From positions 1-64,000 of the forward strand of contig QPGO01000031.1 of the NCBI GenBank assembly GCA_008632985.1: 64,000 nucleotides of DNA, read 5' to 3'. The notes under the pieces were generated by a model that saw nothing but the letters and a program-made list of their open reading frames with translations, made no database searches and had not been told where the DNA came from. The position numbers and the translations under genes were made by a program. Below are positions 1 through 64,000 of the stretch, piece by piece. Numbering within the stretch: position 1 is the stretch's first letter; each line of letters opens with the position of its first letter. This stretch comes from Psammoneis japonica. Taxonomy: Eukaryota.

Positions 1-304
1 CACTGCAGGGAACAAAAAGGCAGCGGAGTTGGTCATGTGTCATGATTTCGTGCGGTCATGTTGTGGGTGCAAGCACCGCAGATTTGCGGTCACGCAACGA
101 AATTGTTTCATGTCATCAACATTCACGTTTTTCAACATTGGGGTGGGCAGTTGACAAGATTGGATGAGCCTGACAGGAGCCAACTGGGAAGAAAATTTGG
201 CCAGAAATCCTGTGTGAAAAGGGCGCAGAAAAAGCATGGGGGCACCACTTGTCAGCAAAATGGCTGGAGTGCGTGCTGTGCACAGGGCCTCCAAGAGAAG
301 AAAT

Positions 305-739
305 GCGTCCAAATGGATGAGGTTGTTTCATGCAGTCCGTGTGCCAGGCATCTGCACGACAGGTGTGCCTGCACCATGCAGCGACAGATTTTTTTAGATT
401 TTTGCTGCATGATCCGCCATTGCATTTCCAGACTCGAGTTCTCATTTCTGCACAAAGACATTGTGACCTCCAACAGTGCTTCTTGGTAATTATGCCTGCT
501 GCAGTGACAGATTTATGATCGCGTCCAAATGGATGAGGTTGTTTTATATAGTCCGTACACCAGGTATCTACACGACAGGCATGCGGCATGCCTGCACCAT
601 GCAGTGATAGATTTTTTTAGATTTTTACTGTATGCATCCGCCATTTCCAGATTCGAGTTCTCATTTCTGCACAAAGACATTGTGACCTCTAATAGTGCTT
701 CTTGGTAATTATGCCTGCTGCGGTTAGAGATTTATGATC
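305..739 (+). repeat. Tandem duplication (~217-bp unit; copies 305-520 and 521-739) at the edge of a TpA-depleted repeat region
   Basis: Both copies begin GCGTCCAAATGGATGAGGTTGTTT and end ATTTATGATC. They differ mostly at TA (copy 2) versus CA/TG (copy 1). Confidence 0.9.
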
Positions 740-1865
740 CGCCGTGCAGTCGCGTGTATGAATGATGCGGGTCCGCTATGACTTTTTGTTTTGTGCCTGC
801 GTAGCAACCTGCTCAGCAAAAAGCTGAAGATCTTCCGCCTCTCACTTTCCCGGAGAAAGTCGTAAAACTACCGGTAAAGCCTTGCCAAGCCAAAACAACA
901 AGAGTGAGTATCTTTGATTCGTCCCATCGTCATCCCGCGTCGCTCCATTTTCTCTATGGGAAGGACAAGGGGGGTTGATTGACTGTGTTCACTCTTCCCA
1001 TTCGCACCATAATCCTTGGCCTTTCCCGGTTGGAAGCGAATAGATGTTGGTTGTTGACACGAGACTCGAGGGGAGAACGTTGATTGCTTCTTGCAGTTGA
1101 CACGAGAGTCGCGTTCCATAGCTTCTGCGGAGCTGCTCACAACTGTCTTTCGACTGCAGCATGGTCTATTGTCACCATCATATTGATAGGATCTCTCTGT
1201 CTCATTGAAAATGAACACTTCTTTGGACACGAGCGAACATCAATGTGTCATTATGCGATCGTCGTCTGTTTTCTTTCGCATGGTGATCGATCAGCCTTCG
1301 ACTCATTGGAGTCATCTCTTATGAGAGCGATCAAATTGGTAGCTCTTTTGGTGTTCACAATGAGCAATCAGCGTTCGAGTTATGAAAGTTGTCCCTCGTG
1401 TGATTGAGTGCTGTTGATGGCCGCGAGTCATGAAAATCATATTTCGTGTCTCGCTCTGCAAACTTTCGCACGAGCAGCGTGCGATTGCTTGGTATTGCAA
1501 CTGCTGGTGCAAGGTGTTCGCACTCGCGATAATCGATTGCATCAAATTTCGACTTATGAAAGTCACCCTGTTAATGTCTGATCGTATTATGTATGTACCG
1601 TACTGTTGATCGATCAGCGTTCGAGTGTTATTATGAAAGTCATTATTCCTGATTACATGTGGCCATGTGCGCGAGCTTCAGCGCGATTCGTTTGTTTTGG
1701 CGGGCTTTACGCCTTACCGCACGACGGACTACATTCGTAGCTATTCTAACTAGGAAGTTGTCGGAGACTATGCCATTATTATCATGCTGCCACAGGAGTA
1801 CTAATAAAATGCTATGGTTTCTTTCATTGCAGGAAACTGGAAATATCATCGGCTGGACATCGAGC

Positions 1866-4800
1866 ATGTTGCTTGCTTCTAGGATTGCTGTCTTAGTGCT
1901 GCTCGTTCTTCCATTCCGATGTGGCGCCAGCGCCGACAAAAGCATCCAAGTGTATGATGATGGTGCCAACCACGGCCTCACGTATGATGGAATCAATGAA
2001 GCGGCTGCGAAAGGTAGCAAAGGCAGGGAGCGTTCACCGTCGCCCAAGATGAAAAGAATGAGAGGTAGGACAGGCAAGCGTCAACCTGAACGAGCGTCCA
2101 CACCTTCTATTTTGGCTAGAGCACCACTTCGTGAGCCACGCTTCGGCCCAACCCCAATGCAGGCTCTCGAATATGGCGGAAGATTCCCGATTCCCATCCC
2201 CGTGAGTCGGAAGGCGCTTTCGCTCCTACGCTTACGCTTTACCTTTTCTTCTCTTTCGAAATTTCGAAAGCACATTGAGGAAGGCAGAGCTAATCGTAAA
2301 CAAGATGTGGTTGTAAAGGTAACTGGAAGAGATGTCTGGGATTTCAACATTCCTAAGAAAGTGTCTGCCACTTTTCGTTTAAAAGAGAAGAACAGTACTG
2401 CTGAAGTATCAGTGCAGGGTCAAACCAAAATTTTTGGCTCCCTAGATATACGAGGGCTCCTTGTCACTTTCGGAGAAGGCAACGGTTTCGTAAATGTGAC
2501 GAACGGTGGTGAGTATCTTCAGTTGGTGCCCCGACAACATCATGTGTGTGGGGTGTTGTATGGTGACTCAATTCTTTCTTTCGCTCTCTACCTTCCTATT
2601 CTGGTAAGGCAAACTGAAGTTTATAAATTCGCAACTGGATAGCTTCGACGAATGTCCTATAGGCATGGTAGACAGTGCTACGGGTTCCTGCGTCGCAGTG
2701 ACACCAATTTCCTACCTTTCAGGGGAAGCACAGGAGGGTTGTACTGAAACCTATGGTGATGGGATGTTCAATCTTTTGGCTCCTCAAGACGAGTTCGCTG
2801 GAGCAGGGCGACTCCTTCTGCCGGGTGAAAAGGTGTGGGTGCATCCCTCTGGCGCTACTGCCAGCTGCTCAGTCATGGAGAGAAATGGCTCCATGGTTGA
2901 ATACCAAGACACACAAGAGGATGAAACCCCATGCGAGAACGATCTACTTTCTGCAATGTGTGTTACCCCTTTGACGGAAAAGATCGTTTCACTGGGAAGC
3001 TTGTCTTTTGTTAGTACCACGAAGATCTACGAGAATCTCCGAGAGTTCCACACTGTTTTAGCCGCCCCGAGAGAAGATGGCGTTGTGGTCGCCGTCCGTC
3101 AAAAAGATGTTGCTGATGAAAATCAGGAGAGTCTATTGTTTCCAATGATGGAGAAACAAGTGGACTGGATCGACGTGAATGTTGATCTTGTGAAAGGAGA
3201 AGATTCTGTCCTGCAGGTGGCTCTCGAAAGATACGGTATTGATGATGATGCACCGTTCTCGTTCCCTTACTCTCACGATGATCCTCGTCTACCATCCAAG
3301 CTCCATATTCACGCCAGTGGAGCGGTATGCATTTCGAAGGTGGAGCTTCGTGTTCGAGAAGAGAACGGGGAAGGTTCGACGATCATTCGAATCCCAGCCA
3401 GTCTTTTCCTAGACTGCGTTGACTTGAACGTTTGTAGCAGCAGAGACGAGTCTACGTGTGGCCATAGTCTCCTGTATTACAATGAAGAAGAGAATTGCAT
3501 TCAGCTGGATGTAGAAGACCCAAAGTTCCCAAGGGATCTGGCTCTGAACCTCTTTGAGAAAGGCTGCTCGCGACTTTCCACCTACAGCCACCCAGAACTC
3601 GGGAGTCCTTTCATGCTGGAGATAGATTCCGTCAACAGCGACGGCGATCCGGTGAAGATTGAAGAACGAGCCTCAGGAATCGGTAATCGTCATCGATACA
3701 CATTGACCAATCCGACACCTTTCAATAACATATTTGGCTCTGGACACCGTTCCAGCGTGGAGCTTTTTGAGAGTTATTCTCTACCATTGCTTTTCCGGAT
3801 GTGGGGAGGTGTCGGTTACAACGTTCGTCGTCTAAAAATCACTCGATACGGACGGGCTGTGATGTCTCTCAACTTTGCAGAGGCATGGGAATGTATCAAT
3901 GTGTGTTTCACCATGGCTAACAACGAAGGACTTTTGCTGGGAGAGAGTCATACGGCTGAAGCATATGTGAATCTTGCCGCAAGCACAGAATGTGACAAGA
4001 TTGAGCTCCTTTTGCGTGCTTCGGGAGAGACAGGACGCTCTGCCTGCACCAGCGAGCCTTTCGTGGTTACAGACAAACGTGGCTTAGTGTCTCTGGTCCG
4101 AGAGCTAACACACATTAACGCGCGAGACGAAAACCCAAAGTACCGAACCTTGCACGGGATACTCGCACTACAGGATAATGTAAAAACCGATGCGACTCTC
4201 GAGGTCGCTTCCAATCGCGGGTTGATTCTCGAGGCTGACAAATCTTTTGGGATCAAATTTGGCATTACGCGTGTCTTTCCTCGCGGCGAATTGTCTTTGC
4301 ATGGTCTGAAACTCACGGGCGCCTCGAGGATTGAGGTAGACCCTTCCGGGATATTGGCAATTGATGATTGCCACATCACTTCTGATGCGGATAGTTTCTT
4401 GACTAACCGTGGAGATTCCACTATTTCTTTCAGCACACTCGACGGAGATACGCTTGTCGAGAATAGTGAGGGTGGCACTCTAGGTTTGCATTCAAGCAAC
4501 TTTCTCGAAAACAGCGCCATCGTTGGTCCAGCAGACAAAGGTGGCTCAATCGTGGTATCCCAAAGCAAATTCTATGAGACATTTGGATCCATCCTTTCGC
4601 TTCCTGGAGTCCATATCGAGGACGCAACTCGATCCTATTCCCTTGTTGATGACAGTCACCGTTTCTGTAGAGGGACAGACGAACCAGAGGGAAATACGAC
4701 GGCGGATTTGGAGGAATGTACTCAGCTTTGTGAAAAGTCTGATGACTGCCTCGGATTTATCGTTTCGTCTGACGCTTCCGTCGACTCATGCGGTCTATGT

Positions 4801-7800
4801 TTGGGTGAAAGACCTTGCTCTTTCGACTGCTCTTCCTCTTTTTACTACCTGGCCGAGACCAACCGCTTGTTCGGTTCCGTGTCTGCTTGTGAGGACAGAT
4901 CGCGTGTATTTCAAACCTTCAAAGATGTGACCCCTGCTGAGTGCAAGGCTCTTTGTTCATCATACACCGACTGCGATGGGTTTCATCTTTCTAGTTCTCC
5001 CAGGAGTTGTGAACTAGTGACAGACCTGGATTTGTCTTTTTCTTGCATCAGCACTAGCCGAGTTACAGTGTCCATTCCTGCCATCCCCAATGCCCAAGGA
5101 TTCTTACATGTTCCGGGGGCATCCGTAGGTACGGCTGAAAACGAATTTCTACATTTGAATGAGGAACAGTGTGCTGGTGTCTGCATGAAATTTGACTGCT
5201 CGGCGTTCATCAGTGGAGACAGTTGCAAGGCTCTCACTAGCACGGGGGCTCGCCTTACGGGGTCTCGCCTCCTGGGGGGGGGGGTGAAGGACTGTATTTG
5301 CCCGTGTCGAATGCCGTATTCCCGAGGAAGAGGTTCACGCAAGTGAAAGTATGTTCCTTTCCCAGCTCCTATCTTTTCCTGCCTTCGAAATCCATCTCAA
5401 GCTGCTGGGACGAGTGTGTACAAGACGTAACTTGTATGGGTACCGCCTTTCATCCAGAAGGACCCGGAGGAAAGGGGGTCTGTCACCTCTTCGATAAACA
5501 CTCTGTAACTGACGTTCTTGCTACTGCACCAGGAAACTGTGTAGAGGGAGACGTCGAAATCTCGATCGTTTATGGTGTTGATTCGTATGGCCCAAAATAC
5601 AGTTTCGATGCTGCAGCGCTCCATCAATTTGATGGCCCGTCCGAAAGTGAATGCGGAGCAATATGCTTGTACTTTAAGGACGATTGCCTGGCGTTGAAAT
5701 ACAAGAGTTGGGACAACGAAACGCAGAGCTCACTCTGTACGATTGTGTCACCCCCAGTTGGAGTCGCCCAAGACGTTGCGGTCGACAATGCTTTTGCTCT
5801 TCAGTTCGAATCGAATAATCAGATTGGTTCTTCGTACCTATCGCTTTCGGTGTGTTGCCAGTCTTACGAATCATCGGTTCGTATTCAGCCGGTTGCTGTA
5901 GAGCAATCCCGTGGCTTCTTCCGATTTGGAAAGACGTGCACAACAAATACTGCTACGTTTCCGGGTGCTTCCTTGACAACAGCAACTGTCCCCGACTGTG
6001 CAATGGCATGTGAATCGAAAGGCCCCGAATGCAGTGGCTTTGCGTTTTATGGAGATTCGTGTCAACTGCTTTCGTCGAATAATGAGTTCTCGTTCACTGA
6101 CTGTGGAGAGCAAGCCACAGATACGTACGTTAGAGGCGAGGTTGGGGTTGTATGCGAAAGTCTGTGCAACGCCGATGAGGCTTGCCAAGCCTATACCTTT
6201 GACGAAGAAGGGTGCGAACTTCATTCCTCCCTTGCGCTTCTCCGCGATTGCCCAAGCGACAATAGCCCCCGGAACGTTCGCGTGGCTGTTGACGGCTCCC
6301 AGAAGCAATTTGTCAACGTCGAAAACAGTTGCTTTGTTCCATTTGAAGACGGGTTGATTCAAACCATTGAAGGAATGAACTTGGAAGAATGCAAACAGGT
6401 GATTATTTTCCCTTCGTTCTCGGTCTCCATGTCGTCTCCAAATCTGATCTCACTCAATTATCTCTCGTGCTGTAGGAATGCTTCAAGGACAGCCATTGCG
6501 AAGCGCTTGTATTGAGCGAAACAGGCGAGTGTACCCTACGATCATCCGCTTTGTTCGAGAGCTGCAGCAATCCAGCAGGCGAGGCGTATATTCGCACATT
6601 TGACCGTTACTATGAAGCACCAAAAACATTCCTTTATGACTCAGAATTCTTCACAACAACGACTGACGTCGTTGAGGAGTGCCAGGTACGTTGGCAGCCA
6701 AAGCATGCTTTCCGTTTCCAATCCCTTGCTGACATTGGAAAATTCTTTGCTACAAGGTGCTGTGTGAGGCATTTTATGACTGCCTCGCCATTGACTATCT
6801 CGGCGACCTCCAGGCGACTGAGAACTGCGTTCTGTTGACGGGGTCGCCTGTAGCTGGAGCCGCCGCAGATGAAGACACCACTGTTCTTATAGCAAATGAC
6901 CAAGCTCCATTTGTGCAGGGATTCTCCCCGGGATATGACATGCCATTGGCCACTTTTGAAGACCTGTACTTGCGCCAGTGCCAAATGCTTTGCGTGAAGC
7001 ACGACCAATGCGGATCGGTGAAATACGAAGCTCGCACGTGCTCTCTTCATCGCGATGTTGCGTTCGCAGACACATCGAAACAGGTGGTGCCCTCGTCGTT
7101 CTATAGTGACATGCGTCAGTTCAAAGACGTGAATGTACGCAAGTTCGCCGTTGCGAGTGGCCTATGTGCCTCCGCTGACGAATTATACCAGGTTGGAGAT
7201 CCGCTATCTGCCCAGAGCCCAAACGAATGTGCGTTGAAATGCAGTTCGCATCCCGAGTGCGAGATCTTTACCTACGGTGATACGAATACAAGGTGTCTTT
7301 TGTACAATGAGAAGACAATGCTGCAGGGATCCTGCCTTACCGCCAGTGAAACAACGTTTGTCATGTACACTCCTGCTGCCTTTACAGAATATGAAGGCGC
7401 GTGTGTAGACACGACAACAGATGGCCATGAGTTGCAGGGCCAGTCGCTTGCGTCCTGCGCAACACTCTGCTCCAAAGATTCTCTCTGCGGCTCATTCATC
7501 ATTAATGAGAACACTGGATATTGCAGACTTTTGCACACCGCGATTTCTTTCGAGGACGACAGCTGCAGCGACGATCTATCTGGAAAGCTGTACAAGTACT
7601 ACAGCGAGTATGACTTTGTGAAGCTACCGTCCACCTTTTGTGCTGTCGCCAACTCAGAAATAACCTTGGTAGAAGATACTCCCCTAGAATTGTGCAAGGC
7701 GATTTGTGACAAGCACGAAGAGTGCGTTTCGTTGGAGCATCATGCGGATGGTAGGTGCGGGCTATTTCGCTCCAACGATATTTCCGTTCCTTGCCAGCAA

Positions 7801-10800
7801 AATGATGACAGAGTACAATATCTCTCGTACAAGTACCTGAAGGAGAGACCAGAATTCTTGTACTCTGAGCTGTTTGCTTGCTTTGACATTACTTCGGTTT
7901 CATCTACGGGAACTATTGCATCTTGCCAAGACGGCTGCTCGAATCTGGCTACATGTCTCGGGTTCCAATACAATACAGATTCTTCGTCTTGCGCCCTTCT
8001 GGAATCGACTTTACCAGAAACCCGCGACTGTACCAAAAGCGAGGTATCCTATGTTCGCAAAGATTCAAACTCCTACCGTCTCATGGACAATGCCTGTCCA
8101 CGCAGCTCGATTTCGCTCCCGTCTAGGATAATGGGTGTCACCGATCGTGAGTGTATGGCTCTTTGTGATTCACATCCGTTCTGTCGACAGTTTTATCTCG
8201 GCGTCATCGATGTCACTTCACCGGTGAATGAATGCGTTCTGTTCAAGGGTAAGTGCGTGTCTCAGTGGTTCTTTTTATGGCGCGAATCTTTGTCTTTAAT
8301 TACTCAAGCTGCTCTTTTTAATTGTAGTTCATGAAGTAGCCCCGGACGACTGCTCCGAATACGAAGGGCCTTACGCTAATGTATCACTCGCCGTTAAAGT
8401 TCCAGCTTATAAAGACATTGTTTCCTATTTTGGTGAGCCAGAAACAACTCTTGCAGTGGTGGAAGGGGCGGATTATGAAGATTGTGCATTCCTTTGTGAT
8501 GCTATGGAGGACTGTGGTGCCTTCCTGCACACCTGGAACTATCGGCGTTTCTCGGCCGCCCAGAAACCATTAATGTTCACCAGCGACCGCATACATGCCC
8601 GTTCAGAATTGAGTGAGACGTTTAATTATTATCTTACAAAACTCAAGGTTCCTTTCGCAGGTTTTCTGCAATTTAAGAACGGCCGGCCGGTTATCGCGCA
8701 GAGCGAAAGTGACGATGATACTCTCGATCAGACACTCGCCCTGGAAAACGTTGACGGAGGATTTCACATTCGGTTTTGGAAGGCGAGTAACAAGTGCATT
8801 GGAGGTGACAATGTCGAGATGCTCGAGCGCGGGGATGCACGAGAATGGGTCGAACGCAACTTCCGGTTGACGCCTTTTTGCCAAAAACTGAAAGCTGTGC
8901 CTTGCGACTCGTCTAATGCTTTTGTATTTCGTGAGGTGCCTGCAGCACATGGAGTGGCATTTGAATATAATGTTCCGGGGAAGCAACATCTTGTCGGATG
9001 TTTGAGATTGAGAGCAAAAGATTCGACAGAAGCCGGCTGGGATCTCAATCTGAATGAAAGTGTATCAATCGCGCGCGGTGAAGAAGGGTATCGGCGGTTC
9101 CCTCCAGACGAGGTCCATCGTCTTCTGAAAGAAATGCGAGACTATTTTAAGGATGAATGTAAGACTCATGGAAATGATAGGTTTGTAAGGGAGGTTTATT
9201 CGAGTACATATTCGAGTGGCTGCGGGGATTTCCCTGGTCTCAGTAAGTACCGGACTGTTGATAATAAACGGACTTTCTATTTTACCTTGAAATGACTGAT
9301 AAATGTTTGCTGCCTTGTTTGACAACTACGCGGCAGGCGAACCATTCATCAAGTCAATGGACGAGTCTCTTTTCTCTTTTTCTAGTAACCCCACCCGTCT
9401 CTATAATCGAGAACGACGAGACTGCCTGGGCGATGACCTGAAGTTGAAATCGTGTGGCGGTGAGCCACATTGGGTTCATGACTTTGACACTGGTTTCGTC
9501 TACAATCCTGAAATTGAAGACATTGAGGAAAAATTCTTCACGGGCAAAAGAGTAAAGCGACGATGCATCACACGGTTGGAAGACAACAAAGTGGGTTTGA
9601 AAGAATGTGAACTCGGCTCAACGAAACAACGTTGGGAATACGATAGTCTGAATGATCAGCTTGTTGATCCTTCTTCACCATCAAGCTGCCTTATAGCTGG
9701 TTCCTCTGCCCAGCTCGGGTCTTGTTCTACAGCCGGTGCGGTTTGGTTACTGTACTCAAAATGTAAGCTGAGTACGTACGCCCGAACGAAGTCAATAATG
9801 CTGGAAGACGCTGTTAAGGACGGTTTCTGCATATCTTCGGATGCCTCTGATTTGGTGCCGTGTGTAAAGGGTGTAGCTGGAGAGTGGAAGTATTACTATG
9901 ACGGGAACTTTCCTCGACTACAAAAGGCTGGTACCACGAAGTGTCTGGGCAGGAAGTTCAATGGTATAGATGACGAGCTCACCTCTCGTCCAACCGGCTT
10001 GGTATCGTGCGATTTGGAAGACTCGTCAATTCCGTCGCCATATTATCGATGGACCGTCAGTGGTAAGAACTACAATGTGTTTAGATTCGATCACAACAGC
10101 AGCGACTACTGCTTGCGCATTCCTGACGTTGGAAACAAGCAGTCTTTATGCAAGAATAGCGGAAATCAATCGTGGCGAAAGTTTAGCTCGAATAAACGAG
10201 ACGATGCTACGGAAATGTCCATTCTTCCTTCTCGGCTATTACAGAAGATAAACGATCCCGAGGCTTATTTTCAGAAATTCTTGTTCACTGCGGAAGGGGA
10301 GTCATCTCGCCAAGTACGAGCTCTGTATCTAAGTCTAAAGCAACGCGTGGATGTGATGCTGCCTCTAGTCAAGAGTGCTGCAGAGTCGACCGTAAGTCGC
10401 CTTAAATTCTTTTCGTTTCAGACACAAATACGAGCTAACCTTTTTGCGGCTTGGGATGATCCTCTCTCTGATGAGATAGGAATTGACCTTGCGAGACATT
10501 GTTGCAGTTGATGGAGTCATGGAACGTCAAGTCGAAAAGCTGGAAGAATTAGTCGTCAATATGGAGGCTACGGAAGCCGGCATCCTCCTCGCCGAGGCAT
10601 TGCCGAAAGTAGGTCCTACCGTGAAGAGCACGAAAATCAGAATGAATCTCAGCAACGTTCGCAAGAAGCTCGCCCAGGCTGAGGATAGGCTCCAAGAAGC
10701 GCGTTCAAAGATATCTATATTCTCCGAACCCCTGGAAGCGATCCCAACGTCGCTGTATCTTCTTGCAGACGTAATGGAAAATACAGTTCCCAAAGTGGGT

Positions 10801-13800
10801 AGCGTCATTGATTTCTGTACCAGGTATTCATCATGTGCGTATCAAGATGATAGACTTGCTTTGTTCGATCGACTACAGAGTTGGTTGGCATTAGCTCAAA
10901 ATGCAATAGGAGTCGCAAACGCTGCTCAAGATGACATTTTTGACGTGGCAAACAGTATTATCGCCCTTCGAAGTCAAGTCGCGGACCTTCTCTCCGATGC
11001 AGACGCTATCGCTAGTGTCTCTGGACGGTTGACCACGGCACTGTCCAGTCTTGCGTTCATTCGCAAGCTGGTAGAATACAAGATTACCGTTAAGACTGTG
11101 AGAGTGAACAAGAACTTGAAGGTAGGTGAAGAAATGATATTATTATTCACAACAGAAATCGCCTACAATTAAATTCTGCGGTCGTCTCTACCTATTGTTG
11201 CTTCACTCCCAGGTAAAATTCAAGAAGACTAACATTGCATTGAAAAGCATCGCAAATTTGATAAAAGATGTCGAAAAGCTTGTCAAAAAGATCCCCGGAA
11301 CCGGGAAAGTCAAGAGAGAGGTGGAAGGCTTCACTCCGTCTCAGATACGAAAACTCTTACCTGTGAGTCTAGTTCCAACGATTCCCGATCTCGGGCTCAC
11401 AATAAATGTATTAGACGTGAACCAGATAGATGAGTGGTTGGCGTCTCTGTCAGAGAAGGTGTTGGTGTTCCGCACTCTCCCGGATTTGCAGGGGGGACCG
11501 ATGGACTTCCTTTCGGATTCGTTTCCAAGCATGTTCCAGCGATTGCCATTTGCTTTGCAGCCACCCAACTGCATGGTTTCCGACGGCGATGATGTTTCCG
11601 CTATGTTCGACTGCTTTGGCGAAACATTTGGAATGAAGCTGCTTCCTGATTGGGACAAAAACAATAGCTTATCCGTTGTGAATTTTCAGGGCGAGGATTT
11701 GATCCCGCCTCTGGGTATTACCGAATCCGTCGAAAACATATTTGGAAATATACAGTTTGTCGAGACCGCCATAGAAGAGCTGATTGAAGGAGGCTTCGAA
11801 TGCAAGCAATATGCTTATGTTCCCGCGAGTTTCGCCCAAACCATCCGCGAGAGCCTGTAAGTGTTGGATACTCTCGCGGCACCGCGACTGTCGGCCTCGT
11901 TTTCTCACTGACGACCTGTTGTCCTCCATCTTTTGAAATAGTGGCTTGAACGAATCTGACTTTATCTGCCCCGACTGTATCACAAACATACGAATGTGCA
12001 TCGAACCTGAATTCCTTGCTCTAAACAATTTCATGGGAAAGATTTCACCGACTGTCGAGCAGCTTGTTGATTTTGTAGGACGCAGACGACGATTGGGTGG
12101 CGGTGGCACTTGTAACTTTGGGGTCGAAATTCCATTCCACAGCATTGGCATGATGAGGCTTGCAAAGCTATTTACCGCTGTTGGCTCGGGCTCGAATTAC
12201 GCCAAGCTCCATGGCCACGACACAAGGCTACTAAAAATTTTCTGGAAAAGAGCAATGGCAAAGGTCACTCGTGAGCCTGGAGACTTCCGGCACTTCCATC
12301 TTTCCAAAAATATATCTGGGACAGAATTCAGTGCTGAAGTTGACCTTTTCGATCCCCTAGTGTCGCTTGGTAGGTGTATTAAGACTCCTCTGCTGATTTA
12401 TCCCTGCCATTTCATCTTATGGTTGTTGCCTTTCCTCCTGTAGTGGTCGGATGCGGCGAGGATTACTTGAGCTCAGGTAATAGCCGCCCTCAAGTGAAGC
12501 TGAAATTTGGGCCGTTTCTAAAAGTCGGTTTTGGCGCACTTTGGAGGGCCAATCGTAAGTCTTTACACGACCTGTTACCAATCTTTTGCCAAGTCCGCTA
12601 GCCTACTCATTCGCTGTTTCGAACTCTCATTCGCACAGCTGGAACGCAAGCAGTGAAGTGGGCGACTGATGACGCATTCAAGAACAAAAACGTTGACGTA
12701 GACTTTTTGGATCAAGCGAGAGTCATTTACTGCAAGATTCAGTTCATGCTCGCGACAAACTTAGGTATGGTGCAGTTGCTTATTTGAATTTTTTGTGATG
12801 TGCCATGAGAGATATACTAACTATGTTCATAATGTCCACTAAGTGTATGAGGGGGAACGAGGGTCTAGCAAGGAACAAGAGTCTGAAAAGCCGTCATACA
12901 GGAATGTCTTTGGTGAGTTGCACTGATACGTTTTATTGCGATGCGCCGTAAGTGTTGTGCTAACTATGTCCCCTTTAGTGGACGAGGTTTCGGATGCGGA
13001 CGGGGATGACGGGGAACAAGGGTCTGACACGACGAACTACAAGGAGGCCATGGGTGATGTCCTGAGAGAGGTCCAGGGCGAAGGTGGATTCTTAGATGAG
13101 ATGAACCAGCACACTGGAAGAGTGCGACACCTCCTCACCTCCACCATAATTAAAAGCGAAGAGCAATGGAAAGAACGTTCTTCTGCCGATGTAGCAATGC
13201 GACTCAGATATTTTCTGCTTGGTTTTTACGATGACTACTTGAAAGATCCAGACAACAAGAAGAAGATATCCACGGACTTCACCAGGCTGCAAGACCGTGT
13301 TGACATGCTCTACAAGAAGGACATTGACATGCGTGCCTCATTGCATTCGTTGATCATCAAATTTCACATTGCAGATGGAACCACGTGGGTCAAGAAGAAA
13401 GACGTCGCCGGGTGCGTTTGTGCTGCAACATCTAATACTTGGTATGTGTAGCTTTTCACTTTTCTAACTTTGCGTGGTGTTCTTATAGCTTCTTCCAAGC
13501 GTACTACCCTGAAGGGAAGAGCTGTGCGGGAGTTGTGGACTTGGTAAGTCCTAGGAAAAAGGCAGCTCAAGAGAAAGGTTTATTTAATAAAGTCGAGGAG
13601 ACTACCAAGTATGTTAATAAAGTCTACCAAAGTATTGGCATACAGCCAAAGGGCTTTGCGAGCCTTATGGGTGGAAAAACCGATTTCCGTCTTATACGTG
13701 AGCGCGTCACTGGTAAAATGAAATGGGAACAAAATTTTATTTCGCTTGGCATCGCAAATCCGTTTTGGAGTGGCAACAAATGGTAAGGTAATGTTGTCGT

Positions 13801-14234
13801 TTCCACGCGAGGACAGAGCTGTGATTAACCACATGGACTTCTCCTTTGAAAAACACAGGAATGATGCAGTCAAGATAGCGACGAGAGCCGTTGTCTTCGT
13901 AGGACAAATCTGGATTTTTGCAAAAAACGTTGGTAAAGACTACATCACGGCAAAAGACAACTTAGTCCACACTAAGGCCGAAAGTTTAGTTGATGCAATG
14001 AAACTAGTGAATAAAGGCGACGACAGGTGGATTGACAACAAGAAAGCGCTGAGTCTTGCTTTCTATCAACGGGTCGGTGTCGAAATTGAGTCCTCCTTCT
14101 ATTTCATGTCACTCAATTTGTTGAGAGATGAGACTGATCCAAAAGAACCATCAACAAAAACACCAGCGGAGGGCACTTGGTGCAATGGCCCTTTTTGCGT
14201 GACTGATGGAACTGGCATTATTGACTACAAGTAG
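1866..14234 (+). CDS. Giant multi-exon secreted Cys-rich protein: beta-helix-like segment, many PAN/apple-like repeats, ricin-B-lectin-like repeats, coiled-coil/helical C-terminal part
   Basis: Signal-peptide-like MLLASRIAVLVLLVLPFRCGASA at 1866. Consecutive + ORFs are linked by short GT..AG introns (approx. 6399-6475, 8249-8326, 9243-9336, 11857-11941). Repeated C-x3-C-x5-C-x2-F/Y-x-C-x-L apple pattern; QRW/QSW and CL..C lectin pattern at 9340-10200. Frameshift at G11 run 5274-5284. Exact exon structure is approximate. Confidence 0.7.
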
Positions 14235-14680
14235 TTTCAAGTATAGCACACTTGAGGGACGTGTTTCGTTTGCACACTGCACCAGACTCGCGAATAAATA
14301 CAGCGTAGAATTTTAAAGTGAAACAAGTAGCTAGGAAGAGCAACTTGCGACACAGATGACAGAGTTGACAAACGAACTACGATGTAGTTGTCAAAAGACT
14401 GTGATGCCAACATCCCCACTGCACTGCACTTATTTTTTACGAGCGAATTTGCACAGAGAGCCCACAGAGGTGCTCTGTGCAATTTGTGCGTACCGGTACA
14501 TAAGCGGCATTCGCGCGGACTTTTGGGGTGGAACGCGCAACCGCAAAAAATCTGCAGCAAAAGCAAAAATGTCCTGTCTTGCTAATCTCCGCCCGACAGC
14601 GACGCCATGATGAAAACTCCACTCTGGGTGACCCGTTCATCTTGTTGCAGTTCCTGATTAGACCTCTTTTATTATTCAAC

Positions 14681-17361
14681 ATGGGAGGGAAAAACTTGTC
14701 GCCTTGCTTGAGACCTTCAAACGAGTTTGCAGAGATGGTCTCAAGAAGCTGCGAGAAAGCTTCTCCGAGTCGGAGACTGCAAATCCTGTTGCTGCAGCAG
14801 ACGCATCCATGTGGGAGGTCAAGGTGCTGAAAACAACGGATGCTGTTAATGAGTTTCACATGGAGCCTCCTGTTCCAGTTGAGAAGGTTCGTGAATGCGT
14901 CATCGCCCTCATCCAAGCCTTCCTCGCAGCAAAGTTTCGGTTGATGTTTGCATTTGATGGCAACAGGCATCCGATGAAGGCAAACGAAAGAGCACAGAGA
15001 CAGAAAAACTCAATGAAGCCCAGGCAGATTTAGACAAAATGCACAAAGGGGAACTTGTGTTGGCGTGGAAAGAGCTCCACAAGCTTTGGAAAGAACTGAC
15101 GCATCCGCGGGAGGACGCACATCACGCTGCACTTCAAGTTGCCGAAGAGCACAAGATCCCAGTCATCGGAGCCCCCTTTGAGGCAGATTGGCAGCCAGTC
15201 TCCCTTGCAAGGCAAAAGGTTGTAGATTTTGTTGTCACAGAAGACAGTGACATCCCAGCTTGTGGGGCGCCATCTGCGATTGCACGTTTGTCGAAAAATG
15301 GAAAGTGTTGTTTGGCGGACCTTCAGAAGACCTTGGAGTGCAGCCTTCCAAAGAAGTTGGGCATTCATTCTGGCTTGGCTTCAAGTGATCTCCAAGCAAT
15401 GTCTTGCTTTGGAGGGAATGATTTCATTGACAGCAAGGATGGTGTCGGACCGAAGTCCGTTGAGCAGATGATGCATGTGATTGGGTTAAACTTGATGACA
15501 TTAAAAAGCATGAGTTCCTTTGGGAGTTCGCTGATGGTGACGACGAATTCCACCACAGGTGGATGATGTCAATGACACTTCTGGGACATGGTCCAGCATT
15601 TCACATTGTCCCCAATGACAGTCAAAGTGATCCATGTTCTGCTTTGCTGGAGCAAAAGTGTTCTCTCAAACTTGTGTGTGTGAATTGCTCAGCTGTTGGC
15701 GCCAATTGTTGGGCATGGGGAAATGGCGACAAAGACTTGCCATTCATTGGGTTTGACCCCAACAATCAGCTTCAGTTGGGATGGCATGAATCTGCTCTTG
15801 CCAACAAAGATGCAGACGTCTTGCACAAAGATCTTTTCATGATGAAGAAATGGGCTCACACGGGTTGCTCTGCACGGGGTGTCGAACGTAGAAAAAATGA
15901 TGAGGGATGCGAGCTGCTTCCTGGAAGCTGTGTCAATTTTCAAAAACTTCCTGCACACCTTGTCCCAACCAAAGCATTGATGTTTTGGCTCGCAGTGCGT
16001 GGAATAAAGAAGTCACATGATGGCAGAAAAGATGTTGTGAAGGAGGCACAGAAGGTGCTCTTGAGGCGGCCAGCACCTCTGCCGCTCCCTGCAATGCTGA
16101 TGCGAGGTGGTGGAGGACATGTTGCATTCAAAGTTCTTGCTCCAAAGTGTGGTGCTGATGCCGGTTCTGTGCAATGGGAGACGGGCGATGATGCGCTGAA
16201 GACTGTTTGCAGCTGGATGGTTCCTCGGATTGATGACGCACACCATTTGTCTGAGTTCGGCAAACGCAATTCCTCGCGCATCCGAGCTCTGAACCATCTG
16301 AAAGGCGGCTCCTTGAATTTGTTGTCACTGAAGTGCACTCGAGAGCTTGGAGACAACCTTGATCAAGAGAAAGAACTCCCTGTGATCCATGCAGTTTTTG
16401 CACCTTCTGTTAAAACTTCGAAGAGCCAAAATCTCATGTGCGCAGTCCGCCTTGTCATCACACTAGATGAGAAAAACAAAACGTCGAAATTGCTTCCATT
16501 TCCATGCAGCACTTGTGGCTGCCCCAATGGAGCGGGACCATGTGCCCACAGGGACTGCTTCACACTCCCACTGCATGTCATTCAAACCAAGTTGACAGAG
16601 TGGGATTATGACAAGATTGAGGACATGCTCCCAAGCCCGATTGAGTCAGTCCAAGATCTCCTGATTCCTGTCTCTTTTGCACACCCAAGGAGAACCAGTG
16701 TTGGTGCCAAGGTGGATCGCTCCATGCGTGCCAAGCCAAAACACTGCAAGGTAGAGAAGCATCATGCAAGTGGTGAGAATCAACCCGAATCAGAAGAAGA
16801 CGAGCTTGCAGTTCCGGTCAACAATTTTGACATGTCCACGAGTGATGCGGAAAGCAACGATGAAGGTCAAGAAGAATCAAAAGAGGAAGATGCGGAGGAG
16901 GAAGATTGGAAAAATGATGCACCACACAATGCACTCCCCAGCAGCATGCCAGATGCATCTTTGAAGCCACCAATTGAGGTTTGCGATGAATTCGACATGT
17001 GGCCAGCAGAGCTTCAGCTTCATTTTGACAAAACTGGCTGTTCCACTCGACACAAAGAGAAAATCAAATTGTGGATGAAGCATCAAAACGAGCAAGACAA
17101 AATGATGATGATGCATTTAAGAAACATCAGCTGTTGCGTTTGCAGCAATTCCATGGCATCATTGAGAAGGGTGAGTTTCAACCGAGCATGTTGAGTCTCT
17201 TCTGCAAGCTGCAGCTCCCTGAGATCGAGGCGAAACTTGGAGAGTTGGAAAATGCAGATGCTGGCAGTTTGCGAAAATGTAAACAACTGGAGCGGAGAGG
17301 CAAAAAACAAGAGAAGAAGACAAAAAATGGCAGCACTGTTCCAACATTTGTTTGGACTTGA
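14681..17361 (+). pseudogene. XPG/FEN1/Exo1-family 5' nuclease fused to SAP-like and SWIM zinc-finger domains (transposon accessory gene, frameshifted)
   Basis: MGGKNL start, ADASMW and AFDG (XPG-N); APFEADWQ, VTEDSD and GNDF..GVGPKS (XPG-I/H2TH); ALMFWLAVRGIKKSHDGRKDVV (SAP-like); CGCPNGAGPCAH (SWIM). Confidence 0.75.
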
Positions 17362-17691
17362 AGTCAAACTTAAAGTGGTTGCAGTGCTTTGCAGGCACCT
17401 GGAGAGGACGACACAGATTTGCGCAGCCATGACCCCACACAACAAGGTCTTCAAAGCATGCAAACTTTTCATGCTTGATCAATCCGCACAGCATCCTGCA
17501 GGTTGTCACATGTGAGTGCACAGTTTCACATGTGCATCGCAGCTGACATGCCTTCGCATTCCTTTGAATCTGTTCAGGACTGAATTGAACACATCCACAA
17601 AGGAGTGCAGGGGTCAATGTCACACTGTGGTTCGGGCAGCTTCCTGAGGTCCCTGCAAATCCCTTGTCAGTCAAGACGAGCATCTCAATTG
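17360..17691 (-). pseudogene. C-terminal part of Harbinger/ISL2EU-type DDE transposase
   Basis: LTDKGF ... TPALL.G..QFSPEQ ... LRCTCE ... GLI ... ANLCRPL matches the second D and the E region of DDE_Tnp_4. Confidence 0.75.
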
Positions 17692-17988
17692 CATCAGAGT
17701 GCATGAAATGTTAAAAATGTGTAGATTTGCACAATGACAATTTGTCAAAACATTGCAAAAAATTGTTGTCATGCAATGAAAGGCCAACCTCTGGTTGCAA
17801 GTTTGCTGCACCAATGTTGCAACAACTCATTGAGAATCATGCATGCCATTTTTCACCATGTCCACATCACCACATCTGCCTCCACCTTGTTGCCACATGC
17901 CAGTGCGTGATTGCATTGCCACACAATCCTTGGTTTGTTGATTTTCACAAACATTGTTTTAAACAAGAAAAGCATTTCATCGGTTGAG

Positions 17989-19292
17989 TCAATCCCTTGT
18001 TGCGTCTGCAGTGCAATGACCGAGTGCTGTGTCAACTGTGTGCACATTTTCTTGCTGCAACTCTCTAAAACCAAACCAGTGATCATCATCGGACTCATCT
18101 CCATCGGACTCGTCTCCTCCGTCATTCGTTTTGCCTTTTGCACCATCCTCCTGCTCATCGTCATTGCTGTTGTCGTCCCTGCTGCTCTCCACCATTGGGC
18201 TGTTCATTGCCTTCACCTTCTCCGCATCACCGGTTGGCGCTTTCTTCTTCTTCTTTTTTGCTTCTCTGGACTTCTCGCACTCGCTTTTCTTGATCTCCGT
18301 GTGCCACTTTTCAAACTCCTTGCCCTCCTTGGAGTCTCTGTCTTTCGTCACCTCTTTGCACAAATCGTCGAACCGATTGATTCCGTCGTCTCCCCAAGAC
18401 ACTCATTGTTTCTTTGGCTTTGTGCACTGAGGGGCAGGCCTTGTTTCTTTGGGCTCCATTTCCTCACCCAATTCTTCCACCGCCTCCTCCTTTTTCCTGT
18501 GTGCCCACACCTGCCAACAATTCTCCATGGCCAACAGCGCCAAAGCTTCGTCACCAACCGCAAACAACTGTGAGACCTGTGCGTTCCCAGTTTTGCAGGT
18601 GCCACTCCATGCCTGCTTTTGCTTGGTTTGAGGTAGGATGTGATCACAGAACCACTTGCATGCCTGCTTGTTCCTTCGTTTGCCGCCGGTGACAGTGTCC
18701 AGGCTGAACAGATCCCATGTCAGCACAAACGGGACATCTTTCTCTTCATTCTTGTCACGGCTTGACTTTTTCCTGCCTTGCTTTTTCCTCTTGACTGCCG
18801 CCTTGAGTTTCTTTTCTTTTTCCTTTCCCTCTTCCTCAGCGACAATGCCCACATGGACAAAGCATCACCGTCATCTTCTTGTGAGACACACGCAACTCTT
18901 GAATCACACACATTGGTCACTTGACTTGCGGGCCATTGCCTCCGCCCCAATGGCCGAACACACCGTGTTTCTGCAATTGTCAATTTGCCTTTTTACCGCC
19001 TTTTTTGCCCATTCCTCCCAAGTTCCTGACCAATTTGAAGTGTCCATGTTGCCACCAGCAATCTGTTTCTTGACAAACATTGAGACGCTCCCATTGCTTG
19101 CCAATTCTGATGGACTGAGAAACTTCACCTGTGGAAAGAGATCATTTCTAGCCACCTTCTCTGCTTCTGATTTCAATGCACCATGCGCTGCCTGCGCACC
19201 TGTTCTCTTCAACACTGCCTGAAGTCTCGGGCTCATTGGCTCAACAGTCTCATTTTTCTTTCTCTTCTTTGCCGGTGGTGCTGGAGATGACA
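17989..19292 (-). pseudogene. Accessory gene of the Plavaka-like element (degenerate, frameshifted)
   Basis: Fragments KVARNDLFPQVKF, WFCDHILP, GDEALALLAMENCW and WGDDGINRFDDLCKEVTKDR, then an acidic tail. Divergent from the transposase gene. Confidence 0.55.
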
Positions 19293-19816
19293 TCTTGATC
19301 TTTTCACAGCAACAATGAGAGGAGTGTTGCTGTTCGACAGTGCAACCGTCGTTTGGGTTGTGTTGAGACAGCCAGCCACTCTGTTTTTCTCTACAAAACA
19401 TTGAACAAATCATTGTCAGTGACATTGAAATTTGAAAATGCATTTGTGCACAACAACGAACAGTCCAACTTGCTTTTAGATGTGGCTGTCATTGCGTTTC
19501 AACGGAGACAACACCCATGAGAATCATCCAAATCTGGAAGATGATGCAATGTTTGCCGATTTCCCGCCATTTTTTGCGTGTTGTTCTTCTTTTCCCTTCT
19601 CATCCACAAGACAAGGACGACAAGTGTGAGTCTTGATGAAGGCCCTGTCAATGTTGTCTGACCAACAATGGATGGAAACCCTCTTCTCTGTCCCGGGTGT
19701 GGCAAAAGTTTTTTGCAACAGCCTGCCATTGGAGATGCTCAACAACGTGTTGCTCAGTTGCCCAAGAGTTGCAAACCCAAGATCCAATCCCAGATCAAAG
19801 CAACATTCCTGCCACA

Positions 19817-22800
19817 ATGGAGGGGCCACCCAAAGAAAGCGGTGGTTCTTCCTCTTCATCCTCTGATGATGATGAATCCCATCCGAGGCAATCTGCTCAC
19901 AGCAGATTCCCAAGATCTTCAACGAGTGATCCAAGCAGCAGCCCCTTGTTCCCCTCCCTGGATGACGCACCGCACGGAATGGACGACATGTCCTCCATTT
20001 CATCAAACCACAGCATGCATGGAGTTGAACTTTTGGCAATGAACGATTTGGATGTTGGCGGTGGTCAATCCTTTGCTGCAGTGTTGGACGTGACAATGGA
20101 GGAGGAAGAGGACATTCACGATGAGGATCAACGTTTGGGGATCAGGCATCACGCTCCAGAAGAAGAGGCCTTGGCTTCTGCTCCCTCTTTGACAAATCTT
20201 GACGGAGCTTGTGTAGAGTTGTGCAAGAAGCTCATGGACACACGTGGTGCTCCCCTGGAATTGCACGACTGCATTGTTGATTTCATTGAGAGGCACACTG
20301 GGAACAGCAACGTGCAGCTTGGTGCAGTTCTGCCAAGGAGAAAAGAGTTGATGCACACCTCAACCAAGCATTTCCCCCTTCCACCCAGCGAGTCTATTTT
20401 TCCTGTCACTCTAGAAACCAAAAATTTCAAAACCGGTTTGCCAAAACAAGTGTCAGTGCCAAGATGGGATTTCACAAAGGTTTGGGAACAGTTTTCACTT
20501 GATCCTCACCTGTGGTGCAGCAGAGAGAATGTGGCCGATCCAGACAATCCTTTTGGGAAGTACAAAGCGAAGGGACCGGATGACAAGTGCCTTTTGGCGG
20601 GTGAGTGGTGCAGGCGCAGTTACGAAGAACAGATGACTGACCCGGAGAAACAATTTCTCGAGCGCAATGTCATTCACCTCGACAAGACTGGCAGGACACA
20701 AGGGATGGGATCACATCGCGGAGAACCAGTGATCATGACCTCTGCGCATGTTGCCTTCAACAAATGGTCAGATGAGAGTGTCTGGAAACCAATTGGTTGT
20801 CTCCCTGATTTGGAAAAGATGTCGTCATCTGCGGCAAAGAATCTCTCAAACAATCACAAGGCGGAGAAGGGACGCTCGTTGAGAGACTGCCACACTTGCT
20901 TGCATGTCATTTTGGAGCCACTTTTGGAAGTCATGAGAAAAGGAGGCATGAAAACATGCGTGCGACAAGGGGATGAGATGCGATGCCTCCACGTAATCCC
21001 ACTGATCGTTCTGATCACAGGAGACGCAAAAAGTGGCAACTGTCTCGTCGGACGATACGGTGGTCACAACTGTCGTCAACGTTGCTGTCGTTTTTGCCTC
21101 ACTGGCTTCAACAAACTGGACGACCCATGGATTGAATGCAAGTTCATCCGAGGACTGGATCTCCAACAAGTGCAAACTAAGGCCAACGACGACAACAGAT
21201 CAGACCAAGAAAGGAAGCACTGGTTGGGCATCTTGCATCACCTTGAGCAACACAACGTGCCTGCCAACTGTCTTTTTGAGGCGGACTTTGGTGCACAACC
21301 ATGTGGTGTCACCCTTGCGACAGCAAGCAACATGATGCATCTCTTTGAAAATGGCACCTTGAAAAGGGTGATCAATTCATTTGTAGACAGCATGACACCT
21401 GTGGTCGCAAGTGAGGTGGACAGCACAGTGGAAAGGATTTTCAGCAATCACCGGTAAACTTGCAAAGCATCCTTCTTGCTGACAAACTTCAAAGGAGGAG
21501 AAATGTCGTGTGCCTTCCTCAACTCTCACCACTGGGCTGGAATGGCTTTTGTTTTCTACCTTCTCCTGTTGACCAGCGAGGGACGAAACGCATGTAGTCA
21601 TGCTTCCTTGACGAGGACGCAGACAAACCCATTGTTCCAGAGAATCGCAAGACACCCAAAGCAAACTTTGAGAGTTGCTGCCAACCCAGTGAGCACTTGG
21701 ACTCTGACAATGAAAGGTTGGAGGAGTCCAAAGAGGGTGACTGGGACGAAAATGAGGATGAGAAAGAGGAGAGTGAGGCAGAGGATGGTGACGACAACCA
21801 AAAAAAGAAAAAATGCAAGGGAAAAAGACTTGACTGCAGCGTCCGGCAATTCATTCAATTGCTCGAGGACCTTCTTGTCTTCCATGCATGGTGCAGGCCA
21901 GGCGATCCACCCATCGCAAGCACAACTCCCAGTTCATCCATTCAGAAAATAAACAAGAAAATCCGTCTCCTCATTGACCGGATGGTGCAATTCGTCCCGT
22001 GAACAGAAGGACACGGGTGGAAGCTTCAAAAGCTTCATGAAACACTCCATCTCCCAGTGTTTCTTTGTTGTTGCCAACATGCAATGAACTTTGACGCAGG
22101 CTTGGGGGAGTGTCTCTTGAAAGACTTTTTCAAGCTGCCATCATCTGCCGCACAACAACGCAACCTCGACAGTTTTCTGAAGCAGGTCGTGTCGTGCATG
22201 GAGGACCAAATGAGGCTCAACACCGCAATTTCAGCTGACAGTTGGATTTTGCCAACTGGGAAAAAGGAAACATCAAGAGTCAGGACGGACAATCACACAC
22301 TGGGTGGAAGTGCATTCACTCTTGCCTGCAACCAAGGGATCGGCGCTGTGACGTTTGAGTGGAACAGCTTGCATGCTCGTTGCCAAGTTCATCCTGTGTT
22401 GCCAAACTTCATGTCGGAAAAGTGGGAGGATTGTGTTGGTGAAGACAGTGAAAATGCACATCTGACTTGTAAGACAGAGTTTTGCAATGCAAATGGGAGG
22501 GATGCGCACCGTGCGCACCCCAACCACAAAAGCGAAGGCCCATGGCATGACTTTGCCTGTGGTGTGACCTTTGGCACACGAAAGGGCGATCAACAGTTTC
22601 CTTCCCGTTTGCTGTGTTTCTTTGAACAGGAAGACAAAACATCAATTTTTGCAGTGGTCCATCCAACTGCTTGTCAAGCTGACCAGAGAACTGTGAGTCA
22701 ATGGTGTCAGCATGCAGACTTGGTCAGTCGCTGGCAGCTTGATCACAAACGAAACAACTGGCTTTCAACACCTGAGAAGACTCAGCACTCACCTGAGTTG

Positions 22801-22983
22801 TGGGTTGTCCCTGTCGAAGCAATTGGGGACAATGTTTTGGTTTGTGAAGAATGTCCAGGAGTGGCAGAAGCGCAAGAAAAGGCCCCATTTGTTTGGGCCA
22901 CACAGGACAGAAGGAAGTGTTGGTCAGATTTGTTTCTAAAACAGGTGGGACGCTTGTGTCAATCCATCATTCACTCACAGTGA
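19817..22983 (+). pseudogene. Plavaka-type transposase (degenerate)
   Basis: IHLDKT...GEP...WKPIGCLP...LITGDAK...CRFC...MMHLFENG...GWKLQKLHE...NFDAG.GE...HRAHPNHKSEGPWHDFA. Frameshifts present and a probable CGA>TGA stop at 22000. Confidence 0.75.
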
Positions 22984-24138
22984 TTTCCTGGCTCTTTCTT
23001 GCAAACATGATGAATTTGATCCTTTCAGAATTGGCAAAGTCATTGTGGCACACGTGAAGCAGTGCAGTGCGAGCACCTTCCATTGCTTTTGTTCTGAAGT
23101 CTTCTTCTGAAACTCCAAGACAAGCTTCTTCCTGATCGGAAGGCTTTCCCAACCACCGTTCTCGCTGTTCTTGGGTTGCAAGGTTGCGCTTGCAAAGAAT
23201 GTGCTCGCACGGCTCTTTGCAGCATCATTGTCCATTGTGCACACGTCGAACACAGCCAACAATTTCTTCCATTGTTTGACAACCTGGAAGAAGGTTGCAA
23301 GAGCAAAGGGAATCACTGTGTCCCCCCCTTCTCCGTTTTTGGAGAGCAAGGCCCGAAGATCAATTAGATTCTGGAAAAATTGAGTCGTCCCAAAATGAGA
23401 ATCGCACCACTCTCCATCTGGCATCCAGCAGCAGTCCAACATGATTTGGTCGAACCCATGATCATCGAAATCAACAATTTTCTCAAACTTCTGCTTGACT
23501 CTCTTGACGAAATCTCTTGCTTTCACATTGCAATTTAAGTGCAGATCAGGATGGCCATCTTGGAGAGAAACTGTTGGAACGACGTTTGTGATTGTTTTGT
23601 CAGTTTCCTCAAATGCCATTGCGCACGCCTCGTCTCGCCTGTGTTGGTCGGACGACACTGAGGCCACCCCCTTCTCAGAGCATGATTCTTGAGAAGACAG
23701 ATGCCTTGCATTGAGCGGACGGGTCATCCCCAACCACAGCACATGGTGTGTTTCCCCGTTGGTTTCGTCACTTGCAAAACAATCTCCCAAGTCGCTGTGG
23801 TCCTCTTCACCCTCAGAGCAATGTGCAACTTGGTTGTGCTCATCGTCAACAGGCTCTTCGCTTTTGTCCTCTTCACCCATGCAAGCAGTTGGAAGTTCAC
23901 TTGTTTTCTCGTCAATTGACTCCTCCTTGCAATCGTCACTTTTGTTCATTGCGAATGACAACAAATCACCGGCGGCCTTCTTCCTGTTAGAACGAGAATT
24001 CAATGTGACAATGTCAGTAAAATCAGACAAAAAACAAATGTGATTGCCATGAAAAAGTGACCTCTCTTTGCCGTTCCAGTTCGGCTCGAACTTCATCAAT
24101 CGACACGAATGGGACTGGCTCCCATTCACACCTTCCAA
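22975..24138 (-). pseudogene. Cargo ORF of unknown function, with a possible methyltransferase-like motif
   Basis: Long ORF with VLWLG and FDQIMLDCCWMP (probably DYYW before TpA mutation); family not recognised. Confidence 0.4.
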
Positions 24139-26280
24139 ACCACTTGATCATTGATTGCCCATCAGAGAACAAGAGCAATGGATGCTGTCCATGACAAAAG
24201 ACATCGCAGATTCCCATCTTTTCACGAGCGACACTCAGGTCACACAGCAAAGACTCTGGACCATTCTTTCCATGGTCTTCCAAATCAAAATCACCCTCCA
24301 TCCGTTCCAAGAGTAAATTGCACTCCTCCACCGGCACCTTCATTTCCTCCATTTGCTTTGCCGCTCCCAACTTGGCTGCCGGATAGACAAGATTACGAAG
24401 GTCAGGGTGAGCATGGATCCCTGTGCCACACAGCATCAACATCTGTGTAGAGTTCATTGATCTGAACTCTCCACAATCAGCGCCTGTGTGATCCCATGTT
24501 TGGACCACGGTTTTGAACACATCCTCGATCGCCTTGTGGTCAAACGTTGGCTTGCCAACATTGTCATTGATCCAGTCCATGACAACAACCAGTCCGCCAA
24601 CAAGCAAGTCCATCAAACCGTCAAGTTTTGTCCTGCACTCTGCCACATGAACCTCCTCAAAATCGAGTCCCGGGCTCTGCATGCGTCGGTCATTGCGATC
24701 CCCCGCAATGCTGCCGAACAGCCTCGCAGCTTCTCTGAAGCAATGAAGGACACAATTGCCAGCCACGAAAGGATGCTTCACAGCATCTGTGTTGCACAAC
24801 AAGCAGCAAAAACGGGAGAATCCGGTTTGACACCCAGCCACAATGGCATGACGAAAGCAATCGTGTGCACCAACCTCATCGAGGTTGTCGATGATTGCCG
24901 AACAACCGCGCAAGAAATTAAAGTCCTTCACGATGGCAAACGGAAGACATTTCCTCGGCATGACAATGACGGGGTGCTCAACTGTGTCGGACAGAAGATT
25001 TGGCTTGCCAATTTCCTCTTCCGCCCACACAGAGTGATGGTCAAGGAAAAAATCTTTGATGTTTCTGTGGGCTGGCTTGCCCGACGAAGGACGATGAGGG
25101 CCACGGTGTCTCATCATTTCTGCAGCATGTGACAGATCAAGTTTTGTGAAATGACCATGCACACGCAATCGGAACTCGGCACACCCATGCACTGAACTGA
25201 CACAGTTTCCAGCATTGCCTTTGGATGCAGTGACAACCTTCAACGACCAAGAGCGACCACCAGCGTCTCCCAGTGACGAGCAAAGAGCACCAGTCTTGGT
25301 GCACCCATCCATGTCACAATCCTCTTTGTCAATGTGTGGCTCGGTGTTCGAACCAACGGATTTTTCGCCGGACGACGAGATGCACTTCACTTGAATTTCC
25401 ACGCCTTCCCTTCTAATGTGCTTGGCTCCAACCATCTTGTGGAGCTCAGCGCGAAAAGACTGTCACGGTGCGGGTCATGGAAGGAACGCATTTCTTTCAA
25501 AGCAACAAGATTGATTTCGTCCTCGCAGAGTTGCGCAGCGTCCAAGATTGAGGCCATCATTGGCTGCACATCCTTTGGAAGCTTCTCCCACTTGTCCCTG
25601 CCAAAGATGGCACCAGGCTTGTGAGCAGGTCCCACTTCAGCTAACTCACCATCTGCGACTTTGTAATTCTGGCCACAACAACCAAAACAGATCCAACAGC
25701 ACAACTTGCATTCTGGTCCATCCCTTTTTTCGTTCGGCTCGCCATGTTCCAACACTGCACGGAGCATTGATGACACACTGAATCGCAATCCAAAAAAGTG
25801 TTTCTGATGCATCTTGTCCATGTGTGCAAATGAGTGACCACGTCGGAAAAATGAGAGGTTGACTGGGTCGGGCAAGCAATCGCAACCATCGATTCTTGCG
25901 TCAGATCATTGGGAGCTACGCCGTTTTCAAATCCATGCACAAACTTGCGGAGGTGATTCACCAAGTGGAAATCAGAGATGCTGCAGAACAACTGGTGCTT
26001 GACACAGTTCCCCTTGAAGGAACCGGAAATGGGGGTTTCCTCAAAGACGACAAGGTGAGAATGTTGTGACTTCACCTCACCCGGAATCGCAAACAGAGAT
26101 GGTTCAGGAAACACTTTCACAAGCTCTTCTTTTGTGAAATTGTCTGGCGGAGGAGGAGGTGACTGACAAGTTGCACCAAGGGTTGGCCACTTTGTTCGGG
26201 AATGTTCAAATTGTTCCTTGAGAGTCAGCACATCTTGGAGAATCAGCGATTCGTTCTGAGAAACATCAGAAGGTTCGCCA
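24023..26280 (-). pseudogene. Cargo ORF(s) of unknown function (frameshifted)
   Basis: Overlapping minus-strand ORFs 25641-26387, 25387-25875 and 24023-25435 with globular-protein-like composition; no recognisable family. Confidence 0.4.
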
Positions 26281-26479
26281 TCTTTGGGGTTTTTGAGACT
26301 GGGGCTTGAGGAGCAAAGGGAGGCGGCTAAAGAGGTGGCAAGAAGAACAGAAGAATTAGAGATGAGAAGAGGAGGACAAACAATCAATCAAACAACATGG
26401 TGGATTCATGCCATTTGGATTTTTTTGTTTCCGAGCATTTTTCATAATGGGGATGGAGTTGCATTGCCGATTTCTTTCT

Positions 26480-27520
26480 TTTTGTGCTGAGTGGCAAAGT
26501 CACAGAAGCCTGGCTTTCCACACAGCCTCAAAACGATCCCTTGCAGCCTTGCTTTTGCCGGAATTGTCAGCGGCAGAAACCACACGATCAATTTTCACAC
26601 ATCTTAAAAGAGTCTCATCGACATGTGTTGCACACATTTGTTCTCACTCGACATCGAGCATCGCCAGTCGCACAGGCTTTTCCCAAGAATTTTTGTGTTG
26701 GCGGAACAACGACTTTACGAATTCAGGGAAGGACATGGGGCATTCGTCTTTGGTTGTCTCACAGTGACCAAGAGCCAGGAAATTCTCCAAAAAGTTGATG
26801 CAAGTCGATGTCTCATCACATTCGCCGAACAGGGAGCAAAGCCAATGACCGCAATCACCATTCCTTTCAGGTGCGTGCGGTGGAATCTTGTCATGAAGAA
26901 CAAAAAAGCCAATGTGAAGGCATTGTGCGTGACGCAAAACCTTCCCTTCAAAACTTCTCAGCTTGATGTGCTTGACAAGTGGCTCTCCCTTTGGGTCGCA
27001 CAATCCGGGATCATGGAGAAGCTTGCACAACATGGAAATCTTTGCCATCATGTTGGTTGTGATGTCTGTTGATTTTGCCTTGTCGCCGACGACTTTCACA
27101 TCCTCTGCTTTGGGAGCACGGCGACACTCCAACGCATGAGGATGTTTGGCGCCTTGACTGGAATGACTCCATCCTTTTGCGGAAAGAAAGTGCAGCAAGC
27201 TCTTGTGCCCAAGTTCCTTTGCAACAATGCGGTTCACAGCCATTGGTTCTACAAAAAAATGAGGTCTGCCCTTTGACTTTTGCCACACATGGGCAAGCGC
27301 GATCCAATTCGGAGAGGGATCATGAGTGTGATCACGGTGGAACTGAACCTTGGATTTCACCGTCTCGATTGTCGCTTTGACACGGCTCCGCTCGTTGCTG
27401 TTGATCACTCCAAAACCATTGGCAAAGAGAGATTCAAATGCGGCCTCCTTGAGGCAGGAACCATTGTTGTCTTGCGACAGAGAGGCGACCGACAGGTCAC
27501 GCGGCGCCATGGTTGCTGTT
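26480..27520 (-). pseudogene. Cargo ORF of unknown function
   Basis: Protein-like part of ORF 26644-27732 (MAPRDLS...FANGFGVI...); boundaries approximate. Confidence 0.35.
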
Positions 27521-28558
27521 CCAACACCAAAAAATCTGGTTTCTGCAGAAATGTGCCAGAGTGGTGCATGGGAGAAGTTGCATGCGCGCCTGGTGGGATT
27601 TGGAGTTTTGGGCACAAAAACCTGCCAGACGTGTGTGCAACTTCTCCCAGGGAAATCCTGCATGAGATTGTGCCGGGAAAGGGCAACGTGGAGTGTGGAA
27701 TTGATGGAAGAAAATGTTGTGCGAAACAGCATCAGGAGAAAGGGTGCATGTGCCGGAAAACAACATGGATTTCTACATGCGCGTTAAGGTGCGTGAAGAA
27801 CACGTGGGTGCCTTCAAGTGACGCATGCGAACAATCATAAAGAAAGATTTGGAAATGGAGATGGCACAGAGAGAAGTCAGAAACATGGATCCAAAACAAA
27901 GTGACACACAACAGAAAAAAAAACAACAAGAGACGGCAACGGGATTGATGAAAAAGAAGGATTCAGATGGAAAGATGCCGGAGACGGTGAAAACAGGCGG
28001 CGCCAAGACGAAGAAGGAAGAGAAAAATGGGACGGGCAAAATGAAGAAAGAGAAAAAGAAGCCAATGACATGACGTCAAGAGGGGAGCAGCGATGCGATT
28101 TGGCATTTCAAGGGACCTCTTCCTCTGATGATGTTCACCCAAATGCAAGAAATGCAGTGTGGCTTTTTTGGAATGGTGACAAGGAAACATCCAATGCGGC
28201 AGTGGCGCATTTGAAATTCTTGCAAGAGAGCGGACAAGACATGTGAATGAAGAGGATGATGCGGATGACTGGGCAAATTGGAGCACAGTTGTTGATTGAA
28301 CAATCAGCGCACACTTCACATGATGAAAATTGCATTGCATGCAATTGCAATGTTTGGCTTGTCGTCAAAGATCATCAGTTGTTGTGAAAAAGGCAGAGCA
28401 CAAAAATTAAAAAACATCTGTGTTCAAACATGAAGAATGGCAGGAGATTGACAATTGACCAAATGACAAAAACTGTCATGTGCAGACAAGTGAGTTTTAC
28501 AACACAGCAATGTGTTTTTATCATGTGTGCAGACATTGCGACATCGTGCACTCTGATG

Positions 28559-30080
28559 TGGCATGTTTCCCAGACAGTGTCTGCCCCACAGTTCGACAAG
28601 GGCCTTCTTGCTCCCTTTTGCTGAGAACGGGCAGGTGCACTCAAAAACCAGCCCCATCAGTGTGCTCCATGTGATGACTCGAAATGTGGAGTGCTCAACC
28701 TTAGAGCTGTGCCCTGCAGAGCTTGCAACCTTGTCCTTCCTGTCTGTTTTGGTGGCAAAATCCTTGCCGTCAGCCACTGCAGCCACATTCTTGAGCCCCA
28801 GTCATTTGTGCGATGCTGGTTCTGTCTTGGATGAGAACTCCTTGTCGATTCGGGGAACTGGCTCATGTGCAACCCGACTTCCCCAATCAAAGGTGCCCAT
28901 TCTGCAACAACACATGAAACATTTGTTTGGCTTGTGTTGAAACAGTCTTTCAATTCAACCTCGTTGATGTTGGTTTCAAACCAGCAGTGGGCAATGAGGC
29001 ATTGCTCAAATTCGGACAGATTGGAATCAAGCAACTCGGATGGGCCAAGTGGCTCGTGCTTCAAGTTGTACATTGCCCAAACAAAAGCCTTTGTTTCTGC
29101 CCATGATCCAATCCCAAAGAGCTTGAGTGCCTTGTGTGGGTTTGCTTCATGCCATTCGTCACTTGCAATTGACACTCGGTTGACTCCAGCCATCTCGCTC
29201 TTCAGCATTTCCATGGGATCCTGCTGGTCTCTTTCTGCAATCTCTTCTGCTTGTTTCAAAACTGCAGCTTGTAAATTTGCTTTTTCCTCTTTAACAAATC
29301 GCAGTTGGTTTCTGAGTTGAAGCATCTGCTCCGCGGCGGTTTCGGGGCTGTTGTGGCATGACTTTGCAAGGCTTGAGCAAATGAAGTCTCCACTGTCTTG
29401 ATTCCTTGTTGCTGCAGCCGGTGTTTGAGCTTGCGGCATTGCTGCTTCCATTGTGCCCCACATCTCCAAGTCAAACTTAACTGCCTTCATGTCTTCTGTT
29501 GCTTCGGCAACAGTGCAGCTGGGTGCCACAAGGCATGCACCACAATGCTCGTCGGCGGCTGTGTGCCCTCTTGCTCCTGGCATGTTCTCTTTCACACATT
29601 CCTTTGATGCTGTCTGAGGTGACATGAAGCCCCTTTCATTGTCTTTTGCTTGAATCAGAATCTTGGGGTGGAAGTGATGAAGAGCAGTGCATCGCCTGAT
29701 CTGGGCGGGGTGGCTGTTCCCATTTCGTGTCTTTCTCTTCTTTGATGCCTCCTTCCAATTGTCACAGTTTTCAAAGGCGTGAGCACTTTTGAGAGCCGTG
29801 AGATGTGTGCGAAAGTGCGTTGCTCTCTTCTCCTTCAATGCAGACGTTGCCACCCTTCCTTTCTTCCCTTCATTGGTTGGTGTTGGAACAGCGATGAAGG
29901 TGCCACGTCGGTCACCGAGCTCTTGGAACACCTTCGTGAGCTCAGTGCACTCTTTTGAGCCACAGATGCAGCCATGCTGTTGCTTCTTTTTCCCAGGAGC
30001 CAAATGGGAATCGCATGGAACATGATGGAAACGACATGGTGCCGTGGCGGCATCTCTCGTTGCCGACATGAGGGCATCAT
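28559..30080 (-). pseudogene. N-terminal part of the same transposase (THAP-like Zn finger, coiled coil, HTH, first catalytic Asp)
   Basis: CICGSKEC...CTALHHFHP (THAP-like); LSEFEQCLIA...ELKDCFNTSQTNVSCVVAEW (HTH_Tnp_4-like); ADGKD...SSKVEHST. Joins in frame to 17691 after removing the insertion: ELWGRHCLGNMP-IEMLVLTDKGF. Confidence 0.75.
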
Positions 30081-30771
30081 GGTCAGCACAACGGAGCTCA
30101 GCAAAACAGACATTTTTGCTTTGGCTGCAGATTTTCTTGCGGTTGCGCGTTCCACCTCAAAAGTCCGCGCGAATGCTGCTTGTTGATTCTCGAACATTTG
30201 CAGTGACATTTTTAAAAATGGCCACTCCCACGGAGCGTTGCACTTTTCAGTCTGGCCAGCAAATTTTTCCACGCAATTTCTGCATGCCACGTTCAATTCT
30301 ACGCAGCCTTGGCACTTGCACAAAGCACCTCACGATGCATTGCTCCCCGCTGATCTCACCATGGCACCGATGCATTGTCGTTTGTTGTGCAGCACTGAAC
30401 AGGATTTGGTCAACTTCCGTGCAACGGGGCTCACATTAAAGTGGCAAATCACAGGAGCAAAATGTGACTGCCAAGGGAGAGAATCTTTAAGTGTCAAAAC
30501 TGAGCTGACTTTGCAGAAGCAGAGGCCATCAAATTTGCTGCATGCGGATCCCCACCTTTCCGTCTTCATTGAGCATGATGACGGAACAGGCCGCTGGGTG
30601 CATTTTGCCATTCTTGTTGAAATGACATGCTTCCACAATCATGCGATCGCCCAAGTGCAACACACAGCTGCTGATGAGAGCTGATGCATCACGGCGACGT
30701 GTTGCAGCCTTTAAATGTCACAAAGGGCGTGACAAAAACAACCTTTTGTCTGCATGCATGCTGCACCGTGA

Positions 30772-30835
30772 ATTCACAGCGGAGTGGTTCATCGCAACCA
30801 TTGGGCAGGAGGCCAGGGGTTCGAAACCCTGAGTG
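30772..30835 (+). other. tRNA-derived segment with Pol III A-box/B-box-like motifs inside the TRIM
   Basis: CAGCGGAGTGGTTCATCGC (D-arm/A-box like) and GGTTCGAAACC at 30818-30828 (T-loop/B box). Anticodon arm and acceptor stem are not intact. Confidence 0.55.
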
Positions 30836-30918
30836 GGGGAGTTGTCTGCAGCAACGTTGATCACTGTCGAACGCGTAAAACTCTGTGCAGTTCTGCACGT
30901 TCCTTCGCACGTGCCCAC

Positions 30919-31350
30919 TGCCCCATGCATGTGCCAGGCGCTGAAAAAGAAGATGTGTCACGACTTTGTCGTTGTGAAAATTGTGAGCCAGTTTAGAGCA
31001 GAGAAAATGGGATCGTGCGAACAGGGAATCTTGCCAAATCCCTGTTCGTTCGCATTTGGATCATGTTAAATCGATCGTGCGTTCGCATCATGGATCGTGC
31101 GAATCAAGCCATCATGCGCCATGCACGAGTGATGTCATCGTGTGGAATCACGCTGCCATCGTGGGCCAGACGACGGGCTGGTGTGCTTCACATGGACGCT
31201 CTCTTGGCATCCTTCTGGATTTGCCTGAGACCTGGAGCCACGCCCTCCTGTGGTCGTGCTTCCCAGGTGCATGTCAACAACACTGCGTTGCCACGTACAA
31301 GAGGCTCATGCACGGTCTCGCCGTGTTGTCCAGCAGCGAGGCATGCTGCA
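30919..31350 (-). repeat. 3' LTR of Gypsy
   Basis: Aligns without gaps to 35776-36207. Confidence 0.95.
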
Positions 31351-31389
31351 CACTCCCCCATGATCAGGGCCGTTAAGTGACAGGATGTC

Positions 31390-34300
31390 TTGCTGGTGAT
31401 GGGGCACAATCTGCCGTAGATTGCACGCATCTGTCAGCGCTCCATTCTGGACACGCAACGTGCCGTTGTCACATGCACGGACAACTCTGGCGGGTCCTGC
31501 ATGGCTGTCAGAACCGCATTTAGAGGATTGTTCCTGTTTGACAAGCACCAATTGCCCTGCGGTGTGTTGATGCTCCTTGCGTTTCTGATTTTCACGCTTG
31601 TTGTTTAAGTGGACAAGCTTCTGCTTTCTGGCTTCTATGTGCTTCCACTTGGCACTGTGGGCAATGGATAAAACCGTGTCGCGTCCGAAGACCAATTGCA
31701 TGGGACTTGCATGCGTGGTCGTGTGTGCCGTAGCTCTAACAGCGAAGGCCACTGCGGAGAGGATGCCACTCCATGGGTCATCTTCGTCCAGTTCCATGTC
31801 CTGTGCTGAAAAGGAACGCACCATGTCACCAAGTGTCTGGTGCACACGTTCCACTGTGGCATTTGCCTGTGGATTCCGTTCACTTGTGGGTTTCTTCAAA
31901 ATCCCACAGTCATTTTTAATCATCTGGCTAAATTCTGCCATAAATTCTGTCCCGCGGTCATAAACCACCTGGGTTGGCCACGGACATCTGCACAGCCACG
32001 TTTGTTCCACGACGTTTGCTGCGATTCTGCGTGTTTCGTAGATGCTTCTTTAATCTCGAACCACCCAGTTGCTGGGTCAATCATTGTGACTGCCCACAAT
32101 TGCAAGGTGTCCTTTCCGCGTCTTTGAATTTTATGTGGCCCTGTCATGTCCATGCATGGAGTCTCCCATGGAATTATCTCTGCGACCTTTTCTGGTGGCT
32201 TCCCATGATGCTGCATTCGGCGTTTTGTCTTCTGGCATCGATCGCACTCAACGCATGTAGAATGCACCGTAGACCTCACACTGGGCCAACAGAAGTGCTG
32301 GGCAACAGATGTTTTCTGCACGTGTCTCACCTGGATGACGCAGTGTCTCGTGGTGCCATTCAGTTAGCGGAACCTGCAATGACTGTGGTGCTGCGATTTT
32401 GTCCTTATGACAGATTAACTGTCGTGATGACCCTCCCCCACGACACGCGCGAATGGAGCAGTCGGACGAGTCCTCAGCTCTTGAGAGTGGGCGCTTGTCC
32501 TTTTGTTGTGCTTTTTGAATGCGCTTGAAGCTAACAGGCAGAGACAGCTCATCTTGTGCATCTGCATTAAAAGCTTCATGCAAAGGACGACTCGATGGAG
32601 TGTCTTTTACATCCGGATTAGCCTCGGAAGGCAAGCTGGGTGCCAGTCAAAAGGCGACTGAGAGCGTCAGCGACTGGGTTGTGGGTGCCCTTAACATGGC
32701 GTAATTCGGGACCGCATTCTTCGCACATTGACCACCAGCGCATGACGCGCTCGGCATTGAATGCTTTGTGCACAAGATTTTTATGATCAGCACACATGAT
32801 CACACGATGACCAAGGAGAATCGTTCGAAATTCTTTCAACGTCTCCACAATGGCGAGCAATTCTCTCTCCGTTGTTGCACAATTTAATTGCGCACTGTTG
32901 AGCTTTCTGCTGTAAAAGCGACAGGTTTATCATCTTGGGACACAACTGCTCCCAATTGACATTTAGAGGCATCGGCACGCACCTCAAAGGGTTTGTTAAA
33001 ATCAGGATGTGACAACAAAACATCATCCGATGTTGTCCGTTTAACGGTTTCGAACGCCTCATCTTCAACGGACGTCCACTCCCACTTGACAGTCTTGCTT
33101 ACGAGTCGTGTTAGTGGAGCCAAGATTTCAGAATGTCCAATCCACGTGTCGCGGCAGCAGCTCACCATGCCAACAAATGAACGCAGGTCGCGTTCATTGG
33201 TTGGGGTCACGATTCGCTTGATGGCGTCGACTTTATCAGGCATTGGTCGCACTCCGTCTCTGTTGACCAGACAACCCAAGCATTCTAATTGGGTTTGACA
33301 GAAGTGAGATTTAGTTGCGTTAACTTTTAGTCCTGCTTTCTGGACCCTCAACAAAACTTCTTCAAGTTTGTTGAGGTGATCTTCACAGGTGCCTTTCGTC
33401 ACGACGAGAAGGTCATCTAAGTACGTTCGAACGAACGATGGATCTTCAAATAAGCCTGACATGCGTTCTTGGAAAATGTCTGGCGAATTACATAATCCCA
33501 TGGGCAACACCTGCATCTCATACTTACCCCACGGGAAGATGAGCGTGCAGAGCTTCTTACTATCAGCATCCAATCGGATATGATAATAGCCCATGTTTAA
33601 ATCCAGCGATGTAGCCCACATAAAGCCTTCGAGCTTAAGTAGCATATCTTGGATATGAGGAATCGCATAAGGCAATCGCTTAATCCGTTTATTCAGCTCT
33701 CTCAAATCATTAATAAATCGTACCGTTAAATCTTTCTTCGGTATGATAAATGATGGAGCTGCCCATTGGGATCGGTTAACGCGTTTGAGAACACCGATAC
33801 GTACTAGGCGTTCTACTTCTTTACGTAGCGTAGCTTCGTACGCACGAGGTACTTTATACGGACGAGCGTGGTATGGTTCTACACCCTCCTTGAGCTGGAT
33901 ATGGTAGGGTTCTCCCTTCCATTCTCCTAATGTCCCATCAAATAAGGACTCATGGCGTTTCAATAGAGCCAAAAGGTCGTTTTGTTTAACTATAGAAAGT
34001 CCTATTGCTCCTCGCGTTATGTCCTCGAGGCAGGCCGGCGCGTACTTAGCGTCTAAAATACGCGAAATCCGGGTGGTTTCCGAAGATAAGGATTCTGGAT
34101 CTTGAAGATAGAAGGAGGTTTCCACCGTAGCATCTACGTGCCTCATTGGTACTTCTCCAAACACTCTATCATCTGTTTAGAGAAGACAATATCAATGCCT
34201 TGCGTCTCCAGAATGTCACGTCCAATAATCATATCGTACTTGCCCAACTTTCCGTTGTGTACGTGGACGGTATATTTAAGTTCTGCAGTTTCGGATAATT

Positions 34301-34637
34301 CTGGTAACCGAAATTTAACGGTACAGTCGTTAGACGTACTAAACGAGCCTGCTACCGTAGTCCAGTTTGTCTCAGCCGTTGAATGGCTTCGCAGACGTTT
34401 ACAGTATCGACTATCGAGTAGAGTACTGCTGGCGCCACTATCTAGTAGTGCCTTAATAGTTTGAGTCTTGCCCTTGCCATGTTTAGCATTCATAGCTAAA
34501 AACAAGATTGGAGTAAGATGAGTCTTTTTAACTCGTTTACGGGATTGGCCTACAACACGTGTACGATGGTAATTCAGTTGTTCATTTATACATTCATCTA
34601 ATGTATTAAAACTACCTGTATCGTGTCGGCCCCCTTC
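31390..34637 (-). pseudogene. pol: Gypsy pol (protease, reverse transcriptase, RNase H, integrase), frameshifted
   Basis: ALLDSGAS and IIGRD (PR); LDLNMGYYHI, LPMGL and YLDD (RT); DAS and DHKNL..ADALSR (RH); H..HPG..C..C, IDPATGW, DRGTEF and VERVH (IN). Confidence 0.92.
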
Positions 34638-35681
34638 TCAGGCGTCCGAATCTTCGGAATCACTTAAGTTGAGGTCGCGGAAGTGATCAAGCTCCTCCTC
34701 GCGGGCCTTGCGCTTTTTCTGAGCGTTGGCAAAGAACTCCTCGACCTTCGATCCGATGAGAGCATTAATGTCTTCCTCATTCCGAGGTTTTGCATTAGGC
34801 TTGCCGCCTCCGTTGTTGGAATGTCCAGTCTTGACACGTTTCACGTGGTGCTTGAGCTGACGGCAATCCTCCGCATGATGTCCACAGTTGGTCCCATGTG
34901 GCATGCACGACTTCTGGGTGTTCCGTTGGGTCATGATCAATGACTCAGGATTGTCCGTTCTACGTCCCCGCTCACGTGGAACCTTAGCATGTTGGTCCTG
35001 GTTGCCTTCGGTGAGCTCGACCTGCTCGATGCGCTCGCAGAACTGCACAAATTCGGCGATGGCATGCGCCAATGGGTCAAAATTCTGCAGCGTCATGAAC
35101 TTCTGCCATGCGTTCGGCACACCACACTCGAACATGTCGCATGGTTCGTCATTGGGTGATGGTGCCGGTGTTTCTCCATCCTCCGTCGCGGGTGGAAACT
35201 GAGAGATGTGGCCGTTAATTTCAACAGCCCTCGCGACGCAGTCACGAGCAGAAACCTCTGCGGGCTTGCGCATGAATCGCCGCAGATGACGCTTCTGCAA
35301 TGGTGCCGCCCTGTGTGGGAAGATGCTTTCCTTTAGCTTTGCGATGCATGCTGCATGCGTGGCATTGGTTTGGGATGCCTGCTTGTCAGCGGCATTGTTG
35401 AATGACGTCAGAGCATCGCCCTGTGGCAGGTCACGCATGAGGGCAAATTTCGCTGGCCCGGTCGCAATGTTTTGTCCTTCGTGCACGCGATCCACATTGC
35501 GCAGAAAGATTGGGAGTGTCTCGCATGTAGCCGCAGAAAGGTGCGGAGTGCCCATCTCGTGCGTTGGACTGTCCGGATCAGCAGGGTTGTTGCGCAGCTT
35601 GAACGTCTGGCACTCGCCCTGCTGCAGCTCTTTCTTCTCCGGCCGTGCGAACGGAATCGGCGGCTTGTTCCGCTTCTTCAT
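34638..35681 (-). pseudogene. gag: Gypsy gag
   Basis: ORF directly downstream of the 5' LTR; Zn-knuckle-like CMPHGTNCGHHAEDC near the C-terminus. Confidence 0.8.
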
Positions 35682-35775
35682 GGTCGTTTTAAGATTTGTT
35701 GGTCCCACCAACATTTCGTAGTTTCGTTTCTGCAGATTTCGTCACCTCGCACAACATGCGGGAGCAATGTTGCTG

Positions 35776-36207
35776 TGCCCTGTGCATGCACCAGGCGCTG
35801 AAAAAGAAGATGTGTTGTGACTTTGTCGTTGTGAAAATTGCGAGCTAGTTTGGAGCAGAGAAAATGGGATCGTGCAAACAGGGAATCTTGCCAAATCCCT
35901 GTTCGTTCGCATTTGGATCGCATTAGATCGATCGTGCGTTCGCATCATGGATCGTGCGAATCAAGCCATCACGCGCCATGCACGAGTGACGTCATCGTGT
36001 GGAATCACGCTGCCATCGTGGGCCAGACGACGGGCCAGTGTGCTTCACACGGATGCTCTCTTGGCATCCTTCTGGAATTGCCCAAGACCCAGAGCCACGC
36101 CCTCCTGTGGTCATGCTTCCCAGGTGCGTGTCAACAACACTGCGTTGCCACGCACAAGAGGCTCATGCACGGTCTCGCCGTGTTGTCCAGCAGCGAGGCA
36201 TGCTGCA
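35776..36207 (-). repeat. 5' LTR of Gypsy
   Basis: Aligns without gaps to 30919-31350. Confidence 0.95.
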
Positions 36208-37553
36208 CCACACTGTTCCGCCAAAACCGTGCAGTGTCAGTGCACGTCAGCAAAGAGCCGCATGGACGTGTGACACATGGGGAGGAGTGCAACACACAGC
36301 TGCTGACAAGAGTTGATGCATCACGGCGACATGTTGCAGCCTTTAAATGTCACAAAGGGCGTGACAAAAACAACCTTTTGTCTGCATGCATGCTGCACAA
36401 GGCTCCCAGACAACTGTTTTCAAAAGACTGGGAATCCAAAATGAAGCAGACAAGACAAATGGTTGAGCACTCTTGGAGAGCCAACAAGAGCAGATCTCCA
36501 AAGCACCAATCAGAAATCAGGTGCTTCTTGGAAAAGCTTCCAGAAGGCACTTGCCAAAAGCAGACACAAGCACAAATGAAATTTGTCAAAAAGCACGTTG
36601 CACCTCCTTTCCAACAACCAGCTCCACACCGAAAAGAACCTTTCGTGTGCTGCCTTCTGCCTTCAAAGAACTCGGTGCAAGAACATCCTGCACAGGCAAT
36701 GATTTGGTCGGTCTGGCATCCCTTGGAACAGGTGCATGTGCTGTTGAAACCTTCAGCAGGACGTGGGAAAAGAACATGAAGGAGTGTCTCATCCATCAAT
36801 CCAGAATGAGCCCGAGTCTCAGCGCGCTCGGGTTGGTTGAGCGTCGTTTCCAGGCATTCCAAATCCAGATGCAACAAAGAGGAGTGTTGCATCAACTTGA
36901 AAGACTTCAACTTCACTCTTCTGTCCAATGTCATTGACACATCAAAAGATGAGGCAAAACAAGGGGTGAGAGCTGACACCACAAGAGCGAAAGAAGTCAA
37001 AGGAACGACAAGTCACAAAACAAAGAACGAACATGCCACCACACAATGTGACGACCACAAACGCATGTTGCCAGGACGACAACTCAACTCACACTCTGCC
37101 ACCCATTGCTCGTGCTTGTGTCATGACAACAAAATGATGTGCATTGGAGCACAAACCAAAAAAAAGGCAAAACAAAAGAAACAAAGTCAAAGGATGACAA
37201 AAAAAACGAGTCATCACACCACTTCAGTTGACGACACATTTTGCAACACGCACGGCACTTGTCGAGACTGGGCCAATGCTTGCACATGACATGGACAAAG
37301 AACATAAATCTTGTGCACAACTCACCTCATAAAAAGACGCAACGACGATGGTGCAAACGATGCAACAGCGCCATGGTGTCTGCCAGAAAAATGTGCAGAG
37401 GCTGGTGCAAAAAAGTCGTTCTCCACTTTTTGATTTTTGCCAACTGGCCAGATTGGCTCAGCACTGAAAAATGTGATGATCTGTCGGAGGTCTTTCTCTT
37501 CCTCTTCTTCCCATGCCAACTGCAGACCTCCCAAGCTGGGAGTGAAAAATGAC

Positions 37554-39511
37554 CACCCCTGAGCAGGAGCCTCCATGCAAACATTTGGTCGTGTGAATCA
37601 CGCCGAGGGGCGAATCTGAAAAAGGAGTTGGGATGCTTGCATGTTGTCTGCGTCACATCAGATGTGTTTTGAAGATGAATTTTTGTTGTGCTCAGGTGTG
37701 AAATGCCATGGAAATGAATTTGCACAGAGCCCCCCACACCACGACAACTCTGTGCACCGTCGAGCCATTCCATCGTCTTTGCAAGCTGCCGCCAACACGG
37801 CCCATGACAGAGGAGTGCCACTTGAAGCCACTGCTCCCACATCTTTTGCAAGACAACCATGCCGCCGAAGAACAAGAGCCACAGGAAGCAGCGCCAGCCC
37901 AAAAAAGAGCAAGTCAAAAGGCAAGTGGCTTGCCAGAAGCAAAAGAGAGAGTCAACAATCGCTGAGTGTGAAAAAGAAAGGAAGAACTCCAAATGGCGGT
38001 CCAGAAGGACTTCTCGTGCCACTGCAGTGTCTCTTGTTGCTGCATCCCTTACAAGCAGTGACAACCGGAAAAGCAATCTGTCATCTGTGAATGTTGCCAT
38101 TGCATTGTGCATGGAGCATGTGATGAGTCTGGCACTCAATTCATTGTGGGCCATTTGGAATGCTGCCGGTGCAAGAAAGCACTTTAGGAGAAACAATGTG
38201 GAGCAATGATGCATCTTGGTGCAGAACCCAACAAGACTGCACAAAGCACAAATGGCTCCCCTTGGGGATGGGTGATTCGGAAAGTCTCTTGATGGAACAG
38301 TCAAGCAAGGAGCTTGCACAGCCATGACTTGTGAGGTGCAGGACGCAAGAAGACTCCTCCACAGAACTCAACCAATTCCAGGTGAGAAAAGGAACCAATG
38401 AATTTCATCAGTGTTGCACGTGAGACTTGGGAAATGATTTGAAGCTGGCACACTTTGCTCACTTTCTAGAATGCAACGACAGATGAAAAGACTCATTGAC
38501 CGTCACTGTGACAGTCTTCAGAAGTGCCGGCAGCAGCCACGCAATGTGTTCAAGCCACATGAGTGGAGCTCGCTGGGTGCTGGGGATGCCACCAACCATG
38601 GCATTGTTGTCCAGATCCAGGAACCACAAATGCACCGTTGTGATCCCCTTTGTTCCCACAACATGCTTGCACATGGACAACCATTGAGAGCACTTGCTCA
38701 TTGCCATCCAGCGGTCACTTGATGCACCAATTCTTGCACAAACCTCAAATTGCTTCTGCACTTGATCTGGAGAGTCTTTGAGGGTTTGCATCGGCGCATT
38801 TGTTGAGTGCATTGGCTGCCCCCTGGTGCGACAATTGATGGAGCACAATGTTGTCAGTTCTGGTTGCTGTGTCCACGGAAACCCTCTGAGATTTTCATTG
38901 CTGACCCAAAGCTTTGCCGCACAGTGCAGCGAATCTGCTTGCGATGTGAGACAAGACAATTGTCCATGATGAAATTGTCACAGTTCATGACGCAGATGCA
39001 TCCACAGCATTTTCTTGCATCACATTGAGTGAGCCACATGTTGCCTTTAGGGAGAGATGAACAATGAATGAGAAATGTGGCACAAACACTCTTGCAAGAA
39101 GCGTTCTCATCATCACCCGACTCACTGAATCTCACCAACTCAACACTTTGCAAAATCCGATTGATCACCCTCAAACCAGTGGCATGCTGTGCTCACACAG
39201 AACTTGTGTCAATGGTCTGTGCCTCTGCTTTCTAAGGAAGAGGGAGACCACAGTCACAACAGCCTGCTGTCAAGTCAATGGCATCAATGAACCACGATGT
39301 TTGTGCGACGAGATTTGGGTTCTGAGTGGCGAAATGGCTTGACAATGCACAGATTGTCGTGGTGCAGGGGGGTTCTTGGAAATTCCAAAGAGACTGAAAT
39401 GTGCATGCCAAATCCTTGTGTCTGGCTGGGCCCTGCATTGCGAGCGTGCAAGTGCTGTGTCGGCCTGCACACCCGAACCAACTGACACGAGAACCGTCCT
39501 GCTCAGGGGTG
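37554..39511. mobile_element. ~2-kb TIR DNA element with a 9-bp TSD (Mutator-like TSD length), degenerate internal ORF on +
   Basis: 15-bp perfect TIR CACCCCTGAGCAGGA / TCCTGCTCAGGGGTG; TSD AAAAATGAC at 37545-37553 and 39512-39520. Internal fragments include GDAT and a CxxH-like CCVH. Confidence 0.75.
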
Positions 39512-39827
39512 AAAAATGACCGTTTTGAGGAACGCAGATTTTTCACCCTTCAACCACCGGACTTGGCTCCTTTACGTCACAAACACAGCAAATGAAGTGA
39601 TTTCAGATGTGGACAATGTCAAATTTGCGTGATTTTGTTTTGGAGCACGCACTCGCTGAAAATCTGGGGGACCCCTTTTTGCAATTTCGAAAGTTCAATG
39701 TTGACTTTCAACACCGGGTTTTTTGCAAGCTGCATCTGTGAACAGAGAGGAACTAAATCTCTCAACCTTCAACAATGAAGGTTGTCATGAATTGCTGTCG
39801 CAAATGGAGCAACAACACCACACCCTT

Positions 39828-40007
39828 GGAGCAAATCTCCACCGGTGGATGGAGATTTGCTCCCAACAAGCAAATGCACGTGGTGCACTTTACGCAGATT
39901 CTACACAACATGACATTTTTGTGCCATGTTCATTGCATTGTCATAAAAGTGCACGACACGTCACAAATCCATGAGCAGAGCAAATCTCCACCCGTGGAGA
40001 TTTGCTC
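39828..40007. repeat. Two copies of a palindrome GAGCAAATCTCCA-N-TGGAGATTTGCTC
   Basis: 14-bp perfect stems at 39828-39863 and 39978-40007. Confidence 0.85.
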
Positions 40008-40922
40008 CCCCCTGCTGGTGGTTGAAGGGTCAAGAATCCACATTTTCAAAATTCCGCGCAACAGATCTGATGATCTCCCCATTGCTCACTTTCTTTCTCA
40101 TCCAGTGCAATTGTCATCTCTGTCCCAGATGTCTGTTAGATTGTCCCGACACCGCCAGTCCGCAACAAACAACAAGACAACCTTCAAAATGAAGTCAAGC
40201 AGCAGCCATCGTGGCTGTCAATGCCCAACAAATTGCAGGACAAATTGAGTCACAGTCTGGGAGGAGGACTGGCCAAAAGTGCCATCATGAGTGCCATGCA
40301 CTGCTGTGCTGGTGGTTCAGTGTCTGGGATTGTGGGCACACTGGGAATGCAGGTCCTTCATTTCATCATTTTGCATGCTGTGCTGTCCTGAACAATGCCA
40401 GTGCAGGAAAAATGGCATGTGTTGCAGGTTTGTGGGGAGTGAGCATGGTTGACACACATGGTCTGCGTGGAGGGAATGAGTGCACAACGTCAATGACGTG
40501 AGAGCAATTACTTTTCTGGTTCAGTCCCTTGCAGGAAAAAAAACCTGGAAATGCGCAACACCAGAATGTTCCGAGTTCGCCGGGAGTAGTTTAGCAGGGA
40601 GCCCATGTCGTTTATCGACTTAACTATCGCTGCTCTGAAAGCAGATGCCATTGAATGAGCGCACTCGACAAACGCCAAAGGCGACGCGGCCGGTTTCCTT
40701 TTTTGTGGCGGTCGGCATCTATTTTGTGGTGTGCCATCGATTGCTTCCAATTTCCAGCACAGAACCACACCACACACTGCGTATTGCCGAGCTCGCGACA
40801 TTTCCTCGTTGCAAAACTCTCTATAATATGTTTAAGTATCTGAACGATTGCAAGTAGAAGCACTGCAGAATCGATAACATCGAGTCAGCAGCAGTGTCTT
40901 CATTGGAAGAAACGAAACTCTG

Positions 40923-42073
40923 TCAGTAGGTGCGAAACATGTTTGTCAAGCCACGACCGTTCCGAAGCTCGAAAGATGAAGAACGACCTGCATCAAACCC
41001 CATGTCCGCGTTCTTCATCATTTCCATCTCCATGGCTACAACCTCCTCCACACCCTTTCCTCTCGTACTATCCGTGTAGTCAACAGCTTCGGAACCTGCT
41101 TCGAGTTTTGCAAATTCCATCTCAAGCCGTTCATCCTCTGTCAAACTTTCTTTGCTCAAATGGGACGAAAACCCCGCAGCTGCCTCCATTGACTCCACAT
41201 TTCTTTCAAGAACATCAAAGGCATTATTGGACAAACTCTTGTTGTTGAAAAACCCCGTCAGCATTTCATTAATCTTGGTCACGCTCTGAGCCGTCTTGGC
41301 GCGTTTCAACAAATCGTCTCTCTTGGCCACATTTTCGTAAAACTGCTTCTTGACGGCATGAAAGGCCTCGTAGAGCTTCTCTCGCATTGCGTCTTGGGCG
41401 TCAAAATCGGCGTCCAGTCTCTTGACACCCTCCAATAACTCCTGTCGCTGAGTCAAGTAATCCCTGCAAACCAATTCATAGCCCTCGGATAAGGCACCCC
41501 TTGCTTTGCGGTACAAATCGTCCGCAGCAGCTTGGGCTTGGCTTTTCTGGACAAGCATGCGACGCTGCGTGTCCGTCAACTCGTTGTAAGAACTCTGAAT
41601 CTCGGATAAGTATTTCTGAAAGTGGAGTGGTAAACTCGAACGTGAGCAAGATATCGCAAACAGAGATAGTCACACTCTTCCTCCATTTCAAGGGTGCTCA
41701 CCTCCGTGTTCAACAGAGCCTTGTTCAATGCATTCTCTGGCAAATTCTCTTGCTCTAGCTTATCGATTGTCTTTGTCAGACCATCCCAAGCCGCTCGTGC
41801 GAGTCTGTCGTAAAGGAACAAATCAGGTCGGGCGATCCAAACCATTTTGCAATAAAAGTCTAGGGCTTTCTGGGCAGGATTATCATTTTTTCTATTGACC
41901 AAAGTTGTAGGCTTTGGAGGAGCATAAAGCTGCTGTCGAGGCTGCTGATGCCGCCAAACCGATCGATTGGGACTGACAAGCTTCCGTCCTCCCAAGGTCA
42001 CGTAGGCACCAGAGTAAGGAGTGGCAGCAATGAAGAGCAGCAGCCCCGAAAGAGACTTCAAGAGAAAGTTCAT
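40923..42073 (-). CDS. PspA/IM30 (VIPP1-like) coiled-coil protein with an N-terminal signal/targeting peptide, intron-containing
   Basis: LYDRLARAA..ENALNKAL, ADDLYRKARGALSEG.E and NAFDVLERNVESMEAAA..LEMEFAKLE fit PspA/IM30; hydrophobic N-terminus. Confidence 0.7.
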
Positions 42074-43540
42074 GTTGTTTTCGAAATAAAAGAGTTGAGT
42101 TTTGTGAGCACAGTCTTGACACCACTACTTGAACGGAAAACATAGTTGCCACGTGCCAGAAAAGAGTCGTGCCAAATGCCAATTTTGCCACGCGGCGTCT
42201 TCACTGGAATCAGAGTGCCAAACAATCCACGAGATATCATGCATATTGCTTATAAACACTATGCGAGCATCTACTTGGGGAGGTCATGTTGTCATTGAGT
42301 TATGGCCGGAGGTCGGTTCTGTTGCAATCATCGACATACAGTATCCTTCAACGACCCCACGGCACGGATGTCAAATGATAAATAATCTCAACTCTCAACT
42401 CAGCCAGTCGGCTGGCCGGCCGGTTGTGCTTTCTCATCGTGAGTCCATGCGTCGACCGTTCACACAAGCGGGCGAGTGCATCAATGTCCTTTGGCTGTGC
42501 AGGTGTGTGAATTCAATTTTGTGCGCCAAAGCCATCTGTCATTTCTCTCAATGACATTGGACATTGCCAATGATGTGGTGATGAATCTGCCTTATTGGAG
42601 TGAGAGAGAGTGACAGGAGGAGCCGAGGTGGCACCAGAGGATGATGGCGAGAGCTGCCTCTCCACCAGGCGCACCAGCCTCCAGCTCGGGCGAGGAGGTT
42701 GGCTGGTGAGAGCAGGGAGGTTTGGCAGTCTGAAAAGGAGGAGTGGGAGCTGGAGAAGTTAGAGAATTCAACCCAGGGTGGCTTGGGGGTTGAGGGGCAA
42801 GAACAGCAGAGGAGAGCGGGAAATGTGAGAGCAAGGGCCAAAAAGGGCCGAGACCTGTTTGAAAGGGCAAAAAAAGACCAAGAGGTGTGAAAGTGGCGGC
42901 CAACACCTCCCAGGTGGTCAAAGGTGAAATGAAGAAAAAATGGCTGGCTTGGTTGATGGCAGTGACAGTGGAAGAGCCGTGTTGGCAGAAGGGGCGTTTC
43001 GGCCAAGAAGCTGTGTTGTTGCCACCCCTGTGGTGGGGGAGAACATGGTGATGTCATGGTTACGTGGCAGTTTATATCTTATTCATTATTTATATTTTTA
43101 TATAAATGTGCTTACATATAATATATATATTTATGCATTTGTACACAAATGCCACTCCCGGCTTGGGAGGTCTGTAATTGCACAAATGCTAACAGCAGCA
43201 GGAAAAATCCTGAGGGTGTGTTGTTGCGTGTCGCTGGGTTGTGTCTGTGGTCTTGTTGCATTGCGCGCAACATGCATGCTGGCAGGTGAAGCGAATTGCG
43301 CGCAACGCACCGCGGCTGCTTGCGTCGCGTGTCGCAGGGCAGGGTGGCGTGTGTTTTTAGTGTTGCTGTTATTGTTACTGTAGACTATCGCAGGATTTCG
43401 CTTGCTGTCGCTTTGTTGTTTGATTGTATTTATAAGCCAGCAAGACTATTTCTATCTTAACTAAACACACTTTTCAGACGCTTGTTTTCTGAAAAGACAG
43501 TTACATACAAATTCAAAGTTACTCTTGAAAGAAGCATAAT

Positions 43541-44832
43541 ATGGTTCGCGAGATACCGTCGTTGTTTGTTTTGTGTCTGCGTGCCGTTGGCAGTCATGAA
43601 TGCAAGGCCCAGGCTACATTTCATGAAGACAAAAAGCCACCGACATCCGGTACCAAACTGCTAAAAGCCTTTCATCGTCGTGGTACACCGCTGTTGTCAG
43701 AACAAGCCATTGATGCCGTGCCTGTCACGAGAATTCCTCTGGTAACAACCATGGGAGGAGGAGTAGCGGTGCGACGAGCACATGCCAACGATGTGGATAT
43801 CAATCATCCCATAATTGCGGCAAATGACGAGAATGGAATCTTGGTGATGCAATACGGAAATGCTGCCTTGGATTGTTTGCAATCGTATATTGATTCGTTG
43901 GTGGAATTGGGACGCATGGATGATTCGAGACTCACCAAGGAGTTTTTTTACGAGTGGATCCGAGCATGCAATGTGCCACTCAAGAAAACGAAAAAACGCA
44001 AACGTGGCGGTGCCGCGTCTCCACTACCACCTGCTGCAGAACCGTGCTCGTCCATGTCGTTGCAGAATTGCATCATTTCACAAGATACCTTTCAAAACTT
44101 TGTCGAGACGGGAGTTGGGCAGTACATTAGCGTGTTGGACTTGTCGGGCATTTCCTTGCTCACCAATGATTTACTCGAATCGCTCTTGGAATCTTGCAAT
44201 GGAAGTTTGCAGCGTCTTTCGCTCAAAAATTGTCGGCGACTCACGGTAGTAGGGTTGCAGCATGTCGCGAGCATTGTCCGCATCTGACGTTTCTGGATAT
44301 TGGAGGGTGTTTTAACATTACAGCACAACAAGTGATTGACTGTATGGCGTCCTTTGATAATTTGGTGGATTTGCATGCCAGCGGAGTGGGTTGGACAGAT
44401 CATACGGTGCTGCAGTTGGTTACCGAATTTGATAACGCGTGGGAGGGTCTCAGTTTGGGCTTTAGCGTTAACAGCGCGGTTCTGACAAGCTATGGACTGC
44501 AAGAAGCACTAAGTCACGTGCAAAATACGTTACAACGACTTGCATTGCCGTTTTGTGACTCGGTCGATACCACCTTTTTGGGGTGGCTTGGCAAAACCAT
44601 GACACAGCTGACCGTTTTGGATATTCGTGGCAATTCCAGTATCAACTCGTTAACAGCGTGGTTTGATGGACGAGCCTTTAGCCAGGCGTCCGGAGACTTG
44701 TTTGTCTTAGCACGATACACTAGTATTTCCGCCTCATCCTTGGAAGAGACCAGAAGGGTCCATCCAGTAGACGCGAGCGAAATGACGTGTATTCTAGACG
44801 GAGGTGGGACTGGAGGAGGGATACGACGGTAG
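43541..44832 (+). CDS. Leucine-rich-repeat (RNI/F-box-LRR-like) protein; apparent 1-bp frameshift near 44270
   Basis: LDLSG..LTND, LQRLSLKNCRRLT, LTFLDIGGCFNIT and LTVLDIRGN repeats span two ORFs. Confidence 0.75.
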
Positions 44833-45072
44833 AGTGACGCTGAGGACGCTGGGCTCTAATTTACGTGTAAACAAGAGTATTCATATGACCAACTGTCTTC
44901 ATTGCGTGAGCGTTTTCTTCTCCAACCCAATGTACAGTCCACTAGTAAGGATTTCCAACCTATTGCATAAGAACTAGAGCAAACAGAATATGAGGAGGTG
45001 AATAACGAGAGTAGTAAGAAAACACACTTGCTATAAGGGCATATGTGACTTACCGAGTAGAATAGCAATGAC

Positions 45073-45522
45073 TCAGAGGAAGAACTCGGCATGCGTCTTT
45101 GTACTATGCGCTTCTGCCGACAACTTGGGGTGTTTCTTGACTGGCGATGCTTTCACCACGTCGCTGCCCTCTGCCGCCTTGCCATCCAGTGCTAGTCCGT
45201 GAAAGCTGTTGAGAACCTTGTCCTCCAGCTCTGACAATTCGGTGCGGCGGCGCTTATACGCCTGATGTTTTTCGTCCACCATTTTCTTGATATGATTCTC
45301 CGGAAGCGGCAGTGAAGCAATGCACTGACGGAAAATTTGTGTGCCGAATGGCGACTTGTTCTCGTAGCGAGAAAAGTAATATGACGCCCTCGAGATTGCG
45401 AGAAAAATATGGCGCACCTCGATTGCGAGAAAAATATGGCGCGCCTCGATTGCAATGATGTCACGAGTTGCACTCTCTATCGTTTGACATTCGACGGGTA
45501 GTACAGCGCTGGGCAGCAACAT
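45073..45522 (-). CDS. Hypothetical protein
   Basis: ORF only; contains a short in-frame tandem duplication (AIEARHIFL/AIEVRHIFL). Confidence 0.35.
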   Translation of the reverse strand: MLLPSAVLPVECQTIESATRDIIAIEARHIFLAIEVRHIFLAISRASYYFSRYENKSPFGTQIFRQCIASLPLPENHIKKMVDEKHQAYKRRRTELSELEDKVLNSFHGLALDGKAAEGSDVVKASPVKKHPKLSAEAHSTKTHAEFFL

Positions 45523-45690
45523 AGAATCACCAATCTCGCGTGCTGTCTTTTCCCAAGGGTTAAGTGAAGAATGCAATGAGATTCGCACTGATAACTGATA
45601 AAGAGTATCGTCATACTATTACTTTTCGAGTGTGAGCTACCGGTATTTCAAGATTAATTGGATTTCACAACGAGGTCTCCTCTTCGCAGC

Positions 45691-46785
45691 TCAGCCAAAC
45701 GTATCCTTGAGCAACTTGGTGTTGATTTCCAAATTCTTATCATCCCATGGGCATTCATACAAGACAGCCCTTGTCATGGTAGCTTTTGCTGCATCATAAT
45801 CACCCTTAGCTTTCTGCGCAAGAGCAATGTACTTGTGAACCTGTGGAAAGTGGCGATTCATGTCCAATGCTGCCATTCCGAATTGCCTTGTCGTAGTCGC
45901 CCATCTCAAAAAAGCAACGGCAAAGACCCATCCAAACTCGACGCTGCTGGGGTGCTGATCCTGAAAAGTATTTTGCCTCGTCCATGAGCAAACTTTTGTA
46001 CAGCTCGGCTGCAGAGTCCCACTTTCCTTCGTCCTGGTAGATGTATTCTGCCTGTCGCAACAGACTCTCCATGTCGTGTCTGCCCGCCAGCTGAGCCGCC
46101 AAGGCAGCTCCTTTCATCGTAGATGCGTCTGGCTCCTTAGACTCGGCAAATCTTTCACGCATCTGCTCAATGGGAATGCAGTCGGGTCCATGAGCTTGCT
46201 GGTGGCGACGTTGGCACTTCTCGGAACAATAGTAGGCCAGGAGGCACCGAGAGCAGCGAATGGCTGGGGCGGACTTCCCACATTCATCGGCATCACATTG
46301 AATGCACGATCGATCAATTTCGTTGCTCCCATTCGTCTGTTCAGCAGACTTTTTGTTTTCTTGTTGTTGCTTCAGATGCCGTTTCTCAACACAATCCTTA
46401 CAAACGTTTTCATCGGGTCCCTTGCGCCACTGATTCTTACTAAAGTCGTCTCGTTTCTTTAACCAGCCACATTCAATGCAGCCACGGACCGATTGGTCCG
46501 TCGTTCGGTATCCTTTTCCCGTATGAAGTCGCGGATTTCGAAAAATGGCCTCCAAGGTCTGAACAGAATCGTAGGCACAGCTTCTCCACAATTCATTTTG
46601 CCCCTTCGTGGGATGATTGAGCTTGGTCATGACGCCTCGTGTGGTATAAAATACATTGATAGAGTGCCATCGTTGTCGTCGTGAAGCTTCTTGAAAAAGA
46701 GAGTAGACGATATTTCTCCTCTGCGCTCCACGTAGCCACATTGTCTGGCGACTTTACGAATATCTTGAGGAGAAACAGAGGGCAT
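45691..46785 (-). CDS. Protein with Stc1-like Cys motif, MYND zinc finger and TPR-like C-terminus; two apparent frameshifts
   Basis: CIEC...FSKNQW...CKDC; CSRC..YYCSEKCQ..H...H..DC (MYND); helical TPR-like tail continues in ORF 45691-45909. Confidence 0.7.
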
Positions 46786-47823
46786 TCTGAAACCAGAAAT
46801 CAACAGAGGAACCTTCCATGTCCAAAGGAGGTTTTGGTTTTGTACGCAGTACAGAAGAGGTCAGAGCGACGGTTTAGTTGAGAGTGTGTGGTGTCAGCGG
46901 GGAAAAAAAAAGAAAAACGCGGCAGCCAGAGTAACCAGAGGACCGAGCTTGTGGCTGCTTGTGTGGCAAAGCGTGCGCGAGCTGCGGCGTGCACATTGTG
47001 ATGATTTGTATGTAGGATCTGTCATGCCCGCACTTATCATGGGTTTGACCACTAAACACTGGTGCAATACGAAGAAGCTAAATGAGTCGTCCATCCGGAA
47101 GATGAGAGCGAAAAATGAGCAGTCTGGATGGAGGTGGAACTTGGAACTGGAGGATCACTCTACAGTAGAGTGAAGTCTTTTGCCAAAAAGCGATGCACTG
47201 CATGGTCACTCAACCCTTTTGCTGTGCCTAAAATGCCGTCAAGTATTCCTGTACTCATACGAAGTGTGTTCCCTTCCACATCTGTCGACTGATTCCAACA
47301 ACAAAATAGCGGCAACGCTCTGGACCGGCTGCATCATGTTTGGTGCGGCGCGTCGATTTGGATTGAACGAATTCAAAAATTCGAACCAAGTAATGCTCGA
47401 ACCAAACACATAATGTGGTGATAGGAGTCGGTCACTTCGGAACGTTCGGCGTCATATATACTCAATCATGTGGCGTGACAGTTCACACATGAATGACAAC
47501 AGCTCCAGCAAACGATTTCCACGCTTTCGTGCTTCGTTTCGTGCTTCCTTTTTGAAATTTTGGGTCACGCAAAGCGGAAGTTTGTTTTTATATGGTGTTG
47601 AATATATCTATGAAAATCCAACTGTCATTTTTCTACGTAGATCTGTACCAGTTCCCACGTGATCAATAAATAGCCAAATTGCCTACCGGAGTATCGCGTA
47701 CATAGCTACGTATGTACAAGTAATACCACGTGATGTAGTAGGAGTTGTTACGAAAAATCTCGTGCTTCGTCGCGCCCCTCTCATTTCGCAGGTTTGGGCA
47801 GCCTGACAAACGCCCAGAGACTG

Positions 47824-49068
47824 ATGCAGTCGTCAATATCGGTACGATTTCTACGTGTTTCTACGGCGTCGCTAGCGATGAAGCACGAAATGACAATGGC
47901 GTCTCATTGCCGTCGATTGCGTTTTCCTTTCTTACCCCCGTTGTTTTCTTTTTGCTATAGAAATACCGTATTACCAAGCGGGTAGGAGGAGGATCATTCG
48001 GAGACATTTACCTCGGTGTCGGCGCCAATGGCGAAAAGGTATGTTTCGACCGATGGATCGCTACCGGTTCGTATCGCGTCTTTCTCGTGGTACTGGTGAC
48101 ACGTAGATTCTACTGGGGGGTTCGCAACCGTTATTTATCGGACTTTGCTTGCACTCACGTTGCCACGTTGCTTGTTGCGGTTTTTTCACCATGCGCAGGT
48201 GGCTGTAAAGTTTGAAAAGCACGGCGCTCGATGCCCCCAGCTGCGTCACGAGTACAAGGTGTACCGTGAATTGCAGAATGCTCCCGGCTTTGCTAAAGTT
48301 CACTACTTTGGAACTCAGGACTCGTACAATCTCATGGTTATGGATTTGCTCGGCCCCTCGTTGGAGGATCAGTTTAACAAGTGCGGACGGCGCTTCTCAC
48401 TCAAAACGGTTCTCATGATTGCGGATCAGATGCTCGAGCGCGTCGAGTTGATGCATTCTCGTCATTTAATTCATCGTGACATTAAACCGGCCAATTTCGT
48501 CACGGACGGAGGCCGGGGCAATGGGAATTACATTTATTGCATTGACTTTGGGCTCTCCAAACGATACCGCCACCCCCGAACGCTTCAGCACATTCCCCAG
48601 CGTGAGGGACGCTCCTTGACGGGAACGCCGCGTTATGCGTCCATCAACAATCACTTGGGAGTGGAGCAGTCGAGACGGGACGACCTAGAGTCGATTGGAT
48701 ACGTCCTGGTGTACTTTCTCAAGGGCGGGCTTCCCTGGCAGGGACTAAAGGCCAAGTCGGCGACGAAAAAGTACAAGCTCATTATGGAGAAAAAGCAGAG
48801 CATTACGATCCCGGCTCTGTGCCAGGGATGCCCCAGTCAGTTTGCCGAGTACCTGGCTTATTGCCGCAGCCTCAAGTTTGAGGCAAAGCCCAATATTGCC
48901 TATTTGCGTGGCATGTTTAGAGACCTCTTTCGCTCGCAGGGCTACACAAACAATCATTCCAGTCTTGATTGGGACTGGAACAGACTCGAGGGAGGAGGAG
49001 GCGGAGGAGACCGGAACGACCGTGGAGAAATGTCGCCCATGGATGGAGACGGAAGGTACAAGTACTAG
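47824..49068 (+). CDS. CK1: Casein kinase I (exons 47824-47841, 47961-48038, 48199-49068)
   Basis: GGGSFGDIY, VAVK, LLGPSLED, HRDIKPAN, DFG, GTPRYASIN, EQSRRDDLES and LPWQGL; GT-AG introns keep the frame. Confidence 0.95.
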
Positions 49069-50230
49069 ATTTGTTGTTGAGACAGTAGTACTGAAATATT
49101 GTTGAGCAGAAGGTTTGAAAGCAAGGCTATTATGGTTGCCTTGGACACTAGAAAGACAGTCTGCAATGGGGTGTGGTTAGTAAACACGTTGTATATTCAC
49201 GCAGAGATTTCGCATGGTATTTTATTAGTTCTTTACGTTTGATATCTCTAGCTTTACCAAGAAACTAGAAGTAGCGCAGGATACTACTGTATCCATTGTT
49301 TTATATTTTTCTAATAGGTGAGACAGTGCCGGTAGCACCTTCGACCTTGATATGCAGATAGACAATGCATGGTCCTTGCTTACCTTTTCTTGTAGTCTAC
49401 TCCAAATCTTGCCTGTTCCGGGATTTTCTTTCTTTCATCATTCAGCTTCAAACCTTTGTTTTCCCTGTCAGCAAAGCAATAGTACTGTAAGTGGAACTCT
49501 GGCAGAGCTAACACAACAGAGTTTACAGTTTACTACAGTACGACTATGATGTTATTACTTCTAGTCTGTCATTGGAAACGTCGCACTCTCACACGACCAC
49601 CGACATCATCGCGCGCTGTCCGTGATTCAAGGCGGGAATCATTATTAATTCTTATTCAGACTTTAACAGTAATATTTGCTCCTTTCATGTGTGAAGCATA
49701 AACAATAAGTGACTGGGGTTTCCATCTTATTTAAATGAGTGTAATAAGTATATTTTGCAAATGTACTCTTTTAGCTATAGTTAATAATTACTTTATAAGA
49801 CATCGAATAATTATATAAATAAACGTCTCCCCACAAAATGGATCAACGATCCAAACTCCAAAGTTTCCGTCCGTGTTTCTTTCGATGCCCACACCTGAGC
49901 GAAAACAGGGAGAAAGGACGAAGAGTATAGCAAGTGGCTATCACCATTGTAAAGTAACACAAGGAGAACGATTTCTGCACAATCTCCAGAACTCTTCCTC
50001 GACAACACTGCTAATTCGCAATACAACAATCGGGGCTCATTGCGACAGACGAGACAACAATTTCAAAGTCGTATCAAATCCTCCCCTTTGTTTTTTTTCC
50101 ATCAATCGTGGTCCATCAATCGTGGACCACCAATCGGAACGATATCCATCAATCGTGGACCATCAATTGGAACCATATCTGCACCGAAACTTTGTTTCTT
50201 CTGGGTTGCGGTAGTCAGAAGTCAGAAGTA

Positions 50231-53200
50231 ATGAAGGAAAAACGAAAGAATATGCGGATGGGCCGTGTTTGCTGTTCCTTTGCAAGAATGGATCCCAAGA
50301 GAGTGGCAAGCGTAATTGTGCTGATTCTTTTGATAACGTCAAGTTCTTATGCAATTCTACAGAGATACGAGAAAGAGGAAGGGATAGCAAGGAACGAAAA
50401 GAATGTTTTTGGAGAACAAAAGGGGCAAAGGGGGGAACGAAACCCTGCATTTCAGTTGCCGAGGGATTTACAGGATTCACCGAGACCGAGACAAGCACTC
50501 ACATTTACTCCAGCAACAGTAAGGACAACGAGTCCTTCTTCACCATCAGTTTCGCAGTCACAACCATCTACGTCACCACAACCGACAATGACGCTGAAAC
50601 CAACGAGTTTGCCGACCGAAATGCCATCTGAGAGTCCATCATTGAGTCCATCATTGCAGCCATCAACGAAGCCTTCAAAATTGACAGACACACCCTCAAT
50701 GAGACCATCACTGACGCCGTCGATGCATCCAACTATGTCTTTGTCACCCTCTGTGAGCCCATCCAAGAATCCGTCATTGCAGCCATCTTTAGAACCGTCC
50801 GACGTACCATCGATCAGTCCATCACTGAGTCCATCAACTTACCCGAGTATGTCTCAGCAGCCCTCTGCGAGTCCATCCTCCAGTCCATCAATAGAGCCAT
50901 CAACACAACCTTCCAATTCCGGTGTGCCATCTGCTTTGCCCACGGCCTCTACGAAGCCTTCTGACGCGCCGTCATTCTCGCCGTCCGAGAGTCCCTCGGC
51001 CGTGCCTTCATTTTCTACGGAGCCGTCCTTTCATCCCTCGCTTGGGCCAACATCAATACCTTCAGTTGCACCGACAGAGTCTCAGATACCAACCGAGAGC
51101 CCGTATCCGAGTTCAACTCCTTCAGCTACGCCGTCGGCTTCACCGTCGTCTCCTCCCACGATTTCGCCATCGGCAACCCCGAGTTCGTCTCCCTCGAGAA
51201 CACCCTCAGCGACACCTTCCTTGACCCCGACAAGAGCGCCTACTTCAACTCCTTCGTACCAGCCAACCTCGACACCCACTCGCTCACCTTCTGCAGAACC
51301 GACATCAACGCCGTCGTCATTTCCCTCTTCCTCGCCAACATTAGAGTGCCATGACAATAGATTCTACACGAGTCCCATTAACGGTCTAAGCTGTGAGAAG
51401 TTTCGTGATACAGCATGCACAGACTGGAGATTTGTTGGCTTGGAACTTGAACAGGTTGCTGAGCTAGTGGAAAGCTGTCCAGTATCTTGCGATATTGATT
51501 GTGGGTACGTTTCAAATGTTATGTGATTTGGCAAGCTTCACCTCTTCTGCTTCTAATATGTTCTTTGCCACATGCAACACACGAACAGAACTTTCTCCCT
51601 GATTGATTCTCCTTTCTCTTTCATTCTATCATACGTAACTGATCAGTTTGATGATAGTAAAGTAGAGCAAGAGCTGGAGGACACGACAAGGACATACTTC
51701 CAAAGCTATGTTGCCAATCGTGCTCGGGACGGAACCTTTGAGCTCGACGTTGTGTCGCTTACATCTATCGATATCCTTAGTAATCGACGTCGCACGTCTC
51801 AAGAGCGAAACAGGATTGGACGCTCACTCAACTTTATTGCACAGTTACGAATTCATCTTTTGATGAAAGGGTTTGCTATTGGTATTAACACGACGTACGT
51901 CTTCGAATTGTTTGGCGAAGCAACGGATTCTCTTGGGTTTACGAACGAGTTGCGTCGATCGCATCCATACTTTTCAAAGGCGAATGTATCAACGGTCCCG
52001 TCCGATATACCTACAGGAGCCTTGAACTCTGGCAAAGAAGATGCTGGTGGTGGTCAGTCTACTGCGACAATAACCGTGTCGGTTTTGATTGGTGTAGCAT
52101 GTTGTGTTTTGGGAGTCGTCTGGCTAATCTACAACCGCAGAGGAACGTCCCGTCGTTGGTATGGCCTTTTCGGTACCAGATCCAACAAAGAGCCACCTTC
52201 AATAATTTCACCAGTCGGAAGTCCAAAAGAAACTAGTGTGTTTTCATTTGATGAAGTGGCGCCCCCCTCTGGCCAAACGACACCCAACGCATCAAACGGG
52301 CTTCTTCGCATTCTGAGTCACCTCAGTCTTAGTCGTAGCCATGAATCAACAAGTTCATGCAGCAGCGGGGATCAATTTTCTCCGAGCGTGGGTAGTGTAG
52401 ACAGTGCTGATGAGAAACAAGAGGAAAAGGAGGAAGACAAACCCGCCGAAGAGTTTCCTCTTGCAGGTATTATTCCTCCGATGCTTGTTATTGATATTAA
52501 TGATGACCTTGATGGGCACTCCGTTCATTCTGGAAGTATCAGTACAGGAAGTGGGGTACCAATGAAGCATATCGAGGCTTCAGCCGCACTCATGGAAGCT
52601 CTGAGTACCCCTAGTCATCCTCAAACGAGAATAGGAGATATCGTGCTGTAAGTTCCACTTCAAATGATTGAATCCATATATGATCTGTACGACGTCCTCA
52701 ACCAAATCTTATGCTTCTTTTTCGATATTAGAGCTAAATCGCCCTCCGATGATGAACCGTCTGAATACAGTCAATCATCAGCCTTTGTCTCGCCAATGAA
52801 AAAATCCCCTGTTGAATCAGAGTGCTTTTTCAGTGCCAATAGTGAAAATTGTGGCAATGACGAAGCATCGTCAATTGCATCTACACCTACAAAAAGCTTG
52901 GAGATGGAAAACGAAAGCGAGATTAGAAGAAGTCGAAGCTCTAGTGCGTTGGACACAATAGAACCGTCAGAAGCGCTCGATGTTCTGATTCGATCTGAAT
53001 GGGGCGAGATTGGGGTGAGTCCCATGGCCAATTCTCGTGCTTGCTCTCTTCCGGCATCACCAGAAAAATCTAGAAAAGGGACCTCTCTTGACTTGACCAC
53101 TCCAATCACAAACGGAATATCCTTGACCCCGACACGTCATGGCTGGGCCGAGGCAAAGACCATTAGAAGGGGTACACATCGAACAGTTAAGAGTGGCGAC

Positions 53201-53974
53201 GGCGTCGAGGGAATGACATTTTCAACAAAGTTTCCACCCGTCTTTTCCAATCTCAGCCCAATTCGTAAAACGTCACCCCGTAAGGTTGCTCTTCCTCCAT
53301 TGGAACTGCCTTCGCAGTCTTCACCTCAACCGCTGTCGAGAAACGGATCGATATCGTCGTCCACAGCAGATGAGGGAGGATCGACCGGAACAATAAGTCG
53401 TTCAGGATCCATATCTAAAACGGAAGGTAAACCATCAGCAAGAGAGGAACGCTTTTCGTTTGAAGTACCGTGCAGTGGAAAGCTTGGGTTGATAATCGAA
53501 TCTTCGAGCAACAGAGGCCCTACAATTCACACTGTCAAAGACTACTCACCACTCAATGGATTGATGGGAGCTGGAGATCGAATCCTACGTGTGGATGGCA
53601 AGGATACAACCAAAATGAGTACTGGTCAAGTGACGCGACTTCTTGCTAGGCGAAAAAGTGGAAACTCATTGCTGAAGATCACAGTTGCCAGACCCGCCGA
53701 GATTCCTCCACTACCCATTTTAGTTGACAGTGTTGAAACGTCACCTGTGAATCTCATCAAAATTGCCCAAACAGCGAAACTGAACAAGGAGCAAAAAAAA
53801 GCTTCAACAAATCCACCGCACCAGGAAGACGCTGAGAAGGTTGAAATGAAATTTCGACCAACCGTGCTGCCACCTGAAGAGGTACTCACAGAGGAAGAGC
53901 AGGAGTCTGGAGAAGGAAACGCCTTTCACTTACTTGGTGCAGACAGTATCGATGATTTCGACTATTTTCTCTAG
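50231..53974 (+). CDS. Membrane protein with a PS/PT-rich stalk, small Cys domain, TM helix and C-terminal PDZ domain (three exons)
   Basis: N-terminal hydrophobic anchor; (PSxx)n repeats; C..D..C..C..CPVSC; TM segment ITVSVLIGVACCVLGVVWLIY; GKLGLII..GDRILRVDG (PDZ); introns at about 51505-51588 and 52648-52731. Confidence 0.75.
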
Positions 53975-54434
53975 TGGCTCTCAAGAATAATTGGATGATT
54001 TTGATAGAAACTCATAAAGACCTGATTGCTGGCAGTCTTGATCGAACGCAACGAGAGAAAAAAGGTACAGAACAGTGGTAGATACTTTTCTGATCGGGGA
54101 AGCCACGTTGAACGTACTCTCTCTGTCTCCAACGATCTCGAACCGATCAAAAGATAATATCAACTCTCTAGAGTGTAACGTGTAACGAAGGTAAAGGCGG
54201 CTTAAGGACAGTAGACTTTTCGGATCTTTGTCCCAACCAATCCTTGGTCCCAACCCTTCTACTGTACTGGTTAGTGAAACTACAGTACAAACTACCGGTA
54301 CCGTAGAGAGGGGCGGGGGGGGGTGAGTCCTCTGTAACCCGGAAACATATCTTTCTTTTTAGAAAAAATCGGCAACCGGCGCAAACGAAACACACAACAC
54401 ACAACGCAACAAAAGCCGTGTTCCATTGTTAATT

Positions 54435-56027
54435 ATGTTTAATAACCCGATTGGTGATGCGAGAAGGCGATTGAAGGGGTCTTATGCTTACCAAGCCATT
54501 GCGTGCTGTTGTGCGATCAGATCGGCTCGTTCACTTTCGTCAGTCCGACCATTTCTTGCGTCTCGGCAACCAAGTCTTTTTAGCGAAACATCGAGACGTG
54601 GAAACCGTCCATACGTTTTATCGCTTTCTCCAGATGACGATGATGAGATCCTTCCTGTAGTAGAGCAGAAAAATCGGTTTGTGCCACTCGTGGCGGAGGA
54701 AGCAACATCTGACGATGCTGAAGTAGTTGATGCAAAGCACGCAATTCGATTTGTTTCTCCTCTGCTTGAGGAAGGCTACCCTCCTGCAGTACTAGAATTC
54801 GAATCTTCCTCTTTGTCTGAGAAACCGATACTCCTTTATCTCCCTGGCTTTGATGGAACAATTGTGGCACCGTTTCTCCAGTGGCCTGAATTGGGAACAA
54901 TCTTTGATATTCGAGGACTTACAGTAGGAATGTCAGACAGATCCACGTTCGACGAGATCAAAGAAGAAGTTATCTCATACATATTGAAAGAGATCGCAGT
55001 TCCAGACATTTCTAGTGAAGAGAACAAGAGCAATAGAACCACTGAAACCAGGGCATTAGAAGAGGTTGAGACCGAGTCTTCACGGGGCTCCTCGAGCCGA
55101 CGTAAAGGCTCGTTCTTTTCCAACATGCTAAGTTCTAGCCAAAAAGTCGATGTCGCGAAGAAACTAGATCTCAGTTCACGACCGATATATCTAATGGGAG
55201 AATCGTTCGGTGGCATCCTGGCATCCGATGTGGCACTGACGCTCCTCAAAGAATACCGTGTCTCAAATCTGAAAGGCTTGGTCCTTGTCAACCCCGCAAC
55301 CTGCTTCGATAGATCAAAGCTAGCATCCGAAGGCCCAGGGGTTGCAAGTCTCCCAAGGTGGTTCTATCCTATTGGGCTCATGCGGCTTGTTCCGCTTTTC
55401 ACTGACGAGTACTCATTCCCACAGCTACTCCTGCTTCTACGATCCAAAGCATTACCGAGTGTTATTGACACCCCAGCGAGAGAAGCTTATATGGGTCGTG
55501 TAGCATTCTCCTTGCCATACAAGCTTCAATATATGCCTCAAGACACCCTGAAATGGCGTCTTGAGAAATGGCTGGCAGAAGGATGTGCTCGCATGGTGAC
55601 GAGAATGGGAGAATTTCAAGACCTTGGGAGCTTCCGGACGTTAATCGTCGCGGGCGAAAAGGACATGACCTTGCCATCCATTGCCGAGGCGGAGCGTCTG
55701 TCTAACATCCTTCCCAACACTCAGATTCATGTCGTCGAGGGAGCAGGTCATGCATCCACATGCGGAAGCCGTGTAGACTTGGCGGCGCTCATGCGGAACT
55801 GCTTCAGCGAGTTGCGTCAGGGAGGCGGCGGCATCTTTCGACGAGGTGAGAAAGCCAGAACTTCCATGAAACCTGAGGCAGCCCAAGGAGAAGGTGTGTA
55901 TTTTGGCCTAGAGAAACGATACAACGGCGAAGAAGTCGGACTGTCACCTCTCCGTTATTGGTCGAAAGATCTTTATCGAAAATGGGACAAAAGCAAGAAA
56001 GGCTCTCAATCGAATGAAGATACGTAG
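54435..56027 (+). CDS. Alpha/beta hydrolase similar to the N-terminal domain of phytyl-ester-synthase/ELT acyltransferases
   Basis: LLYLPGFDGT, GESFGG, LVNPAT, GEKD..LPS..EAERL and GAGH motifs. Confidence 0.8.
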   Translation: MFNNPIGDARRRLKGSYAYQAIACCCAIRSARSLSSVRPFLASRQPSLFSETSRRGNRPYVLSLSPDDDDEILPVVEQKNRFVPLVAEEATSDDAEVVDAKHAIRFVSPLLEEGYPPAVLEFESSSLSEKPILLYLPGFDGTIVAPFLQWPELGTIFDIRGLTVGMSDRSTFDEIKEEVISYILKEIAVPDISSEENKSNRTTETRALEEVETESSRGSSSRRKGSFFSNMLSSSQKVDVAKKLDLSSRPIYLMGESFGGILASDVALTLLKEYRVSNLKGLVLVNPATCFDRSKLASEGPGVASLPRWFYPIGLMRLVPLFTDEYSFPQLLLLLRSKALPSVIDTPAREAYMGRVAFSLPYKLQYMPQDTLKWRLEKWLAEGCARMVTRMGEFQDLGSFRTLIVAGEKDMTLPSIAEAERLSNILPNTQIHVVEGAGHASTCGSRVDLAALMRNCFSELRQGGGGIFRRGEKARTSMKPEAAQGEGVYFGLEKRYNGEEVGLSPLRYWSKDLYRKWDKSKKGSQSNEDT

Positions 56028-56180
56028 AGAAGAAGGAAGAACAATGCTACCAGTATTACTGTACTACTGTGCTAAGATGACATCAGCAAGCTTTTAGACT
56101 AAAGAGCAACTTATCCCCTTCTTGCGTTATAAAAATATATGCCATAAGCGCCTTCCGCATTCAAAACCACGATTCGACAT

Positions 56181-59100
56181 TCAGTCATCCTCTTCTATAA
56201 GCAAGTGGTAGTGCAAGCATGCAAAGATCAGTTGACGCATAATTAGCTCAACGTCTCCTTTGAGTCGAACCGCCTGTATTACAACCACTTCGTGGGAAAC
56301 CATGAGCTCTGCAAGAACCAGATCTACAACGATTCTCAACTGCGGTCGATAGCCAGGTTGCTTTGCGGCAGCCGACAAGGCTGGGTCGAGTCCGCGGAGT
56401 AAAAGGACTCTCCTATCTCTTCCCCGCTTGATCTGTTGGTGGTCACATAGTCTATTTACTGTCAGAGCAACCTTTTTGGCGGCATCAACAAAGCTCCCTT
56501 TGCTGAGTCGGAGCGTTTGTGAAATAACTTCCACAATCGCGGATGCTTCTAAGATATGAACGAAAAGCCTCGATGAGGAAAGGTTTCCTGAAGTCGTTCG
56601 CAGTGCAACTGTGGGCAAAGAAAGACCCAGAGGATTGCTCTCTAGCAGCCGAAATTTGAACTTGGCGGTTCCCGACTCGGCGACATCAACGTAGTCAGGA
56701 AAGCAACTTTGAAGCTGATCTTTGTGAAGCTCCACAGTTACGACACGAGAAAGAAGAGGATGCGGGCATGCCTGTGCACCATTGAGAACTGATTCGAGCG
56801 CGGCTTCGGCGGAGTCATGTGTATGCAGAGCATTCAGCAGCATCCCATGGTCTTCAACCAAATCTTTGAACTGATTCATTGCATGACTCCGTGAGAAGCT
56901 GTTGCCGTTGTCAGTAGAAAAATATGCATGGTAGATTGCATTGCTCCACGACGCTGCAGATCCAGACATGTCGTCTAACTCGATGTCAAACAAAAGTGGT
57001 TGCAGAAGTGCAGACCGACATTTGTCGCTCTCGCATTCTGCATATAGAAGGTCTAACTGTTCGGTACTCCCCATCTCGCGTGATACCCGTTTTGCGAGCT
57101 CCCAAGGGACACCAGCCACTTTCAATCGGTTGAGTAAAGTAGCCTGTGCCTTGTCTGCCTGTGGAACAGATTCGGGGATGTTCTCACAAATACTTGGAGA
57201 AATAGCCGACATGAGACCAAGTGCTGCAATAATCCGAAGCGATCCTTGCTCATCCCTCGCCTGTGCAAATTTGATACGATTGGATGATAGCAATGCTCGA
57301 CCCATCATTCTATATACTGCATGATCATCCTCAATGACAGTATTCCATGGGTCCCATCGTTCCAAGTCCTGAGATCCGAATGCTTCAAAGTCACTTGCCG
57401 CTCGTATCTTGTACTCAATCAGCAAAATGCTGTGAGGGCAGCAATCTCGCATTCGCCCCAACTGTTTCCAGTGGTCGCCCTTTACCGAGCGCTGAACAAG
57501 ATCGCCGATACGTTTCCTTTCCACCACAACGCCAAGCCTTTCTTCACCACTTTCAGTGTTGAAGACATAGGCAAAATCCCCATATGACAGCGATCTCTCT
57601 TCTGTTTGCGCGACAGGCAGAATTCCCTCTGGCCAGATTGCTTTCAATGCACCGCTACTGAGGCTTTCCTGGAGTTGGATCCGCAAATGACGCGGTGTCG
57701 CGTTCCTATTTCGTTCACGAGAGTCAACAAGAATTGTCATTTGCGGACGCCTTTCTGGCATGGTGCACAGTTCCGACAGGCACTGCTGCGCCGTCAGTTT
57801 AACCTTTGGCGGCTTCTTCTCGTTCTCAAAAGGCCGATAATTGAGAAGCTCTTCCAGTTCCTCATCCGTTTCGGAAGAATCGTTGTCAAGGTCGACACGT
57901 TTCGTAGCTTGACGTGATTTTGCTTTCGCCTTGTAGCTCACTCGACTTGGCTGTTCATCATCGTCCAAGCATATCACTTCGGGTTTTACTACTTTCGGTT
58001 TATGAGTAGATTTACATTCTTCTTCATCTTCGCTATCAGAAGAGAGCAAATCAATGACAGAATCCTGTGTCGTTGCAGTATTCGTGCTGCTGAACAGTTT
58101 GCGCTTCGCGGATGGCTTCGTTTCGGTCGCGTGCGCTTCGCCTCGAGATTGCTTGAGACGCTCAACTGACGTAATCGCAAAGGGAGCCGGACGCTTGGAC
58201 GGAGAGCTCGACCTTGGATTGATTCCATTGTCACTGCTTTGGGCAGTGATGGTGACATAAAGCGTCTTGTTCGGACCATCACCGTGAGATTCGTGAAGCA
58301 GCTTAAGGCCCGGTCTCTCTGTTTCCAGCCGTTCACACAAGCCGTGCAAGTACTTGCGTCGCTCTTTTCCAACGACAAATGTCTTTTGTGACATGGTTTG
58401 TGCAGAACCAAGCCAATGTCGAAGTGCTTGCTCGTCTTTAATCATGAGCTGACTTCGCTTTCTTGACTTCTGTGGCATACCATCCGCATGCTCTTGAGAC
58501 ACGTGCTTGACCGTGATTGGGGTAGACCTTGCAACAGACTCTGTCTGATAGGCGGGCATGTGACTGAGATTGCTTTGCGTACTTGGGAGGTCATCATATC
58601 CACCAGTCCCTGAAAAACCACCAAACGCAGCACCATCAACTCCAGCAGCACCGGTAGCGTCGGGAAACTTCTTGATGAGTGCCTGAATGAACAGTTCGCC
58701 GTCCTGCGTCAATGTGTAGGAATGTTCGCCGTCACTTCTAAACCCAGTGCCCATTCTTCGTGCTGTGCTGTTTTGAGTGACTAATCCATGGCTTTTAAGA
58801 GTCTTCATGCTTGAAAAGGCTCCGTAAGGGCGACCAGCGTGATAGTTTGGTTCCATTTCTTCATCACAATATGCTGCGCCTTGCTCGCAAATAACATGCC
58901 TGGACAAAGTCTTGGAATACGAATGGTGAAACGCCATCAATATCGCAAAAGCACCACCTCGAGCCTTGATCTTTTTCAAATAAGGATCTTGTTCTGAACA
59001 AAAGTGGAGTAAAACATAAAACAAGAAAAAAATGAGCGTGGATCAACAGTACGATTGTTCATTTCAATACAAAAACGCACCAAATGGATTGCCCTGCATC

Positions 59101-59389
59101 TGAGCAGCATCCAAGGCATTCGTAGGAACATATCCCGGTGGAAGGATCGGTTCTCGCTCATGAATAATGTCTTCGCAAAGCTTTTGAACCGATTTTTTGA
59201 GACCCGTTGGCAGATTTACAATTCTCCCCTCGAGAACATATAAATGTCCTTTCGAACAGCTTGTATCGCGGTATGTCCATCTCTCCATTGGTACTGCTGC
59301 TGTCTACCCTGTCTCTGGCACTGCTCCTGGCGGGCGTGTAACGCCTTGAGCAAATCCTCGTTCCACACACGAACGTTTCGTGGCGCCAT
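56181..59389 (-). CDS. MUS81: MUS81-like structure-specific endonuclease (winged-helix plus ERCC4 domain) with a C-terminal extension
   Basis: GGAFAIL..AFSSMKTL..GLV..YTLT.DG (WH); VDSRE, GDF, VERKRIGDL and Q..RM (ERCC4). 5' exon from ATG 59389 with an apparent frameshift near 59228 and an intron near 58995-59070. Confidence 0.75.
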
Positions 59390-59663
59390 GGTTCTGCTCT
59401 TTTGTGAGTTCGAAATGATCGTGGAGACAGCATAAACGACAGACCGAAAGTGTGATATGATTGGAAAAACATGATCTAATAAAAGTTATATGATCAATAA
59501 CGGATATACCGGTAAGAATAAATTCAATAAAATATATTCATATTTGTATAATGTTCATTGGAACGCAATCGGTCTTTCGTCGCGAAAAGAAGCATAAGTC
59601 GGCAGGCAAAGACCGCAAACAGCAAAGAAAAGCAACGCAGTCATTTGCGGTGGTAGTCTCTTG

Positions 59664-60712
59664 ATGCTGCAACGCTGTAGCAAAAGCCTTGTTCGATTCT
59701 CTAGTCTAAGTGTCTGTCGTGTTGTTGCAGCTGCAACTTTGTTTTGTCATTCTCGAGGCTTTGCTTTTTCTACCACCATGCCATACACGGCTCGCGATGG
59801 ATCGGGAACCATTACGGTGGGACCCAGCAACGAAGAAGATCAGAGTGCGTTTGTAATCATAAGTCACGGACTTGGTGATACATCTGAAGGATTTGTGGAT
59901 GTAGCTGAGGTACGAGGAACTTTGTGATTGCGTCGCTGTGCACATTTTACTTTCTTTATGCTCACTCATTCCCTCGTTTTTTTTTGCAGCACCTGGCCCA
60001 GCAAATGCCTCATGTCAAGTTCTTACTACCCACAGCTCCAACACAACCCGTTACTATGAATATGGGCATGTCCATGCCTTCCTGGTATGATATTAAAGGC
60101 TTAGATGAACGATCCAACGAAGATTGCAAGGGCATTGAAGAAAGTCAGAAGCGCATCGTTGGCTTGTTGGAAGCAGAGCATCAGAATACAGGCTTGCCGT
60201 ACAGTCGCATGGTGTTGGCCGGATTTTCACAGGGCGGAGCACTCAGTCTTTTTACAGGATTACAGCTAGCTGAGAATCAAAAGCTGGCTGGACTATGTGT
60301 CATGAGTGCGTACTTGCCGAGTGCCAAAAAGTTCAAGCTCACACCCGGACTCGAGGACGTACCAATTTTACACTGTCACGGTACTGCCGATCCCTTGGTA
60401 CGATTCGACATGGCGGCAAAGTCGCGGGAGCTCGTCATGGCAAGGGGTGTCACCAATTACAAAGTCAAGTCGTACCCGGGACTTCAGCACTCGGTCAATA
60501 TGGATGAATTGGCAGATGTGGCGGCCTTTTTGAAATCGGTAATCCCACCGGATGCTTCCTGTAAAATCAAACTCAAGGATCCTGCAGACATGAGTGTCAA
60601 GGAACTCAAGGCTGCCATTCGCAAAAGCGGGCTGTCAAACCAAGCAAGAGGCATGATGGAGAAGTCTGAGTTCGTGAAACTCCTTAGCGATCATCGAGAG
60701 GGCAAGTTGTAA
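59664..60712 (+). CDS. Acyl-protein thioesterase / lysophospholipase-like carboxylesterase (intron 59910-59989)
   Basis: HGLGD, PTAP..PVT.N.G..MPSWYD, GFSQGG, HGTADP and GLQHS motifs. Confidence 0.9.
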
Positions 60713-61087
60713 AGGGACGATGAATGCTGCTGTAATGCGTTCGAGAATAAGCTAGTGTTTAAAAGCTTAAAAGTCATTCTTTAGAAAGCGGCAACTCGAG
60801 ATTCTTCATTGTGTCAAACTGCAAGCCTTCTTTTACGAGGGGCGAGAGGTAATCGAGCGAGTAGTAGATCGATCGTTCTGCGTACAAGTGTTGGAGTATT
60901 GAAGTGTAAGGTAATTTCTTACACAAGTCCAACAGTGTGCACCGCAAGTTCGACAGGGTGAAAAAATTGTGCTACTACTTCCATATTTACAGTGAAGGAA
61001 AGAGAGACAGAGAATCCATCTGCTCGCGGCTGGTCTACTACTTTGGCAGCCTGGACTCTGACTACAACCAACAGAACAAAACTTCTT

Positions 61088-62281
61088 CTAAGAAACGTAC
61101 TTGATAAAACCGACATAATCACGAATGGACTGGTCCGTCACCTGTGGTGAATGCGTCGTGTAGAGCTGCTGCTCGTGAACACCACCCGAAACAATGACAA
61201 AGGTCGAGTCCACCTGCGCCTTGTTCAGTTTGTAATGCATCGCGATTCCCATGTCTCGAATCATATCAAGCTGCATCACCACATTTCTCGAAGGTGGCAT
61301 GCCAGCAAGATCCTCCTCTGTAGCAACAAGTGGCCAGAGTAAAGGGCTCTTGTCGTGCTCCTCCTTCTCCTCTGGCTTGCACGTACTAATGGCTGACAAA
61401 ACACCCAAGCATGAAACATACGACGCAAGGTTAGGAAGCGTAGCGAGGGAAAGTAAGTGATAGGCATTCATGACACAGTCACCATAAAAGACTCACCAAT
61501 TGTGTCGAGAAATCCTTTTGAAAGAAAGTACCCATCAAATTCTTGCGTGCAGGGGTAGTCTGCCGAGATGGAAACGCCCGCAAAGTACGGGCAGATGTAA
61601 TAGAGACCGCTAACAAGGTCATCAAGCACACCGTCTCTCTTGGCTTGGAGTGCTACTCCAAACGACAAGTTGGCGCCAGCGGAATCACCCGCCACTACAA
61701 CCTTGCCCGCAGCAACACCATACTCGGAGGCACCTCCCTCGACAACCCACTTTGTCACCTTGTAGCAATCATCTAGAGGAGCCGGCCACGGATGATCAAT
61801 GGCCAACCGAAAATCGACGCCGACCACAATACACTCTCCAAGAGCCGCCAGTCTAGTCAAGTACGCGTCGTACATTGCGTCTTTGCAGGACCAAACGGAG
61901 AAGCCGCCGCCGTGGAGATAAACAGTTACGGGAAGATCCATTGAAGAAGAATCTTTTGGAGCAAAGATACGCACAGGCACTCCATCGCACTCGGCATCTG
62001 TTTTGACAACCTTGCTCGAGATTTCTTCTGGAACTTCACCGGCCCATGATCCCATGACGCCCGCAAATGCCGGTCCCGTGTCCCGTGGCATGCCACCACG
62101 CAACGAGTTCATCACGGGGCATTTCGGGTGTGGGAAACTCAATCGGTCCGCCGGCAGCCAGGGCGGCGAGACCGTCGGCAGTGCCCTTGTAGAGGCGTGG
62201 GTCATCCACAATGCCTTCAAAGCGCTTTTTAGAATCTGAAAAGCTCTTGATGAGGTCGTCGAACGTAACGTTGGATATCAT
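61088..62281 (-). CDS. HSL-family esterase/lipase (Abhydrolase_3); intron ~61395-61496, apparent frameshift near 62075
   Basis: YLHGGGF, DFRLA..HPWPAPLDDC, GDSAG, D.IRD and GGVH motifs. Confidence 0.85.
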
Positions 62282-62849
62282 GGCTGTTGCCTGCTACAGT
62301 ACCGGTTCTGTTGTGTTGGAGGCCTTGCTATTATCTTGTGTCTTGTGTGTGGGGTGGGGGAGGTGAAGTAAATTACCTGTATCTAGACTATCTTCAAATC
62401 TTCCTGTGAGAAAGAGTCGATCAATTCATACTCCTGCTCGTCGCGGCGCTCGCAGCTCAGAGTATAAACCGAGCTGTTATGGGGCCCAACCCCTAAGTAG
62501 AAGTAAGTAGAAGGAACTTGTGTCTTGTTTTAGTTTTTACTCTCGTGTCGTGCTATTTCGAACCCCGGCAAGCCTCCCTCCAAGGGAACACCTGTCCAGA
62601 TGGAGATCGCAGAGAATACCTTGAAAAACACTTTTGTGCGGCTGAGGAGAACACTACTGGGCTTGTCGGGGAAGAGGATCCTCGACGAACACTACGTAAG
62701 CAAGAAAGAGTGGTGTTAATGAAAATCAAAGCTAGTAGGTGAGGCTTGCGAATGATTGCATATTATTCATTATAACTAAATCATGTGCGTGTGGTTTAAC
62801 GACGAGAAGAACCTAAGATATGTATACTCAGCATGCTGTGGATCGTTTC

Positions 62850-63956
62850 TCATGTTTTTCTTGGGCGAAGGCACTCTGGACGGCACCGCGACTTCGTCAT
62901 TTTGATATCTTCCTGCAGCCCAAGTCCTGCGGCCAATAGGTACAGCCAATGGCTCAACAGCATGCAGTTAGCCGCAAGCGCTGCTGTCCAATGATTCCTA
63001 AACAAACTCTCTAGATTGGAAAACACAATCCACTCAAACCAGACCTCCAGGGTGACCTCCAGCGCAGTGTAGAGGACTGCACTGACGTACTTGAGAAGAA
63101 CGAACCAATGCTGCATCAGCAAAACAAGAATAGGACTGATGACTGACTTTGTCGGCAACACGGTATCGGTAAGCAGCATTACAATCAGTAACGAGGCTGC
63201 ACTATGATGCACTACCGTCCCTGCTCCATTCAAGAAATCCGTGAATCTGTGCAGTCGTGAGTACGTTCCGCTCCTATACAAGGCAAAATACACGTACATT
63301 ATGGTTTCTGGAAAGCCAAACTTCCACAGACCAAGAACAAGAAAAATGAGAGCAGTGTAGTTCCCCCAAACAGCCAACCCCAAAGTTGTAGCTGCAAGAA
63401 CGGGGAAAAGAAATTGAGCGAACCGCCATCGCACCTCCAATTTCGTTGTCCAGCCATCAACGAGAACACTCAATAATACAAGCAACTCCAGGCCGAGACC
63501 TGCCAAAAGAACTGTTACCCATAAAATGAATCCAACGTAGACGTAAAAAGTCTCATCACTGAGCCTGGTGACCGGGTTTGTAGATGCACCCCACCAACTC
63601 TTCGAGTGACAATTCTCGTCACACAGATCATAAAGCAATTTTTCTACAGCGTCCCGTGATGGGTCAGCAAGAGTCGATAGGCTGTGGTAGTTTGCTTTAC
63701 CCAGAGTCGCAGCCAGCTTGGGTAGCGGCAATGCTGTATCATAGAAGAGTCTCATAGCTTCGGTTTCATCAACTGTCAGTCCACTCAAAAGTGGCCGATG
63801 GATTTGCATCAGCGATAACGCGAAAGACACCAGGTGAGAAGCAACGAAGCCTTCCCCATTATTAGACACCGCAGAACACGACACTGGTGAAACGAGAAGT
63901 TGCTGAAGATATCGTGGTGGAGCAGAAGAGGTGACGAATGCCAAATTCCATGCCAT
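62850..63956 (-). CDS. Multi-pass membrane protein of unknown function (may extend beyond the window)
   Basis: 368-aa ORF with several hydrophobic segments. Confidence 0.6.
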   Translation of the reverse strand: MAWNLAFVTSSAPPRYLQQLLVSPVSCSAVSNNGEGFVASHLVSFALSLMQIHRPLLSGLTVDETEAMRLFYDTALPLPKLAATLGKANYHSLSTLADPSRDAVEKLLYDLCDENCHSKSWWGASTNPVTRLSDETFYVYVGFILWVTVLLAGLGLELLVLLSVLVDGWTTKLEVRWRFAQFLFPVLAATTLGLAVWGNYTALIFLVLGLWKFGFPETIMYVYFALYRSGTYSRLHRFTDFLNGAGTVVHHSAASLLIVMLLTDTVLPTKSVISPILVLLMQHWFVLLKYVSAVLYTALEVTLEVWFEWIVFSNLESLFRNHWTAALAANCMLLSHWLYLLAAGLGLQEDIKMTKSRCRPECLRPRKT

Positions 63957-64000
63957 GTAATTCTGCGCCCAGTCCTCTCCAAGTGCCCAATATACCTTGT

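Follow-up and report, generated by a model that had tools for sequence, protein, structure and literature searches.

A cluster of transposons in the window (the whole stretch of 64,000 nucleotides analyzed here) has lost nearly all of its TpA dinucleotides, and this is probably the work of a host-driven process that acted on the cluster's chromosomal DNA, turned TpA into CpA or TpG, and ended at the cluster's edges. As read from the sequence, the loss postdates insertion and acted on chromosomal DNA in place, because a nested gypsy element has LTRs that have diverged from each other at TA sites, columns that hold Tyr in outgroup proteins have changed, and other genomic copies keep TA. A sequence-only reading of this DNA had proposed that a host process mutates repeats; the sequence evidence supports that part of the proposal, and the Pol-eta-type candidate put forward with it fits poorly.

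Extent and composition of the depleted region

The same reading had described near-absent TpA over ~26 kb with normal flanks, abundant CA/TG, and intact AA runs, and these descriptions hold for 14502-40500. Measured per 2 kb, TpA O/E is 0.23 at 14-16 kb, 0.04-0.10 across 16-30 kb, 0.18 at 30-32 kb, and 0.02-0.07 across 36-40 kb, against 0.50-0.81 in flanking gene windows. The two old blocks (14502-30918 and 36209-40500, 20,709 bp) contain 92 TA, whereas the flank rate predicts 823 (binomial p ~1e-237). On the left, TA occurs at 14491, 14497, and 14501 and then only at 14583, 14659, and so on; the right edge is also sharp, with the final sparse TA at 40137 and normal TA density again from 40509. 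The reading's single continuous block (14600..40500) has to be revised, since 33286-34750 is spared and 31352-33285 is partly depleted; TA retention steps through ~10%, 27%, and 100% along the cluster, with sharp edges. The TA-poor stretches are:

14502..30918, no strand: TA-free block 1, old degraded transposon DNA; TpA O/E 0.04-0.23, CpG O/E 0.46-0.78
36209..40500, no strand: TA-free block 2; TpA O/E 0.02-0.07 over 36-40 kb; parts near single-copy
42384..43060, no strand: small separate TA-poor patch among host genes; 2 TA in ~680 bp

Within the depleted region O/E is 1.4-1.9 for CA and for TG and 0.44-0.78 for CpG. Relative to the flanks, the dinucleotide shares of the blocks move by -3.53 points for TA (down to 0.44%), -2.12 for CG (3.30% vs 5.42%), +3.12 for CA, and +2.21 for TG, with shifts of at most 1.1 points for each remaining dinucleotide. 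There is no depletion of AA (8.79% in blocks vs 7.71% in flanks), and GC content hardly changes (0.486 vs 0.478).

Elements in the cluster

Identified in the cluster were an LTR element of the gypsy kind, what remains of a Plavaka-family DNA transposase, and an ORF resembling XPG; a further Pfam match, to DDE_Tnp_4, is weak. Both an LTR element and a DNA transposon are thus affected, and flanking genes are not.

14502..14591, + strand: inverted repeat left arm, 90 bp, 91% identity to 30092-30181; TA loss begins exactly here
14662..15563, + strand: XPG_N / XPG_I nuclease-like frames in TA-free block; Pfam XPG_I E 4.2e-11
15464..17191, + strand: 576-aa open frame, family unassigned, too long for chance
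19640..21454, + strand: Plavaka-family DNA transposase remnant; 701 relatives at E<=0.001, best 3.3e-86
30092..30181, - strand: inverted repeat right arm, pairs with 14502..14591
30919..31351, - strand: gypsy 3' LTR, 433 bp, 93.3% identical to 35776-36208
31352..33285, - strand: gypsy RNase H + integrase (Pfam), TA partly lost; 37 TA left, mostly TAA/TTA
33286..34750, - strand: gypsy protease + reverse transcriptase, spared island; TA 7.5% of dinucleotides, Tyr codons intact
34751..35775, - strand: gypsy gag-side part; TA nearly gone, CpG still high
35776..36208, - strand: gypsy 5' LTR, pairs with 30919..31351

No target-site duplication was found around the 14502/30181 inverted repeat, so a single 15.7-kb element between the repeat arms is not established. 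The XPG_N match in 14662..15563 falls below the cut-off (E 0.0054). Frames as long as the 576-aa ORF are expected by chance 0.005 times in the block; a Pfam search with this ORF gave no match, and its top Atlas score (0.85, to SAP/SWIM clusters) is a lead only. Assignment of the transposase draws on its relatives, 4 of the 6 scanned passing the Pfam Plavaka cut-off. In the spared island of the gypsy element TA O/E is ~1 and TTA and CTA are common Leu codons, and the switch between depleted and spared sequence falls between the codons at 33282 (TGC) and 33288 (TTA).

The LTR pair dates the loss to after insertion

The LTRs of an element are identical when it integrates, and those of the gypsy element now differ at 29 of 433 positions. 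Fourteen of these lie in seven doublets that read CA in one LTR and TG in the other, and three more set TA against CA or TG; the remainder comprises 10 differences of CG against TG or CA, one other transition, and one transversion. Transitions thus make up 28 of the 29 differences, and 17 of the 29 are TA-derived. Because CpG decay alone would predict only ~0.5 CA-vs-TG doublets, we interpret the doublets as ancestral TA sites that mutated separately in each LTR. Of the CpG sites, 25 persist in the pair and 10 have been altered in a single LTR. Estimates from these small counts put the loss per LTR at ~86% for TA and ~17% for CpG, with other sites changed at 2 of ~380 (~0.5%). TA loss thus outpaces CpG decay roughly 10-fold and the accumulation of other substitutions several hundredfold; across this young element, the loss of CpG lags far behind that of TA.

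Other genomic copies retain TA

Other copies came from the contigs of a public sequencing run on this organism, in which single-copy depth is ~60-70; the run represents one sample and possibly the assembly's own data, so the support that it gives to base calls is not independent. At 34688, 34793, and 34973 the window has CA, and TA is found in 84%, 26%, and 95% of contig depth, respectively; at 29579 the window has TG and other contigs have TA. Comparison of other copies with the window yielded at least five TG/CA doublets among 40 of 843 rows. The comparison covers 838 places of difference in all (A>G 211, T>C 202, C>T 178, G>A 171, transversions 76), and the 762 transitions, set against 76 transversions, include C>T and G>A changes of CpG decay. 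Contigs with a word depth of ~60 also match the TA-free sequence itself, with 12 differences in 1755 bp, 6 in 859, and 2 in 504.

Copy number varies widely along the cluster. Summed contig depth over 21001-29004 is 4,000-15,000 against the single-copy ~60-70, and depth over 37676-39676 is 95-436. At a likeness of at least 85%, 29005-30338 and 37676-39676 are near single-copy and as TA-free as the rest, although heavy mutation can itself bring copies below that likeness. The spared 1.5 kb lies centrally in a family whose summed depth is 11,000-16,000. Neither a simple rule that all repeats are mutated nor one that the whole domain is mutated predicts this spared high-copy core or the sharp steps in retention.

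Conserved Tyr positions have become His or Cys

The reading's claim that Tyr codons turned into His or Cys codons stands up against outgroup proteins. For the gypsy Pol, compared with 120 listed relatives of 1051 hits, the 20 Tyr-conserved columns outside the island now hold His (CAY) in nine, Cys (TGY) in six, Tyr in one, and other residues in four; within 33250-34750, the same relatives define 12 such columns, eight of which keep Tyr. The two of these 12 that hold Cys, at 33273 and 33282, lie just beyond the island switch. The nine Tyr-conserved columns of the Plavaka remnant, defined by 150 listed relatives of 701 hits, hold three Cys, three His, one Tyr, and two others, so that 15 of 20 gypsy and six of nine Plavaka columns show the change. 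All seven peptide strings that the reading had quoted and that were searched for were found, six at 32283-33285 and one at 22507-22551. At least three Tyr-free proteins with His/Cys-swapped variants occur among the 150 Plavaka relatives examined (of 701), and the Tyr>His/Cys pattern recurs in proteins of unrelated public assemblies.

Sequence context and strand symmetry

The LTR pair, the Tyr columns, and the TA present in other copies all agree with the proposed change from TA to CA or TG on either strand. The TA sites that survive are mostly TAA/TTA. Among surviving contexts TTAA is enriched 5.9x and CTAA 2.7x, ATAC and GTAC stand at 0.08x and 0.28x, and ATAT is absent (0 of 92 survivors vs 130 of 1,511 TA in the flanks); the same pattern recurs in the partly mutated zone 31352-33285. 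As survivors are chiefly TAA/TTA, mutability is ordered by the 3' neighbor of the changed A as T>C>G>>A. The two strands are equally affected, and CG is never an outcome: TG:CA is 1920:2013 in depleted DNA, with a dispersion lower than in host DNA, and the Tyr>His and Tyr>Cys events along the gypsy element form 8 runs among 17 events (9.5 expected). Because TA is its own reverse complement, attack on A and attack on T look the same in the sequence.

The process removes Tyr codons and TAA/TAG stops, and it probably removes TATA-like signals as well. By virtue of the genetic code it never creates an in-frame stop, and frames stay open.

Alternative explanations

Several other accounts of the depletion were weighed. 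The thymine of TpA could be the target, through a modification of the TET/JBP kind in silenced DNA that mispairs with G and yields T>C. 5-Substituted uracils do mispair with G, and 5hmU in dinoflagellates favors TpA. All LTR, Tyr-column, dinucleotide, and context counts fit T>C as well as A>G, and the context order A-T-A > G-T-A > C-T-A > T-T-A mirrors the one stated above for A. Excision repair of a modified T should, however, add other outcomes, and transversions are rare (76/838 among copies, 1/29 between LTRs). The analysis turned up no enzyme that modifies thymine, no modified base, and no precedent for so clean an outcome of transitions only; we consider a thymine target unlikely. More doubtful is the idea that a Pol-eta-like polymerase made errors at WA motifs during patch repair of methylated chromatin. 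Errors of Pol eta favor A following T or A and are often A>G, and CpG decay in the domain could supply mismatches for repair, but AA is not depleted and transversions are few, which makes this candidate of the sequence-only reading a poor fit; moreover, ~86-90% of TA has been converted with other sites nearly untouched, and TA loss runs well ahead of CpG decay in the young LTR element. We regard this explanation as improbable.

The possibility that chemically modified TA was misread in base calling or assembly, and that the DNA itself still has TA, gains some room from the possible identity of the confirming run's sample with that of the assembly and from a library type that is not on record. 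Such an artefact is nevertheless very improbable, given that contigs of depth ~60 reproduce the TA-free sequence, that random miscalls on two strands should also give CG and CpG is in fact depleted, that LTRs and other copies are fixed differently (CA vs TG) at the same site, and that the Tyr>His/Cys pattern extends to proteins from unrelated assemblies. A-to-I editing of transposon RNA by an ADAR- or ADAT-like enzyme, fixed by reverse transcription and insertion, would account for a 5' U preference, typical of adenosine deaminases acting on RNA according to the main text of a recent preprint (bioRxiv 10.64898/2026.01.13.699255), and edited templates could bequeath the stepped mosaic of the gypsy element. 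This account is contradicted by LTRs that stem from one template and differ at 17 TA-derived positions and by a DNA transposase gene (Plavaka) that is equally affected; stretches that are near single-copy lack TA as well, the edge at 14502 belongs to the DNA, and the probability left to RNA editing is very small. The probability is slighter still for selection against TA or a composition native to the elements: most genomes, the flanks here included (O/E 0.5-0.8), have less TA than expected, but the spared core of the same gypsy element has a TA O/E of ~1, conserved Tyr positions were destroyed, and the LTR pair and the TA-keeping copies contradict it.

Comparison with known systems and a proposed mechanism

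Fungal RIP resembles the process in that transitions in a dinucleotide context, made at the DNA level, ruin transposons in place within sharp limits. In ascomycetes, however, RIP changes C>T mainly at CpA, which makes TpA and stops and leaves DNA AT-rich, whereas here TpA is destroyed, CA/TG rise, and stops are impossible; RIP is rejected on this opposite polarity. Decay of 5mC at CpG also yields CA/TG and is present as a second, slower signature (10 of the 29 LTR differences), but it cannot remove TpA. The earlier statement that neither RIP nor 5mC decay can remove TpA agrees with our analysis, in which neither explains the TA loss. APOBEC3 likewise directs deaminase-type editing against mobile DNA; its C>U editing takes place on cDNA while reverse transcription is under way and appears as G>A, and it leaves resident chromosomal copies and DNA transposons alone.

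The closest parallel is in Bigelowiella natans, where a preprint describes TpA>TpG/CpA hypermutation that affects giant-virus and virophage DNA integrated in the genome (Mettrop et al., bioRxiv 10.64898/2026.01.13.699255, 2026), so that the reading's remark that no description had been published no longer stands. According to the preprint's main text, mutation-accumulation lines gained 231 mutations across two viral insertions, 230 of them A>G or T>C and all of these on TpA, at a rate ~1000x background and confined to foreign DNA with local limits; hypermutation arose de novo in culture, in some lines only, and the genome also harbors clusters poor in TpA and rich in CpA+TpG, together with TpA-depleted TE-like genes (RT, DDE) (bioRxiv 10.64898/2026.01.13.699255). 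The two cases share a near restriction to transitions, the TpA site, the sparing of neighboring genes, and a rate exceeding that elsewhere by orders of magnitude. They differ in that TpA loss is near saturation here (O/E 0.02-0.1) and leaves an O/E of 0.45 in the B. natans viral region, that viral insertions are affected there and transposons, including a dated LTR pair, here, that CpG decay accompanies TA loss here, and that mutation was seen arising live there and is read from sequence alone here. A 3' neighbor hierarchy and strand symmetry are given here, and the preprint's main text contains neither. We suggest that the process is probably of the same kind. The lineage is probably a second one, diatom-like: this placement is based on the one host gene that has named relatives, the best of which come from diatoms (69-72% identity), and none of its hits is near-identical.

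The process is probably enzymatic and aimed at silenced mobile DNA. An enzyme would act at TpA of such DNA, and adenine would be deaminated to hypoxanthine, which would be copied as G at the next replication; this chemistry appears the likeliest, and we propose it tentatively. CpG decay alongside TA loss suggests that the domain is cytosine-methylated. ADAT/TadA and ADAR deaminases similarly convert A to I, read as G, and a 5' U/T neighbor is typical of tRNA A34 and ADAR sites. Their natural substrates are RNA, whereas the substrate here is DNA, with a 5' T seemingly obligatory and a 3' A protective. The preprint's main text, too, calls a 5' U/T beside the target typical for adenosine deaminases (bioRxiv 10.64898/2026.01.13.699255). 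Amphioxus ADAT2 (ADAT2/3), a natural eukaryotic enzyme, is reported to deaminate adenine in DNA with a preference for GAA, approximately the opposite of the TA context here, which counts against adenine-deaminase chemistry (PMC10354150).

With less confidence, we raise the possibility that editing at T-A-(not A), of either the A or the T, is a dedicated defense against mobile DNA widespread in SAR protists (diatoms, chlorarachniophytes, and the hosts of Tyr-free Plavaka-family proteins from public assemblies), a mirror image of RIP cued by chromatin or RNA and not by duplication. Elements would then be disabled through lost Tyr codons, stops, and TA-rich control signals while frames stay open, and a chromatin or RNA cue would account for the sharp edges and the spared core.

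Implications

To our knowledge, no such process was known before 2026, and the single report concerns viral insertions in a chlorarachniophyte. The window adds a probable second lineage and saturated transposons, a dated LTR pair that serves as proof of action in the chromosome, and an extended motif with strand symmetry that would be required of any candidate enzyme. Tyr-free transposon proteins with His/Cys-swapped variants offer a cheap protein-level screen for further cases. If real and enzymatic, the process would be a natural A:T to G:C rewriting of chromosomal DNA at a two-letter motif, directed against invading DNA and forming a counterpart to RIP and APOBEC editing with opposite polarity; a natural enzyme that edits adenine in DNA would be of interest for base-editing work.

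Depletion of TpA and its edges

The sequence-only reading of the window had held that TpA is nearly absent, and CA and TG in excess, across about 26 kb of repeats in which AA is left intact. Counting in 2-kb windows confirms the near-absence and the excess. TpA observed/expected (O/E) lies mostly at 0.02-0.23 (0.23 at 14-16 kb, 0.04-0.10 across 16-30 kb, 0.18 at 30-32 kb and 0.02-0.07 across 36-40 kb), against 0.50-0.81 in the flanking windows, and within the depleted stretch the O/E values of CA and of TG rise to 1.4-1.9 and that of CpG falls to 0.44-0.78. At the finer scale of 250 bp, windows in depleted DNA hold 0-4 TA, compared with about 8-19 outside. Two blocks of TA-poor transposon DNA, 14502-30918 and 36209-40500 (hereafter the old blocks), together span 20,709 bp and hold 92 TA, against 823 predicted from the flank rate (p about 1e-237). 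Relative to the flanks, dinucleotide share in these blocks changes by -3.53 points for TA and -2.12 for CG and by +3.12 for CA and +2.21 for TG; every remaining dinucleotide shifts by at most 1.1 points, AA indeed shows no depletion, and GC content stands at 0.486 versus 0.478.

Both edges of the loss are sharp. On the left, TA occurs at 14491, 14497 and 14501, beyond which it is sparse (14583, 14659 and so on), and this edge falls on the opening base of an inverted repeat of 90 bp (14502-14591 versus 30092-30181, 91% identity); on the right, the final sparse TA is at 40137 and the usual density is back from 40509. The loss is not continuous: what stands of that part of the claim is the depletion of the old blocks, whereas 33286-34750 is spared, TA making up 7.5% of its dinucleotides (O/E about 1, a full complement), and depletion in 31352-33285 is partial. 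A separate patch of ~680 bp with only 2 TA lies among host genes at 42384-43060, directly followed by a TA-rich microsatellite (43061-43142).

Elements and genes

The annotated elements are as follows.

14662-15563: XPG-like frames (Pfam)
17162-17710: weak DDE_Tnp_4 match (Pfam)
19640-21454, plus strand: Plavaka transposase remnant, 605-aa frame (701 relatives, best E 3.3e-86)
30919-31351 and 35776-36208: LTR pair of the gypsy element, 433 bp each, 93.3% identical
31923-32363, minus strand: integrase zinc finger of the gypsy-type LTR element (Pfam)
32621-32926, minus strand: RNase H of the same element (Pfam)
32887-34176, minus strand: reverse transcriptase (RT) of the same element (Pfam)
34146-34637, minus strand: protease of the same element (Pfam)

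The 19640-21454 frame is assigned to a DNA transposon because four of its six scanned relatives pass the Pfam cut-off for Plavaka transposase. Frames of 479-605 aa are far above chance length, with 0.002-0.08 expected by chance in TA-free DNA. It follows from the genetic code that a change of TA to CA or TG, whether within a codon or over a codon border, is unable to yield a stop, and long frames in TA-free DNA therefore remain open.

Copy depth was estimated by aligning contigs of a public sequencing run of the same organism (possibly the assembly's own data, library type not on record) to 21001-41000. Against a single-copy word depth of ~60-70, most transposon DNA in this interval has a summed contig depth of 4,000-48,000, and its transposons thus belong to high-copy families; 29005-30338 and 37676-39676, at depths of 70-436, are near single-copy at a likeness of at least 85%. 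That the 90-bp inverted repeat bounds one element of 15.7 kb is not supported, there being no target-site duplication and copy depth varying along the interval.

The gypsy element is flanked by a 113-bp direct repeat (30654-30766 and 36286-36398, 96.5% identical) that does not line up with the LTRs. Some public-run contigs join directly across the element (joints 30914>36208 and 30651>36398), and other copies of the surrounding repeat therefore lack the gypsy insertion. Immediately outside its 3' LTR, at ~30800-30870, lies a tRNA-like 3' half with the T-arm-like sequence GGTTCGAAACC; ARAGORN returned no tRNA in the whole window.

Among the host genes, a plus-strand series of long, slightly overlapping open frames with PAN/apple and ricin-type lectin domains (1653-11857) probably belongs to a single very large gene in which short introns or frame changes are few. 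A tandem duplication of ~216 bp (86% identity) lies at 305-739. For the gene of an acyl-protein thioesterase (59909-60709) the best matches are 69-72% identical, the named ones being diatoms (Thalassionema, Odontella and others), and there is no near-identical match. Judged by this one gene, the window probably comes from a diatom or a near relative of diatoms, and probably not from Bigelowiella natans, which is represented in the MMETSP and JGI sets and should have given a match of about 100%. The window also carries a MUS81-like ORF and an IM30-like gene with 11 database matches, neither of which pointed to a named taxon.

Direction and timing of the TA change

Four independent lines of sequence evidence agree that the change ran from TA to CA or TG, and that it took place in chromosomal DNA once the elements had inserted. 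The two LTRs of one insertion are identical when integrated. Those of the gypsy element now differ at 29 of 433 positions, comprising seven sites with CA in one LTR and TG in the other (14 positions), three with TA versus CA or TG, ten with CG versus TG or CA, one other transition and one transversion. CpG is kept in both LTRs at 25 sites and altered in one at 10, so that CpG double hits predict only ~0.5 CA/TG doublets; the observed doublets therefore represent ancestral TA that mutated independently in each LTR. The estimated loss per LTR is ~86% of TA and ~17% of CpG, alongside changes at 2 of roughly 380 other sites.

Protein outgroups bear out the earlier proposal that conserved Tyr codons have turned into His or Cys. 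For the gypsy element, columns with Tyr in at least 60% of relatives were taken from the 120 listed of 1051 Pol matches (~60% identical). Outside the spared protease-RT island (33286-34750), 15 of 20 such columns are now His (CAY, 9) or Cys (TGY, 6), with Tyr at 1 and other residues at 4. Across 33250-34750, the same 120 relatives show Tyr kept at 8 of 12 conserved columns, with two Cys at 33273 and 33282, and the switch from mutated to spared sequence is abrupt, falling between the codons at positions 33282 and 33288. Conserved Ile, Val and Leu columns carry the matching changes (ACA, GCA, CCA/TCA and TTG/CTG/GTG). For the Plavaka frame, with 150 listed of 701 matches, 6 of 9 Tyr columns have become Cys (3) or His (3), 1 is Tyr and 2 are other residues.

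Other copies in the public run supply the remaining line. Window CA at 34688, 34793 and 34973 is TA in 84%, 26% and 95% of the aligned depth, respectively, and window TG at 29579 is TA in a single-copy contig. Among 40 listed of 843 differing places there are 5 TG/CA doublets and 9 sites with TG or CA in the window versus CG; over all places, window versus public-run copies, the counts are A>G 211, T>C 202, C>T 178, G>A 171 and transversions 76. Young copies of these families are thus not equally TA-free, as most copies hold TA at the sites concerned.

Context, strand and patchiness

The 92 TA that survive in the old blocks are strongly biased in context. Relative to flank TAs, TTAA is enriched 5.9x, CTAA 2.7x and GTAA 1.4x, with ATAA at 0.8x, GTAC at 0.28x, ATAG at 0.2x and ATAC at 0.08x; ATAT accounts for none of the 92 survivors, whereas 130 of the 1,511 TAs in the flanks have this context (chi-square p 4e-19). 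These data fit a simple product rule, in which a T 3' of the changing A is most permissive, followed by C and then G, and a 3' A protects; stated for T, the same hierarchy reads A-T-A > G-T-A > C-T-A > T-T-A. The bias recurs where loss is incomplete, in the RNase H-integrase zone of the gypsy element: ATAC, ATAG, ATAT, GTAC and CTAG together retain 1 TA there versus 45 in the spared island, and the four TAA-containing classes 31 versus 50.

The process is symmetric between strands, with a TG:CA ratio of 1920:2013 and a scatter per 500 bp below that of host DNA. The order in which Tyr>His and Tyr>Cys events follow one another is close to random (8 runs in 17 events, 9.5 expected). Strand-coordinated tracts are accordingly unsupported, the run count being near chance and long single-strand tracts not visible. 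CG is never a product of the TA process, and a site turned TG or CA ceases to be a target. In the LTRs and gag side of the young gypsy element TA is nearly gone, yet CpG still stands at 18-23 per 250 bp, which indicates that the TA process is much faster than CpG decay.

TA retention within the gypsy element changes in sharp steps, from ~10% in the LTRs and gag side to ~27% in the RNase H-integrase zone and ~100% in protease-RT. The protease-RT core (33286-34750) keeps all its TA, the remainder of the element has lost 73-90%, and the RNase H-side edge of the core falls within a few codons. Candidate causes of this patchiness are separate mutational episodes with differing footprints, a cue for targeting that passes over the core, and a later gene-conversion tract, or a recombinant origin, of the core.

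Artefact and alternative processes

A base-calling or assembly artefact is an unlikely source of the TA loss. Public-run contigs at a word depth of ~60, from what may be the assembly's own data, reproduce the TA-free sequence with 12 differences in 1755 bp, 6 in 859 and 2 in 504, and host DNA with 0 in 865. Miscalling at a modified palindrome should produce CG as well, yet CpG is depleted; copies differ in their fixed outcome at the same site; and proteins from unrelated assemblies carry the same pattern. As to biological alternatives, the signature is not that of fungal RIP, because the polarity is opposite. Decay of 5mC alone was rejected as the cause of TA loss, as were RNA editing fixed by retrotransposition and Pol-eta-type repair.

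The signature in other proteins and loci

Among the 150 listed Plavaka-family relatives, whose median Tyr content is 3.0%, three proteins from ENA and JGI assemblies (P0311, P0344 and P0380; pairwise 28-42% identical) have 1 Tyr each in 1290, 1200 and 1127 residues. Aligned with 30 long relatives, they carry His or Cys at 8/14, 8/13 and 6/9 of the aligned positions, respectively, among 15 Tyr-conserved columns. Within their 90% clusters, the variants are set apart by swaps of His/Cys and of Met/Thr and by Tyr/His changes; P0311 and P0408, for example, differ at two positions only, both Cys>His. A His/Cys swap requires two base changes, and is the CA/TG doublet seen at the level of protein. These nearly Tyr-free proteins suggest that the same TA-erasing process operates in further hosts.

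The evidence from these relatives stays at the protein level because their DNA was not recovered: P0380 had no match in metagenome contigs, nor P0344 or P0311 in viral contigs, and an alignment-based metagenome scan returned 45 related loci with TpA O/E of 0.38-0.82, none of them TA-free and none encoding any of the three. Two metagenome loci with Plavaka relatives (L042 and L043) have a CpG O/E of 0.02-0.05, CA/TG of 1.5-1.8, normal TpA and a GC content of 35-38%; in contrast to the window, they represent classical CpG-only hypermutation in the same transposase family.

Relation to known systems

The sequence-only reading had known of no published description, but one now exists. In mutation-accumulation lines of Bigelowiella natans (Mettrop et al., bioRxiv 10.64898/2026.01.13.699255, 2026), 231 of 302 nuclear mutations fell within two integrated viral regions, 230 of the 231 being A>G or T>C and all on TpA according to the authors. 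The rate was about 6e-7 in viral regions versus 3.5e-10 elsewhere, and mutations arose in some lines only. The genome holds 124 clusters poor in TpA and rich in CpA + TpG, RT and DDE domains are over-represented among its TpA-poor genes, and its authors propose an ADAT2-like DNA adenine deaminase. As far as the preprint's main text describes the process, the TA loss seen here matches its every sequence-level feature, the differences lying in the host, the target (transposons), the degree (saturation) and the accompanying CpG decay; that text makes no mention of diatoms or an extended motif. In a literature search in which most subscription journals were outside reach, only this preprint described the signature, and none did so in diatoms. 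From what is reported of amphioxus ADAT2, its natural activity on DNA prefers GAA for adenine (PMC10354150), whereas sites in the TA-poor DNA here seem to require a 5' T and are protected by a 3' A, which slightly weakens the ADAT2 idea.

The original proposal, that a process of the host mutates transposon DNA, is thus supported by the LTR pair, by the gypsy and Plavaka outgroups, and by other copies that keep TA; which base is attacked, by what enzyme and under what targeting cue, and whether this serves defence, are matters of inference. The phenomenon belongs to a kind first reported in 2026 and represents it in what is probably a second major lineage; the window adds a dating of the change in place from the LTRs, a longer motif and a screen at the level of protein.

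Follow-up and report, generated by a model that had tools for sequence, protein, structure and literature searches.

The element described here, a Ty3/gypsy retrotransposon on the minus strand of the window (the whole stretch of 64,000 nucleotides that was analysed), appears to have been rewritten by a DNA-level process that converts TpA to TpG or CpA and that acted after insertion on an element lying in a TA-depleted repeat domain. We give this explanation as a whole a probability of roughly 80%. The data below demonstrate the direction of the change, the dinucleotide targeted, the action on both strands and the timing after insertion; as to the enzyme, the chemistry we infer as most likely is that of an activity of adenine-deaminase type which acts on DNA and is guided to silenced repeat chromatin.

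Structure of the element

The element is bounded by two direct LTRs of 432 bp. The window-left copy (30919..31350, minus strand), which is the 3' LTR, has TG...CA termini and retains 1-2 TA per 200 bp, and the window-right copy (35776..36207, minus strand), the 5' LTR, was identified by its gap-free alignment to the left one. The target-site duplication, CCAC, lies at 30915..30918 and 36208..36211, and four letters fit both sides of the empty-site joint 30914->36208. This joint is found in four contigs from three sequencing runs of one sample (2+1+1), which run from 30914 straight into 36208; these contigs represent paralogous copies of the host repeat in which the site is empty, with a similarity of about 94%.

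Between the LTRs, the domains follow the Ty3/gypsy order gag-PR-RT-RNaseH-INT on the minus strand, with the Pfam matches so ordered. A gag-like ORF of 367 aa (34638..35741), recognized by ORF reading and composition and still open despite the TA stripping, had no match in a Pfam search. It is followed by the aspartyl protease (34143..34637; Pfam RVP, 6e-5, over its cut-off) and by reverse transcriptase and RNase H (32618..34176; RVT_1, 9e-25; RT_RNaseH, 5e-16), with 55-63% identity to homologs among the 120 listed. The integrase region (31306..32363), comprising the zinc-binding domain and the core, has broken frames and is heavily TA-converted; it was delimited by tblastn alignment to 60 full-length pol homologs and by a Pfam Integrase_H2C2 match under the cut-off, and the integrase core of the element did not reach Pfam rve at E<=0.001. 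The full-length homologs carry PF00078, PF17917/17919, PF17921 and PF00665. A G-rich purine run on the minus strand immediately before the LTR (31351..31370) is the putative polypurine-tract region, assigned by position alone.

A tblastn search with 20 pol homologs found no second copy of this lineage in the rest of the window, and a 35-letter degenerate pattern of the LTR had no matches in metagenome contigs. Eleven related elements from metagenomes were available, with TA o/e of 0.68-0.98 throughout. The terminal direct repeats of these contigs were rejected as LTR pairs, since the RT coding match overlaps with them in L008 and L009. In L002-L004, L008 and L009 they are read as circular-assembly overlaps of repeated elements, the overlap with the RT match having been looked at in L008 and L009, and they served solely as between-copy comparisons.

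A spared core between converted arms

Conversion within the element is not uniform. In a core of about 1.2 kb (33418..34620), TA density is as expected, at 13-21 per 200 bp, and the GC content is 0.40-0.47. The first kept conserved Tyr codon of the core is at 33423, TA remains dense up to 34619, and in TA o/e the related metagenome elements are like the core. The left arm (30919..33400) has 1-5 TA per 200 bp against 9-15 expected, with GC 0.45-0.58 and its last converted conserved Tyr codon at 33282. In the right arm (34700..36207), TA falls to 0-2 per 200 bp from 34801 on, against 8-14 expected, and GC is 0.48-0.61. The core edges are sharp, lying within about 140 bp. The higher GC of the arms fits a change from A:T to G:C and does not fit CpG decay, which lowers GC.

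The element lies in an older, almost fully converted repeat domain, whose left part (15001..30914) shows TA o/e of 0.03-0.11, CG o/e of 0.35-0.77 and CA+TG o/e of 1.4-1.8. Its right part (36212..40000) was recognized by dinucleotide composition, and the low TA values, 0.03-0.11, extend over 15-31 kb and 36-40 kb. Neighbouring genes are spared: the gene-bearing thirds of the window have TA o/e mostly of 0.4-0.9, with two 1-kb bins at 0.31-0.38. The non-element DNA flanking the insertion bears the same signature as the element itself. Within it, the two copies of the host-repeat unit D2 (30654..30766 and 36286..36398, plus strand, partners of each other) show four differences, among them one CA/TG swap and one CA/CG. 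A tRNA-like GGTTCGAAACCC motif at about 30812-30830 gave neither a tRNA prediction nor an Rfam match at E<=1.

Differences between the two LTRs

The LTRs differ at 29 of their 432 aligned positions, by 28 transitions and one transversion. The sequence-only reading of this DNA had proposed that they differ almost only by interconversion of CA, TG, TA and CG, and 27 of the 29 mismatches do fall in pyrimidine-purine (YR) steps, with two elsewhere. The recount agrees with its approximate figures for double CA-vs-TG swaps (seven, at 30924, 30932, 30959, 31064, 31179, 31226 and 31233), for TA versus CA/TG steps (three, at 30989, 30994 and 31296), for the one other transition (31069, TAAAT vs TAGAT) and for the one transversion (31220, T vs A). 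The class of CG versus TG/CA steps also stands, and its number rises from about nine to ten (six CG/TG and four CG/CA). When 28 transitions and one transversion were placed at random on the LTR 20,000 times, swaps averaged 0.35 with a maximum of 4, and mismatches in differing YR steps averaged 15.5 with a maximum of 26.

The first of these tracts, quoted as CCC-CATGCATGTG-CCAGG and CCC-TGTGCATGCA-CCAGG, was found at 30921 and 35778, and the suggested origin from (TA)5 is compatible with the data. Runs of at least five CA/TG steps occur seven times in the 19.7-kb converted domain against once in 34 kb of genic DNA, which is weakly compatible with their being fossil TA microsatellites.

Differences between the LTRs place the mutation after insertion, as had been proposed, and they inflate any age derived from the pair, as had also been anticipated. 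The K2P distance is 0.072 over all sites and 0.010 outside YR steps (two differences in 192 positions), an inflation of roughly 7-fold.

Direction of the change

Judged from coding columns and from other copies of the family, and not from the swap sites themselves, the polarity is TA to CA/TG. At columns where Tyr is conserved in at least 70% of 60 homologs, the core keeps 8 of 9 and the arms 0 of 11, these having become Cys in six cases and His in five (Fisher 7e-5). Over all arm residues, the element has 5 Tyr, 24 Cys and 25 His, where the homologs have 26.0, 7.8 and 17.8, respectively. Codon-level inference over 252 conserved columns of the arms gave 29 TpA->TpG/CpA changes versus 3 CpG losses, and over 187 columns of the core the corresponding numbers were 2 and 1. 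In the arms, 53 TAs survive.

The family-copy comparison used 7274 contigs from sequencing runs aligned to the window, where the compared run may be the assembly's source sample and is not independent proof of each base. It rests on the 40 of 559 variant rows listed, which include no swap site. Of the 14 variant places listed between 34688 and 34973, 10 have TA in contigs of other copies where the window has CA or TG. Rows in the opposite direction, with TA in the window and TG or CA in the others, occur at 32620 (18/18 contigs), 35924 (share 0.94) and 30876 (share 0.60), and at 35946-47 both LTRs have CA where 19 contigs have TG. These rows indicate that part of the variation is an inherited subfamily difference and not a change in situ.

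The changes are almost exclusively A:T->G:C transitions, judging by the share of transitions among the LTR differences (28/29), the TpA changes in the arms, the Tyr columns and the rise in GC. TpA is the dominant target, yet three listed places show CpA/TpG->CpG. Conversion also depends on the 3' neighbour, with TAY favoured and TTAA resistant.

Alternative explanations

The alternative that survives best, though an improbable one, is that the arms and LTRs were patched, or the core restored, by gene conversion or recombination with differently mutated family copies. The 7274 contigs speak for a very abundant family, the narrow core edges are like those of conversion tracts, and same-strand outcomes are clustered (13 runs vs 18.8 expected, P=0.03). 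Nevertheless, the identical 4-bp duplication marks one intact insertion and not an inter-element recombinant. The two differences outside YR steps mean that any donors must have been equally young and have differed by TA conversion alone, and the core is no recent duplicate of a common variant, having at least five private differences from all 23-32 covering contigs. Moreover, this explanation still needs the same TA hypermutation elsewhere.

Ordinary 5-methylcytosine decay, by which swap sites that were CpG at insertion would have turned into TG on one side of the element and into CA on the other, is very unlikely. CpG decay is active nearby, as the CG depletion of the older domain indicates, and among the 40 of 559 variant rows listed the window has CA/TG against CG in nearly all other copies at 32032, 34896 and 36269. 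Furthermore, the CpG-poor relative L009 (CG o/e 0.22) shows two CA/TG swaps between two copies that share no intact CpG. Against it, both LTRs retain 25 CpGs intact and a further 10 are intact in one of them (p=0.167), so decay is far from saturation. A CpG-only model then expects 0.5 swaps where 7 are observed (P(>=7)=1e-6), and its joint best fit is also rejected (G2=12.7, p=4e-4). With 17 ancestral TAs and q=0.90, a TA model yields 7 swaps, 3 single hits and 0.2 intact sites (1 observed). Within the element, CG o/e is about 1 and Arg columns of the arms encoded by CGN are kept in 10 cases and lost in 1; CpG decay cannot account for the change from Tyr to Cys or His at 11/11 arm columns. Thus, neither a CpG derivation of the swaps nor a proportional depletion of CpG, as expected of methyl-CpG decay acting as sole cause, was found. 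Judged on the LTR pair alone, a two-class model may apply, in which extremely hot CpGs exist alongside cold ones. A two-step path CA->CG->TG within one LTR was rejected as giving too few swaps, about 0.2 sites by rough arithmetic from gain (~8%) and loss (~9-17%) frequencies. Since the CpG-only model is rejected and both the coding polarity and the other family copies point to TA->CA/TG, most of the swaps seem better explained as TA-derived than as CG-derived.

An assembly or basecalling artefact, in which a modified dinucleotide is read differently by strand and resolved randomly as CA, TG, TA or CG, is highly improbable. Strand-dependent miscalls at a modified YpR step would leave both positions ambiguous between transition partners, which is the pattern seen. 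On the other hand, contigs of public runs, built independently, show the same CA/TG/TA polymorphisms from copy to copy, the sequencing run contains 46% of the stretch's sampled 31-mers exactly, a TA-normal core with sharp edges inside a single element argues against miscalls, and nearby genes keep TA o/e of about 0.6.

Editing before integration, either A-to-I on the element RNA or deamination of cDNA during reverse transcription, would fit the ADAR/ADAT pattern of A->G with a 5' U/T preference (10.64898/2026.01.13.699255, Discussion) and can practically be dismissed: RNA editing would leave the LTRs identical, whereas they differ in opposite directions at the same sites, and cDNA editing strikes one strand and would not spare a sharp-edged central 1.2 kb, whereas both strands were hit in each arm (Tyr->Cys 6, Tyr->His 5), the changes are neither one-stranded nor shared by both LTRs, and flanking host DNA was converted as well. 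The same observations bear out the view of the sequence-only reading that chromosomal DNA was mutated on both strands and that neither RNA editing nor reverse-transcriptase error was responsible.

Proposed mechanism

According to the explanation preferred here, the retrotransposon would have inserted, with its 4-bp duplication, into a repeat domain already nearly TA-free. A DNA-level process would change A to G at TpA, yielding TpG, or CpA where the hit falls on the other strand. After insertion, about 90% of the TAs in each LTR would have been converted, as well as most of those in the 2.4 kb and 1.5 kb of element sequence next to them, the sharply bounded 1.2-kb core being left untouched. 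The LTRs would have been hit independently, an ancestral TA becoming CA in one and TG in the other at the seven visible swaps; other outcomes would be the same change in both LTRs, which is invisible, or TA against CA/TG (three sites).

A more specific and rather doubtful proposal is that this is a chromatin-directed genome defence of adenine-deaminase type, which would work in discrete, sharp-ended tracts of up to a few kb, often with several hits on the same strand, prefer 5'-TAY and invade a fresh insertion from its silenced flanks.

Relation to known systems

TA-targeted DNA mutation seems so far to have been reported solely in one preprint, on the unrelated alga Bigelowiella natans. There, as far as its Results and Discussion describe, mutation-accumulation lines gave a direct measurement of a TpA->CpA/TpG spectrum, with TpA-restricted hypermutation targeting integrated giant-virus and virophage DNA, a de novo rate about 1000-fold over background that is episodic among lines, and an enrichment of reverse-transcriptase and DDE domains among TpA-poor CDS (Mettrop et al., bioRxiv 10.64898/2026.01.13.699255). 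The signature in the window appears to match this one: in both, the change is near-exclusively A:T->G:C, with TpA as the dominant target in the window, giving TpG or CpA by strand, and foreign or mobile DNA is hit beside normal genes, with a deficit of TpA and a surplus of CpA+TpG. The cases differ in that an LTR retrotransposon and a repeat domain, and not an integrated virus, are targeted here, in that conversion is near saturation (TA o/e 0.03-0.1 vs a Rho of 0.45 in the B. natans NCLDV region), and in that our evidence is comparative and does not come from mutation-accumulation lines. The host also appears to be another, intron-poor eukaryote, as the ORFs of the window run uninterrupted for 900+ codons and B. 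natans averages 8 introns per gene (PMC13746701). Relative to the Results and Discussion of that preprint, the new features are the sharp edges within an element, the bias by 3' neighbour and the probable leak from CpA to CpG.

If the explanation is true, this would be a second eukaryote that rewrites TA to TG/CA specifically in mobile DNA, and an observation from mutation-accumulation in one alga would become a more general candidate for genome defence. Repeat-induced point mutation (RIP), known from Neurospora and other ascomycetes, changes C to T at CpA, creates TpA and lowers GC. The process described here resembles it as a post-integration, DNA-level, dinucleotide-specific source of both-strand transitions that riddles transposons and is domain-like, reaching adjacent DNA. 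Its chemistry is the opposite: TpA is destroyed and GC rises, and the C->T changes at CpA, TpA excess and AT enrichment of RIP were not found, TpA o/e being 0.03-0.1. Unlike in RIP, repetition alone is insufficient, because the equally repeated core was spared. Should the rhizarian B. natans and this intron-poor alga share such a process, it could be an old and widespread counterpart of fungal RIP, of opposite chemistry.

Methyl-CpG deamination likewise acts at a palindromic pyrimidine-purine step, gives TG or CA by strand and operates in this domain too. Its source is CG, however, it lowers GC and it cannot give seven swaps beside 25 intact CpGs. APOBEC editing of vertebrate LTR retrotransposons (PMC4866542) is similarly a deaminase-type DNA editing fossilised in LTR elements. 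It changes C to U on the minus-strand cDNA prior to integration, so that G->A appears strand-specifically, whereas the process here is A->G, on both strands and after insertion.

From LTR pairs, as natural before/after records, one could read the rate, the strand, the length of the tracts and their sequence context, which are the quantities needed for an enzyme search. CA/TG scrambling would confound repeat consensus building and family clustering. In addition, loss of TA destroys TAA/TAG stops and rarely creates a stop, so that it would leave long spurious ORFs, and gene finders would call false ORFs in such stop-poor DNA.

Sites with CG in one LTR

At the ten CG versus TG/CA sites, CpG loss seems to be mixed with CpA->CpG gain. 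Methyl-CpG decay is probably combined there with a leak of the A->G activity onto CpA, giving CpG, which is weaker than its action on TpA. The parallel CpG decay suggested by the sequence-only reading is thus upheld in part: it is seen as CpG loss at 32032, 34896 and 36269, and gain is indicated at other places. Among the variant rows listed, the window has CG against CA in 8/8 contigs at 31954 and in 22/22 at 35188, and the one LTR CG site included, 35990, is TG in 11/11 contigs and in the other LTR; these three places point to CpA->CpG gain. Similarly, 2 of 25 conserved His/Gln/Cys/Trp columns have turned to Arg CGT.

The element and its insertion site

The element at 30919-36207 is a Ty3/gypsy retrotransposon, complete but dead, that lies on the minus strand. 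Its long terminal repeats (LTRs; 30919-31350 and 35776-36207) are 432 bp each, align without gaps and have TG...CA termini, and the sequence shows a 4-bp target-site duplication, CCAC, flanking them at 30915-30918 and 36208-36211. The interior coding order is a gag-like ORF, an aspartyl protease, a reverse transcriptase (RT)/RNase H and an integrase zinc-binding domain, and the RT ORF shares 55-63% identity with at least 120 full-length pol homologs among the matches listed. In contigs assembled from three public runs of one sample, possibly the assembly's own, 30914 is joined straight to 36208, with four letters that fit both sides. These joints represent empty sites in paralogous copies of the host repeat (about 94% alike), which confirms the element boundaries. 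This host repeat is very abundant, with peaks of contig depth at 30654-30918 and 36208-36398. A 113-bp unit of it occurs on each side of the element, and it also contains a tRNA-like GGTTCGAAACCC motif, for which a tRNA search and an Rfam search returned no tRNA and no Rfam family.

Differences between the two LTRs

The LTRs differ at 29 positions, comprising 28 transitions and one transversion. The recount reproduced almost exactly the tally of the sequence-only reading: there are seven double CA/TG differences (swaps, with CA in one LTR and TG in the other), ten sites with CG versus TG/CA, where about nine had been counted, and three with TA versus CA/TG, besides another transition at 31069 and the transversion at 31220. 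The steps alike in both LTRs are 25 CG, 1 TA, 33 CA and 41 TG. Random placement of an equal number of substitutions (20,000 trials) gave a mean of 0.35 swaps and a maximum of 4, and put at most 26 mismatches in differing pyrimidine-purine (YR) steps, versus the 7 and 27 observed. The pattern is real and far beyond chance. It also inflates LTR-based age dating, as had been predicted, by about 7-fold: K2P is 0.072 over all sites versus 0.010 outside YR steps (2 differences in 192 positions).

Direction of the changes

The best explanation, to which we give a probability of about 0.8, is a post-insertion, DNA-level hypermutation of TpA to TpG/CpA, with minor CpG loss and gain. A TA-origin model that starts from about 17 TAs and converts 90% of them in each LTR gives the 7 swaps and 3 single hits, with approximately 0 TAs expected intact in both LTRs and 1 observed. 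The LTR pair is a late, near-saturated stage of conversion, and therefore the swaps outnumber the TA versus CA/TG sites.

On the LTR pair taken alone, the swaps might also derive from CpG decay acting on two classes of CpG, and therefore the polarity was sought outside the pair. Homogeneous CpG decay, a form of the CG origin that the sequence-only reading had set against its own proposal, is rejected on the pair itself: with 25 CpGs that both LTRs retain and 10 that only one retains, p is 0.167 per LTR, which yields 0.5 visible swaps versus 7 (P(≥7) = 1e-6), and the joint fit of all three classes also fails (G2 = 12.7, p = 4e-4).

Regarding base composition, the centre of the element (the core, about 33,418-34,620) has TA at expectation, with 13-21 per 200 bp and a GC of 0.40-0.47, versus 0-5 TA per 200 bp and a GC of 0.45-0.61 (0.48-0.61 right of 34,801) in the arms, which run from the core out to 30919 on one side and 36207 on the other and include the LTRs. 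CG in the arms is near expectation. The higher GC of the arms is what an A:T to G:C change predicts and runs opposite to the expectation of CpG decay. Moreover, 11 related elements from metagenome contigs show a TA o/e of 0.68-0.98 along their length, and therefore the contrast between arms and core is not native to such elements.

Codon columns were compared with 60 homologs aligned to the element by tblastn. Where at least 70% of the homologs carry Tyr, the core retains it in 8 of 9 columns and the arms in none of 11 (Fisher, 7e-5), the 11 arm columns being now Cys (TGY) in six cases and His (CAY) in five; at a conservation of at least 90%, the figures are 7/7 versus 0/9. Over all aligned codons, the arms contain 5 Tyr versus a homolog mean of 26.0, 24 Cys versus 7.8 and 25 His versus 17.8, and the core contains 15 Tyr versus 14.2. 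At the level of codons, 29 changes of TpA to TpG/CpA versus 3 CpG losses can be deduced in 252 conserved columns of the arms, and 2 such changes and 1 CpG loss in 187 conserved columns of the core.

Other family copies were also considered, through 40 of 559 variants, none of them at any of the seven swap sites. Of the 14 variant places listed within 34688-34973, 10 are CA or TG in the window and TA in contigs of other family copies, with TA shares of 0.09-0.95, one of them seen in a single X3 contig only. Part of the variation among the places listed is an inherited subfamily difference: 32620 is TA in the window versus TG in 18/18 contigs, and 35946-47 is CA in both LTRs versus TG in 19 contigs.

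Timing and substrate

Since LTRs are identical at integration, their differences are post-insertion. Several observations indicate that the process acted after integration, on the duplex DNA of the chromosome. The earlier proposal of a both-strand DNA mutation after insertion holds here: the LTRs differ, identical sites were changed in opposite ways between them, and both strands were struck within each arm, with Cys and His outcomes. The intact target-site duplication argues against an inter-element recombinant. cDNA editing is rejected, being one-stranded and not expected to spare a sharply bounded centre, as is RNA editing, which would leave the LTRs identical.

The flanking host repeat carries changes of the same kind as the element: its D2 pair has four differences, including one CA/TG swap and one CA/CG. 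A tandem repeat with a unit of about 216-219 bp lies at 305-739, and in its 64-bp pair (D4, within 305-584) 10/10 differences are in TA/CA/TG steps: six are TA versus CA/TG and two are CA/TG swaps (four bases), with the TAs kept in one unit.

Edges, sequence context and strand

Both core edges (33283-33422 and about 34620-34700) are step-like within about 140 bp, with no gradient. On the left, the changeover falls between the conserved Tyr codon at 33282, the last to be converted, and that at 33423, the first to be kept; 18/18 Tyr-majority columns before 33283 have been converted or have changed in some other way, and those right of 33422 are mostly kept. At the right edge, TA stays dense as far as 34619 and is sparse beyond about 34700.

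The joint count of ATAT, ATAC, ATAG and GTAC is 43 in the core (1.3 kb), 2 in the arms (3.9 kb) and 5 in the old domain (19.7 kb), and that of TTAA and CTAA is 23, 29 and 35, respectively. The TAs that survive best over 15001-40000, compared with the genic parts, are TTAA, CTAA and GTAA. These counts suggest a target preference of TAY > TAG > TAA.

Furthermore, the strands of 37 inferred conversions in the left arm form 13 runs versus 18.8 expected (P = 0.03, shuffling), which hints at strand clustering, with a possible detection bias. Across 31064-31566 (left LTR and adjoining interior), 8 of 9 consecutive inferred conversions are TG on the plus strand, and the right LTR has CA at the LTR sites that read TG in the left; this run hints at one-strand, tract-wise events.

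Sites containing CG

The suggestion that CpG decay acted in parallel stands in part. Among the variants listed, 32032, 34896 and 36269 are CA/TG in the window and CG in almost every other copy, and these sites are CpG losses. The reverse also occurs: the window has CG versus uniform CA or TG at 31954 (8/8 contigs) and 35188 (22/22), and at 35990, one of the ten LTR CG sites, versus TG in 11/11 contigs and in the other LTR. All three are in CAY context and are read as A to G at CpA, because independent CG decay would not leave uniform CA/TG. A weaker CpA to CpG leak of the A to G activity therefore probably contributes, so that CpG gain would accompany the loss. Among conserved His/Gln/Cys/Trp codons, 2/25 became CGT, and 1/11 CGN-type Arg codons became CAT.

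Relation to a known system

The mutation signature of the element matches the one described in a preprint on Bigelowiella natans (10.64898/2026.01.13.699255). In that study, two integrated viral regions gathered 231 mutations over the mutation-accumulation lines, of which 230 were A to G/T to C, each of them at TpA; the rate was about 1000-fold above background, and only some of the lines were affected. An ADAT2-like adenine deaminase is the enzyme put forward by its authors. The words "diatom", "LTR" and "retrotransposon" are absent from its main text, and full-text searches of the literature for hypermutation or depletion of the TpA type, covering transposons, diatoms and LTR elements, yielded no other relevant paper. 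The element adds a new case to a kind of hypermutation described once, in 2026. An enzyme and a targeting signal would lie behind it, both putative. The ORFs of the window, uninterrupted up to 953 codons, differ from the intron-rich genes of B. natans, whose genome averages 8 introns per gene according to a table in PMC13746701, and the window is therefore unlikely to come from that species.

The surrounding domain and a related element

The repeat domain around the element (15-31 kb and 36-40 kb) has o/e values of 0.03-0.11 for TA, 0.35-0.77 for CG and 1.4-1.8 for CA+TG. The gene-bearing thirds of the window have a TA o/e mostly of 0.4-0.9 (0.31-0.38 in two 1-kb bins) and a CG o/e near 1 (0.6-1.2). 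Many long stop-free ORFs, for example of 576, 605, 479 and 499 codons, are found on both strands of 15000-31000 and 36000-38400; in a Pfam search most of them had no match and one was weakly Plavaka-like. TAA/TAG depletion by TA erasure is their likely cause, and gene finders may call false genes in these regions.

A related gypsy element from a metagenome contig (L008, 59% RT identity) has overlapping ends, 1-289 and 5029-5317, which come from two copies and show 13 differences. Eight are TA versus TG/CA, six of these in one direction, and two are CA versus CG, a polymorphism of the same kind as in the element.
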